NCBI GenBank assembly: GCA_033977065.1
Contig: JAXCHI010000003.1
Location: 352,001 to 416,000 of the forward strand
Origin: Candidatus Algichlamydia australiensis
GTDB taxonomy: Bacteria > Chlamydiota > Chlamydiia > Chlamydiales > JAJFMI01
Direction of reading: 5' to 3'
DNA: 64,000 nucleotides
In this document: positions 1 to 64,000 of the stretch, one piece after another
How positions within the stretch are numbered: position 1 is the first letter of the stretch
Layout of the letters: every line of letters starts with the position of its first letter
Notes under the pieces: generated by a model
The model's database searches: none
Seen by the model: only the letters and a program-made list of their open reading frames with translations
Told to the model about the DNA's origin: nothing
Made by a program: the position numbers and the translations under genes

Positions 1-99
1 AATAACTAAACGGGTTTTCCAATTAAACTCTAAGTGGTCATATACAGATGTTCACCACCAATAAAAGCTAGTCTAGAGCCATCACTACTAGCAAATCTT

Positions 100-660
100 A
101 AATTTTCGCATGTTTTTTAGAAATTCTTTCTCTAGATTTCCATACCTATTATTAAATCTGAATTCACATTCTTTAAGGTGTACAAAAGACATATGATCTG
201 ATAATCCGTTGAATTTTGTAAGCCTTCATTTTGCAAAACTCCAAAACGATTCTATTCCGTTTGCATGAGACTTTCCTCTAGCAAATTCATTCTTAGAATG
301 GTAAACCCGATAATGCTCATAGCTATTTAATATCAGGCCATCATGTGCTCTCCATCCGTCAGTGTAAATGTTAACCCTTCGAGGATTTTCCCTTGGATAA
401 TTGGTAAAAGTTCCTCCTTAAGCAATCCAAAAACAGGTGGCTTTCTAGCAGCTCCTCTACCTCTTTTTCCTCTGACATGCCTTGTACCAAAGTAGCTTTC
501 GTCTAACTCAAAAACTCCTAACTCTTTGTCTACAAAAGGATAGTGAGCTTTTGAAAATAGCCTCTCTAAATAAGTTGTAATATCAGTTAATAGTATTCTG
601 ATTAATCTTCAAAATTTGAGCTGCAACACTTGCATTTATATCGCTACAAAAAAGAGCCAA
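100..660 (-). pseudogene. Degraded IS1595-family (ISXO2-like) transposase
   Basis: Minus-strand translation gives ELDESYFGTRHVRGKRGRGAARKPPVFGLLK, TDGWRAHDGL, HSKNEFARGKSHANGIESFWSFAK and LKECEFRFNNR, which are IS1595 DDE motifs. The reading is broken by stops and frameshifts; boundaries are approximate. Confidence 0.85.
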
Positions 661-665
661 AAGTT

Positions 666-1184
666 TTATTCGGAAAGATTCTCTAAGCGCGAAGTTACTT
701 CATTTTTTATTTCTTCAAAAAGTTCGTCTTTCTCATCAGCGATGATTTCTAAAGTTTTATTATAAAAATTTCTAGCTTCTTGAAGGGAACCAACATCTTC
801 GTGTAGGAACCCTATTAAGAGGCTGTCTGAAATAATAAGAACTTTTGTTATCATGAAAAAAGTATTCACGACTCTAAGAGCTAATTGGCAGGGGTCTTTC
901 GAAAGCCTAGAAAACATTTCTGCCTCTTTTTTTAAAGAGGTTTCTGCTATACCGACTGATTTCGTTAAAATTTCAACCGCTTCTTCACTCCTTTCTTCAT
1001 GAAATAACTCCACACCTCTTGCATAAAGGACCTTACTCTCTTCCACTAATTTTTTAATCTCTTCCAACTTCTCATCATAGTTTGATGAAGTAGACTCATA
1101 CCATCCCGAACTGTCAAGTGGCATGGAGTAGCATGGTACTGCAACAATAAAAGCCGCAGCCAAAATGGTTGTAAATTTTTTCAT
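666..1184 (-). CDS. Hypothetical secreted, helical (TPR-like) protein, 172 aa
   Basis: ORF with an N-terminal signal peptide (MKKFTTILAAAFIVAVPCYS) and a GGAGG RBS upstream. Confidence 0.7.
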   Translation of the reverse strand: MKKFTTILAAAFIVAVPCYSMPLDSSGWYESTSSNYDEKLEEIKKLVEESKVLYARGVELFHEERSEEAVEILTKSVGIAETSLKKEAEMFSRLSKDPCQLALRVVNTFFMITKVLIISDSLLIGFLHEDVGSLQEARNFYNKTLEIIADEKDELFEEIKNEVTSRLENLSE

Positions 1185-1198
1185 ATTACCCTCCTAAA

Positions 1199-1360
1199 GG
1201 AAATTCCGAATAAGTGCTCTTTTTGAAAAGGCATCAAAAATTGAGGCAAAGTTGGCTTTGGAGAACAGAGCTAACTCCATTATGAGTTAGCGAGTTCGAA
1301 AAACCAATTTAAGCCAACTTTTTACGCCTCTTCGGAAAGTCTGATTTGTTCAATATCTCC
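1199..1360. mobile_element. ~162-bp imperfect palindromic insertion element
   Basis: Central hairpin GCTAACTC-cattat-GAGTTAGC with bulged arms. Flanked by a TAAA duplication (CTCCTAAA occurs at 1191 and 1357). Confidence 0.6.
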
Positions 1361-2646
1361 TAAAAGGCATAAATTAACTCGATTTCATACTGCTTGTAGC
1401 GCATGAAAGGACCTCTGCCCTTGTCGAGAGTGATCGATTGACTCCAACTTTGGAACATTGTTAAGTTATTTGTCCAAAGATAGAGAAACTGCATCGTAAA
1501 GCCGCGGTAGTTGGTGTTCCCTACAGCATTACTAAAGTCCAAATCGCGCGGTCGTATATTGATCCCATCGCCAATTCCAAAGAGATCTACACCTGCTGCG
1601 TTGCCTAAAGAGATACCTGAGGCATCGAAGCTAGGGTAAGCGAGTGTTTGCACCCATTGGTAGTTCGTATCAAAAGACCAATCGCCCTTTTTCCGCGCTT
1701 CGCCAAGAGAAAAACCAGCATACCAAGCATTATTTTTCTTCTTGCCGTCCGTAAGTCCTTCAATGGGATCTGCTGCATGGTTCACAAGAAAAGCACCATA
1801 AAAAGTCATCGATTTATCCCAGCGTGTTTTAAACTTATATCCTGCAGTAAGCTGTGAAACAAAATAGTTAAAGCGATTGCTAAACACCTCAACTTGATTA
1901 TCTTTCTGCTCTTCTGTTCCATTAAAATCGTTTCTTTCAAATGTTTTGGTATCCCAATCGATAAGGGAGTACTTCAAGTAAAGACCAGTATTCCAAGCGC
2001 CAAGAAGACCCGTTTCAAAAACCCACGCATATTGGGCGCGATTCTCGTTTACAACAAAAGGACCACCTGTCACATAATAGTTCCCAAATTGGTCAAATGC
2101 ACGGCTATAGTTGAGTACAATTCCATCCATGAAAGAACCAAATTGTAAGCGTGAGTCAAAAGTATAGCTAAGGCGACGACGTCCAAACATCAAGTCTGTC
2201 GTATACGTATCTTCATCAAAAAGGCGTGCGCCTAAAAAAGCGCGTTCAACGGTAAGTTTGTCAAATGTTCCCGATCCTCCACCAAACCTTGTTGTACCTG
2301 CATTGTTATCAAATTCTAGTTTAATCGTAGCCCAAGTGCGGTCGGCGCGATAATCAATCATAATATTGACTTCTACATCCCAGGCAATAAAAGGCTTGTC
2401 AGTAGCACCTCCACTGCCGCGCTGCCGGTCGCCATCCTTGACTTCTCCGGTTGCCTGCATTTCGGTACGCACTTCTCCAGCAATCGAGAGGCGCCCACCA
2501 AGCTCTTTAATCGTAACTTTTCTTTGCGTGTCGATGTAATCACGCAGGACATTGTAGTCAACTTGGTCATTGACATCTCCCGGACCTTCTACAGAAAATA
2601 GTGCAGTAAGTGGGAGCAAAAAGAGTAAATATTTATAAGCTTTCAT
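1360..2646 (-). CDS. Chlamydial outer-membrane beta-barrel protein (CT623/CHLPN-76kDa-homologue-like)
   Basis: Signal peptide and C-terminal AF. Motifs IDYRADRTW, RAFLG, GGPFVVN, YAWV, KGDWS and TNYRGF match my recollection of the CT623 family. Confidence 0.8.
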   Translation of the reverse strand: MKAYKYLLFLLPLTALFSVEGPGDVNDQVDYNVLRDYIDTQRKVTIKELGGRLSIAGEVRTEMQATGEVKDGDRQRGSGGATDKPFIAWDVEVNIMIDYRADRTWATIKLEFDNNAGTTRFGGGSGTFDKLTVERAFLGARLFDEDTYTTDLMFGRRRLSYTFDSRLQFGSFMDGIVLNYSRAFDQFGNYYVTGGPFVVNENRAQYAWVFETGLLGAWNTGLYLKYSLIDWDTKTFERNDFNGTEEQKDNQVEVFSNRFNYFVSQLTAGYKFKTRWDKSMTFYGAFLVNHAADPIEGLTDGKKKNNAWYAGFSLGEARKKGDWSFDTNYQWVQTLAYPSFDASGISLGNAAGVDLFGIGDGINIRPRDLDFSNAVGNTNYRGFTMQFLYLWTNNLTMFQSWSQSITLDKGRGPFMRYKQYEIELIYAF

Positions 2647-2720
2647 TTATTAACTTGCATAGACTTTATCTAGATATCATAAAGGTCGCGAAAATAATTT
2701 GCAAGATAACTGTTGAACCC

Positions 2721-2891
2721 CTCAATACTGGACAAAAATTTTGCCAAGGGGAGCAAAGCGAACCAAAATCAAATCGAAGCGGCAGTGATTCGAGCGACGA
2801 ATCCATAGCCCATGGCGCTATGGATAAGGAGAAGAATCGATTTGATGAAGGTGCAGCTCTCCCATTAGTGAAATTTTTGTCCAGTACTGAG
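2721..2891. mobile_element. 171-bp palindromic MITE with 21-bp TIRs and 9-bp target duplication
   Basis: TIRs CTCAATACTGGACAAAAATTT / AAATTTTTGTCCAGTACTGAG match at 20/21. GTTGAACCC is directly repeated at 2712-2720 and 2892-2900. Central hairpin ATCCATAGC...GCTATGGAT. Confidence 0.85.
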
Positions 2892-2914
2892 GTTGAACCC
2901 ATCCGAATGGGGTT

Positions 2915-3685
2915 TTAGAACTTTAAAGTACCGGCAAGAGAAATTGCTTCTTCATCAAGAAGCCGCACTTCAACGTTCAACGAGAAGAGACGTTGTGTAG
3001 TGAGAGTTGTGCCAAGAGCAAAACCAAAAGGGTAACGGCTCTTTGCATCAAAGTTTGTTGCGGGTAAAAGCCCAGGAGGAACGGAGGAAAACTCCGCTTT
3101 TGCATTGGAATACTTTGCTGCAATGTAAGGAATAAAAAGTTCTATTTGATAGGAGAGCCCGAGCCCTATCTGCCACTCAGAGTAGTGGATATCGGCACCT
3201 GAGAGATCTCCAAAAGCAAATCCATTCACCCCAATCCAGTCAAGATCAGGAGTTCCGTGCTGGTATTTTGCATCAAGACCAATCGCTAATTGGTTGGTTT
3301 GGTAGATAAGAATTGTTCCCCCTACTCCCCAAGTGAAGCGATAGCCTGTCTCGTACTCATTTTTAAACCCTTCCATGGGGCGCTGCATTGCCTCAATGCG
3401 AATGGTTCCAAGGGAGCCATACACTTCTACGCGATCGAAAAAGTCGAGTGCAAAAACGCCTTGCTGAAAACTTGTTTTGAATCTTTCAAAATCCCCAGAA
3501 AATTGACTTGTCACCTTCATGCGGCGATCAAAGCAGTAGTCTCCTCGGTACCCTAAAGAGGCTGTTACACTCCCCTCTTTTGTAAGCAGAAACCCCTCTT
3601 CCATAATTCCGGGAGAGGAAGGATTGCCGTTATAGAGAGCAGGCAGCTGAGCCAAAAAAAGTAGAAAAGGAAGGATTTTGCGCAT
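2915..3685 (-). CDS. MOMP (OmpA/PorB)-like chlamydial porin
   Basis: Signal peptide followed by GNPSSP, GYRGDYCFDRR and YSEWQIGLGLSY, which resemble chlamydial MOMP motifs. Terminal Phe. Confidence 0.8.
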   Translation of the reverse strand: MRKILPFLLFLAQLPALYNGNPSSPGIMEEGFLLTKEGSVTASLGYRGDYCFDRRMKVTSQFSGDFERFKTSFQQGVFALDFFDRVEVYGSLGTIRIEAMQRPMEGFKNEYETGYRFTWGVGGTILIYQTNQLAIGLDAKYQHGTPDLDWIGVNGFAFGDLSGADIHYSEWQIGLGLSYQIELFIPYIAAKYSNAKAEFSSVPPGLLPATNFDAKSRYPFGFALGTTLTTQRLFSLNVEVRLLDEEAISLAGTLKF

Positions 3686-3738
3686 TTAGATTTTTAGGGA
3701 AGGCCGAATCATTCAGCTTCCCCTCAGCATAAGCCTTC

Positions 3739-4839
3739 TTAAAATAAATCGCCATCCATTGCGGAGTAAATATTTTTTACTCCCGCGTCTTTCATCTCTT
3801 GCAACAATTGCAAGCGTGAATATTTTTCTGGAACATTCCCATTTTGCTGGTGAATTAAAACGATCTGCTTCACTCCCGACTCTTTTTGGACGCGCGCTAA
3901 ATCTTCAGGAAACATGTGGTAAGAGCGTATTTTAAAAATTTTCTCCTCTTCATCTCCATTTCCCCAAGGAAGATATTTTATATTTTTAAATGTGCACCCT
4001 TCTATCACAAGAATATCTGCATCGCGCGCTGCTTCAACAAGCCCTTTAGAGTAGTGGCCATCTCCCCCAAATGCAATTACACGATTGTCAGGCTTCGTCG
4101 TAAACCGGTAAGCATAAGTATACTCCAAAGCGCCATGCGCACGTAATGTTCGGATTGCCTCCACTTTTACATTCTTATCTTCAAAAACAGGCCCAGGGAA
4201 TTCCACAGCTGGATCGATATCAACTCCTACCCCAATAGATCCTCCTGGATCAGCGCGAATCGCACCCTGAAACATCTCGTTTCGATCTACCTTCCACGCG
4301 CGGTTGATGTTGGCAACCATCTCGCCTATTCCCTTTGGACCAAAGATTTTTTTATCTACACTAGGACCATACTTATACGTGTTTAAAATGAAAGCAGGAA
4401 GACCCTCTGTGTGATCAATGTGAAGGTGTGTAATGAACATATACTCCAAATTTTGCAAAGTAAAGACTTCGTTCAAATCAATTCCCGACTGCGAAATTGC
4501 CGCTTTTGAAAGACCACGCCACCACGCTTCACCACAATCGACAAAATAGGGAAACCCGTTCACAATCAAAGCACTCGATGGACCATAACGGTAGGGATTT
4601 GGGGCTGGCATCCCCGTTCCTAAAGTGATCAGCTTCGAAGATTTATCCGAAGGAGAGCGATCGATCGGTCCGCGATTATAAAAAATGGGCCAACACTCTG
4701 GTGGATTCAACAACCCGATTTTTTTTTGCGGATAGAAAGGGTCGTTTAAAAAATTTCTTTTTGTCGTTGCGCTACCATCTGGTATAGGTTGTGACGATAG
4801 AAAACCCGTAACTAATAAAAACAAAGTTAAGTACTTCAT
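3739..4839 (-). CDS. Exported MBL-fold metallo-hydrolase (RNase Z/AtsA-like)
   Basis: LGTG, DCGE, THLHIDH (HxHxDH), GD, ADILVIE and LIH motifs; signal peptide. Confidence 0.8.
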   Translation of the reverse strand: MKYLTLFLLVTGFLSSQPIPDGSATTKRNFLNDPFYPQKKIGLLNPPECWPIFYNRGPIDRSPSDKSSKLITLGTGMPAPNPYRYGPSSALIVNGFPYFVDCGEAWWRGLSKAAISQSGIDLNEVFTLQNLEYMFITHLHIDHTEGLPAFILNTYKYGPSVDKKIFGPKGIGEMVANINRAWKVDRNEMFQGAIRADPGGSIGVGVDIDPAVEFPGPVFEDKNVKVEAIRTLRAHGALEYTYAYRFTTKPDNRVIAFGGDGHYSKGLVEAARDADILVIEGCTFKNIKYLPWGNGDEEEKIFKIRSYHMFPEDLARVQKESGVKQIVLIHQQNGNVPEKYSRLQLLQEMKDAGVKNIYSAMDGDLF

Positions 4840-4899
4840 AATTACCTTTTTTTATTTTACAAACTGCATTAATTTGATTTATTTATCAAAAATAAGTTT

Positions 4900-7377
4900 T
4901 TAAACTTTATATGAAAACCACTCCGGCAAAATGGGTCCGCGACGAATCGAGTCGATAAGGAATCCCCAAGAACGCGTGCTCGTTTCGGAGAGATATTTTT
5001 TCCAAGAACTCATGGGATAGCCAAACAGACCGGAACGATCAACGCGCCAAAGTTCAAGCTCTTCTGTTCCAGGGTTGTAGATAAATCCTAAATAGTAGTA
5101 GGACCAATTGCTATCCGCAAAAAGAATCGCTGTAGGGGGGCCTTCAATTTTTGCGAGTTTTTTTGAAAATAGCTCGCCTCCCTCTTGCTGCTCTTGAAGA
5201 GAACGATAGAAGGGCTTGCCATCTTTAAAAGGAAGGCAGCGACGTATCACGCTATCGAGAGGATCAAAAATTTGTGTCCCAAACATTTTCCCAATCTCTC
5301 TTCTAAAGCCAGGTATTGTGCGTTTGACTTTTGTTAAACTTTTAGGAGGGAGATTAGGCACCTCTTCCTGAACAAGGAGATCGAGGAGAATTTGTTGCTC
5401 TTCCCATTTGAGATCACAAGCATAGAAAGATTTCGCTTTTCCCACAATCTCATCACGCACCCACGTGTAAGTAAAGCGTTCAGATAGCCACCCTTTTTGG
5501 AAAGGCTTGAGTCCGGGTCGCAGAGTAAAAGCGTGTGTGGGAGAAAAAGCAAGAAGACCAAGCTTAGGGTCGTGAGCAAATTTTTCAAGCGTTTTCCACG
5601 AGAGGCCTTTCAACGTATCGAGGTAAAAAATGAGCAAGTCTGTGGGGTTCTGAATAGGCCGCGACTCTTCTCTGGGTTTGCTCTCTAGACCAAAGTAACA
5701 TTGGATCAAGTTTTGCATCGTACCACCTGAGATATAGCTCCAAGGTGTGAGCGAATGGCCTTTTTCTCCCACACCACCTGCTCGCACCTTTTTATGCAAA
5801 CCTTCAACACGCTTCATCGCCCCGTGTAAAAATTTTTCAGAGTGCAATTCTGCTGTAATACGCCCTGTTAGTTCTGTAATAAAGTTTTGGCTTTTTTCTC
5901 CTTCAAATTCCCCGCGCATTTCAGACTCCACGCGCAAGAAAAAATCGCGCAAACTGCTTTTGTACTCCTCTGCGTCATGAATAAATGTCCACGTATTCGG
6001 ATCCGCTCTGCCGTGTTTATAAACAAGGCGAAAGCCTGCGGGACTATCTTCAAATTGGTGGCTGCGAAACTCTCCCATCTCAGGATCATAAACTTCTTGG
6101 AACTCCTCCTCCAACCTACCGGAGTAATTGTCGATTAAGACGGGAAAAAGTTTGGAGAGGTGCTCAGCTTCGCGTTGATGGCGATCGCGCATCTCTTGCA
6201 AGCTGTAAAACTCTCCCATATAAGAAGAAAGCTGGGCTTTACGCTGTTGCATGCGCTGCATAGAGTCTGCCTGTTTGAGCATCGACTCCCCCATCCGAAC
6301 GCGATCATAGGCACGCTCATAATCTCCCTGAATCTCGTGCAACTTTTTATTTGACTCTTCCAGTTTCGATTCAATCTCTGAAACCATTAATTCCCCAAGG
6401 CCTCCCTTCTCCTTCGGGTCAAAACCGCAAGAGGCAGAGAGATTCCATTTGTGAAATCCAATTTTATAATCAGCAAAAGAGGCAATGGTATACTCCCAAG
6501 CTTTCAAGAAAGCGTGGTGTGTAAAGGAACGAAACGCTGAGAGAACTGCGCGGCGTTTCGCAGAAAAATCGGCCGCTTTTGGATTTAGCATGTTTTTTAG
6601 CATGAGCTCAATCAATTCAAGCGCTGTTTTCGCGCGATAGTACGCATCATAAAAAGGTAGTTTTTCAATACCAATCCGAGAAAAGGCAGCGCGCAAAGCA
6701 GGAGAATCAAAAGTAGCTAAGTCGACACGAATGGGTCGCAAAAGATCGCCCAAACCAACACTTGGCGAAATAGGAACACTACTCTCTTGTCCCCCCATCA
6801 CACGAATCAATTTTTGTGTACCCGCAAGCTCAATCATATCAATCAGAAGCTGTAGCGGCTGCTCTTTTTGAATCAAAATAGCGGGAGCTGTGGCAAAACA
6901 GGAGCCAATGCTCTGACGCAAGGGAGTCAGAAGAGCAGAGACAATTGTCAAAATAAGTTGACGCTTTGAGGGATACTTCTCTTCAAAAATTTGCAATGAT
7001 TCTCGAATGAGATCAGCTACGTAAGAGCCTTGAAAAGAGACCATTTTAAGCTGTTTTCTCCCCTCCCCCTCTAGAAACTTTAATATAGAGAGAAAGTGCT
7101 CCTGCGCCTCCCCATCAATGTGCTGATCGAGGTAAGGACCGTAAAGATTTTCTTCTAAAGACCGGCGGAGTGCGGCGATCCGCTTTTTTTCAATTTCTCC
7201 CCCCTCCCCAACTAAGTAGCCGGCTATCCGCCTTGCACGACGATGCGCCCGAAAGATATGAGGATCGGCCATTTTGGAGTGGCTCACCAACTCCGAAAGC
7301 CGCCACTCCCCTTTCAAGTCGACAATTTCCCAATAAAGCGGGAGCGTCGCCGCTTCAATTTTTTTCATTACATCCAT
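4900..7377 (-). CDS. Conserved chlamydial hypothetical protein (CT590-like), 825 aa
   Basis: Long ORF with LRQSIGSCFATAPAILIQ and PWSYISGGTM motifs, recalled from a Chlamydiae-conserved family. Confidence 0.7.
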   Translation of the reverse strand: MDVMKKIEAATLPLYWEIVDLKGEWRLSELVSHSKMADPHIFRAHRRARRIAGYLVGEGGEIEKKRIAALRRSLEENLYGPYLDQHIDGEAQEHFLSILKFLEGEGRKQLKMVSFQGSYVADLIRESLQIFEEKYPSKRQLILTIVSALLTPLRQSIGSCFATAPAILIQKEQPLQLLIDMIELAGTQKLIRVMGGQESSVPISPSVGLGDLLRPIRVDLATFDSPALRAAFSRIGIEKLPFYDAYYRAKTALELIELMLKNMLNPKAADFSAKRRAVLSAFRSFTHHAFLKAWEYTIASFADYKIGFHKWNLSASCGFDPKEKGGLGELMVSEIESKLEESNKKLHEIQGDYERAYDRVRMGESMLKQADSMQRMQQRKAQLSSYMGEFYSLQEMRDRHQREAEHLSKLFPVLIDNYSGRLEEEFQEVYDPEMGEFRSHQFEDSPAGFRLVYKHGRADPNTWTFIHDAEEYKSSLRDFFLRVESEMRGEFEGEKSQNFITELTGRITAELHSEKFLHGAMKRVEGLHKKVRAGGVGEKGHSLTPWSYISGGTMQNLIQCYFGLESKPREESRPIQNPTDLLIFYLDTLKGLSWKTLEKFAHDPKLGLLAFSPTHAFTLRPGLKPFQKGWLSERFTYTWVRDEIVGKAKSFYACDLKWEEQQILLDLLVQEEVPNLPPKSLTKVKRTIPGFRREIGKMFGTQIFDPLDSVIRRCLPFKDGKPFYRSLQEQQEGGELFSKKLAKIEGPPTAILFADSNWSYYYLGFIYNPGTEELELWRVDRSGLFGYPMSSWKKYLSETSTRSWGFLIDSIRRGPILPEWFSYKV

Positions 7378-7446
7378 CTAGCCCCCGTAATACTACAAAA
7401 TTATCAAGAATAAGAGTATAATTCACAGAAAAGGAAGAATAACCCA

Positions 7447-9369
7447 ATGTTTATCCAACACAAAGACGCTAAAATTGAACTCCCCGATGAGAGCTCCGGT
7501 CGAGACCTAGCTGAAAAATTGAACCTTCGTGAACCTCACCAAGCTCTAGCTGCAGTTGTCAACGGAACCACAAAAGATCTTGACTCTCCCCTCTCTAATG
7601 GAGATGAAGTCTGCTTTCTAGATTTTTGCGACAAAGCAGGTAAAGAAGTTTTTTGGCACACCTCTGCTCACGTCTTGGCACAAGCAGTCCTACGCCTCTA
7701 TCCCAAAGCAATACCAACCATTGGTCCCCCGATTGCCAATGGTTTTTACTACGACTTTGCCAACCTTGTCATCTCTGACGAAGACTTTGCCAAAATCGAA
7801 GCAGAAGTGCAGAAGATTATAAAAGAAAATCTTCGACCACAAAGAGAAGTTTTGAAGAGCAAAGAAGAAGCGCTATCTGAAAATAAAGATAACGCTTACA
7901 AGTGTGAATTGATTAAAGAATTCCCTGAGGATGGAGAGATTTCGCAATACCGCCAAGGGGAATTTGTCGACCTCTGTCGTGGTCCCCATCTTCCTTCGCT
8001 CGGAAAAATCAAAGCATTCAAAATCATGAAAACCTCTGGTGCCTATTGGCGCGGTAGCTCCGATCGCGAGATGCTTACTCGTATTTACGCTATCTCCTTT
8101 CCTAGCCGCAAAGAGCTGAAAGATTATCTCTTCATGCTAGAGGAAGCGAAAAAGCGCGATCACAAAATGCTAGGAACCAAGCTTGGTCTCTTCTCTCTAA
8201 ATGAAGTAGCAGCAGGAATGCCCTTTATTCATCCAAGTGGAATGCGGGTTTGGGACGCGCTTTTGAAATTCTGGCAAGATTTACACACAAAAGCAGGCTA
8301 CCAGATGATCAAAACCCCGCAAATGATGAGCAAAGAGCTTTGGGAGCTTTCCGGTCACTGGGAACACTATCATGAGAACATGTACCTCTCAGAAATCGAA
8401 GGACGTGAGTTTGCTATCAAACCGATGAATTGTCCTGGCTGTATGCTTTATTATAAAACAGAGACGCATAGTTATCGCGAACTCCCTTTGCGAGTTGGTG
8501 AAATCGGACACGTGCATCGCAATGAGTTTTCTGGAGCGATCAACGGGCTTTTCCGCGTTCGCGCCTTCCACCAAGATGATGCTCATATTTTCATGCGTCC
8601 CGATATGATCCAAAATGAAATTTTAGAAGTGATCCGCCTTGCCGATCAGATTTACAGCGCGTTTGGATTAAAATACCGGTTAGAACTCTCTACAAGACCA
8701 GAGAGCAGTATCGGTACAGATGCAGAGTGGGAAAGCGCAACAAAAGGTTTACAAGGCGCGCTTGATGAGTGGGGAGCTGCCTATCAAATCAACGAAGGTG
8801 ACGGCGCCTTTTACGGTCCAAAAATTGACTTTCACATTGAAGACGCTCTTGGACGCTCTTGGCAGTGTGGTACCATTCAACTCGACATGAGCTTGCCAGA
8901 AAAATTTGAACTTGAATATATGGATTCTGATGGCGAACATAAGCGTCCTGTGATGATCCACAGAGCTCTTTACGGCTCTATCGAACGCTTCTTTGGGATT
9001 TTAATCGAACACTATGGTGGAAGGTTTCCTCTTTGGTTGAGCCCAAGACAGGTGCGCCTCATTACCGTAGCTGATCGCCATGCAGAATACGCATGTAAAG
9101 CCGCTTTACATTTGCGCAAAAAAGGATTTCATGTCGAAGTAGACTCCACAAGTGAGTCTGTAAATAAAAAGGTGCGCAACGCACAACTCATGCAAGTAAA
9201 TTATATGCTCACCGTTGGAGACCAAGAAGAGGAGAACGGCACCGTGAATGTCCGCACGCGCACAGGAGCGAGACTTGAGCCCATGAGCGTAGAAACCTTT
9301 GCAGAAGAAATCGAAAAAGAGTTCAATGAGCGTATGCAAGAGAGTATTTTTTCAGGAGCAGCCGTGTGA
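7447..9369 (+). CDS. thrS: Threonyl-tRNA synthetase
   Basis: TGS domain, HTSAHVLAQAV, DLCRGPH, KPMNCP, QCGTIQLD and HRALYGSIERF motifs. Confidence 0.98.
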   Translation: MFIQHKDAKIELPDESSGRDLAEKLNLREPHQALAAVVNGTTKDLDSPLSNGDEVCFLDFCDKAGKEVFWHTSAHVLAQAVLRLYPKAIPTIGPPIANGFYYDFANLVISDEDFAKIEAEVQKIIKENLRPQREVLKSKEEALSENKDNAYKCELIKEFPEDGEISQYRQGEFVDLCRGPHLPSLGKIKAFKIMKTSGAYWRGSSDREMLTRIYAISFPSRKELKDYLFMLEEAKKRDHKMLGTKLGLFSLNEVAAGMPFIHPSGMRVWDALLKFWQDLHTKAGYQMIKTPQMMSKELWELSGHWEHYHENMYLSEIEGREFAIKPMNCPGCMLYYKTETHSYRELPLRVGEIGHVHRNEFSGAINGLFRVRAFHQDDAHIFMRPDMIQNEILEVIRLADQIYSAFGLKYRLELSTRPESSIGTDAEWESATKGLQGALDEWGAAYQINEGDGAFYGPKIDFHIEDALGRSWQCGTIQLDMSLPEKFELEYMDSDGEHKRPVMIHRALYGSIERFFGILIEHYGGRFPLWLSPRQVRLITVADRHAEYACKAALHLRKKGFHVEVDSTSESVNKKVRNAQLMQVNYMLTVGDQEEENGTVNVRTRTGARLEPMSVETFAEEIEKEFNERMQESIFSGAAV

Positions 9370-10118
9370 AGACGATCACAATTAGCAGCTTTAAAGGCGG
9401 AACAGCTAAAACATCAAATAGTTTACACCTCGCCTCTGCGCTTGTAAAATTTCATAGAAAAAAAGTTCTTTTAATCGACTTCGATTCACAAGCAAATCTC
9501 ACTGCAGGTCTCGGTTTTAACCCCGATCAACACGACAGCCTGGCACCTGTTTTACAAGGTGAGAAAAAGCTCGCATCTGTCATCCAAAAAACCTCCATAA
9601 AAAACCTGGATCTCATCCCAGCAGACAGCTTCTTAGAACGAATTGAGGTAACCGGTAGCTTAGCTGGAGATCGCTACTCACATGAGCGTCTAAAGAAGAT
9701 TTTGCAAGATGCTAAATACGATTACGTCATCATCGACACTCCCCCATCGCTCTGTTGGTTAACAGAGTCTGCCATGATCGCAGCAGATGAATGTGTTCTT
9801 GCCGCAACCCCTGAATTTTACAGTGTAAAAGGATTAGAGAGATTAAAGCTCTTTATGGAGCAAATCAACAAAAGACATCCGTTCACAGTTTCAGGAATCG
9901 TTCTCTCTTTTTGGAATGAACGTGGCAAGAGCAACAAAGCCTTTCTCGAGCTTATTGAGACCATTTTTCCAGGAAAAGTTTTCAAAACAAACATACGACG
10001 CGATATAAGCGTTTCTGATGCATCAATTCAAGGTAAGCCTATCTTTGATACCGCTCCTGACTCACGAGCCGCTTCTGACTATAGAAAATTAACCAAAGAG
10101 CTGTTAAAACGAATCTAA
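9366..10118 (+). CDS. parA: ParA/Soj family ATPase (chromosomal pGP5-D-like)
   Basis: Deviant Walker A KGGTAKT, IDFDSQANLT and IIDTPPSL; sits between thrS and a pGP6-like gene as in chlamydiae. Confidence 0.92.
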   Translation: MKTITISSFKGGTAKTSNSLHLASALVKFHRKKVLLIDFDSQANLTAGLGFNPDQHDSLAPVLQGEKKLASVIQKTSIKNLDLIPADSFLERIEVTGSLAGDRYSHERLKKILQDAKYDYVIIDTPPSLCWLTESAMIAADECVLAATPEFYSVKGLERLKLFMEQINKRHPFTVSGIVLSFWNERGKSNKAFLELIETIFPGKVFKTNIRRDISVSDASIQGKPIFDTAPDSRAASDYRKLTKELLKRI

Positions 10119-10130
10119 ATTAGGTTCATT

Positions 10131-10874
10131 ATGGCAAAAGTTTCCCAGCTTCTCTCTAAACGTTTTGAAAGCGATAGTTCAAAACTTACAAAAATGAAAA
10201 AAGTCGCCACGCGTGGTGCACAAGGCAACCTCTCAGGCTTTTCTGGCGTCTTTAAGGTGCAACCTTTAAGCGAGCAGGAAAAAGAGTCCATTGAAACGAT
10301 TCTTTTGCACTACAGCACAAAAAAAAGCACAAACGAAAAAGACTTAACTACACTTTCAACACTTACCTCAGAACTCAAAGCAATTAACAACCAAGCAATC
10401 ATCTTACATGGTGAAAGAATACAGCAAGCGCAACGCATTTTAAAACGATACAAAAATGGTGCTTTTACAGCATGGCTCATGATGACCTACGGCAACCGCC
10501 AAACTCCATATAACTTTCTTCAGTATTTTGAGTTTTACCAAACCCTATCAAAAGATCTTCGTGAGAAATTAGACAGTATGCCTAAGCAAGCTGTCTATAC
10601 TTTAGCAAGCCGCGATGGAGAGAATTCCCACAAAGAAAAAATTGTGAAAAACTATAACGGGGAACCCAAACATATCCTCATAGAAGAGATTCGCAAACTA
10701 TTCCCACTTACAAAACGTGACAAACGGAAGAGCAAGCTACCCAAAAACACAATTACCGTTCTAAAAAAGCTACTTGATCGAATTAAAGCAGGTGAATTTG
10801 CGCCATCACAAAACGAGCGCAACGAACTCAACCTTCTTCTTACTCAACTCATGAATTTGACAAACAATATGTAA
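10131..10874 (+). CDS. pGP6-D-like (CT583 family) protein
   Basis: INNQAIILHGERI, AWLMMTYGNRQTPYNFLQY and AVYTLASRDG motifs. Confidence 0.9.
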   Translation: MAKVSQLLSKRFESDSSKLTKMKKVATRGAQGNLSGFSGVFKVQPLSEQEKESIETILLHYSTKKSTNEKDLTTLSTLTSELKAINNQAIILHGERIQQAQRILKRYKNGAFTAWLMMTYGNRQTPYNFLQYFEFYQTLSKDLREKLDSMPKQAVYTLASRDGENSHKEKIVKNYNGEPKHILIEEIRKLFPLTKRDKRKSKLPKNTITVLKKLLDRIKAGEFAPSQNERNELNLLLTQLMNLTNNM

Positions 10875-11691
10875 AGCTATTTGACATTGCAACATCAATC
10901 GCCCTCTTTGTTTCATCAGAAGGCTCAACCAAGGGAAGTCTTAATCGTGAATTGCACAAACCAAGCTTGCTCATTGCATATTTAATACACTGCGGGTTTG
11001 TCTCTAAAGAGAGAGCGTTCAAAAGATCTTTAAAAGCCTCTGCTGACTCATTACCTGAGACGACCTCTTTCCACTCTTTTGGGTACAGGTTTGCAATTAC
11101 AGAAACAAGGCCTTTTCCACCTGACTGCATAACACCAGAGGCTGCACCTGGATCATCGGCAAAGTAATTTGTTTTTAACGTGCGCGCCCACTCAAGATTA
11201 ACTGTTGCATCCTTAATAGCAACAACATTTGGAATTTGCAAAACTGCCTTAATACACTCTTTTGAGAGAGTCAATCCTGTACGCGCAGGATTATAGTAAA
11301 ACATAATAGGCAGGTCTACTTTTGCAACTGCATTCATGTGAGAAACCACACCGTTTTCAGAAGGTTTTACATAGTAAGGGGTGATTACAAGCAGGGCATC
11401 TGCTCCAAGCGTCTTTGCTCGTTTTGCATTCAGCAAACTTTGTGTTGTTGCAGCTACACCAACGTTGACAATCACAGGAACTCTTCCCGCAACCTCTTCA
11501 ACAACTGTTGCCACAATATCTTCTCTCTCTGCATCTGTTAACAGCAGATGTTCGCCTGTAGTGCCAAGCGCAACAATTGCGCTCGTTCCACTCTCCACCT
11601 GAAACCGCACAAGAGCGCGCAAAGTTTCGTAATCAACTTCTAAATTTTCTTTGTAAGGGGTGACAAGAGCCACAATAGAGCCATAAAACAT
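10849..11691 (-). CDS. dapA: 4-hydroxy-tetrahydrodipicolinate synthase
   Basis: ALVTP, GTTGE, TPYYVKP, YYNPARTG and AIKDA motifs. Confidence 0.93.
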   Translation of the reverse strand: MFYGSIVALVTPYKENLEVDYETLRALVRFQVESGTSAIVALGTTGEHLLLTDAEREDIVATVVEEVAGRVPVIVNVGVAATTQSLLNAKRAKTLGADALLVITPYYVKPSENGVVSHMNAVAKVDLPIMFYYNPARTGLTLSKECIKAVLQIPNVVAIKDATVNLEWARTLKTNYFADDPGAASGVMQSGGKGLVSVIANLYPKEWKEVVSGNESAEAFKDLLNALSLETNPQCIKYAMSKLGLCNSRLRLPLVEPSDETKRAIDVAMSNSFTYCLSNS

Positions 11692-11704
11692 AGCCCTATT
11701 TTAG

Positions 11705-12094
11705 CTACATTGCTTTAGATAATAAACGTTCTTTTGTGCTGCGCGATTGAAAGTGGTTTTTCCAGTCGTGAACTTGTTCTAAAAAATCTTTCATTTCTGT
11801 GCGCAAGTAGGTAAACATAAGACTAGGGGACAGGGTACGTTTGTAAAAGAGATCTCCAGTAGAAGCATCCATGTAAATCTCATCTTTATTCTCTTCCCAA
11901 TTTAACTTTCCTCGGGATGATAAGCTATCAGAAATATAGCTTGGAACCACAGTCTTACCGGTGAAAATTTTCGTTACCAGCGTAAGATTTTTTTGAGCCC
12001 AGCGCACTTCAATCAGTTGGTCTTCTAAAAAAATTTTTGCGATTCTGTTTTCGTAAAGCCGACAGACAATGTCCAAAAAATCTTTGTATGTCAT
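11705..12094 (-). CDS. Hypothetical protein, 129 aa
   Basis: Fills the gap co-directionally between ung and dapA; AGAG RBS-like sequence upstream. Confidence 0.7.
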   Translation of the reverse strand: MTYKDFLDIVCRLYENRIAKIFLEDQLIEVRWAQKNLTLVTKIFTGKTVVPSYISDSLSSRGKLNWEENKDEIYMDASTGDLFYKRTLSPSLMFTYLRTEMKDFLEQVHDWKNHFQSRSTKERLLSKAM

Positions 12095-12155
12095 TTTATT
12101 CTCTTTTTAATTTGTATTGGTGAGTATATTAACACAAACAAAAACAAAAAATCAA

Positions 12156-12821
12156 TTACAAAGACCAATTAATCGGCTCTTTTCCCCAATTAATTAAATG
12201 ATTATTAACTTTAGAAAATGGTTTTGATCCAAAAAATCCCGCATGAGCAGAAAGAGGGGACGGGTGAGGGGAGGAGATAATGGCGTGCTGGCTTTGGCTC
12301 ACGATTTTTTCACATTTTTCCTTTGCAGAGCGCCCCCACAAAACAAAAACAATGGGATCGGCTCTTTGACAAAGTTTTTCTATAACGCTATCTGTAAACT
12401 GTTCCCAGCCAATCCCGTAGTGCGATTTGGCCTGATGCGCCCTTACAGTCAAAGTTGCATTCAAAAGCAAAACGCCTTGCTTTGCCCAGTCCACCAAGTA
12501 TCCGTGATTTGGGGGCTTGATCCCTAGATCGCTCTCCAGTTCTTTATATATATTTTTTAAACTTGGAGGAACATCTACGCCAGGCTGCACGCTAAAGCAC
12601 AAGCCGTGGGCTTGATTGGGGCCGTGATAGGGATCTTGTCCCATTATCACAACCTTTACTTTATCGAATGGGGTATAGCCAAAAGCGCTAAAAACATCTT
12701 TTTCTTCTGGATAAACAGTCCCTTGAGCTCGCTCAACCTCAAGAAGTTTTTTTAGCTTCTGTATATAAGGTTTTTGAATCTCATCGCCTAGTTTTTCAAA
12801 CCAATTTTTCGTCAATTTCAT
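12156..12821 (-). CDS. ung: Uracil-DNA glycosylase
   Basis: GQDPYH, GLCFSV, VLLLN and HPSPLSA motifs. Likely start is the ATG at 12821. Confidence 0.97.
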   Translation of the reverse strand: MKLTKNWFEKLGDEIQKPYIQKLKKLLEVERAQGTVYPEEKDVFSAFGYTPFDKVKVVIMGQDPYHGPNQAHGLCFSVQPGVDVPPSLKNIYKELESDLGIKPPNHGYLVDWAKQGVLLLNATLTVRAHQAKSHYGIGWEQFTDSVIEKLCQRADPIVFVLWGRSAKEKCEKIVSQSQHAIISSPHPSPLSAHAGFFGSKPFSKVNNHLINWGKEPINWSL

Positions 12822-12910
12822 GCCACAAACATACCACACAAACAGTTTTTTACAAACTTGACATTCACGCCAGCCAAAGCTAACATATCTCTTACAAAAG
12901 GACTCAAAAT

Positions 12911-13165
12911 ATGCAAGATCTCTCAGAAAACAACCTCGTTAAATTCAAAAATGTATCAAAGAAAAAAGAGGCGATTTACGCGAACTTTAAGGTTAAGGGA
13001 ATCAAGTCTGGGGTGGTTTTCAACGCATCGATTGCAGTCGACCTCTCTGCCGCAGAAGTGCACCCCGGTGTGACTCTAGAAAAAATCATCGAGGAGTGCG
13101 CGCGCATCGGCGTAAAAGAGTTTCAAAATGCCGCTTTCCAATTTGAAGGTTTGAGTTCTATCTAA
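12911..13165 (+). CDS. Conserved small chlamydial protein (CT631-like), 84 aa
   Basis: LVKFKN and LEKIIEECARIGVKEFQ motifs. Position next to tRNA-Pro and the LbH-ispA pair matches the chlamydial gene order as I recall it. Confidence 0.75.
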   Translation: MQDLSENNLVKFKNVSKKKEAIYANFKVKGIKSGVVFNASIAVDLSAAEVHPGVTLEKIIEECARIGVKEFQNAAFQFEGLSSI

Positions 13166-13173
13166 AGTTTTAT

Positions 13174-13248
13174 CTGGGTGTAGCGCAGCTTGGCCAGCGC
13201 ACTAGCATGGGGTGTTAGGGGTCGGAGGTTCGAATCCTCTCACCCAGA
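13174..13248 (+). tRNA. tRNA-Pro (anticodon GGG), CCA not encoded
   Basis: Acceptor stem CTGGGTG/CACCCAG, anticodon arm CTAGC-AT-GGG-GT-GTTAG, T-loop GGTTCGAATCC. Confidence 0.96.
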
Positions 13249-13281
13249 TTCGTTTTGATTAGTAGTTTTCGTTATAAAACA

Positions 13282-13400
13282 TTCGTCTCCATCTCACTAC
13301 ATAGAATCGCATCCTCGGCTTAGGGGTGTACGCAGTACAACCCCGTGCGCCTGCGGTACGATTCTATTTTGCGATATGAAGCCGTGACTCCGCTTCGCGC
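13282..13400 (+). repeat. ~120-bp hairpin element, copy A
   Basis: Ends TTCGTCTCCATCTC... and ...TTTGCGATATGAAGCCG...CCGCTTCGCGC are shared with the 47810 copy. Inner stem ATAGAATCG...CGATTCTAT with apex GTAC-gca-GTAC. Confidence 0.75.
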
Positions 13401-13416
13401 ATCAATACATTTACAT

Positions 13417-13534
13417 CGCGAAGCGGCCTAGCGGGTTAATATCGCAAAGCAAAATAAAATTTCTGCTGTTGTGAACAGTACTATGTACGGCGCAACAGCA
13501 GAAATTTTATTTGGCGCAGCGAGATTAAGCCGAA
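13417..13534 (-). repeat. ~120-bp hairpin element, copy B (tail-to-tail with copy A)
   Basis: Perfect 20-bp inner stem AAATAAAATTTCTGCTGTTG / CAACAGCAGAAATTTTATTT. Colinear with the reverse complement of 47810-47929. Confidence 0.85.
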
Positions 13535-13572
13535 GGGGGGCGGGGGCTTGCCCCGACCCAAAAAATTATCAC

Positions 13573-13790
13573 TGTGGAAAATCCTGTTGATGGAGAGTTC
13601 ATAAGATTGTTCATACTCTGTCAATAACTCAGCTCTGTGCAAAACTAACGCCTTATCATCATTTTGTTGACAGCGTTTGAACAAAAGAATTGCCTATGAA
13701 ATAGGCGATGTTATGAAGATTCCCACACCCCTTAAAGAAGAAGAGTATTCTATAAATAAGAAAATGGATTCTTAATAACGATGCTTATAA
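13573..13790. promoter_or_regulatory. Putative replication origin (oriC): array of DnaA-box-like 9-mers plus AT-rich tract
   Basis: TGTGGAAAA 13573, TGTTGATGG 13585, AGTTCATAA 13596, TGTTCATAC 13608, TGTCAATAA 13619 and TGTGCAAAA 13636, compared with consensus TGTGGATAA. Hand-sampled lines are C-rich to the left and G-rich to the right. Confidence 0.6.
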
Positions 13791-13791
13791 C

Positions 13792-14460
13792 ATGAGTCTT
13801 ATGGCAATGTTTGCTTCGAAAAATTTTTTTGATCTGGAAAGCTTTGCTCATAAAGCTCTTTTTAATAGAGCACTCTTTGTTTGGGAAGTGCTAAGAGACT
13901 TGCCTTTCTATTTTGAAGAGTTGGTATTGGGTGAAATTCAGGGAAGTGTCTCTTCTCAAGCGATGCTCGTTCATGGGGACAAGATTCATGTGGGAAAAGG
14001 AAGTCGGATTGATCCGTTTGCAATGATTGAAGGTCCTGTTTGGATCGGCGAAGATTGTGAAATTCGTCATGGCGCTCTGATTCGTCCCTATACGATTTTA
14101 GGAAACGGTTGTGTTGTCGGTCATGCCTCTGAAGTAAAATCCTCGATAATGATGAATAATGCCGCTGCAGCGCATTTTAATTATGTAGGCGACTCGATGG
14201 TCGGCTCAGATGTAAATATTGGCGCAGGCGCCAAATGTGGAAATGTTCGTTTAGACGGAAGAGAAATTCTTTTGCGCCATGGTGGCGAGGGGATTCATAC
14301 GGGATTAAGAAAGTTTGGCGCAGTTTTAGGCGATGGAACGAAACTAGGCTGCAATGTTGTCACAAATCCCGGAACGGTTGTAAGAAAAAATTTTTTGGCT
14401 TTGCCAAACGCTGTTATTGGAGGGGTCCATCTTGATGAAGAAAGTTTTTACACCTCTTGA
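13792..14460 (+). CDS. Left-handed beta-helix acyltransferase (GlmU C-terminal-like)
   Basis: Hexapeptide repeats, AHFNYVGDS and RKFGAVLGDG motifs; no pyrophosphorylase domain. Confidence 0.85.
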   Translation: MSLMAMFASKNFFDLESFAHKALFNRALFVWEVLRDLPFYFEELVLGEIQGSVSSQAMLVHGDKIHVGKGSRIDPFAMIEGPVWIGEDCEIRHGALIRPYTILGNGCVVGHASEVKSSIMMNNAAAAHFNYVGDSMVGSDVNIGAGAKCGNVRLDGREILLRHGGEGIHTGLRKFGAVLGDGTKLGCNVVTNPGTVVRKNFLALPNAVIGGVHLDEESFYTS

Positions 14461-15244
14461 AATCATTGAAGAGGCTTTGAAGGTTAGTCTTAAAGATTTT
14501 GGTGATGATCACAGGTTGAAAGAGGCGTGTAGCTATGCGCTCTTGTCAGGCGGGAAGCGATTAAGACCTTTGCTGGTTTTGCAGATTGCAGAGTCGGTTG
14601 GAAAGGGACTGGTTCCAATTGATGCAGCCGTTGCTGTTGAGTTTTTTCATACAGCTTCGCTGATTGCCGATGATCTTCCCTGCATGGACAATGAACAGTG
14701 GCGCAGAGGAAAATTAGCTCTGCATCACGCTTATGGGGAGACGGTTGCGCTTCTTGCGAGCTATGGTTTAATTACGGCGGCTTTTGAAAAAATTCATTCT
14801 GCGTCTGAAGGGTTATCGCCACAGGTTTGTGCGATTGCAGTAAAGGAAGCGGCGCAAGCTGCGGGACTAAAGGGGGCGACAACGGGACAGTTTTATGACC
14901 TCTTTCCTCCAAATACAAATCGTGAGCAGCTGGAGCGCTTGCATCATTTGAAAACGGTGACGCTGTTTGAAACGGCGTTTATCTTCGGCCACCTTTTTGG
15001 TGGGGGAGATGAGTCGCTTGTTGAAGGGGTACGCGAGTGTGCGCGCCATTTCGGCTTTGCATTTCAAATCGCAGATGATATTGCGGACTTCGAAGAGGAT
15101 AGTGAAGAGAAAAACATTGCCTGCTTCTTAGGAAAAGAGAGGGCAGAAGTTCTTTTTCAAGAAGAACTTGCCGCTTTTTCAAAAGCGGCAAGTGTTCTGC
15201 CGTATGATTTAGACGCCTTGCGGCTCTGGAAGCGTGATCCCTAA
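14435..15244 (+). CDS. ispA: Polyprenyl (farnesyl/geranylgeranyl) diphosphate synthase
   Basis: GGKRLRP, DDLPCMD, GQFYD, KT and FQIADD motifs. ATG at 14435. Confidence 0.92.
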
Positions 15245-16225
15245 TTTTTCTTGGCACTTTGTATAAATTTGCGCTTCTAATTCATTTGTGAGTTCTGGGT
15301 TTCTCTTTAACTCTTCGCGGAAGCCTTCACGTCCTTGAAAACGCTTGTCTTTATAGGTGAACCAGGAGCCCTTCTTCTCTATTAATCCAAAATCAACACC
15401 AAGGTCTAGGATAGAACCTTCGCGTGAAATTCCTTCGTTAAAGAGAATATCGAATTCGGCAATGCGGAAGGGGGGCGCCATTTTATTTTTTACAACTTTT
15501 ACTTTTACGCGGTTTCCTGTTTCACCAATGGAGGCGATGCGGCGAATATCCATGCGAATAGAGGAGTAAAATTTGAGCGCGCGTCCTCCTGTAGTGGTTT
15601 CTGGATTGCCAAACATCACGCCAATTTTTTCACGAATTTGGTTGATAAAGATAGCGCATGTGTTGCTACGTGAAAGGGTTGAGGTGAGTTTGCGCAGCGC
15701 TTGAGACATTAGTCGCGCTTGCAGACCGACGTGCGTGTCTCCAATTTCCCCATCCAGTTCATTTTTAGGAACAAGTGCAGCAACAGAGTCGATAACAATG
15801 ACATCAACAGCGTCGGAGCGTGCGAGCATTTCGACGATGTTAAGTGCCTCTTCACCACTGTTAGGTTGTGAGATCATAAGTTCATCAACGTTCACGCCAA
15901 TCTTTGCAGCGTAGCTAGGATCTAGTGCGTGCTCCGCATCAACATAGGCGCAGATGCCTCCCATTTTTTGTGCGCTTGCCACAATGTGAGTGGCAAGGGT
16001 TGATTTTCCAGAGGATTCCGGTCCGTAAATTTCAACAATTCGTCCGCGAGGCACCCCACCAATTCCAAGAGCAAGGTCTAATGAGATGGCTCCTGTCGGG
16101 ATTACTTTAAAGTTGCGATTAGCGGTGTGACTGCCAAGCGTCATGATCGCTCCTTCGCCAAACTGCTTTTCAATGTGAGAGATCGCCGCTTCGAGCGCCT
16201 TCTTTTTTGCAGAATTATCTGTCAT
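15209..16225 (-). CDS. recA: Recombinase A
   Basis: [15 protein letters not shown] and [15 protein letters not shown] motifs. Confidence 0.98.
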
Positions 16226-16277
16226 CGGGGGTACCTATCCGTTTTTAGCTTTTATCATAACGGGCAAGAGTATATAG

Positions 16278-17237
16278 ATGCAAAGTATGGTGATTCTAGC
16301 GGGTGACATTGGGGGAACAAAGACGCATCTTGCCGTTTTTGAGGGTGATGAGCGTATTTACGAAAAGCGTTTTCCCAGTCGGGATTATGCAAGTTTGGGG
16401 TTGATTGTTCAGGAGTTTCTTTCTGAAAAAAAGTTTCAGCCCACGGTTGCCTCTTTTGGAATTGCTGGTCCTGTTTGTGCAGGCCGCTGTGTAGCAACGA
16501 ATCTGGCTTGGGTTGTCGATAGTAAAGAGATTGCACAGGCCCTTAAAGTTGAAAAAGTTGGGTTGCTCAATGATCTAGAAGCGAATGCGTATGGTATTGC
16601 TGCACTAAAACCGGAAGAGTTTTTGGTCCTCAATGAGGGGGAGCAGCAGCGGGGAAATCAGGCGCTTATCTCTGCAGGCACCGGTCTTGGTGAGGCGGGG
16701 TTATACTTTGATGGAAGCGATCACCTTCCTTTTGCTTGTGAAGGTGGGCATGCTGATTTTGCTCCGCGCAACGAGAAAGAGATCGCTCTTTTTCAATTTT
16801 TACAAAAGCGTTTTGGTCATGTCTCTTATGAAAGGGTCTTGTCGGGTCCTGGAATGAAAAATATTTATGATTTTCTCGTGGAAACGGGAAGAGAGAAGCG
16901 CGATCCTGAGGTAGAGGGAGAGACCCCTAAGCGCTTTATTTCAGATAGGGCGATGAATGGAGAGAGCAGGGCTTGTGAGCACGCTTTGGATCTATTTATT
17001 TCATTATATGGGGCCGAAGCGGGAAATACTGCGTTAAAGTTTATGTCTTTGGGTGGGATTTTTGTAGGTGGAGGCATTGCTCCTAAGATTGCATCAAAGA
17101 TGCGCGATCATTTTATGAAAGCCTTTGTAGATAAGGGGCGTTTTGCAGAAATACTTCTCTCTATTCCGGTAAAAATCCTCTTAAATGAAGAGACAGCGCT
17201 TCTCGGTGCGCATCAATTTGCAAAAAAACTTAGTTGA
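16278..17237 (+). CDS. glk: Glucokinase
   Basis: GDIGGTKT, NDLEA, GTGLG, EGGH, ERVLSGPG and GGGI motifs. Confidence 0.95.
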   Translation: MQSMVILAGDIGGTKTHLAVFEGDERIYEKRFPSRDYASLGLIVQEFLSEKKFQPTVASFGIAGPVCAGRCVATNLAWVVDSKEIAQALKVEKVGLLNDLEANAYGIAALKPEEFLVLNEGEQQRGNQALISAGTGLGEAGLYFDGSDHLPFACEGGHADFAPRNEKEIALFQFLQKRFGHVSYERVLSGPGMKNIYDFLVETGREKRDPEVEGETPKRFISDRAMNGESRACEHALDLFISLYGAEAGNTALKFMSLGGIFVGGGIAPKIASKMRDHFMKAFVDKGRFAEILLSIPVKILLNEETALLGAHQFAKKLS

Positions 17238-17440
17238 GAAAGTTCTTGTTTTTCAATAAGTTATCTTTTTGTTTCTTCTTTAATTGTCAATTAATAATAA
17301 AAAAAATTGAAAAAAGTATTTTAAAATAAAAGCTTTTTATTTATACCGATGGCTAGGGAGAAATGTATGCACTCGCTGTCGATATTGTTTCGATGCAAGT
17401 GCGAAAAAAATTATCTATTTAAACCCTCGTGAGGTAAACA

Positions 17441-18655
17441 ATGAACAATATGCTTAGCAAAGTCTTTTTCGTTCTTGCAGCATCTGCAGCCGCTAGCGGT
17501 TTCGGTGCTATGAGCACTAACGAAAGAGTCGCTCAGCTTGAGCAAAAAATGGACTGCGTCTATATGGATGTGCCATTAAGTATGTGCGGTTGCGAAGTAA
17601 CTGCAAGTACTTGTGGTCCACGTCTTGCAAACGCTCGTCCTGAAGTAAAAGCGGGTAGCGGATGCACCTGCCCAGGTTGGTTCATCGCTATTGATGCTAT
17701 TTATTGGCATCCAAAAGTTGGTGGAACTGAGTACGCTTACACAGATAACACAGCGCAAGTGTTACGAGCACCAATACAGAATGCTGGAGAAGGCTTGCCA
17801 CTTAGCGGACGTGTTAAAGATGTTGATTTCGATTGGGGATGGGGCTTCAAAGTAGGCCTTGGATACAACTTCCAACATGATGGATGGGATGTATCTGCCC
17901 TTTACACAAGATTTAGTGAAGAAGATTCTGAGTCAACAAGCCCAGGAAGAAATAGCAGTGTAGTTCCATTAAGAGCTTCTGCTGGTATTACAAGTCCTGC
18001 AGGACAAGCTCCAGGACCACAAGGGGTGTTCCTTTTCTCTGAGTTTGCAAAAACTGAGTTTGATATCGATTACGATCGTATCGATTTAGAGATGGGTCGT
18101 CACTTCTTTGTGAGTGAAAAACTTTCTTTACGTCCTTTCATTGGCTTAACAGCTGCTTGGATCGACTTGCAACAGAAGATTCGCTATGTTGGCGGAGTTG
18201 CTAACGGTGAAGACCTTGGTCTTTCTGTGAACACTGTTCACGTTAAAGATGAGTCTGACTTCAAAGGTTTAGGACCACGCTTCGGTTTCAACACAAAATG
18301 GCGCTTAGGTTATGACTTTAGTCTCTATGGTGACTTCTCAATGGCGTTCCTTTATGGACACTTTGATGTTGAGCACAAAGAGAACTACAGCTTGCTACCT
18401 GCAAACAGAGTAGGTCTTGATGCGGACATGAACCGTTTCGCTCCTAACTCAACTATTGGTCTTGGTATCGCATATGACACTTATCTTAACGAAGATAAGC
18501 ATCACATCGGTCTTAAGTTTGGTTACGAGAACCACTACTGGTGGAATGTTAACCAAATGTTGAGAATTGATGATTCAACATTCTGGCGTTATGAAAGAAT
18601 GAGTGAAGATGTGAGCTTCCACGGTCTAACTTTTGAAGTTCGCTTAGACTTCTAA
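17441..18655 (+). CDS. Lpg1974/Legionella-MOMP-like outer-membrane porin
   Basis: Signal peptide; YWHPKVGG, FDWGWGF, DLEMGRHF and GLGPRFG motifs; C-terminal RLDF. Confidence 0.85.
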   Translation: MNNMLSKVFFVLAASAAASGFGAMSTNERVAQLEQKMDCVYMDVPLSMCGCEVTASTCGPRLANARPEVKAGSGCTCPGWFIAIDAIYWHPKVGGTEYAYTDNTAQVLRAPIQNAGEGLPLSGRVKDVDFDWGWGFKVGLGYNFQHDGWDVSALYTRFSEEDSESTSPGRNSSVVPLRASAGITSPAGQAPGPQGVFLFSEFAKTEFDIDYDRIDLEMGRHFFVSEKLSLRPFIGLTAAWIDLQQKIRYVGGVANGEDLGLSVNTVHVKDESDFKGLGPRFGFNTKWRLGYDFSLYGDFSMAFLYGHFDVEHKENYSLLPANRVGLDADMNRFAPNSTIGLGIAYDTYLNEDKHHIGLKFGYENHYWWNVNQMLRIDDSTFWRYERMSEDVSFHGLTFEVRLDF

Positions 18656-18682
18656 GTTTAGCCAATAGCTAACTGAAACGAT

Positions 18683-18714
18683 AAGCCGCTGGGTTTCCCA
18701 GCGGCTTTTTTTTT
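18683..18714 (+). terminator. Rho-independent terminator of the porin gene
   Basis: AAGCCGCTGGG-ttt-CCCAGCGGCTT followed by a T run. Confidence 0.9.
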
Positions 18715-18721
18715 CGGCTTA

Positions 18722-18882
18722 GATAGCGTCGTCAAAAGCATACAACCATCTTATTTTTCATGTTTGGGCTCCATTTTTGTGCTCAAATGAAGCGGAATTT
18801 ACAAATTCAGCTTCAATTTCCGCACAAAAATAAGCTGCAAACATGAAAAATAATCTGATTATAGCCTTTTGACGACACTATC
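18722..18882. mobile_element. 161-bp palindromic MITE with TA duplication (intact copy)
   Basis: TIRs GATAGCGTCGTCAAAAG / CTTTTGACGACACTATC, flanked by TA. A second copy at 36800-38077 appears identical apart from an IS insertion. Confidence 0.9.
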
Positions 18883-18910
18883 TAATCTCGCGGTGCCAAA
18901 TCGCAAATAC

Positions 18911-19074
18911 GAGGCAGCCTTCAAATTCATTCCGCCAACAAAAGTTATCTTTTTCCTCAGAAAAAGTTCTTCGAGCTGCACAAACATAAATAATGTTTGC
19001 TCCGCTCTGCAGAAGCTTTTTCTGCGAAAAAATCTTTCCTTTTGCTGGCGAAAGCAACTCGAAGCCCCCCTCTC
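18911..19074. repeat. ~164-bp imperfect palindrome
   Basis: Arms CGCCAACAAAAG/CTTTTGCTGGCG and CAGAAAAAG/CTTTTTCTG; apex CAAACAT-aaata-ATGTTTG. Ends are approximate. Confidence 0.7.
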
Positions 19075-19220
19075 AGCTGTCGCGCCGTATCACTTATACT
19101 ACTATGTGGTTGTGTCAAGGTGAGTGATCACATTTTTTTCCTTCCTTGTTTTTAAATTTATTTGTTTCAAATTTTTAACTATGCCTTATCGGCCAATCTA
19201 CTATTCGTGATCAAACTTTT

Positions 19221-19282
19221 CTGTCATGGCGGCAGTTTTGTCATTTGGCTTTGCGAGATGAAGCCGCTAGGTCGCTTCGTGT
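19221..19282 (+). repeat. Right half of a ~120-bp hairpin-family element
   Basis: CTGTCATGGCGGC...TTTGCGAGATGAAGCCGCTAGGTCGCTTCG aligns with 47868-47929. Confidence 0.7.
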
Positions 19283-19380
19283 GGTTTAATTGTTTTTTTA
19301 GTTTTAGGTAATATTTTCTGTTTCTAATTAAATGGTTTTATTTTATGGTCCGGTTTAAGGATGAGTAGGTTTATTTAACT

Positions 19381-20466
19381 GTGAAACGTTTTTTTTGTAT
19401 TGGTTTGTTTTTGCTTTCTTCTGCTTTTGCGGTAGAGGGAATGATGACGTTCGATCAACTGGAGGTGCAGGTAAGAGAGCTGCAAGAGAAGGTTGCCAAC
19501 ATCACTGCGGAAACGCATTTGGATACAAATGCGCTTGTTTTGAAAACTGCGAATCCTGAGGTAGAAGAGGGAACGTGCTGGTTTGCAACAGCGGATATTC
19601 TGTATTGGCATCCTAAGGTAGGGGGGACGGCGTTTGCTTATTCTAATTCCCTCAATAATGTTGGGCTTCCTGTTAAAGGGCGCACAAAAAAAATTGATTT
19701 TGGTTGGGATTGGGGCTTTCGCTTCGGTTTGGGTCGCAACTTCTGCCACGATGAGTGGGACATCTATGTGAATTACACGCATTTCTATTCGACTGATAGT
19801 GAGCATACGGGTGCGGGACTGAACTCAACTGTCATTCCTTTGAAAGGGGCTGTTCTGACGGCAAATGGTGTAGGCAGCGCTAAATCACACTTTGATTTTG
19901 ACTTTGATGCGATTGATTTGGAGTTGGGAAGACACTTTTTTTTGAGTCAGAGGCTTGCGCTTCGTCCTTTTATTGGGCTGAAGACTGCTTGGATCGACTT
20001 GGATCAGGTCACACGTTACACAGGTGGCTCTATCGATATTTTAACGGCTAAGGTTGAGGATCAGTCGGACTTTTGGGGGCTTGGGCCGCGACTTGGTGTT
20101 CACTCTGAGTGGAACCTTTATAGAGGCTTTCGTTTCGTGGGAGATCTTTCGGGCTCTATGCTCTTTGGTCACTTTGACGTAGATCGCCGTGAGCATTTGA
20201 CTTCGTCTCCAGGTCAGGATGTGAAGCTGTGTGCTGATGAAAATCGTTTTTTACCCGTATTACAACTCTTTTTAGGGTTTGGATATGGGACCTATTTTGA
20301 TTGCAAAAATGTCTATCTAACGATTGATGCGGGGTATGAGGCGCAATATTGGTGGCGTGCCAACCAAATGCTGCGTGTTTACGAATATAACGCTTTTCGC
20401 TACGAGCAGATTTCAGAAGACATGACAATGCATGGGCTCACGATCAAACTGCGTCTTGATTTCTGA
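19381..20466 (+). CDS. Lpg1974/Legionella-MOMP-like porin, paralogue 2
   Basis: Same motifs as 17441-18655 (YWHPKVGG, DLELGRHF, C-terminal RLDF). Confidence 0.85.
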   Translation: MKRFFCIGLFLLSSAFAVEGMMTFDQLEVQVRELQEKVANITAETHLDTNALVLKTANPEVEEGTCWFATADILYWHPKVGGTAFAYSNSLNNVGLPVKGRTKKIDFGWDWGFRFGLGRNFCHDEWDIYVNYTHFYSTDSEHTGAGLNSTVIPLKGAVLTANGVGSAKSHFDFDFDAIDLELGRHFFLSQRLALRPFIGLKTAWIDLDQVTRYTGGSIDILTAKVEDQSDFWGLGPRLGVHSEWNLYRGFRFVGDLSGSMLFGHFDVDRREHLTSSPGQDVKLCADENRFLPVLQLFLGFGYGTYFDCKNVYLTIDAGYEAQYWWRANQMLRVYEYNAFRYEQISEDMTMHGLTIKLRLDF

Positions 20467-20728
20467 TTGAGAAGTCAGAAAAGTTTTCTCCACGACTTCT
20501 TACGTTGATCTCTTTGCGATCAATGCGAACGAGAGGGTTGCTCTTTTCAATCGCAGCTAAAAGGTTTTCTGCTGCCAGGCGATCGCCTAAAAAACAGATT
20601 TCGATTCCACCGTCGTTGCAATTACAAACATATCCTTTCAAACCAAGTTTTGCCGCAGTCTTTTTTGTGGCTCTGCGAAAAAAGACACCCTGAACTCTTC
20701 CCCAGGCGCGAATGTGGATTTCATCCAT
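20444..20728 (-). CDS. acyP: Acylphosphatase
   Basis: GRVQGVFFR and GYVCN..DG motifs. Confidence 0.9.
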   Translation of the reverse strand: MDEIHIRAWGRVQGVFFRRATKKTAAKLGLKGYVCNCNDGGIEICFLGDRLAAENLLAAIEKSNPLVRIDRKEINVRSRGENFSDFSIRNQDAV

Positions 20729-21695
20729 AGATGTTTATGATCTCTCTTGCTTCTTCAAGCGAGGCGATGCGGCTCAATTTTTCACGCAGCACCTTGCTTC
20801 CTTCACTCTTCTTTAAATACCAAGAGCTAATTCGACGCAAGTCGAGAAGAGCACGCCTTGTCGGCTGATAAGCTAAGATTTTTTCAAGGTGCTCAAGCAG
20901 AGTCTCTTTGATCTGCTCTTTTGTTTTGGGGGGCGGGGGATTTCCTTCTAGAGTTTCGACAACATCCTGGAAAATCCATGGGGCGCCGAGTGTTCCACGT
21001 GAAATCAAGATGCCATCGCAATCTGTTTGCTCAAAAATGGCAAGAGCGCTCTTGCCATCAAAGATATCGCCGTTTCCGACAACAAGAATCTCTTTGGCAA
21101 CCTTTTTGGATTCAGCAATGGGGGACCAGTCGGCAAAGCCTTTGTAGCCCTGCTCGCGTGTGCGGCCGTGAATAGTGATCATCTTCGCGCCCGCTTGTTC
21201 GGCAATTTTTGTGATTTCAGGAGCAATGATGTGGTTGTCATCCCATCCCATGCGAATCTTAACCGTGACTGGAATTTGAACAGCATTGACCATTTCAAAG
21301 AGAATTTCGCCCATTTTTTCAGGATTTTTGAGAAGAGCGGAGCCGCTGCCATCTTTGGTCACTTTGTCTACGGGACAACCGCAGTTTAAATCGAGGAGGT
21401 CAAATCCTAATTCTTCCACTTGCCTTGCTGCTTGAGCGGCAATTTTGGGGTTGGCACCGCAAAGTTGCGCCCCAATCGGGTGCATATCTCCCTCATAATC
21501 GAGAAGGCGGTAGGTGCCGGGATCAAAACGCACAAGCGCCTCCATCTTGACCATCTCATTAAAGAAAATGCCCGGACGGTAGCGTTGCGCCATTTGGCGA
21601 TAGGGGAGATCTGAGCAGCCCGCCAGGGGTGCATAGAAAATATTCGATTTTAACTGGAGCGATCCAATCTTTAGGGGACGAAAAAACTTTTTCAC
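20721..21695 (-). CDS. dusB: tRNA-dihydrouridine synthase
   Basis: APLAG, DLNCGCP, VTVKIR, HGRT and NGDI motifs. Likely GTG start at 21695 overlaps the yggT stop; the longer ORF-track N-terminus is spurious. Confidence 0.92.
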   Translation of the reverse strand: MKKFFRPLKIGSLQLKSNIFYAPLAGCSDLPYRQMAQRYRPGIFFNEMVKMEALVRFDPGTYRLLDYEGDMHPIGAQLCGANPKIAAQAARQVEELGFDLLDLNCGCPVDKVTKDGSGSALLKNPEKMGEILFEMVNAVQIPVTVKIRMGWDDNHIIAPEITKIAEQAGAKMITIHGRTREQGYKGFADWSPIAESKKVAKEILVVGNGDIFDGKSALAIFEQTDCDGILISRGTLGAPWIFQDVVETLEGNPPPPKTKEQIKETLLEHLEKILAYQPTRRALLDLRRISSWYLKKSEGSKVLREKLSRIASLEEAREIINIYG

Positions 21696-21961
21696 AGAAA
21701 TAGAGCTATTAGCGTTCTCATTACAAGATATTTTATAATATAGAGCGCAAAAAATGCAACAAGGGGGCTGATGTCCATCACTCCGCCAATGGGAGGGATA
21801 ATACGGCGAAAAATGTTGAGGTAGGGATCGGTGTAAAAGGAGACAAATTGCATAAACTTTGAATTTTGCAGCTGAGGAATCCAGCTGCCGAGCACGCGAA
21901 TAATCAATAAAAGAGTATAGGCAGAAAAGAGATAGTTGATTGTCTTGATTACATAAAGCAT
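21692..21961 (-). CDS. yggT: YggT family membrane protein
   Basis: RVLGSWIP, TDPYL..FRRIIPPIGG and DISP motifs; AGGAGG RBS. Confidence 0.93.
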   Translation of the reverse strand: MLYVIKTINYLFSAYTLLLIIRVLGSWIPQLQNSKFMQFVSFYTDPYLNIFRRIIPPIGGVMDISPLVAFFALYIIKYLVMRTLIALFL

Positions 21962-22016
21962 AATCCTCCTTATACCAGATGCAAAATATAGATAAAATCC
22001 TTATAATCATTACCAA

Positions 22017-23327
22017 ATGAGAAGTGAAAAGCGAAAAAAATCTGTAGTTGCACTCTCTCTTGATGGAGACACACTAGAGATCACTCGTTACAAAGACGGA
22101 GCCTTCTGTTCAAAAAAAATTGTAGGGGAGCGGGCGTTACTGAGAATCGCTCTTGATCAAGAGGTGGGGCAAGCTGAGGTTGTTACAGCTCTTGGTGGTG
22201 CAGAGCTTCTTTTTCGCAGCCTTGAAATGCCTTTGCGAGAAAAGCGCGCTATTTTCAAAGCCCTACCTTTTCAACTTGAGAATCTTATCCCCTTTTCTGC
22301 CGAAGAGGCTCTTGTCTTGCCCCTTCTTAAACGAAAGGGGCGCAAGAAGACAAGAGTGGAACTGTTTGCCACACAGAAGAAAAGTTTAGAGAGGCACTTG
22401 CAATTCTGGCATCGTCTCTTTATTGAGCCCGACTTTGTCTCTGCTCACATTCAAGGGTTGTGGCGTTTTTTGCAAAAGAGAGGGCAGAAAGAGGCGACCC
22501 TACTTCATTTAGGAGAGAGGGAGAGCTATTTGCTTCTTATAAAGGGGGGAGAGTTGCAAGCGGCGATCTCCTTGAGAGTGGGGAGCAGCTCCCCAGAATC
22601 GGAAATAAAAAAAGAGCTATATAGAGCCTTTCACTTTTTGGGTGCAGATCTCCCACCGCTCTTAATCACTGGAAACGAATACCCAAAAATCCGTGAGTTG
22701 ATCTCCACGCTTGTAGACAAAATTTCTTTGGCAACTGATGAAGCGGCTCCTTTTGCTTTAACGGTTGGGCTAGCTCTAGATGCAGCGGTGCAAGATCGCC
22801 ACAGCTTGCAATTTCGGCTAAATGAGTATGCGCCCGTTTTGCAGGTCGCTAAAGCAAAGAAAAGATTTGCACTTTTTGCTTCCTGTACTCTTCTCTATCT
22901 TCTCGTTTTCTCACTTGTGGGGAGAGGAGTTGTACAAAAAAAAGAGAGAAGGCTTGAAAAACGCAAAGAGAAAATTTCACTTCTGTGTAAACAAAAGCTT
23001 AAAACAACACCAAATGGCTTAAGTAAAGTAGAGGTTGGGTCGGGAACAGAGACACCTCCCCCTTTGGTATCAGACCTTCTTGCCTATTTGGCCGCTCTTC
23101 CTGAATTGGAGAGAGGGGTCGAAATCAAGAAAGTGCATTACAGCCTACTTCACTATCCTACGGTAGAGAAGCCCAATACTCGGTACGAGGTGGAAGTCTG
23201 CCTAGAAGTTTTCACTGAATCCTCGGAGCTAGCAAATAAATTTTATGAAAAAATTCGAAAAGAGAAGAAAAAAGTGAGATGGCAACGTTATGAAAAGAGC
23301 TATCAAATTACATTTACCTATTCATAA
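22017..23327 (+). CDS. PilM/GspL-like actin-fold membrane-anchored protein (CT646-like)
   Basis: LFRSLEMP...ALPFQLENLIPF resembles PilM/GspL cytoplasmic domains; single TM near residue 290. Confidence 0.55.
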   Translation: MRSEKRKKSVVALSLDGDTLEITRYKDGAFCSKKIVGERALLRIALDQEVGQAEVVTALGGAELLFRSLEMPLREKRAIFKALPFQLENLIPFSAEEALVLPLLKRKGRKKTRVELFATQKKSLERHLQFWHRLFIEPDFVSAHIQGLWRFLQKRGQKEATLLHLGERESYLLLIKGGELQAAISLRVGSSSPESEIKKELYRAFHFLGADLPPLLITGNEYPKIRELISTLVDKISLATDEAAPFALTVGLALDAAVQDRHSLQFRLNEYAPVLQVAKAKKRFALFASCTLLYLLVFSLVGRGVVQKKERRLEKRKEKISLLCKQKLKTTPNGLSKVEVGSGTETPPPLVSDLLAYLAALPELERGVEIKKVHYSLLHYPTVEKPNTRYEVEVCLEVFTESSELANKFYEKIRKEKKKVRWQRYEKSYQITFTYS

Positions 23328-23913
23328 ACCCTATTTGTGGGTCTCTCTTTTTTGCCTAGCACTTATGAGTGTGGCTATTCCCTTCTGTTTTTTTCAAAAA
23401 AAACTCTCCACCCTTATTGAACAGGAGCAAGAGCTAAACAATTTAGAAAGAAGAGTTCGTCTCACAATTGGACGTCATGGCAACCATAAAAGATATGTAG
23501 AGAGGTTTGCAGAAGCTGATTCCCAGTACATCAGTCGGTATTTAGAGAAAATGCACTTCTTGGAAGAAGAGAAAAAGACTCTGCAAATTCTAGCGAGCCA
23601 GGGGGGACTTGTTAAGCAAGTAGAACTCAAACCTCTTTTAGAAAACCAGCTACGATTTGCTGAAGTGACAAGACGCAAACAGAAGAATTACGAAGAGATA
23701 GAGCTCTCACAGATGCAGCCTGTAAAGATGAATCTGCAAGACATAAAAACTTTCCTGAGTGCTGTTGAGGGGGCTCCCTTTTCCTCTATTAAAACTCCAA
23801 AGACGCGTCCGCAACTTTTGATCAAGGAGCTTATACTGGAAAAGGAGAAGTTTTTTGCATCTAAAGAGATCTACTCAGTTAAAAGTCAAATTATTCAAAG
23901 AGATATTCAATGA
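23290..23913 (+). CDS. Bitopic membrane protein (CT647-like; possibly PilO/GspM-like)
   Basis: N-terminal TM followed by a coiled coil; operonic overlap with both neighbours. Confidence 0.55.
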   Translation: MKRAIKLHLPIHKPYLWVSLFCLALMSVAIPFCFFQKKLSTLIEQEQELNNLERRVRLTIGRHGNHKRYVERFAEADSQYISRYLEKMHFLEEEKKTLQILASQGGLVKQVELKPLLENQLRFAEVTRRKQKNYEEIELSQMQPVKMNLQDIKTFLSAVEGAPFSSIKTPKTRPQLLIKELILEKEKFFASKEIYSVKSQIIQRDIQ

Positions 23914-25178
23914 AAAAACACCTTCTTCTCACTCTTTTTCTCCTCACATCTTGTGCAACAAGAGTTTCGCAAGACCCTGAGCAGATGACTACTCTGCAAA
24001 TTGTCGATCGCAACGGCTTTAGTGAAACCATTAGTTCCAAAGATCGATTAAAAAAATTCCAAACCGCTAATTTTTTTGCTTCACAGCCCTACCGCAAAGT
24101 GATGCGTCTCTACCCGCATGATCCGCAAGGACGTATTCCCTCTAAAATCACAAGCTACCATGAGAATGGCTCCATTTGGCAATATTTAGAAGTCTCCTCA
24201 GGCAGAGCTAATGGGATCTATCGCGAGTGGCTGCCCAATGGCACTCTGCATTTGGAAGCACAAGTCATCGAAGGAATTGGAGATCTTCATTTTGAAGCGC
24301 AAGAGAGCTGGGTTTTTGATGGAATCAATCGCGTCTTTGATGAGCAGGGAAGAGTTTCAGCAGAAATCGCCTATCAGCATGGTGTTCAGCAAGGCAATAC
24401 CTATTTTTACTATCCAAATGGCGCTGTAAAACAGCTCATTCCGTTTGATAAAGGTGTGATTGAAGGAGAGTTACAACTCTTTGATAAAGAGGGTAACTTG
24501 ATCGGAGCTTCGCTCTATCACAACGGGCTCCTTTCAGGTAGATCCTATTTTTTGGGAGATAAAGAGCAGCCCGCTTTTGAGGAGGAGTACTTGCGAGGCA
24601 CTTTAGAGACAGGAACTTACTACGATTTTTCAGGAAAAGTTTTTTCTCAAGTCATTGACGGACATGGAGAGAAACCGAACTATCATGAGTCCATGCTTTA
24701 TGAAATAGCAGAGTACCGCTCTGGCAGACCCGAGGGACTTGTTAAGCGATTTGCTAAAGAGGGCTTTATCGAATCGGAGTTTATGGTAAAAGAGGGGATG
24801 CGCCATGGAGAAGAGCGCGTCTTCTTTCCTTCAAAAAAAGGAAGCGCACCAAAAGTGAAGCTTACACTTGACTGGTACGAAGATGAAGTCCATGGTATGG
24901 TCAAGACTTATTATAAAAATGGAATGCTCGAGAGCCAGCGTGAGACTTCCCATAACAAAAAACAAGGAATGGCTTTTGCCTGGTACCGTGACGGCAACTT
25001 AATGCTAGTTGAAGAGTATGAGAATGACCGGTTAATTAAAGGAAGCTACATGAAGCCGGGAGAAAAAGATCCTACTACAACAGTTGCAAATGGTGAAGGA
25101 GAGGCACTTCTCTATGACGGTTATGGAACTTTTGTGAGGCGTGTGAGATATGAGAATGGAAGACCCCAAGACAGTTGA
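23910..25178 (+). CDS. MORN-variant repeat lipoprotein (CT648-like)
   Basis: Lipobox LTSC and repeated Y.xNG / G....YY.NG units. Confidence 0.8.
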   Translation: MKKHLLLTLFLLTSCATRVSQDPEQMTTLQIVDRNGFSETISSKDRLKKFQTANFFASQPYRKVMRLYPHDPQGRIPSKITSYHENGSIWQYLEVSSGRANGIYREWLPNGTLHLEAQVIEGIGDLHFEAQESWVFDGINRVFDEQGRVSAEIAYQHGVQQGNTYFYYPNGAVKQLIPFDKGVIEGELQLFDKEGNLIGASLYHNGLLSGRSYFLGDKEQPAFEEEYLRGTLETGTYYDFSGKVFSQVIDGHGEKPNYHESMLYEIAEYRSGRPEGLVKRFAKEGFIESEFMVKEGMRHGEERVFFPSKKGSAPKVKLTLDWYEDEVHGMVKTYYKNGMLESQRETSHNKKQGMAFAWYRDGNLMLVEEYENDRLIKGSYMKPGEKDPTTTVANGEGEALLYDGYGTFVRRVRYENGRPQDS

Positions 25179-25716
25179 AGAATTAAAAGAGAGTTTACGT
25201 CTTTTTCTCAAAGAGAAGCGGAGTAAAGTAACAAAAAAGCATCGCAACTGGGCGCGTGAAGATCTGCTTAATGAGCTCGTGCCTGTTCTTAAGCTCTTTC
25301 CCGCTGTACTCTCCTTTGCCAATACGGAAGAAGAGATTGATCTCTCTCCCCTCAATGAAATTTTAGCAAAAGAGAAACGCCTTCTCCTTCCAAGAGTTGA
25401 GGAGGGGCAGATCGTTCCCTACTTCGTAACAGATTTGGAAAACGGTCTTAAGTTCTCGAAATGGAAAGTTCGCGAGCCCGATCCTACCCGCTGCCAGAAA
25501 GCAAACCTTGAGAAAGTTCACTGCGTACTGGTTCCAGGCTTAGGGTTCGATTCGCTTAAACATCGCCTTGGTTATGGGAAGGGTTGTTATGATAAACTTC
25601 TGCAAAAACTGCCCCAAACACCCGCTTTTGGCCTCGGCTTTAAGGAGCAGCTAATTTCGGATCACTTGCCCACTGGCCCTCACGATCGCCGTCTCACAAG
25701 GCTTTATCTCTATTAA
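25150..25716 (+). CDS. ygfA: 5-formyltetrahydrofolate cyclo-ligase
   Basis: LVPGLGFD...RLGYGKGCYD and PHD motifs. Confidence 0.92.
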   Translation: MRMEDPKTVEELKESLRLFLKEKRSKVTKKHRNWAREDLLNELVPVLKLFPAVLSFANTEEEIDLSPLNEILAKEKRLLLPRVEEGQIVPYFVTDLENGLKFSKWKVREPDPTRCQKANLEKVHCVLVPGLGFDSLKHRLGYGKGCYDKLLQKLPQTPAFGLGFKEQLISDHLPTGPHDRRLTRLYLY

Positions 25717-25748
25717 TATCAACATCTTACATCTTGATCTTGTAAAAA

Positions 25749-25796
25749 GTGACAGATTTGTCATTTTTTGCTAGTATAAAGTGACAAATCTGTCAC
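25749..25796. promoter_or_regulatory. Pair of TGACA-N4-TGTCA palindromes upstream of the ATPase gene
   Basis: GTGACAGATTTGTCA (25749) and its exact reverse complement TGACAAATCTGTCAC (25782). Confidence 0.65.
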
Positions 25797-25809
25797 AAAT
25801 GGATGGTTT

Positions 25810-27120
25810 ATGAAGCGTAAACTAATGAAAAATCTTCTTTTGTGGAAAAAGAAAAAAGATCGCAAGCCTCTCTTGGTCAAAGGGGTAAGACAAGTTGGAA
25901 AGACGCACTTACTCAAAAATTTCGGAAAAGATAATTTTCCTCAATACCATTACATAAATTTTGAAAAAATGCCTAAAATGGCCACGATTTTTGAGCCAGA
26001 TCTCGATCCAAAAAGAATTCTCTCTGATTTGAGCTTTTATCTAGGAAAATCGATCCAGGTTGGTAAAGACTTGCTCATCTTTGATGAGATTCAGGAGTGT
26101 CCCAAAGCTCTAACTAGTTTGAAGTATTTTCAGGAAGAGATGCCAAAACTCCATCTTTGCGGGGCAGGCTCTCTTTTAGGGCTTCATCTTAACTCTGGTT
26201 CTTTTCCAGTTGGTAAAGTTACATTTGAAACCTTGCGACCTTTAAGTTTTGAAGAGTTCTTATGGGCAACAAAGAGCAAGTCGCTTCCTTACTACGAAAA
26301 TCCGAAAAAAATTTCCTCTGTTATTCATGAATACCTTTGGGAGGAGCTTAAACACTATTTCATTGTAGGAGGACTTCCTGAGGTAGTAAAGGTCTATTGC
26401 GAAAAAAAGGAAAACCTTTTTGAGGCTTTCTCAGAGGTAAGAAAAAAACAAGATGATCTTCTTAAATCGTATTATGCAGATATTGCGAAACACTCCGGAA
26501 AAGTAAATGCAATGCATATCGATCGTGTTTTGAATTCAATTCCAGCACAAATGAGTCAAGTTCATGATGGATCGATCACACGCTATAAATTCCGTGGTGT
26601 TGTTCCTGGAATTACTCACTACGATCGTATAGTTGGAGCAATTGATTGGCTTGAAGCAACAGGACTTGCGGTCAAAATTTCTATTGTTAATAGTGCGAAT
26701 CTTCCTTTCAGGGCTTATACAAAAGAGAACGCATTTAAACTGCTTCTTTTTGATGTAGGAATTTTAGGTAGTATGGCTGGTCTCTCACCAAATGTCCTTT
26801 TAAAAGCAACATATGGAAGCTACAAAGGCTATTTTGCAGAAAATTTTGTGGCACAAGAGTTGCTTGCAAGTGGTCAAGAAGATCTTTATTGCTGGCAAGA
26901 AAAGAGAATGGAGGTTGAGTTTATTCTCGATGTTCAAGGAGAAGTAATCCCAATGGAGGTAAAAGCAGGTCGTATTACAAAAGCGAAAAGCCTGCACATT
27001 TTTGCAGAAAAATATCGACCGCCTTTTCAAGTTATATTTAGTGGAAAGCCTTTTTGTGAAAAACCAAAAATAAAACTATATCCACTCTATCTTGCAGGAA
27101 AATATAATGGTTATATGTGA
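25810..27120 (+). CDS. AAA ATPase with DUF4143 / C-terminal PD-(D/E)XK-like domain
   Basis: Walker A GVRQVGKT, Walker B IFDEIQ, GGLPE, ENFVAQEL and EVEF...PMEVKAG motifs. Confidence 0.9.
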   Translation: MKRKLMKNLLLWKKKKDRKPLLVKGVRQVGKTHLLKNFGKDNFPQYHYINFEKMPKMATIFEPDLDPKRILSDLSFYLGKSIQVGKDLLIFDEIQECPKALTSLKYFQEEMPKLHLCGAGSLLGLHLNSGSFPVGKVTFETLRPLSFEEFLWATKSKSLPYYENPKKISSVIHEYLWEELKHYFIVGGLPEVVKVYCEKKENLFEAFSEVRKKQDDLLKSYYADIAKHSGKVNAMHIDRVLNSIPAQMSQVHDGSITRYKFRGVVPGITHYDRIVGAIDWLEATGLAVKISIVNSANLPFRAYTKENAFKLLLFDVGILGSMAGLSPNVLLKATYGSYKGYFAENFVAQELLASGQEDLYCWQEKRMEVEFILDVQGEVIPMEVKAGRITKAKSLHIFAEKYRPPFQVIFSGKPFCEKPKIKLYPLYLAGKYNGYM

Positions 27121-27151
27121 TTTTTGTCATAAACCTAATTATGAGGAAAAA

Positions 27152-27433
27152 ATGACTTCAGCAGTCGCGAAGGGAGCTTGGGCACTAGCTCAAAAACTTG
27201 AACCCATCACGGCAGCGATGCCTACTTTTGCGGTCATTATGAGTGTAGGGCACTTTATTCACGCTCGCAATGCAGACGTAAATTGCTGGAAGAAAAATTT
27301 AGCTATGGCTGGAGCTCTTCTTCTCTTATCTTCCTCCACTCTATACAATCGAAGCTTTGGTATTATCGTTTCTACGATTGCTTGTATTGCATCTCAAGCG
27401 ATTACTCAAAGCAATTGTAAACACAAAAATTAA
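27152..27433 (+). CDS. Small hydrophobic membrane protein
   Basis: GAGG RBS before the ATG at 27152; about three hydrophobic segments. Confidence 0.55.
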   Translation: MTSAVAKGAWALAQKLEPITAAMPTFAVIMSVGHFIHARNADVNCWKKNLAMAGALLLLSSSTLYNRSFGIIVSTIACIASQAITQSNCKHKN

Positions 27434-27762
27434 CTGTTTTTTTCAGGGGGTTGCTGTTGATCCGGTTTGCAAAAGCGACGACCAGATGAGGCCTGGGCAG
27501 GGACGGTATAGCCTGTTCCTACATTCTGTTGAACACCATACTCATTGCCATCTTTACAGTACCAGATAACTGTGTAGGGGGTTTGAGAGAAAGTTTGGGT
27601 ATTTTGTGTCGTATCTTGCCACTTGAATTGATGCTGGGGGGTGAGCTGAATGGTTCCTTTATCAGTACCGTCTGCTGCAATGATTTGCGCTTTGAGCGTG
27701 AAAGGCGAGTCGTTATAGAGAACAATTGAGATGGCAAATAGCGGAAAGAGCAGAAAATTCAT
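27430..27762 (-). CDS. Small secreted Cys-containing protein, paralogue 3
   Basis: NDSPFTL, W.C...EYGV and AQ...G.R.C motifs; ATGA overlap with the upstream paralogue. Confidence 0.85.
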   Translation of the reverse strand: MNFLLFPLFAISIVLYNDSPFTLKAQIIAADGTDKGTIQLTPQHQFKWQDTTQNTQTFSQTPYTVIWYCKDGNEYGVQQNVGTGYTVPAQASSGRRFCKPDQQQPPEKNS

Positions 27763-28076
27763 GGACCACTCTCCTCTTTTGTAGGTTGGCAGCGCCTTGC
27801 GCCTGATGCACTTTGTGCATTGCAAGTTGTACTTGCTGCAACTTTATAATTTACTCCATATTCTGCTCCGCTTAAGCATGTCCAAAGAACCGCAAAAGGA
27901 CCTTCCGAATAAGAAGTGAGATTTTGATAAGTCTCATTCCATTTGAAATAGGAATTAGGAGGAAGAGTCATCTTTGATACAGGTTTTAAATCCTTATCAA
28001 AGAGTTCAGCATTCAGCGTATAGGGGCTATCATTTTTTAAAATGACTGAGGCTGCAAGAAAGAGAAGGAAAATCAT
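27759..28076 (-). CDS. Small secreted Cys-containing protein, paralogue 2
   Basis: Same motifs as paralogues 1 and 3; ATGA overlap. Confidence 0.85.
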   Translation of the reverse strand: MIFLLFLAASVILKNDSPYTLNAELFDKDLKPVSKMTLPPNSYFKWNETYQNLTSYSEGPFAVLWTCLSGAEYGVNYKVAASTTCNAQSASGARRCQPTKEESGP

Positions 28077-28408
28077 GGACCCTCCTCTGGGGTCGACTTA
28101 TGGCAGTAACGGGCGCCTGCTGATTCTTGCGCTGATGTGATGGCACCTGAGCCAATGTTGTAAGAGACCCCATACTCAGCGACGCTTGTACATGTCCAGA
28201 TGACAGAGTAGGGAGCATTTGTACCGGGCTCTGTAGGTCCATAAGATTCACTCCAGGAAAAGAGATCATTTGGCTCGATGCTCATTGAGGTGAGAGTTAT
28301 TCCTGCGTTACTAATAATTGTAGCTCCTAAGGTGTAGGGGCTATCATTTTTTAGCGTAATGGAAGAGCCAAAAAGGGTAAGAGGGAGTAGAAAAAGAGAT
28401 CTTTTCAT
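28073..28408 (-). CDS. Small secreted Cys-containing protein, paralogue 1
   Basis: Same motifs; start overlaps the natural oppA stop. Confidence 0.85.
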   Translation of the reverse strand: MKRSLFLLPLTLFGSSITLKNDSPYTLGATIISNAGITLTSMSIEPNDLFSWSESYGPTEPGTNAPYSVIWTCTSVAEYGVSYNIGSGAITSAQESAGARYCHKSTPEEGP

Positions 28409-30006
28409 CTTATGTCATGTTTAAATGAGGCCCACTTAAAGTCAATACTTCCTGTCTCTGTGAGTACGACATTTTGTAGGTTATCATCTTGCACGTAGAG
28501 CATAGTAAAGTAAAAAATTGGCATAACGGGCATTTCAGATACAAGAGTTGTTTCACATTTTGCCAAAAGCTATTTTCTTTCTTCTTTATTTTGAAGCGTG
28601 TAAGTCTCTTCAAGCTGGCTTGCAAACTCTTCGTTTGACCAGCCAGTGTTATTCGTTCCATTTTCTTTAGAAGCAAAGACTTCTAAGAAATTGATAGGGT
28701 CGTTGTAATCGGCAATCCAGGAGCCACATGCAAGTTGGTAATCTTGCTTGCGGACGCGGTCAAAATAAACTTTACTCTCAACGGACTCAAGTGCAATACG
28801 AACACCTAGCGCCTCGTTCCACTGCTCTTGGATCGCTTGTGCGATGCGGTGGTTGCGATCGGAGTTTGAGTAGGAGAGGCGAATTTCAGGAAGCTCACTT
28901 AGCCCGAGCTCCTCTTTGGCTTGCTGAAATAGCTCTCTTGCTCTCTCAATGTCGTGATCTGTAAAAAGAGGGGTTTCTTGCAACCCCATACTATCGGGAA
29001 CTATGCCTGTAGCAACAATTTGATTCCCTTGGGTTACATGCTCAATAATCGCTTCTCTATTGATCGCAAGAGAAAACGCTTTTCTAAAATTTGGGTGATT
29101 AAAAGGAGCGACTTCTGTGTTTGTGCGAATCCAGTAGGTACCTAAAAATGGTTTTACGCGGAGGTTTTTGCTTTCTCTTAATGTAGTAATGGCATCTGTT
29201 GGAATTGTGCTATGAGGAGATCCTTCCCAATGTAGTTCGCGGTTTTCAAACATAGAAAATCCCGTCTTTTCATCAACCATGCTCATTTCGATTTTTGCCA
29301 TCTGCACTGCTTTTTCATCCCAGTAGCGCGAATTTTTTTCTGCGATCATCTGATTGTGATGTCGCCACTCACTCAAAACAAAGGGGCCGTTACAAATAAA
29401 ACTTTGGCTGTTTTGCGACCAGTTGGGATTTACCCGGTCAACTTTTGCATTTACAGGGAAATAAATCGGGGCGGCGAGTAGATCTAAAAAATAGGGGGTA
29501 GGATTCTCTAATTTGATTGCAAGTGTTTTTGAATCAAGAGCCTTAACTCCAAGGAAGCTCATCGGAAGTTTTCCCTCTTTGATTGACTTTGCGTTTTTGA
29601 TTGGGTAGAGTTGAGCCGCTTGATCGCAGGGGAAATTTGGGGAGAGTGCTTTCTTCCATGCATAGACAAAGTCGTCTGCAGTTAAACCCTCTCCATTTGA
29701 CCAAGAGGTGTTGCGTAATTGAAAAGTGTAGAGCCTTCCATCTTCAGAAAGTTCATAGCTTTTGGCCGCAGCAAGAGAAGCTTTTCCATCGGCATCAGCG
29801 CGAGTAAGCCCTTCAAAGAACATCTTTATAAGATTTATATCCCCTAGAGAGCGCGCTCTTCTTGGGTCTAATGTTCCCGGTTCCTGACCAATATTGATCT
29901 TAAGAGCAGTTTTGCACTCTCTCTTTTTTGATGCTGCGGATGAGCTATCTTTATTACAACCTGTTACTGCAAGAATTCCAAATAAGAGAAGAGCAATCTT
30001 TTTCAT
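28405..30006 (-). pseudogene. oppA: Oligopeptide ABC substrate-binding lipoprotein with an internal in-frame TAG (28570-28572)
   Basis: Lipobox VTGC; LDPR, FEGL, NGPF and WIADYNDP motifs. The frame continues past the TAG with an OppA-like tail (SEMPVMPIFY...IDFKWA) to a TGA at 28405-28407. Confidence 0.85.
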
Positions 30007-30070
30007 GACCGAAACCTTTTTTAAAAGGTTATAGTCCTTTAAGATTTATTCTTCAATACGCTCTTTTAAT

Positions 30071-30238
30071 TTACGCGCAGGGATCACAAGGATCTTCTTT
30101 AGGGCAGTTTGGGTGTTGTTGACCCTGTTCTGTTGGCTGTGACATTTTTTGAGTCGGTTGCTGCTGTGTGTTATTACAGCTAGTAGCACCGAATAAAAAT
30201 AAGCAAACAAATAAAATAGATGCTTTGAACTTTTTCAT
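30071..30238 (-). CDS. 55-aa lipoprotein with Cys-rich C-terminus (absent from the ORF track)
   Basis: MKKFKASILFVCLFLFGATSC-NNTQQQPTQKMSQPTEQGQQHPNCPKEDPCDPCA, with an AGGAG RBS and a lipobox. Confidence 0.8.
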   Translation of the reverse strand: MKKFKASILFVCLFLFGATSCNNTQQQPTQKMSQPTEQGQQHPNCPKEDPCDPCA

Positions 30239-30282
30239 GGTTTAAACTCCTTTTTTTTCACATTATTTGTTATAGTTATTTT

Positions 30283-30996
30283 ATGCAAATTACTCTTGCA
30301 AATGCTCCTGTTTTTCACTCCCACAGCTTAAACGAATTGTTTGATGGAGAGATGCAGCTCGATGATCAAGGGCTTTTTCGACCGCTCGAGCTTATTCTTT
30401 TTGAGGGGACACAAGTTGAAGTTTTAGGAGAGGAGGAGGATTTTTTTGAAGTTCGAATTTGCCACTATCCCTCTCAGGTACCCCTTTATGTTCCTAAAAT
30501 TTTTATTGGCAGAGGTGCTCCTAAAAAGCGTGTAATGCCAACAAGAGAACAACTTTTGGAGAGACTCTACTCAAAGCTCGGTCTTCCCTACATATGGGGA
30601 GGGAATTGTTCAGCTGGTATTCCCGAGATGCTCACTCTCTTTCCACCGAAAAATCTTCTTACTGAAGAGGAGGAGGCGCGTTGGACATTTCGTGGGCTTG
30701 ATTGTTCTGGGCTTCTGTATGAAGCAACAGATGGCTTAGTGCCGCGCAACACAGCCTCGATGATGGAATTTGGAGAGCCGGTAACGGGCGATTTAGAGCC
30801 GCTCGACCTGATTCTCTTCAAAGGGCATGTACTCTTTGTAGCGGAAGAGGGGAAGGTAATTGAGAGTCACTTAGCTGATGGTGGCGTAGTGCTGCACAAT
30901 TTGAAAGAGCGTTTAGACGCAATTCAAGAGCCGCTATCATTTAGACGTTTTTCAAAAATTTTGCGCAACTCTTCCCTCTCAAAATCACTCTCTTGA
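30283..30996 (+). CDS. NlpC/P60 peptidoglycan endopeptidase
   Basis: GLPYIWGG, GLDCSGL and GHV catalytic motifs. Confidence 0.88.
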   Translation: MQITLANAPVFHSHSLNELFDGEMQLDDQGLFRPLELILFEGTQVEVLGEEEDFFEVRICHYPSQVPLYVPKIFIGRGAPKKRVMPTREQLLERLYSKLGLPYIWGGNCSAGIPEMLTLFPPKNLLTEEEEARWTFRGLDCSGLLYEATDGLVPRNTASMMEFGEPVTGDLEPLDLILFKGHVLFVAEEGKVIESHLADGGVVLHNLKERLDAIQEPLSFRRFSKILRNSSLSKSLS

Positions 30997-31394
30997 TAGA
31001 GGGGTTTTCCCTTTTTTTTCTTTAGTTTGCGATGAGCAAGAATTAAAAAATCTTCTGCCGAAAGAGTGGGAATGCCAAACTCTTTTGCTGAAAACGCAAG
31101 CGGTCGATCAGATGTAACGAGGGTTGTTTCTTTCGGTTTTTTGTTCAGAGAGAGGATTTCAAGGAGGTAGCGGTCAGCGCAAAGATCACGGGGGGCAAAA
31201 ATAATTTCAAGGTTTCCCCTTTTTGATTGAACGGGAAGATCAGATCCGCTCTCCTTATGGCTATCAAAAACAACGCGGATACTTAAAGGGATTTTAGCAA
31301 GAAACTCTACTAACTCTTTGCGCGTAGCTTCAACATCATCTGGTTGAGGTCTGATACGGAAGAGCAAATTGTAACCATCAACAAGGTATTCCAA
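30924..31394 (-). CDS. NYN/YacP-like ribonuclease
   Basis: YLVDGYNL, VVFD, AD and VTSDR motifs. Confidence 0.85.
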   Translation of the reverse strand: MEYLVDGYNLLFRIRPQPDDVEATRKELVEFLAKIPLSIRVVFDSHKESGSDLPVQSKRGNLEIIFAPRDLCADRYLLEILSLNKKPKETTLVTSDRPLAFSAKEFGIPTLSAEDFLILAHRKLKKKKGKPLYQESDFEREELRKIFEKRLNDSGS

Positions 31395-31983
31395 TAGATT
31401 CGAGGGTCAAGAGGATTTTATCGAAGGCCTTGCTTCTGTGCGAGATGCGGTTTTTGACATCTTCTGTAAGCTCAGCAATCGTTTTATTGTAGTCATACTT
31501 GATGAAGATTGGATCGTATCCAAACCCTTGATTGCCGCGTGGTTCCGTGATGAGGGAGCCTTCGCAAGTTCCTGTCACACACTTAATAAGATTGCCGCTC
31601 TCATCACAAAGAGCCATGGCACACTCAAATCTAGCAAGGCGTTTTTCTGGCTTAATATTTTTGAGCTCTCCAATAATTTTTTCTAAATTCTCTTTGTTGG
31701 TGGCGTTTTTTCCCGCATAGCGTCGAGAACGAATACCAGGCCGTCCATCAAGTGCAGGAACAACTAGCCCAGAATCATCGGCAAGAGTCATTACTTTTAA
31801 CTCTTTAGCCGCGGAAGAGGCTTTTAAAATGGCGTTCTCTTCAAACGTCTGTCCCGTCTCTTCAGGCAGGACAAAATTGGGAAAGTCGCGCAGAGAGAGA
31901 AGTTCTAAATTTTTGTACTTGGTTAAAATTGCGCGGATTTCGCGCAACTTATGCAAGTTTGAAGTGGCGAGTAAAAGTTTCAT
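31378..31983 (-). CDS. rdgB: dITP/XTP pyrophosphatase
   Basis: ATSNLHK, ADDSGL, GFGYDPIF and SHR motifs. Confidence 0.96.
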   Translation of the reverse strand: MKLLLATSNLHKLREIRAILTKYKNLELLSLRDFPNFVLPEETGQTFEENAILKASSAAKELKVMTLADDSGLVVPALDGRPGIRSRRYAGKNATNKENLEKIIGELKNIKPEKRLARFECAMALCDESGNLIKCVTGTCEGSLITEPRGNQGFGYDPIFIKYDYNKTIAELTEDVKNRISHRSKAFDKILLTLESIGIPC

Positions 31984-34139
31984 GCAAAATAGTTGCGAAT
32001 CTTATTTATAGTGTAGGAAGCATCCGCAGATTTAAAGGTATCACCAACTTTTAATCCCGTCATCTCTTTTGCAAGTTTTGACTGAAAAGAGAGAATGTTT
32101 TCTTCAGGTTTTGCATCCCAGGGACCTAATAGAGTGAAAGTAGTTTTTTCACCCTTTTCATCGGAACATTCTACAACGCAGCCAACATTGACAGAAGAAG
32201 TGTCCACGTCTGTTGCATTCATAATGCGCATGTTGCCGATTAGATCTGAGAGGCGTTTCAACTCAGACTGCAAGCGAGATCTCTGTTCAAGAGCCGACTT
32301 GTATTCAGCATTTTCTCGCAAATCTCCATAGCCTCTTGCAATTTCAACCTGCTTAGCGTTTTCTACTGTTTCAACAGTAGCAATCTGGTGCATTCGCTCT
32401 TTGACTTTGTTGAAGCCCTCTTCAGTCGTCCAGACAACGATCTCATCACTCTCTTTATCTTGGTAAGCACTGGAAAGGCTCCCAAGCGATGGATGGACCA
32501 CCTCAGCAAGAGAGTGGAAAATTTTCTTTGCATGATCTGTCAGAGTGTGACACTTAGTTGCAAGAAGAAGAAATTCATGAACCATCTCCTTGCTCGCTCC
32601 TTGGAAAATGGCGCGGACGTTAGCAAAACGACCCGAGATCATGAAGTTCTGCATCTTCTTTAAAAGATCGCGCTGTCCCTTCTCTTTTTCTAGCTGATAG
32701 TAGAGGGCGAGGAATGCCTCAAATACGCGACATTTTCCCTCTTTATCAGCAAAGGGGAGAGACTCATCGGTCATCACTTTCTGCATGTACCAGAAGGTTG
32801 CTTGAGGATGGCGAAGAGGATCTAGAAAGAGTTTTTCTAATTCGGTCTTCAGCTCACTGCTCTTCTTTTCTTTTATCAACACTTGCAACATATAGTCGCG
32901 CAGAGGGTTTTGTTGAAGAGCAAAAATCAGTTCTAAGAAGAGGGGACTCCAGTCGGGGCGGAGCTTATGTACAAGAACAAGAGCACGTTTTTTGTAAGCA
33001 ATGATCTCAATTTTTCCAATTACAGCCTTGAGATTGGAGAAGCGTTTAATGAGCTCCTCCTGTGCTTTTCCTGCTTTTGCTGGAGCAAGCTCTTCAAGTA
33101 AAAAATAGAGCTGCAGTTCCTGACTATCATTGAGCTCTTCATTTTTAATCGTCTCTAAAATCTTTTCACTAAGTGAGTCTTTGAATTCGGCTTTTTTCAG
33201 AGCACTTGAGAAGTCGCGAAGGAAAGTGTAGACCATCTGGATGAAGGTGTTTGTGTCCTCACACTTATCCAAAGATTTGTTTAAGCGCTCTTCGGGGGAG
33301 AGCTCATTTTCACGAAGAAAGAAGGGGGTGCGCAGGTCGTCTGGTGTTTCGATTAGTGAATCTTTTTTCAGTTTGTTGCGGGCAGTTTGCCACCACCTGG
33401 ACCACTCCTTTTCAGGAATGACAAGATCGGCCAATTCATCTTTGATTTCAGCAGCAGTTTTAGGACCAAGGTCTGAAAGAAGACGGCGAATAACCGCAAC
33501 AGGATCGCGTTTTGCCCACTCTTCTAATTTATCGGGATCACCGAACCGCATTGCTAAAAAGTGCTCTTTTGGAATCGGAATCAATGCTTTAAAGGCATTT
33601 TTAAATGAGAAATCTTTGATGCCTGATACGTAATCAAATTCAATAGAGATTTGTTCGCGCAGGCTAGAGACATCCATAATTTCGCCAACGCCCCAGCCAC
33701 CGGTATGGAAAACAAAATTGCCCTTTTTCAAGTGGACAAGAAGTTCAAAGTTGCGAATTGCACCGCGAAATTCTTTTTGTTCACGCAATCCGACCATTTT
33801 TAGTTTTTGTGCAAAGTCGGGCTCTTCACCAAAGCGCGCTTTTAAATAGGCAATTGCACGAGTCGCAAGCTCAGAAGTGTTTGTAGTTTGGAGGTCGTAA
33901 ACAAGGGCGAGAGTTTCGCGTGAAAGAGAGGAGTTTTCGATCTTTTCCCAGAGGGGGAGGATATGTTCTACATAGAGGCCAAATGAGGAGGTGAGTTTTG
34001 CCTCTTTGGCGGCAAGTAAAATTTCTTTTAACTCTTCGCCGTCGATTTCGTCTGACTCGCAGTACTCTTCCCACAAACTCAAAAATGATGGATAATCATT
34101 ATTTGAAAGATGTTTCTTAAACTGCTTATAGTAGTCCAT
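31980..34139 (-). CDS. greA: Chlamydial/spirochaete-type long transcription elongation factor GreA
   Basis: C-terminal GDLRENAEY and LGPWD motifs with a ~560-aa N-terminal extension. Confidence 0.93.
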   Translation of the reverse strand: MDYYKQFKKHLSNNDYPSFLSLWEEYCESDEIDGEELKEILLAAKEAKLTSSFGLYVEHILPLWEKIENSSLSRETLALVYDLQTTNTSELATRAIAYLKARFGEEPDFAQKLKMVGLREQKEFRGAIRNFELLVHLKKGNFVFHTGGWGVGEIMDVSSLREQISIEFDYVSGIKDFSFKNAFKALIPIPKEHFLAMRFGDPDKLEEWAKRDPVAVIRRLLSDLGPKTAAEIKDELADLVIPEKEWSRWWQTARNKLKKDSLIETPDDLRTPFFLRENELSPEERLNKSLDKCEDTNTFIQMVYTFLRDFSSALKKAEFKDSLSEKILETIKNEELNDSQELQLYFLLEELAPAKAGKAQEELIKRFSNLKAVIGKIEIIAYKKRALVLVHKLRPDWSPLFLELIFALQQNPLRDYMLQVLIKEKKSSELKTELEKLFLDPLRHPQATFWYMQKVMTDESLPFADKEGKCRVFEAFLALYYQLEKEKGQRDLLKKMQNFMISGRFANVRAIFQGASKEMVHEFLLLATKCHTLTDHAKKIFHSLAEVVHPSLGSLSSAYQDKESDEIVVWTTEEGFNKVKERMHQIATVETVENAKQVEIARGYGDLRENAEYKSALEQRSRLQSELKRLSDLIGNMRIMNATDVDTSSVNVGCVVECSDEKGEKTTFTLLGPWDAKPEENILSFQSKLAKEMTGLKVGDTFKSADASYTINKIRNYFA

Positions 34140-34238
34140 GTACCCTCAATTTAACAATTATTAATATTGTACTAAATCTCTCTTTAAATATCAAGAACGG
34201 TCTGGAAGTAAAAAAAAAGATAAGAGATAGTTTTGAGT

Positions 34239-35537
34239 ATGCACATCAAAATACGAAAAGGTCTTACTATCCCTCTTCCGGGACCAGCAAATCGATTTAT
34301 AGAAAAGCTGACGCAGCCAAAGCGCGCTGCACTTGAGCTTAGCTCTTTTAAAGATGTGCGCTTTGCCCTCAAAGTTCAAGAGGGCGATCTTGTGCAAATT
34401 GGTACACCACTTGTAGTAGATAAAGATTTGCCCGAGCGCAATTTTGTTTCGCCTGTTTCAGGAAAAGTAGTGGAGATCAAGCGAGGGGAGAAGAGACGTC
34501 TACTCGCTATTGGAATCGAATTGGATTCAGAGCAACAAAGTGCTTCGCTGCCTAAAATCACAAATGGTGATCGTGATGCAATCATTAAATCTTTTTTACA
34601 GGCGGGTCTTTTTGCTCACATTCGCCAGCGCCCCTGCAATATACTGGCTCATCCCAAGCGTCTTCCCAAAAGCATCTTTGTACAAGCGCTCGCTTCTGCT
34701 CCGTATGAGCCTTCACCGCTACTTGAAATGGAGGAATATAGGCAAGCTTTTGCCAAGGGCTTAGAGCTATTAGAAAAGATTGCACCTGTTCATGTTGTAT
34801 CGAGAGAAAAGCTGGATTTGCAACATGGAACAAACCATACAGCTGAGGGGCCGCATCCGATTGCCAACCCTTCAGTTCATATCTACCACATTGATCCTAT
34901 CACAAATCGTGAGCAAACTGTCTGGACTGTGCAGGTACATGACGTAATCGTAATGGGAATTTTGGCTTTAGAAGGTCGCTACCACAACACGCGCCTGATT
35001 AGTCTTGCTGGCGAGCCGGTTCCTGAAGAAAAGCGCGGCTTTTATCGCGTCACCTGTGGCACGCAAATCCAAGAAATTTTTCAAAACAGGGAGTGCCGCA
35101 TCATCTCAGGAAATCCTTTGACAGGCAGAGGTGTGCAGCCCGATGATTATCTTGGATTTTTTGATAGCACTATCTGTGCGATACAAGAGAGTCATAAACG
35201 CAGGCTGCTCCACTTTTTACGAGCAAAAACAAAAAGCTATTCTGCTCTTAAAGCCTACCTCACCTCAAAGCAAGCGCAATTTTCCACACTCCAGCATGGC
35301 GAAGAACGCGCTTTTGTCGATGGCGGGATCTATCAAAAAATCATGCCGATGGAAATTTCGGTCATGCACCTGATCAAAGCGTTACTTGCGGAAAACTTGG
35401 AGCTTGCAGATGAATTGGGATTGCTTGAGGTTGCGGCAGAGGATTTTGCTTTGTCTGAGTTTATCTGTCCAAGCAAAGTGCCTATGTGTGCCATCGCAGA
35501 AAAAGGCCTGCTCGCCTACGCCAAACAATATTTCTAG
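34239..35537 (+). CDS. nqrA: Na(+)-translocating NADH:quinone reductase subunit A
   Basis: IKIRKGL.IP, SPVSG, RGEKR, GPHP and LLEVAAED...FICPSK motifs. Confidence 0.92.
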   Translation: MHIKIRKGLTIPLPGPANRFIEKLTQPKRAALELSSFKDVRFALKVQEGDLVQIGTPLVVDKDLPERNFVSPVSGKVVEIKRGEKRRLLAIGIELDSEQQSASLPKITNGDRDAIIKSFLQAGLFAHIRQRPCNILAHPKRLPKSIFVQALASAPYEPSPLLEMEEYRQAFAKGLELLEKIAPVHVVSREKLDLQHGTNHTAEGPHPIANPSVHIYHIDPITNREQTVWTVQVHDVIVMGILALEGRYHNTRLISLAGEPVPEEKRGFYRVTCGTQIQEIFQNRECRIISGNPLTGRGVQPDDYLGFFDSTICAIQESHKRRLLHFLRAKTKSYSALKAYLTSKQAQFSTLQHGEERAFVDGGIYQKIMPMEISVMHLIKALLAENLELADELGLLEVAAEDFALSEFICPSKVPMCAIAEKGLLAYAKQYF

Positions 35538-35601
35538 TGCTGCTGTTACAGCAAAATGGTTTGGCCATAGCAGTTTGGTGATACTATCTTGCTCTAGTTC
35601 T

Positions 35602-36015
35602 CTAGATTTTTAGCGAAAGAAAAATACAGCTAGAGTTATCGACGTAGCCCTCTCGAACAAAATCGATCTTATAGCCTAATTTTTTATAAAATTCTATAGC
35701 TTGGAAACTCATTGTGGTCACAGTCGCAATTCTGCAAGAGTTCTTTTTTCCATACTTATGAATTGCTTCCATTAATTTTTTCCCTAATCCTTTTCTCCTA
35801 TGAGCCGGAGCTACCCAGAGCTGATCTGTATAAATAGAACCAAAAATAATTGAGCCATTACATCCAGCAATGATTTCTTCACTTTTTCTTAAATACATCG
35901 CAAATGGGTACGCATTTCCTTTATTCACAACCTCTTCGTTAATTTTTTTTGTGAGAAAGTTCACATCTTCAGCATTGGGATGCGTTGTGATTTCAAGATT
36001 CCAGTTTTTTTGCAT
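35602..36015 (-). CDS. GNAT acetyltransferase
   Basis: LWVAPAHRRKGLGKKLM and FQAIEFYKKLGY motifs. Confidence 0.9.
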   Translation of the reverse strand: MQKNWNLEITTHPNAEDVNFLTKKINEEVVNKGNAYPFAMYLRKSEEIIAGCNGSIIFGSIYTDQLWVAPAHRRKGLGKKLMEAIHKYGKKNSCRIATVTTMSFQAIEFYKKLGYKIDFVREGYVDNSSCIFLSLKI

Positions 36016-36170
36016 TTGGGCCCCTTCCTTTAGCTTAAAAACTTAAATTTCTACCCTCTTCCTCCTCTGGAGAGAAATTGGGTAGCAATTTAAGTTTAAA
36101 AGTGGAGTGATTTTTAAATGTTATTGTTTGCCTTGATAAGGAATTTATGCAAGAGATGCTTGCCAAATTC

Positions 36171-36302
36171 GCAGACGAACTGGAGTTACCAGAGGTTGCA
36201 GCAGAGGATTTTGCTTTGTCCGAGTTTATCTGCCCGAACAAAGTGCCTGTGTGTACTATCGCAGAAAAAGGCTTGCTTACCTACGCCAAACAGTACTTTT
36301 AA
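36171..36302 (+). repeat. Diverged duplicate of the last 132 bp of nqrA
   Basis: 110/132 nt identical to 35406-35537 by hand alignment, ungapped and ending at the stop codon. Confidence 0.9.
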
Positions 36303-36799
36303 TGACCTTACCAAGCGTTGAGGGGCAGATGAGTCTTTCCAATGTTTGATATGAGGAAAACGCTCTTTACCTTCGTTTTTGTCTGGAAACATGAAATACC
36401 AAGGCGCCCGGTTATAAGGGATGGGGAGCTAAAACATTGAGGCGCCTAGCAAGGGATTTAAAAGTCGAGTTTTCTAACATGACAGAGTTCTCCTTACGAA
36501 ATCTACACTATATGAAACAATTTTTTGAGGGGTATCCTGATACAAATTGTGCAGCAGCAGCTGCACAATTGCCATGGGGTCACAACATGCTCCTGCTCAA
36601 CAAGATAAAAGAAAAAGACAAACGATTGTGGTATATAGAACAAGCAAAAAAAGGAGGCTGGAGTCGCAGCACTTTAGACTCATGGATCGAGTCTGATCTT
36701 TATGAAAGAAAGGGAAAGGCACTTACAAATTTTAAAGATACGCTTCCAGCGATTCAGTCTGACCTGGCAGAGCAGCTACTAAAAGATCCTTACAACTTA

Positions 36800-38077
36800 G
36801 ATAGCGTCGTCAAAAGCATACAACCATCTTATTTTTCATGTTTGGGCTCCATTTTTGTGCTCAAATGAAGCGGAATTTACAAATTCAGCTGGCCTTGTTG
36901 CGTAAATAGCAATTGAAGAAAGTCGTGTCCCGTTTCTTTTTTTCTTTCTCTTACTCAGATTGTTATCCATTCGCCTTTCGGCATCCCTAGACTGCTTATT
37001 TTATTCATCGCTACACTCTTCGCGTATGCTTCTGCTCTTTGATTTTTTAGCTTGCGGGTTTTCAGTTTGTCACCAAATATCGTTTTGAATCGATACATCG
37101 CTGTTTCTGCCATTGATCGCCTATGATATCCTATTAATTTCTTCCAAATTTTTCTTCCTTCTTCGTCTCCTCCTAGTCCTTTAATTGCCTCTAACGCTTC
37201 ATTTCTATCTCTCATCCACGGCTCTTTTTCTAATTCGTGCCTCACTCCATTTTTCTGCGGCGGGATTATCGGTTTGCTTTTTTAATTCCCTATAGCTCTC
37301 TTTTGTATCGTAGGCTCCATCTCCATAGACTCTTTTTACTTTTTTAGGCAGCTTTTTCATGATTTTTCTTCCAGCTTGGCTGTCTCCTTCACTATTCTTT
37401 CCTAGTTTGCTTAAAACTATTTCGTGGCTATCAGGACATGTCGCTAAATGCAGTTTGCGCCAGGTTCTTCTCTTTTTCTTACCGTGTTTACGTGCATTCC
37501 ATTCGCCTTCTCCGTATACTTTTAATCCTGTTGAATCAATGACGATATCTGCCGGCTGCTTTTTGCTTATTTTTGCTACTTCTTTTCCGAGTTTCCCTGC
37601 CCTCCTACATATACGGGTGTAACACGGCACTGGTAGCTCCACTCCTAATAGAATCATTAGAGTTTCCAAAAAACCTGCTAATCCCCTATAGGGCAGGTGG
37701 TAAACTGACTTGATAATCAAGGCGCAAAGAATGGCATCATCAGAATATATTTCGGGTCTTCCTCTTTTAGATTTTCCGTCTGAGAGCCATTTCTCAATAG
37801 CATCTGGCGACAACCAAAAAGTGATGCTTCCTCTTTTTTTCAGGGATTTGTTATATTCAGACCAGTTGCGGATGATGTACTTTTTATTTGTCTCTTTCAT
37901 GTAACCTCTAAATCTTCGTAGTGATTAACAAAAATTTAAAGTCTTACTGAAATTTTGACAAGAAAGTCTTTATCCGCAGCTATTTACGCAACAAGGCCAA
38001 TTCAGCTTCAATTTCCGCACAAAAATAAGCTGCAAACATGAAAAATAATCTGATTATAGCCTTTTGACGACACTATC
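36800..38077. mobile_element. Second copy of the 161-bp TA-MITE, split by an IS
   Basis: Both halves match 18722-18882; TA at 36798 and 38078. Confidence 0.92.
36891..37998 (-). mobile_element. IS5-family (IS903-like) insertion sequence, 1108 bp, with frameshifted transposase (37900-36955)
   Basis: 20-bp perfect TIR GGCCTTGTTGCGTAAATAGC and 9-bp target duplication AATTCAGCT. Motifs NWSEYN..L..RGS, IDSTGLKVYGEGEW, DGAYD and YHRRS.AETAM.R.K. Confidence 0.95.
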
Positions 38078-38370
38078 TAGATTTTATTTCATTATCTACA
38101 GCTTACAAGGAGAAAGAGCTTGAACAGGGGTTAGTCGATCATATCCAGAGATTTTTAGTTGAACTTGGTGAGGGTTTTGCTTTTATGGGAAGGCAATTTC
38201 AAATCAATGTTCAAGGAGAAGAGCACTTTTTAGATCTTCTTTTTTATCACGTGAAGTTGCGCTGCTATGTGGTAATTGAACTTAAGACAACAGCTTTTGA
38301 CCCTCGTGATGCGGGACAAATCAACTTTTACCTATCTGCTGTGGATGATCTTATGAGGCATCCTGACGAT

Positions 38371-38530
38371 GAACCTATCCAACTAAAGCTGCTTTTGAAA
38401 TTTTTTCTCAGTTTCGAGAAGGATTTTGGGATCTTTTTGAAAACAACTTAATTAAGTTGTTTGAAAAAATAGCTCAAAATCCAGCCAAAAATGTGGAAAA
38501 AGGCAAAAGCAGCTTTAGTTGGATAGGTTC
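38371..38530. mobile_element. 160-bp palindromic MITE with AT duplication
   Basis: 27-bp perfect TIR GAACCTATCCAACTAAAGCTGCTTTTG; centre AAACAACTTAATTAAGTTGTTT. Excision restores HPDD-KPTIG. Confidence 0.9.
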
Positions 38531-38675
38531 ATAAGCCTACTATCGGAATTTTGCTCTGCAAAACAAAAAATAAAGTGAAAGTTGAATATGCTCTTCGCAA
38601 TTCTAAGAGTCCGATAGGGGTGGCAAGTTATGAAACCAAAATTCTAAAGAATTTGCCTAAAAACCTTAAGTCTAG

Positions 38676-39076
38676 TACTCTGTAACAGAAAATCTTAGTG
38701 TTTAATTTAAAAAAACAGCCAATAGAGACAGTCGGGCAAATCTCCGCTGCCCTTTGAGCTTCATCTTGGCATGCCAAATTGCGTTTCGTCGGAAAACCGT
38801 GCAAAGCACTACTTCTTCCTCCTGCACCGCAATTTTTCAAAGCCAATCTGAAGCCATCGAGCGCATCGCGCGTTCATTCCCCACCCTCCACTTTGTTTCG
38901 GGAGGGGCCCCTTTCACGTCGCTTGCGCGGCTGTTTTTTTTGTTTTGCAGAAAACTTTGCAAGGTCTAGACAGCTTTTTCAATCACATACAATCGCTTTA
39001 CTTTTCACGTTTGGGATCCATTTTTATGCGAAGGCTTTGACGTAAAAATAATACTAAAATTTTCTGTTACAGAGTA
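38676..39076. mobile_element. 401-bp non-coding element with TIRs and CTAG duplication
   Basis: TIR TACTCTGTAACAGAAAAT / ATTTTCTGTTACAGAGTA; CTAG at 38672 and 39077. Excision restores NLKSSLPT. Confidence 0.9.
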
Positions 39077-39207
39077 CTAGTCTTCCAACAGTCGAAGAAA
39101 TTGAAGAAGAGCTTTTGGGAATCAAAAATATGTAAAATGATTTCACCAATAATTGAGGGAGAATCTTTTTTTATTGCAGGTAGCTTGCACCCTCCCTCTA
39201 TGCTGTT

Positions 39208-39522
39208 TTAACTTTTTTGCCTACGTTCGAAATACTGATCTATCTTAGATAGAAGCCCTGTTTTAAATGAATCAGCCTCGGCAATATAAGCGTCATACTC
39301 GGACGCATTATTAGGCATATTTTTTTTTAATTCTTCGAATGTATTTTTGCAAGATTGAAATAAACCCTCGATCGTGTTGATCTTTTTTTCTTTATCGGTT
39401 GTGTTATTGAGGACCTCTTGCAGCATACTGTCTAAATAAGCTCCCAAGGTCACAGATTCGGTGGGGTACATTTTGCCTCCTTTAGGTTTAGCCTTACTTT
39501 TGTCGAAGGTAATTCTATCCAA
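39208..39522 (-). CDS. Small helical hypothetical protein (probable start MYPTESV at 39471)
   Basis: GGAGG RBS precedes MYPTES; overlaps the 3' end of the DUF4135-like gene. Confidence 0.65.
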   Translation of the reverse strand: MDRITFDKSKAKPKGGKMYPTESVTLGAYLDSMLQEVLNNTTDKEKKINTIEGLFQSCKNTFEELKKNMPNNASEYDAYIAEADSFKTGLLSKIDQYFERRQKS

Positions 39523-40643
39523 TTTTCAGTTAAATGTATATGAAAAATTGGCACTTCAACCCTATGTTCTTCATTGGTGGATGAATTTTTTGAAATTGCC
39601 AACTCTTGGTTAATGCAAGATACAGCCCCCTCTTCCTCAAATAAATCATCGATTTTTTTGACTATATTGTTTTGTTGTGCGACATCATCTTTGTCTAAGA
39701 CGATTAAACCTTTGTTGTACAGGTACTTAGCAAAAAATAAAGTGTGATAATCGTAAATATTATCTGGCATTTCGAAACTCAAACTACCTATATTGAATTT
39801 TTTTGAAAAAAAAGCAAAATTAGACCAATCTTCGTCAGAAATCAACACCATTTCTTTGTAAGTACCGGTCCCACAAAAAACAAGTCTAGCTGGAACTGAC
39901 TGCAACTTTTCTATTAATTTTTTCAGGTTTTTTTGAAAAAAATCCTTCTTAGATTCATCGATTTTAGCTTGCGCTGTCTCCTTAAAAGTAACTATATTGC
40001 GGGAAGATCCTGTGCAAAAAACTTCAGCATCTATAAAGTGCAAGCACCCTTCATTGTCAATTATTAAATTTTCATTATGTATATCTTCAAACGGAGCTCC
40101 TGCCAAAGTTGCAATTAAGTTAATGTTTTCCTGCTTAGCTTCGGGACTAATTAATAGCGAAGATAGTTCTAATTCTAAGCGTCTGTTATCTTCGCAGATA
40201 AATGATCCCTCAATAAAACTGTCGTAGCCATGATCACCGCTATCTAAGATAGGACGCGCTTTTTTCTCATTTATTTCCTGTAGAAATTCTTCCAGATATA
40301 TTTCAGGTAGTACGCTCCGCGGTTTGTACACAACTTTGGTAGACTTATTGCTTGGGTCAAAAAAAGTAATAAATAGAGCAATTTTACCGTTGTAATGACA
40401 TTCGTCTCCAGCAATTGAAACCTCAATTCTATCAATAGGTTCGAGACTTTTGCTTGATAAGAATGACGCTTTAATTTCCTCATAATCTTTTTTAAGATTC
40501 TGTTGAACCTCCTGAAAAAAAGCTTCGGATAGGTTTTCGGGTATCGACGCTCTTTCTACAGCCTCATGGAAATGGGCAACAGAAGTTTGATTAGCAGAGA
40601 AAGGAGCACTGCTTTCGGGTCTGATTGGCTCTGACATAAACAA
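39450..40643 (-). CDS. Stand-alone LanM N-terminal (DUF4135-like) kinase/dehydratase domain protein
   Basis: GDECH..GK, KVVYKPRS, GYDSFI, DIHNENLI, FIDAE and RxxxxxTxxY motifs; no LanC cyclase domain. Confidence 0.75.
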   Translation of the reverse strand: MFMSEPIRPESSAPFSANQTSVAHFHEAVERASIPENLSEAFFQEVQQNLKKDYEEIKASFLSSKSLEPIDRIEVSIAGDECHYNGKIALFITFFDPSNKSTKVVYKPRSVLPEIYLEEFLQEINEKKARPILDSGDHGYDSFIEGSFICEDNRRLELELSSLLISPEAKQENINLIATLAGAPFEDIHNENLIIDNEGCLHFIDAEVFCTGSSRNIVTFKETAQAKIDESKKDFFQKNLKKLIEKLQSVPARLVFCGTGTYKEMVLISDEDWSNFAFFSKKFNIGSLSFEMPDNIYDYHTLFFAKYLYNKGLIVLDKDDVAQQNNIVKKIDDLFEEEGAVSCINQELAISKNSSTNEEHRVEVPIFHIHLTENWIELPSTKVRLNLKEAKCTPPNL

Positions 40644-40698
40644 ACAAAAATTATTTTAATTATTAAATTAATTTTTGTTTGTTTGTCAATTTTTTAAG

Positions 40699-41742
40699 TT
40701 ATTCCAGTAGAAATTGAAAGAAGGTGTCTTTTGAAGAGAGTCCTTTGCGGATATTGAGTTTGCTTCCGGTTTTTTTGCCAGCGCGGCTGCCCTCTTTGTG
40801 GTTCACTACGCGCGACCGTGTGGTGCGCAGATGGGGGTAGGCAAGAGGGAGCGCTTTTTGCAGAGCATAATCAATTTTATAAAGGGCGCGCGAATGTTCT
40901 GCTTGTGTCTGTTTGATTTTTTGACAGTAGCCGTCGGCAATTCCGCGGAAGAAAGAGTTTTTTGCAGCGAGGCCATGTAGGTGGGTCTGCTCTTTGTAGA
41001 GCTGTTCAAATTCGTGATAGAGAAAGTGCGCGACGTATTCGGCAATTTCAACGGAGAGGTGCGGACCAAAAATTTCTAAGGTGGTGCTGTTAAAGATCGG
41101 ATGGACGCCAAAGGTACGTAGGATTTGTGCGATCGATTGGATTTTGCTCGAGGCTCTTTTGAAGGTGAAGATGCGGCGCATCACCATGTCGGTTTCCTCA
41201 TTTAGATGGGTAATTTGATGTTTGAGAAGCAGTTCTTGTGCTTTGAGGGTGGCGTTTTGCGCTTCATGGGGATTGTTGCTGGAGGAGAGGGCGAGGAGTT
41301 TTTTGATTTTTTGGACAATGCGCTCTTCGGTTTTTTCTTGGAGAAGGGGGGCGGTGGCGCGTTTAATTTCGGGAGGAAAACCATACTCATCGCAGATGGC
41401 GCGAAAGGCTTTGCTGTGGGTAAGATCATTAAAGCGGAGGTAGGCGATCATGTGTGCGAGCTCGTGGCGCAGGATGTCGGCAGGATTTGTTGCCGCTTTG
41501 TGGATACCAATTTCAAAATGCTTAGGATCAAAATAGCCGAGTCGTCTCTCATCTTCAAAAATAAGGATGCGCAGGCGGTAGCGATAGTGATTCCATGTGA
41601 GAGTGAGTCCGCGAATAGAGAGGCGCATCTCCTCTTTCATAATTTGAATGGCAAGGTGCTCAAGTTCGCGAATTTTCTTTTCGGGAAAAAGGTAGGTAGT
41701 GATGAGTTGACTCCAGGTTTCTACATAGTTACAATGGAGCAT
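40699..41742 (-). CDS. SprT-like zinc metalloprotease plus DUF2786 domain protein
   Basis: LRHELAH...H..AF zincin motif; KIKKLLALSSSNNPHEA. Confidence 0.8.
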   Translation of the reverse strand: MLHCNYVETWSQLITTYLFPEKKIRELEHLAIQIMKEEMRLSIRGLTLTWNHYRYRLRILIFEDERRLGYFDPKHFEIGIHKAATNPADILRHELAHMIAYLRFNDLTHSKAFRAICDEYGFPPEIKRATAPLLQEKTEERIVQKIKKLLALSSSNNPHEAQNATLKAQELLLKHQITHLNEETDMVMRRIFTFKRASSKIQSIAQILRTFGVHPIFNSTTLEIFGPHLSVEIAEYVAHFLYHEFEQLYKEQTHLHGLAAKNSFFRGIADGYCQKIKQTQAEHSRALYKIDYALQKALPLAYPHLRTTRSRVVNHKEGSRAGKKTGSKLNIRKGLSSKDTFFQFLLE

Positions 41743-41764
41743 TATCTAACAAATGTGGTTTTTT

Positions 41765-43390
41765 ATGGAGCAGACTGAAGAATTCACCCCTGAACAGAGT
41801 AAAATTTTAGAGCAATACGTTTCTAATTTAGATAGTAATATTTTCGTTTTGCGGAATTTGCCTGAGGTGATTAAAGGCGCCCTTTTCTCTCGTTACTCCC
41901 GTTCTGTCTTGGGGTTGCGGTCACTTTTGTTAAAAGATTTTATTATGAATGAGGAGATGGCGTTTGACTCGATTGTCGGTGAGTCGCCGGAGACTAGTCA
42001 CGATGGTCAGTTTGTTGCGATTAAGAAGGCACAAAACTTTTATGATCGTATTCTTGATGGTTATGGTGACGATTCGATCGGTGAGCTAGGGGGAACCCAC
42101 TTGGCGATTGAAAATGTTTCCATGATTGCTGCCAAAGTGATTGAAGATTGCCGGATTGGAGGATCACCGCTTGAGAAGTCGACACGCTACATCTATTTTG
42201 ACCAAAAAGTAAACGGAAAATTCCTCTTCTATCGTGAGCCTGTGATCATGACAAGTGCCTATCGAGATCTCTATGTGGAGACGTGTGACAGGTTATTTGA
42301 AACTTATGGTCGTTTGATTCCACCTCTAACAGAAAAAATTGAAAAGACCTTCCCCAAAGATCCCGATGTTTCTAAGTTCGCTTACAATGCGGCACTACGC
42401 GCGAAGGTACTCGACTGCCTGCGCGGTCTATTACCAGCAAGTACGATGACGAACATGGGAGTCTATGGAAATGGACGTTTTTTTGAAGGGTTAATTGCAA
42501 AGCTACAGTGCTCTCCTTTAGCAGAGTTGCAAGAGTCGGGCCGCAAGAGTTACGCAGAACTTTCAAAAGTAATTCCCTCTTTTGTGCGCCGCTCTGATCC
42601 AACGCACAAGAATCAGGTCTCCTATTTTGAGTATCAGGAGCGTTTGGCAAACGAATTGAAAATCCACTCTTCACGCCTAGGGGAGCTATCTCCCATGAAG
42701 GATGCGGGTGTTCGTCTGATTGATTATGATGCCGATGCTCCTGAGAAAGTAGCTGCGGCTCTGCTCTTTTCCAATTCAAATGCTGGTTTGCATGAGTTGC
42801 AAGAGCACGCACAAAAAATGGAGCGAATTGATCGAGAAAAACTCTTCCGTTCGATCTCTTCTATCCGAGAAAATCGTCGTCACAAATCACCGCGCGCCCT
42901 TGAACATGCGACATTTACGTTTGAAATTTGCGCCGATTACGGTATCTATCGCGATTTGCAGCGTCATCGCATGCTGACACAAGAGAGGCAACTGCTTACT
43001 TGCGACTATAATTACTACACGCCAGAAGAGATTGTGGGAACCGAGATTGAAGCTGAATACCACAAGGCAATGGAAGAGGCAAAAGAGGCATTTGATACGA
43101 TGGCCAAAGCGCTTCCTGAAGAGGCGCAGTATGTTGTGCCGATGGCCTACAACATCCACTGGTACTTCAAAGTAAACTTGCGCGCTCTGCAATGGCTCTG
43201 TGAATTGCGCTCTTCACCTGCGGGACATCCGATGTATCGCTTAGTTGCTCAGGAAATGGCCAAGCAGGTCTCTCAAGTTTTTCCTGAATTTGAAACCTTT
43301 TTTGGTTTTGTCGACTATGATGGCTACCAACTTGGCAGATTGGGGCAAGAAATTCGCCTTGTTGAAAAGATGCAAGCGAGGCGACCTTGA
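41765..43390 (+). CDS. thyX: FAD-dependent thymidylate synthase (tandem-domain chlamydial type)
   Basis: GYGDDSI.EL, EKSTRY and RDLQRHR motifs; ~540 aa. Confidence 0.9.
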   Translation: MEQTEEFTPEQSKILEQYVSNLDSNIFVLRNLPEVIKGALFSRYSRSVLGLRSLLLKDFIMNEEMAFDSIVGESPETSHDGQFVAIKKAQNFYDRILDGYGDDSIGELGGTHLAIENVSMIAAKVIEDCRIGGSPLEKSTRYIYFDQKVNGKFLFYREPVIMTSAYRDLYVETCDRLFETYGRLIPPLTEKIEKTFPKDPDVSKFAYNAALRAKVLDCLRGLLPASTMTNMGVYGNGRFFEGLIAKLQCSPLAELQESGRKSYAELSKVIPSFVRRSDPTHKNQVSYFEYQERLANELKIHSSRLGELSPMKDAGVRLIDYDADAPEKVAAALLFSNSNAGLHELQEHAQKMERIDREKLFRSISSIRENRRHKSPRALEHATFTFEICADYGIYRDLQRHRMLTQERQLLTCDYNYYTPEEIVGTEIEAEYHKAMEEAKEAFDTMAKALPEEAQYVVPMAYNIHWYFKVNLRALQWLCELRSSPAGHPMYRLVAQEMAKQVSQVFPEFETFFGFVDYDGYQLGRLGQEIRLVEKMQARRP

Positions 43391-44604
43391 AGAGGCATGG
43401 CAGCATTCTCGGTGGTATGCTCCTTACTACAGGAAGTTGTATTGGAGCGGGAATGCTGGCACTCCCGATTTTGACAGGACTGGCAGGTTTTTTGCCAACG
43501 CTGTTAATGTTTTTTTTAGCTTGGGCTTTTATGACGACAACAGCACTGCTGCTTGTTGAGGTCAACAGTTGGCATACAAAACCGGTAAACCTTCTCACAA
43601 TGGTGGGAGAGACTTTGGGAAAAGCGGGCCGCGCCTTAAGTTGGGCGCTCTATTTGCTGCTCTTCTACTCTCTTCTTGTTGCCTACATGACTTTAAGTGG
43701 TAACCATGTCCACTCTTTTTCTGACCACTTGCTCGGAATTCATATTCCCGACTACGTTGGAACTCTCTTTTTTGTTCTTCTCTTTGGGTGGCTCATCTTT
43801 TTAGGAACGCGTGCTGTCGACTACTTAAATCGTTTTTTAATGGTGGGTAAAATCGCAGCATTTCTTCTTCTGGTCATTTTGGGCGTGCGTTATATGCAAC
43901 CGCAATTGCTGCTGCAAAGCGATCTCTCTCTTGCGTTTTACTCGCTTCCCGTTTTGATCATCTCGTTTGGCTTTCACAATATGATTCCGACGCTGACAAA
44001 CTATATGAAGGGCGATGCAGTGCGCGTGAAAAAAGCCATTTTGGCTGGTTCACTATTTACCTTAGCTCTCTACTTAGTTTGGGAAATTCTGGTTTTGGGA
44101 ATTTTGACAGATGGGCAAATTATTTCTGCATTTAAAGATGATATTGATGCAGCGCAAGCGCTAAAGAATTTACTTGGTTCGTCGAGCTTTGGGTTTTCCG
44201 CACAAGCTTTGGCATTCTTTGCTGTGCTGACATCGCTTCTTGCGCAATCTCTTGGTTTATCTCATTTTATTGCCGATGGATTAAAAATTCCGCATGGCAA
44301 TCGCCGAGAAAACCCGTGGACGGCACTGCTTGCCCTCCTGCCGCCACTTATTTTTACCATGCTCTTCCCTCAACTCTTTTTTGAAGCGATCAACTTCGCT
44401 GGAGGGATTTGCGCTGTCGTGCTTTTTGGACTCTTCCCTGTGATGATGGTCTGGATTGGGCGCTACCGTCAAAATAAAGAGGGGAGTTATCGTCACATAG
44501 CAGGTAAACCCCTTCTTGCGCTGATCTTTCTCTTTGCCCTCTTTATCTTCTTCTATCAATTGAGCCAGATGATCGGGCTCCAAATTTTCCCAAAGCCCGC
44601 CTAA
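43387..44604 (+). CDS. tyrP: Aromatic amino-acid permease (TyrP/Mtr family)
   Basis: GSCIGAGMLALP and SFGFHNMIPTL motifs; multi-TM. Confidence 0.88.
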   Translation: MKRHGSILGGMLLTTGSCIGAGMLALPILTGLAGFLPTLLMFFLAWAFMTTTALLLVEVNSWHTKPVNLLTMVGETLGKAGRALSWALYLLLFYSLLVAYMTLSGNHVHSFSDHLLGIHIPDYVGTLFFVLLFGWLIFLGTRAVDYLNRFLMVGKIAAFLLLVILGVRYMQPQLLLQSDLSLAFYSLPVLIISFGFHNMIPTLTNYMKGDAVRVKKAILAGSLFTLALYLVWEILVLGILTDGQIISAFKDDIDAAQALKNLLGSSSFGFSAQALAFFAVLTSLLAQSLGLSHFIADGLKIPHGNRRENPWTALLALLPPLIFTMLFPQLFFEAINFAGGICAVVLFGLFPVMMVWIGRYRQNKEGSYRHIAGKPLLALIFLFALFIFFYQLSQMIGLQIFPKPA

Positions 44605-45827
44605 TGACACTAAAAGTAAACCATTTCTTAGGAGGGATCTTTCTAGTTGCAGGCACAACGATTGGAGCAGGGATGTTAGGTGGTCCTCTGACGACAGGAT
44701 TTTCAGGATTTATTCCTTCGATGGTCTATTTTTTAGTCTGTTGGACGGTCATGCTTATCTCAGCCTTCTGCTTTCTCGATGTGAATCTAGCTGTGCGTGG
44801 TGAACCTAACATGATCTCTATGGCAGAGAGGACATTAGGCACTTGGGGAAAAGTCGCAAGCTGGATCGTCTATCTCCTCCTTCTCTACTCTCTTTTAGCT
44901 GCCTACATTTTAGTCAGCGGTCCTCTTTTCGAGGGTGCCTACACTTACTTAACAGGCAGCGATCTGCCGCAATGGATTGGCCCCTTTTTACTCCCTCTTA
45001 TTTTTGGAGGATTTATCTACTTTGGCACTTTTGGTGTTGATCTCATCAACCGCCTTGTCATGTGCGGGTTGTTGATCAGTTTTTTTCTCCTTATCGGCGC
45101 TCTTCCCGAGCATATCGAGCCAAAGCTTCTCACTCATTTTGACTGGAGGCCGATGCCAATTGCCCTTCCTCTGATATTAACAGCGTTTGGTTACCACATT
45201 ATTATTCCCAGTTTGACCACCTACATGAATCACGATCGCAAACATTTGGTTTATACAATTGTAGTGGGTAGCCTCCTCTCATTGCTCACCTACACTATCT
45301 GGCAATTTTGCGCGCTGGGAGTCGTACCCCTGATAGGAAGTTCAAGTATTGCAGAAGCGTATAGCAAAGGGACCTCTATTACGCAGGTGATGGCGGTGAT
45401 TATCCAAAACAGGTGGGTTGTGATCTTTGCCCTTTTCTTCTCTTTCTTTGCGATTGTCTCGTCATTCCTTGGGGTCTCTTTGAGCCTTTCGGATTTTCTT
45501 ACAGATGGCTTTAAAATTAAAAAGAGTTGGGAGGGAAAATTGTTTGCGATTGCACTGACTTTTCTGCCCCCTCTCTTCTTTGTATTTAGCTACCGTGAAG
45601 GATTTGTTTTAGCGCTTGAATACGCTGGTGCTTTCGTTGCTATTCTGCTCATCTTTTTACCAGCTGCCATGGCGTGGACTCTAAAAACCCCCAAGTTCTA
45701 TCGCAGTTTATGGGGGAGAGTGATGCTGGCTTCCATTAGTCTTTTCGCCCTAATAATTACGATTTTTGTTATTATGGATCGTCTTGGAATGTTCAGGGAT
45801 GCAATCAGCCAATATGTTTCAACTTAA
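44604..45827 (+). CDS. tyrP: Aromatic amino-acid permease (TyrP/Mtr family), paralogue
   Basis: GTTIGAGML and AFGYHIIIPSL motifs; multi-TM. Confidence 0.88.
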   Translation: MTLKVNHFLGGIFLVAGTTIGAGMLGGPLTTGFSGFIPSMVYFLVCWTVMLISAFCFLDVNLAVRGEPNMISMAERTLGTWGKVASWIVYLLLLYSLLAAYILVSGPLFEGAYTYLTGSDLPQWIGPFLLPLIFGGFIYFGTFGVDLINRLVMCGLLISFFLLIGALPEHIEPKLLTHFDWRPMPIALPLILTAFGYHIIIPSLTTYMNHDRKHLVYTIVVGSLLSLLTYTIWQFCALGVVPLIGSSSIAEAYSKGTSITQVMAVIIQNRWVVIFALFFSFFAIVSSFLGVSLSLSDFLTDGFKIKKSWEGKLFAIALTFLPPLFFVFSYREGFVLALEYAGAFVAILLIFLPAAMAWTLKTPKFYRSLWGRVMLASISLFALIITIFVIMDRLGMFRDAISQYVST

Positions 45828-47805
45828 TACTAAGTACCAGCCCAAAGGAGATCAGCCCAAAGCGATCAAGCGCCTTGCAGAAGGGGTAAAGGAGGGCAAA
45901 AAGAGCCAGGTACTTCTCGGTGTTACAGGTTCTGGAAAGACCTTTACAATGGCCAATATTGTGGCCGAGGTACAAAAACCAACCCTCGTTCTTGCTCACA
46001 ATAAAACATTAGCAGCGCAACTCTTTCAGGAGTTTAAAGGATTTTTTCCCAATAACGCTGTTGAGTACTTCGTCTCTTACTACGACTACTACCAACCCGA
46101 AGCCTACATCGCGCGTACCGACACATTTATTGAAAAAGATTTGGCGATCAACGATACCATCGACAAAATGCGCCTCTCTGCTACACGCTCCCTCATCGAG
46201 CGGCGAGATGTCTTGATTGTCTCTTCCGTGAGCTGCATCTACGGTTTGGGAATGCCAGAATTTTATTGCAAAATGGCCCTCACGATCGAAACAGGCAAAG
46301 AGTTTAGACGCGATGATCTACTTCTCCATCTTGTAGAGATGCGCTATGAGCGAAACGACTACGAACTCTCCCGCGGAAAGTTTCGTGTGCGAGGCGATGT
46401 GATTGAACTTGTGCCTGCGTACGAAGAAGATGTTGCCTATCGCATCGAATTTTTTGATGAACTTTGCGAGCGCATCTCCGATATCGATCCCCTCACAGGC
46501 AAAGTTCTTTCTCGTCGCGAAAGAGTAACCATTTTTCCCGGCTCCCACCACGTGACTCCTGAAGAAGTGCGTGAACAAGCATTAGAAACCATCTCGCAAG
46601 AGCTTGTGTTGCGGGCAAATCATTTTGAAGCCAACAAACAATTTTTAGAGCACCAGCGTATCTTAGAGCGCACTAAACACGACTTAGAGATGATCAAAGA
46701 AGTGGGGTATTGCAAAGGTGTGGAAAACTACTCACGCCATTTTAGCGGTCGCAATGCTGGTGATCCACCTCCTTGCCTCCTTGACTATTTTCCCGATGAC
46801 TTTCTCCTCTTTGCCGATGAGTCGCACCAATCCCTACCGCAAGTGCGCGCCATGTACAACGGTGACCGCGCTCGCAAAGAATCCCTAATTGAATTTGGCT
46901 TTCGTCTCCCATCAGCCTTTGACAACCGCCCCCTTAAATTTGAAGAATTTTATTCACGACTTAAGCAAGTCGTTTACGTATCAGCAACACCCAGTCCTTG
47001 GGAAGTGGAAGAGGCGGGTGGTGAGATTGTCGAACAAATCATCCGCCCCACAGGTCTTCTTGACCCACTAATTGAAGTGCGTCCTGCAGCTGACCAAGTT
47101 GATGACTCATTAGAAGAGATCCAAAAAGAGGTAGAAAATGGCCACCGCGTACTCGTCACTACCCTGACAAAAAAACTTGCCGAAGACCTCACCAAATACT
47201 TAACTGAAATCGGCATCAAAGCGCGCTATCTCCACTCCGATATCGATACGTTAGAGCGTGTGCAAATCATCAAGGAGCTCCGTGAAGGCCTCTTTGATGT
47301 CCTCGTTGGTATCAACCTTCTCCGTGAAGGCCTAGACATTCCTGAAGTAACTCTTGTTGCGATACTCGACGCAGATAAAGAGGGTTTTTTACGCTCCGAA
47401 ACCGCCCTCATCCAGACCTGTGGTCGTGCGGCGCGCAACGCAAAAGGGCGCGTAATCATGTACGCCGACAAAGAGACAAAAAGTATAGAAGGAACGATTC
47501 GCATCACAAAAGAGCGGCGCGCTCTGCAGGAAGCGTACAACGCCAAACACAACATCACCCCCAAAACAATTACCAAAGCAGACGCTGCAGATCTGGTTGA
47601 AACCTTTACAGGTGCCAAATTAGAAGAGGCGAAATCGCTCCACGAGAAATCTCTAGATCCAGAAGATCTTGCACGCAAACTTGCTGACTGTGAAAAACTT
47701 ATGTTGAAAGCGGCCAAAGAGCAGCAATATGAAGAGGCTGCCCGCTATCGCGACCTAGTCAAATTCTACAAAGAACTCTCTTTGTTAGAGGATCATCCCC
47801 ATTAA
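45814..47805 (+). CDS. uvrB: Excinuclease ABC subunit B
   Basis: GVTGSGKT, YYDYYQPEAY, DESH and GRAARN motifs. ATG at 45814. Confidence 0.98.
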   Translation: MFQLNTKYQPKGDQPKAIKRLAEGVKEGKKSQVLLGVTGSGKTFTMANIVAEVQKPTLVLAHNKTLAAQLFQEFKGFFPNNAVEYFVSYYDYYQPEAYIARTDTFIEKDLAINDTIDKMRLSATRSLIERRDVLIVSSVSCIYGLGMPEFYCKMALTIETGKEFRRDDLLLHLVEMRYERNDYELSRGKFRVRGDVIELVPAYEEDVAYRIEFFDELCERISDIDPLTGKVLSRRERVTIFPGSHHVTPEEVREQALETISQELVLRANHFEANKQFLEHQRILERTKHDLEMIKEVGYCKGVENYSRHFSGRNAGDPPPCLLDYFPDDFLLFADESHQSLPQVRAMYNGDRARKESLIEFGFRLPSAFDNRPLKFEEFYSRLKQVVYVSATPSPWEVEEAGGEIVEQIIRPTGLLDPLIEVRPAADQVDDSLEEIQKEVENGHRVLVTTLTKKLAEDLTKYLTEIGIKARYLHSDIDTLERVQIIKELREGLFDVLVGINLLREGLDIPEVTLVAILDADKEGFLRSETALIQTCGRAARNAKGRVIMYADKETKSIEGTIRITKERRALQEAYNAKHNITPKTITKADAADLVETFTGAKLEEAKSLHEKSLDPEDLARKLADCEKLMLKAAKEQQYEEAARYRDLVKFYKELSLLEDHPH

Positions 47806-47809
47806 TTTA

Positions 47810-47929
47810 TTCGGCTCCTTCTCGCTGCACCAAATCGTAATTCAGCCGCCAAGCCGTGTTATTTACACTGTCATGGCGGCTGAATTACGATTTTGCTTTG
47901 CGATAAGAACCCGTTAAGCCGCTTCGCGC
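47810..47929 (+). repeat. ~120-bp hairpin element, copy C
   Basis: Perfect 20-bp inner stem AAATCGTAATTCAGCCGCCA / TGGCGGCTGAATTACGATTT; ends in CCGCTTCGCGC. Confidence 0.88.
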
Positions 47930-47952
47930 TGTTGGAAGTTCTTCGAATATCT

Positions 47953-48037
47953 TATAGCGTTGGCGCTATAGTTTATGTCAGATTTTATGTCTCATATGCA
48001 TAAAATCTATTGAATTATATAGCGCGTGTGCTATAAT
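47953..48037 (+). promoter_or_regulatory. Promoter with two TATAGC-N6-GCTATA palindromes (putative operators)
   Basis: 18-bp palindromes at 47953-47970 and 48018-48035; TTGAAT (48010) and TGnTATAAT (48032) lie just before the ATG at 48046. Confidence 0.6.
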
Positions 48038-48045
48038 AAATATAT

Positions 48046-48507
48046 ATGGATAAAAAGATGACAACAGAAAAGCTTCTTGTTGAAGAGGTTGCGTCTGCAT
48101 CGCGGGAAGTGCGTTCGGCTACAAGGGGCTTACACATAGGTGATTTGATTAGAACCATTCGTAAACAGTTGGGTATGTCCCAACTGGTGTTAGCTAAACG
48201 TGCGGGAGTTCCTCAATCAACGATTTCCCGGATCGAAAGTGGAGAGAGAGATATGAATTTATCGACTCTTCAAAAAATTCTTTCAGCGATTTCTTGTGAT
48301 CTCATCTTGGCTCCTCTTCTTAAAAGTTCTATTGATGATATGCGTCGCAAGCGAGCAAGAAAAGTTGCGAAAAAACGCATGCAGTACCTTGAAGGTACGA
48401 TGAACTTAGAAGAGCAGCAACCTGATCCACGATTTATGGAAATGCTTTTGAAAGAAGAAGAAGAACATCTATTGCAAGGTCCTGGTTCAAAATTATGGGA
48501 AGAATAG
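48046..48507 (+). CDS. XRE HTH protein (mobile mystery protein A-like)
   Basis: IRTIRKQLGMSQ..LAKRAGVPQSTISRIESG, TMNLEEQ and C-terminal KLWEE. Confidence 0.85.
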   Translation: MDKKMTTEKLLVEEVASASREVRSATRGLHIGDLIRTIRKQLGMSQLVLAKRAGVPQSTISRIESGERDMNLSTLQKILSAISCDLILAPLLKSSIDDMRRKRARKVAKKRMQYLEGTMNLEEQQPDPRFMEMLLKEEEEHLLQGPGSKLWEE

Positions 48508-48514
48508 AAGGCGC

Positions 48515-49144
48515 ATGAAAAAGAAGTTTGCTTTTCCAAAGAATGCTACGCCTTTGAATGATTGTAGTGGCTTGATTCCAAATTGGATTCACACTTTAAA
48601 CGACCTGAATAGAGCTGAAGCAAACAATATTCTCCTTGCTCAAAGAAAATATTTGCGAGGTAAAATCAAACATCCAAAAATATGGTTTCACCCGAAAGAG
48701 TTGAAAAATATTCATAAAGCGATGTTTGGCTCTGTTTGGAGTTGGGCTGGCATATATAGAAAATCAGTCACTTCGATAGGGATAAAACCCAGCTTAATTG
48801 CATATAACTTAGCTAAATTTTGTTTAGAAGTATCTTCATGGTTTGAAGAGGATATTGAGCTTTCTATAATTGAAAAAACAGCGAGAGTGCACCACCAGCT
48901 TGTTTTTATTCATCCATTTGAAAATGGAAATGGTCGCTTCTCGCGTTTTATCGCCGATCGTTTTCTGCTTTCTTTCCAAGGCGCTTATCCGATTTGGCCT
49001 AGATATTTAAATCAGGATTCTGAAGATCGAAAAGAGTATATTCGAGCTCTACAGGAAGCAGATCAGGGAGTTTATACGCTTTTGATCAATTTCATGAAAA
49101 AACATGGAGCGTGTGAACCAAATACAAAATCAATCGTGGGGTGA
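48515..49144 (+). CDS. Fic-domain protein (mobile mystery protein B-like)
   Basis: HPFENGNGRFSR Fic motif; ATPL, LNRAEANNI and W.WAG.YR. Confidence 0.9.
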   Translation: MKKKFAFPKNATPLNDCSGLIPNWIHTLNDLNRAEANNILLAQRKYLRGKIKHPKIWFHPKELKNIHKAMFGSVWSWAGIYRKSVTSIGIKPSLIAYNLAKFCLEVSSWFEEDIELSIIEKTARVHHQLVFIHPFENGNGRFSRFIADRFLLSFQGAYPIWPRYLNQDSEDRKEYIRALQEADQGVYTLLINFMKKHGACEPNTKSIVG

Positions 49145-49230
49145 GGAGAGGAGGTTTTCAGTAGACTCTATCCAAAGCTTTACATTCTTTTTATTCTTTA
49201 ATACAATCCTCCTCAAAAAAGGAGGAGGCA

Positions 49231-50067
49231 ATGTTGCTCACAGCTATTTTATCCCTGGGAACGGCTTTTGTAAACTTACCTACTTTGACACCCGAAACAC
49301 TGCACGATAAAAATGCTGTTTTGGAGGTTGCGCGTGAGGGGGTTTTTTACTACCCCATCCCCGATGAGTGGAGAGCTGATATTGAGAAGGCATTACTATT
49401 CTGTTACCGCTTTCCTCAAGATTCTGAATTGAAAAACTTTTCTGATGGTCATTTTGGTGGTTACCACAACCGTGAAAACTACCAAGTTGAGTCCTTTTAT
49501 GTCGAAAAAAAAGAGTGGAATAAAGTCCTTCCTTTTTCAATTGTTCGTCTTGCGAACCATATGGATTTTTTGGCAAAAACAATCTTGAAAAATGTTTTAG
49601 AGTTTGCCGATTTTCCTAAGCCATTTTGGCATAAGGGAACAGGAAATGTTTCCAATTGTGGTGGACAAAATCACTTTTCTTTCAATCATTACTGTAGTGA
49701 AGTTCAAGCCACTGGAATGAACGCACATCGCGATTTTGGTTATGTGAGCATCTTGTTTTTTGATCAGAATGGCCCAGAAGTTTTTTACAAGAATGAGTGG
49801 AAAGAAGTGGCGCCGAAGAATGGGTATTTCGTCATATTTTTGGGCCGCGCCCTTGAAACGTTGGTTAATGATGATCAAGTGGTAAGAGGGGTTTGGCATC
49901 GCGTTCCACAAGTAGCAAAGGAGAGGGGCTCAGTTCTCTTCACCTGCGACAATGATCGCGACTCTTCTGTTTATCAACTAAATCGAAAAAAAGAATCTCT
50001 AGAAGTGATTCACTCGAACTATCAAGAGTATTTAAAAGAGTGTTTTGCCGAAGTGCATGTCGAATAG
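49231..50067 (+). CDS. 2-oxoglutarate/Fe(II) dioxygenase (IPNS-like)
   Basis: HRD and WHRV facial triad, then R.S; GGAGG RBS. Confidence 0.82.
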   Translation: MLLTAILSLGTAFVNLPTLTPETLHDKNAVLEVAREGVFYYPIPDEWRADIEKALLFCYRFPQDSELKNFSDGHFGGYHNRENYQVESFYVEKKEWNKVLPFSIVRLANHMDFLAKTILKNVLEFADFPKPFWHKGTGNVSNCGGQNHFSFNHYCSEVQATGMNAHRDFGYVSILFFDQNGPEVFYKNEWKEVAPKNGYFVIFLGRALETLVNDDQVVRGVWHRVPQVAKERGSVLFTCDNDRDSSVYQLNRKKESLEVIHSNYQEYLKECFAEVHVE

Positions 50068-50126
50068 AGCTCTACAGCGATGGTGAGCTGGATTTTCGCA
50101 TTTAGTCTTTCAGCGGATCCCATGGC

Positions 50127-51455
50127 TCAAGACCTTCTGTTAAGGGAGCAATTTTGGCATAGAGATCGGAGTTTTTCTATTAGGTAAATTGGACAATTAA
50201 GAATATTCCCATCTTTTTTTAAATTCATGGGAGAGCAGCGAATGAGCATTTGAGGGTGGTACTTAACTTCATAGACTTTAAGACTCTTTTTTTTCGACGA
50301 ACTTCCAGATTTCACTTCTAAAGGATAAATTTTGTCGTCATCTTCTAATATAAAGTCAATTTCTGCTTTCCCGGCGCTTGTCCAGTAATAGAGTTGATAA
50401 TGATTATGAGTTAACTCTTGTGCGATATAGTTTTCAGTGATTGCTCCCTTAAATTCTTGAAAAAGGTTGTTCTCATGAAGGATTACTTTTGGTGATAGGT
50501 TGGTCATTGCTCCTAGGAGGCCTACATCCACAAGGTAGATCTTAAAGGCATTCATATCTGCGTAAGCTGAAAGAGGATTTTTGGGAGCGCTGATGAGCCG
50601 AACTTTATGAATGAGGCCAGCTTCAATCAACCACTGCAAAGCTACTTCAAATTCTTTAGCTCGTGCTCCTTTCCGAATAGCGGAATAGATGAATTTTTTG
50701 TTTTCTTTAGCTAATTGGTTTGGAATAGAGTCCCACGCTTGATTAATTCGCATAATATGCTCGTCTGGAGCATGTTTTGCAAAATCTAGTTTGTATGCGT
50801 TTAAAATTGCATGGTGAATTTCTCGAACTTTTAAGATGTTTTGCGATGAAATGTATTCGAAAACAGCTTCGGGCATTCCTCCTACAAACAGATACTCTTT
50901 AAAATATTGCAATAGTTTTTCGTGCAAATTAGGAGGGAGGGGATCTACATTTTTTAATTCTTCAATGAACTTTTTTAATTTAAGCTCGTTTAAAGCTTCA
51001 AGAAATTCTAGGAAACAGAGAGGGTAGAGGGTTAAGAACTCTACCTTCCCAACAGGGAAGCCTTTGGTATGTGCTAATGTTACTCCTAATAAAGATCCAG
51101 CGGCTACAATATGATGTTCAGATGCAGACTCACAGAAATATTTGAGACTATTTAATGCGTTGGGACACTCTTGTATTTCGTCAAAAATAATTAGAGTTTT
51201 ACCTGCAACGACTTCAGTATCCATCTCAATGGATAACGCTTTTATGATTTTCTCCGGGCTGAGACCTGCATCGAAAAGTTTACAAAGTGAAGGGGTGTCT
51301 TCAAAATTGAGGTAAACCGTGCTGTCATACTCGCTCTGGCCAAACTTTTTTAGTACAAAAGTTTTTCCTACCTGCCTCGCTCCCATGAGAAGCAGGGGTT
51401 TCTTGTCGGCTCTTGACTTCCAAGAGTGTAATTTTCTCATTATTTTACGCTTCAT
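50127..51455 (-). CDS. AAA ATPase with DUF4143 / C-terminal PD-(D/E)XK-like domain, paralogue 2
   Basis: GARQVGKT, IFDEIQECP, GGMPE, ENYIAQEL and EIDF...PLEVKSG motifs. ATG at 51455. Confidence 0.9.
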   Translation of the reverse strand: MKRKIMRKLHSWKSRADKKPLLLMGARQVGKTFVLKKFGQSEYDSTVYLNFEDTPSLCKLFDAGLSPEKIIKALSIEMDTEVVAGKTLIIFDEIQECPNALNSLKYFCESASEHHIVAAGSLLGVTLAHTKGFPVGKVEFLTLYPLCFLEFLEALNELKLKKFIEELKNVDPLPPNLHEKLLQYFKEYLFVGGMPEAVFEYISSQNILKVREIHHAILNAYKLDFAKHAPDEHIMRINQAWDSIPNQLAKENKKFIYSAIRKGARAKEFEVALQWLIEAGLIHKVRLISAPKNPLSAYADMNAFKIYLVDVGLLGAMTNLSPKVILHENNLFQEFKGAITENYIAQELTHNHYQLYYWTSAGKAEIDFILEDDDKIYPLEVKSGSSSKKKSLKVYEVKYHPQMLIRCSPMNLKKDGNILNCPIYLIEKLRSLCQNCSLNRRS

Positions 51456-51477
51456 AAATTTATAATACCTAATTTTT

Positions 51478-51565
51478 ACATTTATTGGTTCCAAAAAGTG
51501 TAAAAATTTACACTTATTTGTTCCAAAAAATGCAATTATCGACACTTTTTGGAACCAATAAATGT
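51478..51565. promoter_or_regulatory. Three 24-bp repeats at 32-bp spacing upstream of the ATPase gene
   Basis: ACATTTATTGGTTCCAAAAAGTGT (51478), a 20/24 direct copy (51510) and an exact inverted copy (51542). Confidence 0.7.
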
Positions 51566-51612
51566 GAAATAAATTCTAAAAATCTGAATTAGAATGATTT
51601 AAAGAATATGGT

Positions 51613-52326
51613 TCAATCACGAGGATGATGGAGTAGATCTTCGGCAAGCTCTATTTGAATTTTTTGAATCTCCATCAGACGCTCCCACTGCTTTTTCGTA
51701 AAAAGATCCATTTTGGCATGTAACTGGCGGATTTCAAGCTCTGTTTTGAGGTTGGTGCGGTAGTCGTCATTGTCTCGCAGATGATCTTTGGTTGCCTGCC
51801 TGTTCTGGCTCATCATAATCACGGGGGCTTGGATGGCAGCTAGACAGGAGAGAAAGAGGTTCAGGAGGATGTAGGGATAGGGATCGAAGGCGCGATGCAA
51901 CAGGATATAGGAGTTAATTCCCATCCAGACGAGAAGGAGAGAGAAGAAACAGACGATAAAGGTCCAGCTCCCGCCAAATTTAGCAACGCGATCTGCTAAG
52001 CGTTCGCCAAAAGTAGCACCTGTTTCGAACTTTTTGCTTATATCTTCTGTAAGGAGATCGTGTTGCTCGATACTTTCAAGCACCTCTTGATCAAGCTCTG
52101 ATAGTTGACCGCGCTCTTCTTCTAGTAAATTTTCAATGTGGTCTGAGCGAGCCTTTCGCAGATCGACAGGGCAGATGTAGCCATTGTCGCAATTATTATG
52201 GTTTTTTCTGAGAAACTCAAAAAAAGAGGGGCGCATCAGTGCTGTTGGAAAAAGATGCTTTTTAGAAAACTCCTTCCCACAAACAAGACAACACTGTTTT
52301 CCATTACCATTCGAAGGAGTAGTCAT
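51613..52326 (-). CDS. DUF1003 membrane protein
   Basis: FGGSWTF and FDPYPYILLNL.LS..AA.QAP.IMMSQNRQ motifs. Confidence 0.9.
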   Translation of the reverse strand: MTTPSNGNGKQCCLVCGKEFSKKHLFPTALMRPSFFEFLRKNHNNCDNGYICPVDLRKARSDHIENLLEEERGQLSELDQEVLESIEQHDLLTEDISKKFETGATFGERLADRVAKFGGSWTFIVCFFSLLLVWMGINSYILLHRAFDPYPYILLNLFLSCLAAIQAPVIMMSQNRQATKDHLRDNDDYRTNLKTELEIRQLHAKMDLFTKKQWERLMEIQKIQIELAEDLLHHPRD

Positions 52327-52338
52327 AGTTAAGAAAAA

Positions 52339-52360
52339 GGGGTAGCCAAAGGGCTACCCC
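52339..52360 (-). terminator. Rho-independent terminator after the DUF378 gene
   Basis: GGGGTAGCC-aaag-GGCTACCCC, followed by a T run on the minus strand. Confidence 0.75.
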
Positions 52361-52377
52361 TCTATAATTCAAGATGG

Positions 52378-52584
52378 TTATTTTTTACCTGTACGTGAGG
52401 TAATCGCTTTGTAACCAACAATTGTGTAAAGAGCAGCGAAACCGATCAATACATAAATCACTCGGAACAACCAAGCTCTGCAGATAAAGTATTCAACGAA
52501 GTTAAAATCGAAGAATCCAACTAAGCCCCAATTCAATCCACCAATGATGAGAAGAATAGCAGCAAGACAATCTAGTTTTTTCAT
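52378..52584 (-). CDS. DUF378 small membrane protein
   Basis: LIIGGLNWGLVG.F.FN and R.IY.L.G motifs. Confidence 0.9.
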   Translation of the reverse strand: MKKLDCLAAILLIIGGLNWGLVGFFDFNFVEYFICRAWLFRVIYVLIGFAALYTIVGYKAITSRTGKK

Positions 52585-52782
52585 TTTTTTACTCCCAAAA
52601 AAGAATTAATTTTTCTCTTCAATTCCATATATCTCATATAATAATTATTTTATCAAATAAATTATACAAACTAACTTCATAAAAAAAGTCTCAACCTGTT
52701 TAAATTAAATATTTAACATTTAATTATATTTATTATTCTGCTAAAATGATTAAGAATAATTTAAGAAGAGCAGAAAGATCTT

Positions 52783-54231
52783 ATGGTTGAAAGTGTAAAC
52801 GGTTTAGGTTCAGGAGTTACTCCAACAGGAAACTCTCCTCAAGTAACAAGACATCCAATTCAAAGAGGAATTTCGGAAACTCCAGACCAAATGGAGCGAG
52901 CAGGAGGTACTCTACCTCCAACTTTTACCACTAAAGTGAAAGATGTGCTTCTCTTTTTCCCAAGATTGTTGAATTTTACCGTTAGACTTCTATTTTACAT
53001 TCTAAAATGGGCAATTTTTCCCCACAGACCACAGCCAGCTCCAGCTCGAAAAGACCCTCCACAACAAGTTCCTCAACCGCAAGCTCCCATACAACCTGTC
53101 CCAGTAGAAGATCCCGGAACCCGTCAGAGAACTCGTTTAGAAGGTTTTTTAGGGGAAAGGGATTTAAATGCAGAGCAATTAGCAAATCTTGATAATGTAA
53201 GGGCAGCGATTGGTATCACAATTTTTACTGACGAAGATCTTGATGGATGCCTAGCTGCAATTGTGACTCCTGAGCCACAACAAATTCCTCAAAATGATCC
53301 GGTAGCAGATGGCCTTATTGCACCACTAGAAAACATGCTGGCAGAACAGACAAGAGGTAGGGTGTTAACAGAGAGGCAACAAGAGGCAATAAATGCTTTA
53401 CGAGATCGATTTGGTAGAGATATTTTTTCTTGGCAAGATCTTCAGCCACTTCTAAATGCAATTTTGGCTGGAGGTGAACAACGTGTGGAAGAAATTCCTC
53501 AAGAAGTGCGGCAAAGGAGTGATGAGCAACGACAGCGTGGAGAAAGGTATGATGCGTTGATTGCTGAGTTGTCTCCAGAGGTAAGAGAGTATAATAAAGA
53601 GTATGTTGAAACTACAAAAAATCAATTTGTATCAGGACTAAATAGGGATGAAGGTGACTGGGAGGCTCTTCCGGGTGAACTTATAAGTAGATATGAGGAA
53701 CATCAGAATGAGCAAGCTGCAGCTGCTCTTCTAAGTCAGTTTGATGAGATAGTTGAAGAACAATTAACTCGTGAAGAAATTATTGCGAAATCACAAGTGA
53801 TCGAAGCTACTAAAGAAGGTGTACAAAAGGGCACCGTGGACAGAGAGAGGTTGAATCAAGTTCTTAGTGAAATTAAAAAAGCTTCACAGCAAGCTCAAGA
53901 GGAGCAAAGAGCTGCTCAGCTTGCTGCTCTTGAGGAGCAATTAACGGAGTTTAAGCAAAAGAGCACCAAGGACCTAAAGACTTTTGTTAGAAATGCTAAC
54001 CTTCTAGATAGAAAAGCGATTAGAGCTGTTCCAAGTGGTATTCAAACTTTTATTGCAAAATGCGCGAAGCTAGTTTTAGCAATGCCAACTGAAGTTGTGT
54101 ATGAAACAGATGAAATCAGAATTACATTTGAATCATTACCAGATGAGCTTCCTGATTTCAACGTTCGAGAACTTGAGATGAAACGTGACGGTAACACTTT
54201 AACCATTAGAAAAGTTCCAACAGTAGTATAA
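52783..54231 (+). CDS. Hypothetical 482-aa protein, candidate type III effector
   Basis: S/G/P/T-rich N-terminus without a signal peptide, one hydrophobic patch, a P/Q-rich linker, an internal repeat and a coiled coil. Confidence 0.65.
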   Translation: MVESVNGLGSGVTPTGNSPQVTRHPIQRGISETPDQMERAGGTLPPTFTTKVKDVLLFFPRLLNFTVRLLFYILKWAIFPHRPQPAPARKDPPQQVPQPQAPIQPVPVEDPGTRQRTRLEGFLGERDLNAEQLANLDNVRAAIGITIFTDEDLDGCLAAIVTPEPQQIPQNDPVADGLIAPLENMLAEQTRGRVLTERQQEAINALRDRFGRDIFSWQDLQPLLNAILAGGEQRVEEIPQEVRQRSDEQRQRGERYDALIAELSPEVREYNKEYVETTKNQFVSGLNRDEGDWEALPGELISRYEEHQNEQAAAALLSQFDEIVEEQLTREEIIAKSQVIEATKEGVQKGTVDRERLNQVLSEIKKASQQAQEEQRAAQLAALEEQLTEFKQKSTKDLKTFVRNANLLDRKAIRAVPSGIQTFIAKCAKLVLAMPTEVVYETDEIRITFESLPDELPDFNVRELEMKRDGNTLTIRKVPTVV

Positions 54232-54362
54232 CGTAAGTTGCTCCCCCTTCCCTCTCTGTAGAGACCCTTTGCGTTTTAGCTTTTTCTCTTGAAGGTAAAA
54301 TCTCTCCTTGCAATTTGATTCCCCCTTTTGGAAAAATGAGGTGAACCAAAAAGAGGATAAAA

Positions 54363-55124
54363 ATGAAAAAGTTTGCTCTGTTTTTTTGTATGCCGTTACT
54401 CATTATGGCTTATCCAGCAAAGTATGCTGATATTGCGGATGCAGAAGAGTGTATTTTTGTTCTATCAGAGCAGAAGTCGGGTGTAAACTGGCTGACAAGT
54501 TCTCTGCAGTTTCTGACAAGAAGGCCTATTTGCCCACCTAATTTTAATTATAAAGATGGGATGAACAATCGTTTGAAAGTCCTTCTTGATGAGAGAAAGC
54601 CTCCGTTTGTTCGTGTGCACTCTGCTAGAGCGATTGCCAAAACGGCCCCTGAAAAAAACAGTCTGATCTTAATTTATCGCGATTATAAAGAGAATACGAT
54701 ACGGATGAGGGGAGCGGAAAATTATAAGAAGGCTTTAAGCGAAGGAACTCTTTTTAATAATCAGGCAAAAAACTTGGCCTTCTTCGATCGATGGCCGGAA
54801 GAGAGACGCCACCTTGTCTACTATGAGGATCTCATTTTGTCTCCTAAAGAGACACTAGAAAAAGTCTTAGACTTTTTAGGTGAAGATCATGGAAGAGTGA
54901 AAAAGTTTATGAAAAATCTCTCTCAATATCAACAAATGTGTCTTGCCTCCTACGATAAGGCGACAAAAGGAAAAAAGTTTGGTCAGTCGCAGTCTAAAGG
55001 GGCAGATCTGCACTTTCATTCGAAAAAGGTCTCTAAGGAGCTGCTTTTGGAAGCGGATGAAATTTTTAAAGATAAGTACCCTTATCTTTGGGATAAATAC
55101 CTGTCTCACTACGAAACGGAATAA
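54363..55124 (+). CDS. Sulfotransferase-fold protein with signal peptide, paralogue 1
   Basis: LSEQKSGVNW (5'-PSB-like), IYRDYKE (3'-PB-like) and VYYEDLI..PKE. Confidence 0.7.
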   Translation: MKKFALFFCMPLLIMAYPAKYADIADAEECIFVLSEQKSGVNWLTSSLQFLTRRPICPPNFNYKDGMNNRLKVLLDERKPPFVRVHSARAIAKTAPEKNSLILIYRDYKENTIRMRGAENYKKALSEGTLFNNQAKNLAFFDRWPEERRHLVYYEDLILSPKETLEKVLDFLGEDHGRVKKFMKNLSQYQQMCLASYDKATKGKKFGQSQSKGADLHFHSKKVSKELLLEADEIFKDKYPYLWDKYLSHYETE

Positions 55125-55885
55125 TGAAAAGAATCTATTTTTTGCTTCTTCCGAGCATTCTTTTGTCATCCCCAATTAGGTTTGGGTCAGCAGAGGAAAT
55201 TGAGGGGTGTGACTTAGTTCTTTCAGAACCAAGATCAGGCGTGAACTGGCTGATGAGTTGTCTGCAATTTTTAACGAGAAAACCTCTCTGTCCCATCCAC
55301 TTTAGATATAGCCACCCCATGAATAACCGTTTGGGAGTAGATCTTGATGAGAAAAAACCTCCTTTTATTCGGAGTCACGAAATAAAAGTTTTTCTGCCTG
55401 TGTGCAAAGAGAAGAATCGACTGATTCTTGTTTTTAGAAACTACAAGGAGACAACTATTCGAGAGTGTGGCGATAGTGCTTCTCGGTTTAGCAGGGCAGT
55501 GCAACAAAAAAAGCTTTTCCACGAGCTCGCTGCAAAGCTCAATTTTTTTGATCGTTGGCCTGAGGAAAACCGACACCTTGTCTATTACGAGGATCTTCTT
55601 CTCAAACCAAAGGATGTACTGCAAAACTTGCTTGTTTTTCTAGAGGAAGAGGATTCTCTTTTAGAAGAATTTATAGAGAATATCCAAGAATACAAGCGGC
55701 AATGTTTATCTTCTTATGATAAACAGGTACCGGGTGGATCAAAGTCGATCTCAAAAGGAAAAAGTCTCGATTTCCACTCAAAAAAAGTTCCAAAAAAACT
55801 GCTTTATCAAGCAGATGGGCTTTTTCAAAGTCAGTACCCTTATCTATGGAAAAAATACTTGTCTCGCTACAAAGAAAGAGAGTAG
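55124..55885 (+). CDS. Sulfotransferase-fold protein with signal peptide, paralogue 2
   Basis: LSEPRSGVNW, VFRNYKE and VYYEDLL..PK motifs. Confidence 0.72.
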   Translation: MKRIYFLLLPSILLSSPIRFGSAEEIEGCDLVLSEPRSGVNWLMSCLQFLTRKPLCPIHFRYSHPMNNRLGVDLDEKKPPFIRSHEIKVFLPVCKEKNRLILVFRNYKETTIRECGDSASRFSRAVQQKKLFHELAAKLNFFDRWPEENRHLVYYEDLLLKPKDVLQNLLVFLEEEDSLLEEFIENIQEYKRQCLSSYDKQVPGGSKSISKGKSLDFHSKKVPKKLLYQADGLFQSQYPYLWKKYLSRYKERE

Positions 55886-55923
55886 TAGCGCAGCTCAAAA
55901 AAAATTGATTTGCAATTTGAGTT

Positions 55924-58422
55924 TTATCGTGTAAAGTGCTTTGAAAGAACACCTGCAAGCTTCATCATATCAAGTGGATCTTTGCTTCCAAAGACAGCAG
56001 TGAGTTTTTTATCGGGTACGATGAGACGCTTGTTTTTCTCATCCTGCAGATTGTTCTCTTTGATGTAGACCCAAAGTTTTTTTGTTGCTTCACCGCGTGT
56101 AACTTCTTCTTTTCCAATGATAGCAGCAAGCTCTTTTGAGGGTTTGTAGCTGGGTTGGCTTCTGCCTTTTGCCCCTTTCTTTCGCGGTTTTTTGACGTAA
56201 GCTGTTTTGGGATGGTTTACGTATTTTTTTCCTAGCTCTTCAATGCTATTTGCAATGACGTCGCAATCAGGATAGTTGGAACATGAGAAGAAGGGCTTGC
56301 CAAAGCGTGAGCGACGCTGACTAATCTTTCCATCACACCCAATTGCAGGGCAGTCGGGAAGATCTTCTGGTTTGGGGTCGCCTTTTTTTGGAATATTGAC
56401 GATCCCTCGGCAGTCGGGATAACGTGAACAGCCTAAGAAAGGACCAAAACGCCCATGGCGCAGAGTCATAGCTGAGCTGCACTTAGGACAGGGTTGATCC
56501 CAATCAAAATCTTCAGCGTAATCATCTTTGTTAAAGTCAAGCGCTTCGATAGCTGTAGTGTATTTACACTCAGGATAGTGAGAGCAGCCGTAGAAATATT
56601 TGCTTTTCGCCCAAATTTTTTGTAGCTTGTGACCGCATTCAGGACAGTCGATGTCGGTCATCTCTTTAGGAACGTGTGCCTCTTTAACGGCTTTATCAAG
56701 AACAGGTTCAAACTTGCCCCAAAACTCTTTTAAAAAGGCTTTCCAATCTTTTTTTCCCTCAGCAATTACATCAAGGTCATCCTCCATGTTGGCAGTGAAG
56801 CCAACATCCATGACCATAGCAAAATGATTTTCAAGCATTGCAGCGATGATTTTGCCAAGCTCTGTGGGCTTGAGAGTAAGCTTTTCTTTGACTGTGTAGT
56901 CCTTACTCTGAATTTTGTTCATGATCGTTGCGTAAGTAGAGGGACGACCAATTCCCGACTTTTCCAGCTCTTTCACAAGAGAAGCTTCTGTAAATCGCGC
57001 GGGAGGTTTTGTAAAAGACTGAGTTTTTTCTACTTGAAGAAGCTTGAGCACATCTCCCACTTTTAAGGCGGGAGGGAGAAGGCGCTCTTGGTCTTCGTTG
57101 CTCTCATCATCGCTTCCTTCACGGTATGCACGCAAATATCCATCAAATTTTAGAATGGAGCCTGTAGCACGAAGGAGCAAATTGGTGTCTGTTGTAATGT
57201 CAGAAGAGACGGTATCGTAAATCGCCGGTAGCATTTGAGAAGCGATGAATCGACGCCAGATCAATTGATAGAGTTTGAACTGGTCACTGGTAAGATAAGG
57301 TTTGATTTTCTCAGGAGGATGAGCAAAGTTTGTAGGACGAATCGCTTCGTGCGCATCTTGCGCTCCTTTTTTTGAACTATACTGCTTTGAGTCACTTGGC
57401 AGATAGCGTTTTCCATAGGCCTTCTCGATAAAACTACGTGCTGGACCAAATGCTTCTTTATCGATACGCACAGAGTCTGTACGCATGTAAGTGATCAAAC
57501 CTTCAGCACCCTCATTCCCTAGGTCAACCCCTTCATAGAGACTTTGAGCGATCGACATGGTGCGCGAAGCGGCAAAGCCGTAATAACGAGAGGCTTCTTG
57601 TTGCAGTGATGAGGTAATAAAGGGGGGAACAGGTGAACGACGCTTCTCTTTTTTCTCAAGTTTCGTGAGGGTATAGGTAGATTTTTGAAGAGTGTCAAAA
57701 AGTTCTTTAGCTTTTTTCTCGTTTGGGATCGTGGTACACCCTTTTTTCTCCTCTTTTTCAATGCGCTTGTCCTCAATCGAGTGGAGGGTCGCGCGGAAAC
57801 CTTTAGAATCTCCCTCACGTTGCAGATCGCAGCCAAGGGTCCAGTACTCAACAGGAACAAAAGCTTCGATCTCTTTTTCCCTATCAACAACAAGTTTTAA
57901 AGCAACAGACTGCACACGGCCGGCAGAAAGAAATCCATCACGACCACTCTGAATCCGACGATGGAGGATAGGAGAAATTTTATATCCAACAATGCGATCA
58001 AGTAGACGTCTGGCTTGTTGCGCATTTACAAGGTTGTCATCAATTTCGCGTGGATGTTTAAGCGCTTCTTCTACAGCACTTTTTGTGATGGCATTGAAGG
58101 TGACCCGCTTGCACTTGGTCCCTTTGGGCAAAATAGAGGCGATGTGCCACGCAATCGCTTCCCCTTCGCGATCGGGGTCGGGACAGAGGTAGACAGTGTC
58201 GACGGCTTTAGCCTCTTTTTTTAATTTTGCAATGACATCCTTTTTATCTGGGAGAGTCTCATATTCAGGAGTAAAATCACCTTTAAGGTCTATACCAAAT
58301 TTTTTAACCGGAAGATCGCGAATATGTCCCACAGAAGAGGCGAGTGTGAAGTTCTTTCCAAGAAACTTCTTTATCGTTTTTATTTTCGTCGGGGACTCGA
58401 CGATAATTAAGGCTTTCTTCAT
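55924..58422 (-). CDS. topA: DNA topoisomerase I with zinc ribbons and C-terminal SWIB domain
   Basis: IVESP.K, DPDREGE, SAGRVQ and ITYMRTDS motifs; SWIB tail LWVYIKENNLQD. Confidence 0.98.
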   Translation of the reverse strand: MKKALIIVESPTKIKTIKKFLGKNFTLASSVGHIRDLPVKKFGIDLKGDFTPEYETLPDKKDVIAKLKKEAKAVDTVYLCPDPDREGEAIAWHIASILPKGTKCKRVTFNAITKSAVEEALKHPREIDDNLVNAQQARRLLDRIVGYKISPILHRRIQSGRDGFLSAGRVQSVALKLVVDREKEIEAFVPVEYWTLGCDLQREGDSKGFRATLHSIEDKRIEKEEKKGCTTIPNEKKAKELFDTLQKSTYTLTKLEKKEKRRSPVPPFITSSLQQEASRYYGFAASRTMSIAQSLYEGVDLGNEGAEGLITYMRTDSVRIDKEAFGPARSFIEKAYGKRYLPSDSKQYSSKKGAQDAHEAIRPTNFAHPPEKIKPYLTSDQFKLYQLIWRRFIASQMLPAIYDTVSSDITTDTNLLLRATGSILKFDGYLRAYREGSDDESNEDQERLLPPALKVGDVLKLLQVEKTQSFTKPPARFTEASLVKELEKSGIGRPSTYATIMNKIQSKDYTVKEKLTLKPTELGKIIAAMLENHFAMVMDVGFTANMEDDLDVIAEGKKDWKAFLKEFWGKFEPVLDKAVKEAHVPKEMTDIDCPECGHKLQKIWAKSKYFYGCSHYPECKYTTAIEALDFNKDDYAEDFDWDQPCPKCSSAMTLRHGRFGPFLGCSRYPDCRGIVNIPKKGDPKPEDLPDCPAIGCDGKISQRRSRFGKPFFSCSNYPDCDVIANSIEELGKKYVNHPKTAYVKKPRKKGAKGRSQPSYKPSKELAAIIGKEEVTRGEATKKLWVYIKENNLQDEKNKRLIVPDKKLTAVFGSKDPLDMMKLAGVLSKHFTR

Positions 58423-58568
58423 CTAATTTAGAATAGTACTACTGAATCTTGTAAGCATAAGGGGTTTTTTCAATTTACGCAAGTCGCTATTTAAAAGAGA
58501 TAAAAACTCGCTTCCCCCTCTCTCCATAGGTAGTAACTTAACTATAAAATCCGTTATAATAAGTCTCA

Positions 58569-59372
58569 ATGAAGGTCAAAAATATTTTACTCTGTATATT
58601 TCTTTTTGCTGCTGGGGGCTTTATTGGGAAAAAGGCGCATAAGTGGCAAGAGGGGCGTGCACGTGAATTGAAAGTTCCAACTCTTGAAAGAGAGTTTATT
58701 GGGATTGAAGAGAGCCCAGAGCGGGATGTCTATCTCTTTCTTCATTCAAAAAACCATTCGCAAGCAATTTGCCGCTCTCTTTCTACCATCAACAAACAGA
58801 AATACTCTAAACTTCATATTTTTTATTTTGATGAGAACTCTACCGATGGCACATGGGAAAAAGCTCTTCAATATATTGACGAGCAACACGTTCCTGTCGA
58901 ATTTACAATGCATGGCAACAGAAGGGCGTTGAAAGATGAGGCGGCTCAAATTATCGAAGCAGCGTCTCCAGAAACCCTCATTATCTCTCTAGAGGGAAAG
59001 GATTGGCTGCCACATGATAGGGTTGTCCAACTTGTCAATCACAAGATTGCTGAAGAGAAATGCTCCCTTCTTTTAGGGCAACTCTCCACATACCCCAAAT
59101 ATGAGCTTGGCATTGCAAGCCGCTGGATCAAAATTAAAGTAGACCAACAGAAATGGCCGCGAGCAAAATCTTTTACTAAAGTGTTCAAGGCCTTTAGAGC
59201 GTCACTCTTTCAAAAGACGCCAGGAGTTGATCTTTTCGACTTGCAAGATGCGGCTGTCTTTCGCCGTCTTTATGAGGCTGCCAAAGAGAAAACTTTTTTT
59301 TCAAAGTCTGTCTATTATGTCGACAATCGTTTAGAGCCGGGTAAAAAACTGCTCTTTTCTGAGGGAGAGTGA
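58569..59372 (+). CDS. Divergent GT2-like glycosyltransferase, N-terminally anchored
   Basis: N...I.RSL..I..Q.Y and DENSTDGT motifs; the DxD position is degenerate (EGKD). Confidence 0.6.
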   Translation: MKVKNILLCIFLFAAGGFIGKKAHKWQEGRARELKVPTLEREFIGIEESPERDVYLFLHSKNHSQAICRSLSTINKQKYSKLHIFYFDENSTDGTWEKALQYIDEQHVPVEFTMHGNRRALKDEAAQIIEAASPETLIISLEGKDWLPHDRVVQLVNHKIAEEKCSLLLGQLSTYPKYELGIASRWIKIKVDQQKWPRAKSFTKVFKAFRASLFQKTPGVDLFDLQDAAVFRRLYEAAKEKTFFSKSVYYVDNRLEPGKKLLFSEGE

Positions 59373-60364
59373 TGATCTTTCTTCTTTTTATTCTACTCTT
59401 TGGTGCGCAAGACTTCTATTCATTAATGGGGGAGAAGAGTTCGCGTTGGAGCTTTGTCAATTGCGCAGAAGATAGGCAGCAGCTGGAGCGCTACGCCTCT
59501 CTTTACGATCGCAATGCTGCGCTTCAATTTGAGAAAAATGAAAAGGAGAAAATCCCTTCCGATCTTCATCTCATTTGGCTTGGACCTCGCCCCTTCCCGT
59601 CTGAGTCGGTAGAGAATATTCGCATGTGGCGCTCGGCTCACCCTAACTGGACCTTTCACTTCTGGACCGACCGCGCTCGCCCTGCCCCTATTCAAGGAAT
59701 GGTCCTGCATCAGGCTGATGACTTTCCCTTTCAAGAATTAGGTGACTACTACAAAGAATCATCAAACTGGGGGCAGAAGTCGGATCTTTTGCGTTATGAA
59801 ATTTTGCAGCAGAGGGGCGGGATCTACATCGATCACGACGCCAACTGTTTGCGATCGTTTGATGGCCTGCGCAAAGGGTATGATTTTTTCGCCTGCCTTG
59901 AGATGCCTCATGCGCGGGTTGCGGGATACTCGGTGACTGCCGGCATCGGTATTTTAGGAGCTGTACAAGAGCACCCCGTGATTTCTGGAGCAATTGAAGA
60001 GGTTAAAACTCATTGGGAGGAGAGTAAAAATCTTTTTCCCCAAACTTCTCCTAAATCTGTGCGCGAATATGTGATGCACAGTACGTACATGGCGACAACG
60101 CGCTCGATGCAAAAACACCTTGATCAGCCTGGATTTACCGACATTATCCTGCCCGCGTGCTACTTCTATCCGCAAAAAGGATTCAAGCCGCTCTACTCCT
60201 TCCACTACTACGGAACAAGCTGGGCAGGAATCGAAAAGAGAGGAACTTTTGAAAAAGAGATCAAAAAAAGTTTGCGAAATAGTGTAAAGCTGAAGAACTG
60301 GCTCTACCTGCTTTTAGCATTAGCGATCCCTCTCTCATTTTTTAGGAGGCGACAGTGTTCATAA
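59369..60364 (+). CDS. GT32/Och1-like (DxD) glycosyltransferase
   Basis: IP..LH.IWLG and SDLLRYEIL...GGIYIDHD motifs; signal peptide and C-terminal TM. Confidence 0.85.
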   Translation: MMIFLLFILLFGAQDFYSLMGEKSSRWSFVNCAEDRQQLERYASLYDRNAALQFEKNEKEKIPSDLHLIWLGPRPFPSESVENIRMWRSAHPNWTFHFWTDRARPAPIQGMVLHQADDFPFQELGDYYKESSNWGQKSDLLRYEILQQRGGIYIDHDANCLRSFDGLRKGYDFFACLEMPHARVAGYSVTAGIGILGAVQEHPVISGAIEEVKTHWEESKNLFPQTSPKSVREYVMHSTYMATTRSMQKHLDQPGFTDIILPACYFYPQKGFKPLYSFHYYGTSWAGIEKRGTFEKEIKKSLRNSVKLKNWLYLLLALAIPLSFFRRRQCS

Positions 60365-61266
60365 AACTTTTTCTACTTTTCATTACGCAGATGGGCGACC
60401 CAACCTACTTGCGTACGAGTGAAGACCATCAGCAAATGCAATTTTATGCTGAGCATTATGAGAAGTTTACTCCTCAAGGAGAGATTCCACAAACATTGCA
60501 TTTTATTTGGGTGGGCGGGAGCGCACTCCCTGCTGAGAGTAGAAAAAATATTGCAAAGTGGGTAAGACTGCACCCTGGTTGGAAGGTCAAGCTTTGGAGT
60601 GATCGTAAAAGGGCAACACCACACCCACAAGTAGAAGTGCAGCTGCTTGAAGAGTTGCCGCGGCTGGGGAATCTTTTTGCCGCTTCAGATAATGAAGGGG
60701 AGCGAGCCGCACTTAGTGCAATTGAGATTTTAGAGAGAGAGGGGGGTGTCTATCTTGATTGCGACACAATTCCTAAAAAAAACCTTGAAAAACTGCATGC
60801 GACACACACTTTTTACACGGGTTTAGCTCCCTTATCAACCTCTTTATTAAGTAGTTCTGTGCAGATAAGTCCCCATATTATTGGCGCGGCCGCCCACCAT
60901 CCAATTTTACAAAAGACACTTGTTAACATTGAAGAGTCTTGGAATCCCGCTCAATTTGAGGGACAGAGTTTTGATGCGATCTACTACCGCACTAAACACC
61001 ACACACTTCTTCCTTTCGAAAAAGCGATTCGCGAACATCTTGGCCCCCACGATCGCATCTACCCAGCGGAAACTTTTACCAAAAATTTTCTCCTACATGA
61101 GGAGAAAAAACTCTGGCTGCCAGACGAAGATCGCTTTGCAAAAAGTATCTTACAAAAGCTCCTCGCTCAAGAAAAACACTTAAAATGTCTGCTTAGTATT
61201 CTCGCGCTTTTTGTCTGCATACAGCTTATCTTACTCGTTAGAAATGGACGAAAAAGAGCAGACTAA
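60355..61266 (+). CDS. GT32/Och1-like (DxD) glycosyltransferase, paralogue
   Basis: IPQTLHFIWVG and EIL...GGVYLDCD motifs; hydrophobic N- and C-termini. Confidence 0.8.
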   Translation: MFIKLFLLFITQMGDPTYLRTSEDHQQMQFYAEHYEKFTPQGEIPQTLHFIWVGGSALPAESRKNIAKWVRLHPGWKVKLWSDRKRATPHPQVEVQLLEELPRLGNLFAASDNEGERAALSAIEILEREGGVYLDCDTIPKKNLEKLHATHTFYTGLAPLSTSLLSSSVQISPHIIGAAAHHPILQKTLVNIEESWNPAQFEGQSFDAIYYRTKHHTLLPFEKAIREHLGPHDRIYPAETFTKNFLLHEEKKLWLPDEDRFAKSILQKLLAQEKHLKCLLSILALFVCIQLILLVRNGRKRAD

Positions 61267-61876
61267 CCTCTACTACGAAGGGTTTTTGCAAGGTCCGAAA
61301 GAATCTGAAAAGGATTTTAGACGACGCATTGCGCTTACCAAGGAGGTGGCGCAAAACCCAGAAAAATTGGGACTCAAGGATGTAGAGGTGGGGAAGACGA
61401 TTGGAGAGTTTCATCTCCCGTGGCTTCTTCATAAAATTTCGAATAAAGGGTTGCCTCCATGGGAGGGAGCAGCGATTTGGATCATTGATTATCAAGGAGT
61501 AAAAATCCCCTTTTTGCATCTACGCAAACGCTTTGCACAAAATGAGGAGGTACTCAAGCATGAGCTTGTGCATATTCTGCGAATCGCTTTTGACGATCCC
61601 CGCTTTGAAGAGATTATTGCTTTCTCTACCTCTAAATCTCGCTTGAGGCGCTGGTTAGGACCTCTCTTTCGCACACCAAGAGAGTCCATTTTTTTTCTTT
61701 TCATTACATTTTTTTCTGTTACGATCGCTTTTTGGAAGGAGATGTTTTTAGTCCTCCCTCTGCTCGCACTGCTCTTTTTTGGTTTGCGGCTAGCAAGAGA
61801 CTGTAGAATATTCTCTTTGAACAAAAAGAGCTTTCCATTTGTAGAAAAATTTGTTTATGAAAAAAATTCTCCTTAG
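61244..61876 (+). CDS. Conserved chlamydial membrane protein with HExxH (CT642-like)
   Basis: HELVHILR...FEEIIAF.TS...RR..GPLFR.P.ES, plus two C-terminal TMs. Confidence 0.7.
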   Translation: MDEKEQTNLYYEGFLQGPKESEKDFRRRIALTKEVAQNPEKLGLKDVEVGKTIGEFHLPWLLHKISNKGLPPWEGAAIWIIDYQGVKIPFLHLRKRFAQNEEVLKHELVHILRIAFDDPRFEEIIAFSTSKSRLRRWLGPLFRTPRESIFFLFITFFSVTIAFWKEMFLVLPLLALLFFGLRLARDCRIFSLNKKSFPFVEKFVYEKNSP

Positions 61877-62621
61877 TCTGATTGCATTTTCAACACTCTT
61901 TTCCACGCCCGTTGAAAATCGAGAGAGAATTGGACTTCTTAGCTATCCAAGAGTAGGGTCACGTTGGTTTATGTACGCTCTGATTTTCGGTGCAAACCGC
62001 TCCTGGAGGGTCAATCACAGCTCTAAAAATACCGATGCCGTTCTCTGGCATAACTTTGAACAGGAGGTGGATGAGAGCAAAGTTGTACTTGATACTTCGC
62101 ACCACCGTCTTTTTTTTGAGAAAGAGTACTTGCGTGAAAGAGATAAGTTGATTCTCATCCTTCGCAATTATCGTGAGTGCTTGATTCGGCACAGTGGAGT
62201 GGAAAAAGTCCTGCAAATGATTCATGAGCTCAATACAAAGAGCGGGGGGAAGTTTTCTGCAAACTGGTACTTAAAAAATTTACAGTTTTTTGATGATTGG
62301 CCCGAAGAGAGACGCTTGCTCATCTACTATGAGGATATGATCCAAAATCCAAAAGAGGTATTTGAGAGAGTTGCCACTTTTATTGATGAAGACCCAGAGG
62401 TGTTTGCAAGCTTTCTTGCGCACTACAAAGAGCATGTTGCGAAAAGTTTAGCATGGAGAAATGCTAAAGAGGGACACGTACGCGCGCAATCAATGGGAAG
62501 AGATTTGAGTTACCACTCAAAGCGTATTTCTAGAAAAAAGAGACAAAAGTTTGATGAGGCTGTAAAAAATAATTATCCCGATCTCTGGGAAAAATATTTA
62601 ACCCGTTATGAGAGTAAATGA
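61851..62621 (+). CDS. Sulfotransferase-fold protein with signal peptide, paralogue 3
   Basis: LLSYPRVGSRW, ILRNYRE and IYYEDMI..PKE motifs. Confidence 0.75.
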   Translation: MFMKKILLSLIAFSTLFSTPVENRERIGLLSYPRVGSRWFMYALIFGANRSWRVNHSSKNTDAVLWHNFEQEVDESKVVLDTSHHRLFFEKEYLRERDKLILILRNYRECLIRHSGVEKVLQMIHELNTKSGGKFSANWYLKNLQFFDDWPEERRLLIYYEDMIQNPKEVFERVATFIDEDPEVFASFLAHYKEHVAKSLAWRNAKEGHVRAQSMGRDLSYHSKRISRKKRQKFDEAVKNNYPDLWEKYLTRYESK

Positions 62622-63382
62622 TGAAAAAAATTCTATTTGGATTGATCGCGGTAGCAACACTTTTTTCTTCACCGAATGAAGCTCCTGTCTCGCCTAAAAT
62701 AGGTCTCTTGAGTTATCCAAGATCGGGCTCAAAGTGGTTTATGTATGTTCTTCTTTTTGGGGCGGAGCGCAATTGGAAAATTAATCACCAACTTTGGAAA
62801 CACTTTCAGACAGAGATTGATTATAGTAAAATTATCTTAGACCACTCTCACCACAAAAAAGTTTTTGCAAGACACTTTCAACCTGAAAGGGACAAGCTAA
62901 TCGTTCTTGTTCGCAATTATAGAGAGTGCATTATTCGCAGACATGGGGCGGCTAAAATTGCACAAATCATCAGCAGCATTAAAAATCAGAACTTTGAGAA
63001 GCTCAACACAAATTGGTACTTCGATCAACTGGCGTTTTTTGATGAGTGGCCTGAAGAGAATCGCCTTCTTGTCTATTACGAGGATATGATTTTACGACCT
63101 AGAGAGGTTTTTGAAGAAGTTGTTGCATTCATAGGAGATGATCCGGTAATTTTAGAGGATTTTTTTGCCAGCTACAAAGAGCATGTAGCAAAAAGCTTAG
63201 CGTGGAGAAGCGCTAAAGAGAAAACCATGCGTCCTGTTTCTAAGGGAAAAGATTTGAGCTACCACTCAAAGCGCATATCTGAAAAAGAGATTTACGCTTT
63301 TGATGAGGCGGTGAAAAAGAGCTATCCCGATCTATGGGAAAAATACTTAACTCGTTACGAGAAATTCCCGCAGCAGCTTTAG
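62618..63382 (+). CDS. Sulfotransferase-fold protein with signal peptide, paralogue 4
   Basis: LLSYPRSGSKW, LVRNYRE and VYYEDMI..PRE motifs. Confidence 0.8.
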   Translation: MMKKILFGLIAVATLFSSPNEAPVSPKIGLLSYPRSGSKWFMYVLLFGAERNWKINHQLWKHFQTEIDYSKIILDHSHHKKVFARHFQPERDKLIVLVRNYRECIIRRHGAAKIAQIISSIKNQNFEKLNTNWYFDQLAFFDEWPEENRLLVYYEDMILRPREVFEEVVAFIGDDPVILEDFFASYKEHVAKSLAWRSAKEKTMRPVSKGKDLSYHSKRISEKEIYAFDEAVKKSYPDLWEKYLTRYEKFPQQL

Positions 63383-64000
63383 CATAAATTCGATGCGGTT
63401 CAGATAGGTGTGATTCTCTTTTACAAAATCCATTAATTCAAAAATCTCTTCGTTTGAAATTTTGGGAATCTGTCTATATGCATCGTTAAATAGTTCGGCA
63501 GTGTCGGAATTGTAAATAATTTTCCGATTAAAGAGCTCATAGACGCGTTTTGAGTTTGTCACGCCCATTTGTCCATAGCTAATATTTTTAAAAATACGAC
63601 AGGGGACATACCCTTTTTTTGCCTGCCAAGGTCCTACGATTGTCGGGGCCATAAAAGAGCGCATGATCAAGTCGCGGTTCTCTTTTACACTTACACGCCG
63701 TTTAGTGATAAAAGGAATCCTCTTTTTGTTTGAGGCGGATTTGAAGGGTTGAATTGTTTGCATGTTACCAAACTCACCCGAGCCTATGGTTCCAATCCAG
63801 TAAATTTTTTTCTCCTTTTCTGTTTGAAGAAGACGCAGCTTGTTCTCCTCAATTTCGTGCGGAAGAAGGTCTGTTGCCCAAGGCATGTAGAGGGCTCTGC
63901 GCTCTACAGAGTAGTAGTGGCATGGAGCGTATTTTGTGAGGCCTTTTCTTGTGAGCACATCATCTGTATAGACTTGAAAGCAGAAAGTTCTCCCTGCATC
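63347..64000 (-). CDS. Partial glycosyltransferase-like (GT-B/CgeB-like) protein; start lies outside the window
   Basis: PWATD, CRIFKNISYG and HTYLNR motifs resemble the CgeB-type C-terminus. Confidence 0.55.
   Translation of the reverse strand, partial: DAGRTFCFQVYTDDVLTRKGLTKYAPCHYYSVERRALYMPWATDLLPHEIEENKLRLLQTEKEKKIYWIGTIGSGEFGNMQTIQPFKSASNKKRIPFITKRRVSVKENRDLIMRSFMAPTIVGPWQAKKGYVPCRIFKNISYGQMGVTNSKRVYELFNRKIIYNSDTAELFNDAYRQIPKISNEEIFELMDFVKENHTYLNRIEFMLKLLREFLVTS

Follow-up and report, generated by a model that had tools for sequence, protein, structure and literature searches.

The locus raises the question of what the ~118-nt hairpins that recur along it are, and by what route they came to lie there. 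The window is a 64,000-nt stretch of contig JAXCHI010000003.1 from the genome of Candidatus Algichlamydia australiensis (G000; 1.8 Mb, 93.4% complete), and positions are given within it (Table 1). A preliminary description had grouped three copies, A, B and C, into one family, and this grouping holds: a model (R1) built from 15 copies, these three among them, recovers each of them with the score listed. The unit occurs at about 25 places in G000, 15 of which score at least 87 bits, and at about 35 in a congener (G001). Its conserved ends, TCTCGCTGCGCCAAAT and ATTTTGCTTTGCGATA, and its fixed unpaired bases flank a variable paired stem, and its 3' tail ends in CGCTTCGCG (plus CATCAATA), which reads CGCGAAGCG on the opposite strand. 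The spacer between copies A and B contains CATCAATA, which the 3'-flank consensus identifies as a semi-conserved 3' extension of copy A. Such tail-to-tail pairs comprise A/B in G000 and were also seen in another genome (G009), and tandem arrays of the unit occur in G001. Module 0, which reads GGGTCGGGGC..GCCCCCGC.CCCC on the element strand, also lies 5' of seven copies in G000 and shares homology with the 5' portion of a longer element of ~280 nt. No Pfam family was found in the 10 open frames over the element. No Rfam family (Rfam 15) matched either, a possibility that the preliminary description had raised, in a scan of the window at gathering score and in E-value scans of 10 + 7 loci; only the tRNA reached the gathering score, and the sub-threshold matches to miRNA hairpins were chance.

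Table 1. Positions of the hairpin copies and their neighbours in the window
Feature	Position	Strand	Remarks
tRNA-Pro	13174..13248	+	Rfam tRNA 53.9 bits; upstream of copy A
Copy A	13282..13399	+	R1 87.7 bits; 34 nt 3' of tRNA-Pro
Spacer A/B	13400..13416		17 nt; copies A and B tail to tail
Copy B	13417..13534	-	R1 127.4 bits; inner stem 20 bp, perfect
Module 0 of copy B	13535..13565	-	GC-rich mini-hairpin after T-run
Broken copy	18713..19282	+	pieces 18713-18721, 18885-~18920, 19224-19281
Hairpin MITE in broken copy	18722..18884		unrelated to the hairpin family; TA-flanked
MITE	38674..39078	+	405 bp; perfect 20-bp TIRs
uvrB	45766..47805	+	Pfam UvrB domains; upstream of copy C
Copy C	47810..47928	+	R1 133.4 bits; begins 4-5 nt past uvrB stop codon

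The hairpins form a real family, a structure-constrained repeat with compensated stems. Both copy B and copy C have a perfect inner stem; between the two stems, 9 of the 20 positions differ, every difference being compensated, just as had been described. In the alignment of 15 full copies, pairing holds in 91.4% of cells and both sides have changed at 20 of the 41 pairs, a level reached by none of 500 shuffles, and slid controls paired at 29.8-45.2%. A deeper alignment from five genomes has 18 of 27 pairs compensated. The co-variation proposed for the outer and apical stems was also borne out, as pair 10/99 is A-T in nine copies and T-A in six, and apical pairs co-vary too. The unpaired positions said to be conserved are so: the columns of the internal loop show no covariation, being nearly invariant, and the same is true of the terminal CGCTTCGCG, which reads CGCGAAGCG on the opposite strand. 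Folded as single strands, copies B and C gave z scores of -6.6 to -9.3 (-6.6 and -8.8 for copy B), and none of 200 shuffles folded as well. Copy A folded more weakly (-1.7 and -3.2); alignment with the deep family shows it to be a divergent subtype whose inner structure is still three-way, as in the older element of ~280 nt.

The two strands of the hairpin are not equivalent. The CGCGAAGCG strand folded better in 49 of 54 copies with RNA parameters and in 53 of 54 with DNA parameters. The strand bias of G-T pairs, which had been put forward as a check, pointed the same way in raw numbers, since over 55 rows, a number that includes one duplicate antisense row, the element strand had A.C in 83 cells and G.T in 44; these cells nevertheless reduce to few distinct combinations of column and type (about 28 for A.C and 20 for G.T by hand count), and we do not rely on them. 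Both asymmetries count as few events because they rest largely on few shared columns. It is the other strand, complementary to the better-folding CGCGAAGCG strand, that lies on the lagging-strand template. The strand with the d(GCGAAGC) mini-hairpin stressed in the preliminary description, which folds best, is thus not the one exposed on that template, a point against the ssDNA reading.

The orientation of the copies follows replication. The element strand (TTCGG...CGCTTCGCG) is leading-strand sequence (lagging-strand template) in 16 of 17 full G000 copies and in 26 of 30 copies in G001, as assigned by synteny with G000 after one duplicate row was dropped. Genes in G000, by comparison, are co-oriented with replication in 687 of 1332 cases (51.6%), and the near-identical copies of the 405-bp MITE, which served as the orientation control, split 8:7 in a hand count of strands. 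The ~280-nt relatives in G009 showed no replication bias (five agreed with the local skew, seven disagreed and one was unclear), and DnaA boxes did not cluster near the skew minimum. Replication-linked orientation, as in elements transposed as single-stranded DNA (ssDNA), supports the ssDNA reading of the family.

The copies also sit just after gene 3' ends, as had been noted from the sequence. A co-oriented ORF stop lies at most 40 nt upstream of 13 of 20 copies in G000 and 20 of 32 in G001, and of the upstream neighbours named earlier, uvrB was confirmed by Pfam and tRNA-Pro by Rfam. On the downstream side, a convergent stop is no more than 40 nt away for 4 of 20 copies in G000 and for 11 of 31 in G001. 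None of 200,000 simulations was as extreme in how closely copies hug the upstream stop, and the six convergent cases alone gave P = 4.5e-5. Because so many copies lie within 40 nt past co-oriented stop codons, they must be transcribed together with the upstream genes, as hairpins in the 3' UTR. The absence of a target duplication, claimed previously, extended to 51 copies, in which no flank register rose above shuffles for k = 3-5. The left flanks are A/T-rich and contain no conserved tetra- or pentanucleotide. The 44 ORFs flanking 18 loci revealed no recurrent neighbour protein, being housekeeping genes and one DDE transposase.

The ~118-nt family descends, in shortened form, from a structured repeat of ~280 nt that is spread through chlamydial/PVC genomes and whose members end in inverted AGACG...CGTCT-like termini. 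The hairpin copies turn over between the two congeners. At eight loci shared by G000 and G001, copies are 58-70% identical to their positional counterpart and up to 91-92% identical to paralogues, and many G001 copies have no counterpart in G000. Intergenic DNA of the two genomes is too diverged to be aligned at the level of exact empty sites; the only visible events are gains and losses of whole units between conserved genes. Identity between any two copies reaches at most ~92%, and there is thus no sign of recent activity.

A Y1 or RAYT nuclease had been suggested as the partner to look for, and such a gene exists in the congener. G001 encodes a single-copy REP-associated tyrosine transposase (RAYT, Y1 HUH) with HUH and Tyr motifs, which scored 85.7 bits against NF047646 (cut-off 80 bits). 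In G000, however, searches of the 93.4% complete genome with PF01797, NF047646 and tblastn gave no match to Y1_Tnp/RAYT, and co-occurrence across genomes was not discriminating, with RAYT-like matches in 4 of 11 element-bearing genomes (G001, G009 in part, G035 and G044) versus 15 of 35 relatives without the element. The available 5' flank of the G001 gene contains neither the element nor the motif, and a contig end cuts its 3' flank. We also collected 80 metagenome loci with relatives of the G001 RAYT ORF (41-49% identity). Among 32 variants of CGCNNNGCG at these loci, CGCGAAGCG/CGCTTCGCG was the commonest, with 78 occurrences in 33 loci, and the next commonest had 36. Within 500 nt of the RAYT gene lay 58 of the 78 sites, distributed over 25 of the 80 loci, and none fell inside the gene. 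Hairpins of ~120-135 nt that end in ...CGCTTCGCG stand on both sides of the gene at loci L175, L154 and L171. The CGCGAAGCG motif is not enriched genome-wide in G000, where 37 sites (18 of them inside ORFs) compare with 39 for the AAA variant. A reverse transcriptase, which a group II intron or retron route would involve, was found in none of five element-bearing genomes searched with PF00078.

The family is probably an ssDNA substrate, with a RAYT as candidate mobiliser. The reading that we lean towards takes the ~118-nt units for a REPIN-like hairpin repeat that is non-autonomous, was copied from ssDNA by a RAYT and is probably immobile in G000 today. The Y1 HUH enzyme would make new copies from folded ssDNA, and these would enter the lagging-strand template immediately beyond the end of translation. 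The TCTCGCTGCGCCAAAT and ATTTTGCTTTGCGATA ends would clamp the stem, leaving its letters free to change provided that pairing is kept. Since no RAYT was found in G000, the copies there are probably immobile or served by an enzyme absent from the assembly.

The placement behind stop codons would also suit an RNA element selected by the host, in which a 3'-UTR hairpin shields the 3' end of the mRNA or serves as a mark for processing and spread is secondary. REP and ERIC elements are reported to play such roles. Between two species whose genes are only ~76-78% identical, the conserved blocks hardly differ, G000 copies retain the motifs though no RAYT was found, and a weak terminator-like hairpin lies 24 nt downstream of copy C. 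An mRNA function, however, does not predict the replication orientation seen in both genomes, and the transcribed strand folds less well, with more A.C than G.U. The hairpin lacks the following T-run of an intrinsic terminator, and positional counterparts have been replaced rather than conserved. We regard selection at the RNA level as an unlikely explanation of the family.

Other mobile elements in the window bear on a second alternative. The two fragments listed in the preliminary description, at ~18713-18910 and 19221-19282, are real family sequence, but they belong to a single copy that has been broken twice. This copy starts inside the T-run of a canonical terminator (18683-18707), and its inner stem is split by a further insert of ~300 nt; the same long form occurs at G000:C3:138417-138720. 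The MITE lodged in it has a TA target duplication, in contrast to the hairpin family, and one of its ends matches DNA adjoining an IS5-type transposase (36955-38080). Inside the 405-bp MITE, which occurs in G000 in 14 or more near-identical copies, lies a homologue of the hairpin core (38754-38880) that has diverged and comes with module 0 and a T8 tail. Active TIR/TA MITEs are present, one of them with a core homologue, the outer stem of the hairpin is an imperfect inverted repeat, and the ~280-nt relatives have inverted termini. These features would fit an ordinary DDE-type MITE of the Correia/ERIC kind, moved in trans by a cut-and-paste transposase that reads the outer stem as TIRs, with compensated stems arising from diverged master copies or arm-to-arm copying. 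Against it, the 51 copies lack a target duplication, the unit is asymmetric with a tail on one side only, DDE-type MITE copies in G000 do not share the replication bias, and the lone DDE hit among the flanking ORFs is no recurrent transposase. Arm-to-arm copying would, moreover, erase the conserved mismatches. We consider this origin quite improbable.

The comparison with integron attC sites drawn earlier fails. These sites combine variable paired positions and conserved unpaired bases with an orientation tied to replication, as the hairpins do, but a site of this kind, or another tyrosine-recombinase site read as a folded strand, is very improbable here, given that the alignment has no conserved GTTRRRY/RYYYAAC (GTTAAGC occurs by chance in copy C only) and that copies are scattered singly behind housekeeping genes and not in cassette arrays. 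Nor do the copies behave simply as Rho-independent terminators, for terminator scans did not call them and they have no T-run; the true terminator is the one at 18683-18707.

Most of what is known of REP/REPIN-RAYT systems comes from Proteobacteria and cyanobacteria. The hairpins described here would add a well-resolved REP/REPIN-like family from chlamydiae, which has another tag motif, descends clearly from a larger structured repeat of PVC-wide spread and obeys two strong positional rules, namely a single replication orientation and placement directly behind stop codons. Taken together, tag, descent and rules allow the manner and place of insertion of such hairpins to be approached directly from genomes. 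The congener with a RAYT and G000 without one form a natural experiment on what becomes of hairpins after the enzyme is lost, be it decay, persistence or retention by the host. The family also accounts for many "structured" intergenic regions in these genomes and should be masked before ncRNA or terminator prediction. More speculatively, and in our view doubtfully, CGCGAAGCG-tagged long hairpins may be a cross-phylum REP class with its own RAYT clade. In chlamydiae, they would outlive the enzyme while keeping motifs, orientation and stop-codon placement, and would therefore either have been co-opted as orientation-specific host elements where the end of translation, transcription and the replication fork meet, or be renewed by RAYTs that come and go.

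Among known repeats, ERIC/IRU and Correia (CREE/NEMIS) elements are imperfect palindromes of ~120-150 bp in transcribed intergenic DNA with orientation-dependent effects at the RNA level. The chlamydial hairpins are likewise imperfect palindromes in transcribed intergenic DNA. ERIC/IRU and Correia elements have TIRs, and Correia elements also a TA duplication, whereas the hairpin family has no target duplication; neither is known to show a replication bias. IS200/IS605 elements (IS608, ISDra2) and their derivatives without a gene resemble the family in that a folded single strand with unpaired bases is read by a Y1 HUH enzyme, no target duplication is made and orientation is tied to the lagging-strand template, according to the sections of PMC6006769 available to us; in the chlamydial element, either strand may be the active one. 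However, IS200/IS605 elements have separate left- and right-end hairpins and a fixed target tetranucleotide, whereas the chlamydial family is one long hairpin with no conserved flank motif and no TnpA.

The closest likeness is to REPINs and their RAYTs. As far as the accessible parts of the papers describe them (PMC3116915, PMC6006769, PMC3733652, PMC2817692), these share a hairpin unit of ~100 nt with conserved ends, a compensated spacer and an asymmetric single-stranded tail. They are also extragenic, often at gene 3' ends, occur as singlets, inverted pairs and tandem clusters, and make no target duplication. The congener has a single-copy RAYT, and the end motif of the family recurs in hairpins that bracket relatives of that RAYT. 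The chlamydial family differs in that GTAG/GTGG is absent from the consensus, whether of 15 or of 54 copies, and there is no CGTC foot, its tag being CGCGAAGCG/CGCTTCGCG, that its arms are not themselves REP palindromes and the unit is not a doublet of REPs, and that near-identical copies are absent. Neither G000 nor 7 of the 11 element-bearing genomes has a RAYT. The replication-orientation bias and the hugging of stop codons are marked in the chlamydial family, and we did not find either reported for REPINs in the accessible parts of that literature. Our searches on chlamydial palindromic repeats and MITEs, on Algichlamydia and on GCGAAGC with transposases found no description of the family, and the genome paper (PMC11317633) mentions 11 transposases and no such repeats in the parts accessible to us. 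REPINs, as portrayed in the available sections of PMC3116915, have highly conserved ends, a variable spacer with compensated pairing and an asymmetric tail. Since a variable, compensated stem between invariant ends has already been described there, the kind is known, although the chlamydial family itself is new.

We confirmed that the three hairpin copies reported in the window (A, B and C) are real, and a profile made from them gave 69 matches across the source genome, Candidatus Algichlamydia australiensis (G000; 1.8 Mb, 42% G+C, 7 contigs). The window corresponds to G000 C3:352001-416000. A covariance model (R1) was built from 15 full copies (alignment A1) and searched against both strands of G000, yielding 41 matches at ~25 places, of which 15 scored at least 87 bits. 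The element strand was defined as TTCGG...CGCTTCGCG; the CGCGAAGCG of the preliminary description is its complement, and a TATTGATG box adjoins CGCGAAGCG. In A1, 91.4% of the cells were paired, and both partners had changed in 20 of the 41 pairs; not one of 500 shuffles came up to this, and slid controls paired at 29.8 to 45.2%. The compensated stems noted earlier stood up in the larger alignment. Single-stranded DNA folds gave z of -6.6 to -9.3 for copies B and C, and a weaker value for copy A. The supposed fragments at 18713-19282 do belong to the family, but they form one interrupted copy and not separate ones. Neither the short form nor the ~280-nt long form described below matched any Rfam family. 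Features of the window and related sites are listed in the table.

Features of the window and related sites elsewhere in G000
Feature	Position	Remarks
Copy A	window 13282-13399 (+)	
Copy B	window 13417-13534 (-)	
Broken hairpin copy	window 18713-19282	split by TA-flanked MITE plus second insert of ~300 nt; start falls in T-run of canonical terminator
TA-flanked hairpin MITE	window 18722-18884	inside broken copy; end matches DNA beside the IS5-type gene
IS5-type DDE transposase gene	window 36955-38080	frameshifted; two copies in genome
405-bp MITE	window 38674-39078	TIR-bounded; at least 14 near-identical copies; carries decayed homologue of hairpin core; this copy interrupts a gene
Copy C	window 47810-47928 (+)	
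XRE-type HTH gene, then Fic/DOC gene	window 48046-49144	directly after copy C; toxin-antitoxin-like pair; HTH gene has counterpart in congener G001
Solitary CGCTTCGCG tails	C2:210745, C3:138390, C4:65375, C4:194485	intergenic, all leading strand; (T/C)(A/T)TCAATAA extension after two
T6-(A)TG-A6 short palindrome	3' flanks of copies at C3:600220, C2:381231, C2:84459	10-15 nt downstream of these three hairpin copies
RNase P RNA-like stretch	C3:~600242-600282 (locus L001 201-241, -)	truncated match to bacterial RNase P RNA 3' end; just downstream of one hairpin copy, convergent with it

The four solitary tails resemble 3' ends left behind when the rest of a copy was lost. Beyond the HTH-Fic/DOC pair lie a 2OG oxygenase, an AAA_14/DUF4143 ATPase and two sulfotransferase-like genes, followed by topA-SWIB. 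The ~405-bp MITE type and a 165-bp type have a common 20-bp terminal repeat (78 terminal-repeat matches genome-wide) and often occur in direct 165-405-165 strings.

At E ≤ 0.001, R1 found matches in 6 of 41 related genomes, G000 included. The congener G001 carried 65 matches at ~35 places, some of them tandem, and diverged matches were found in G009 (13), G035 (3), G026 (2) and G021 (1). These diverged matches represent the core of a longer element (~280 nt) that has conserved ends of its own, and they are frequently arranged in tail-to-tail pairs; seven G000 copies keep module 0 of the longer element, a GC-rich mini-hairpin 5' of the copy. A five-genome alignment showed compensation in 18 of 27 predicted pairs. 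An exact two-block signature of the family was also present, in the long form, in 16 stretches from further genome records, which are titled as chlamydial and other PVC MAGs. The 44 ORFs flanking 18 long-form loci were housekeeping genes with no recurrent partner among them. In G009 (loci L077-L085 and L023-L038), the elements often stand tail to tail ~35 nt apart and are crossed by stop-free frames of 160-200 codons without Pfam matches.

Eight G001 copies adjoin orthologues of G000 genes that bear a copy too. At these shared loci, positional counterparts are only 58-70% identical, paralogues reach 91-92%, and no pair of copies is near-identical. Many G001 copies fall where the G000 intergenic DNA is almost nil. 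Together with the low counterpart identity, this indicates gain, loss or overwriting within the family after the two species diverged.

The copies hug gene ends. With ORFs called by a simple rule, a co-oriented stop lay ≤40 nt upstream of 13/20 copies in G000 and 20/32 in G001, and a convergent stop ≤40 nt downstream of 4/20 and 11/31, respectively. Against uniform placement, none of 200,000 simulations was as extreme for upstream-stop hugging (11 copies), and the effect held in the convergent cases (n = 6, P = 4.5e-5). Terminator function, raised earlier as a possible refutation, is disfavoured, as no T-run follows the hairpins and terminator scans do not call them. The statement that target duplications are lacking was borne out in 51 copies.

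Apart from stop-codon proximity, replication orientation showed a bias of its own. The cumulative GC skew of contig C3 switches at its minimum at C3:~365,000 (window ~13,000), next to tRNA-Pro and to copies A and B, which stand tail to tail; window ~12000-14000 is a likely replication-origin region. DnaA-box-like words did not cluster near this minimum. Counting G000 copies other than A and B, the element strand was the leading-strand sequence in 16/17 full copies and in 20/25 with fragments included. As controls, 687/1332 G000 ORFs were co-oriented with replication, and the 405-bp MITE copies split 8:7 by strand. In G001, oriented through flanking genes on the G000 replichores on the assumption that gene orientation is conserved between both species, 26/31 copies were in leading-strand orientation (26/30 after removal of a duplicate antisense row). 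No replication bias was found for the G009 long form.

The CGCGAAGCG strand was predicted to be the more stable in 49/54 copies with RNA parameters and 53/54 with DNA parameters. The G-T strand-bias test suggested earlier also revealed an asymmetry favouring this strand, as mismatches on the element strand comprised 83 A.C cells versus 44 G.T (55 rows, one duplicate). Both asymmetries represent few events, as they arise mostly from features that the copies share (a handful of columns, the GAA triloop and loops rich in purines), and both point to a strand that is exposed neither on the lagging-strand template nor in the mRNA of the upstream gene. A role as a 3'-UTR hairpin RNA may account for the retention of copies and is compatible with a REPIN-like element, but it leaves the replication bias unexplained.

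We searched for a mobilising enzyme and found no Y1_Tnp, RAYT (REP-associated tyrosine transposase) or reverse transcriptase in G000. One G001 ORF passed the NCBIfam REP-associated tyrosine transposase model (85.7 bits, cut-off 80) and contains an HUH motif, NHYHF, together with a Tyr motif, YVMENPV. This ORF is located at the end of a contig, and its 5' flank has no element. RAYT-like matches occurred in 18/41 relatives and 1/5 further element-bearing genomes. With 4/11 element-bearing genomes versus 15/35 others, co-occurrence with the hairpins does not discriminate. In G013, another chlamydial genome, a RAYT-like gene lies between two identical perfect 65-nt palindromes (locus L109, 922-986 and 1932-2000), a textbook REPtron whose repeat is unrelated to the hairpin family. 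We also examined 80 metagenome loci whose genes code for proteins related to the G001 RAYT (41-49% identity). Of the 32 CGCNNNGCG variants, CGCGAAGCG/CGCTTCGCG occurred most often, at 78 sites distributed over 33 loci; the next commonest had 36 sites. Of its sites, 58/78 lay ≤500 nt from the RAYT gene and none inside it. At three of these loci, hairpins of ~120-135 nt that end in ...CGCTTCGCG stand on either side of the gene, and R1 detects them.

REPINs are described as having invariant ends and, between them, a spacer that is less conserved and matters chiefly for its length and hairpin-forming capacity; compensatory changes are common, the tail is asymmetric, and tandem clusters occur (PMC3116915). 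Transposition by Y1 HUH enzymes is coupled to the lagging-strand template (PMC6006769). Taken with our results, these features are best explained, if by one hypothesis, by an ssDNA element that is REPIN-like and of RAYT type, although any mobiliser in G000 would be hypothetical. The family falls outside the classical GTAG REP families; in such a REPIN-like element, the terminal CGCGAAGCG would serve as the tag in place of GTAG.
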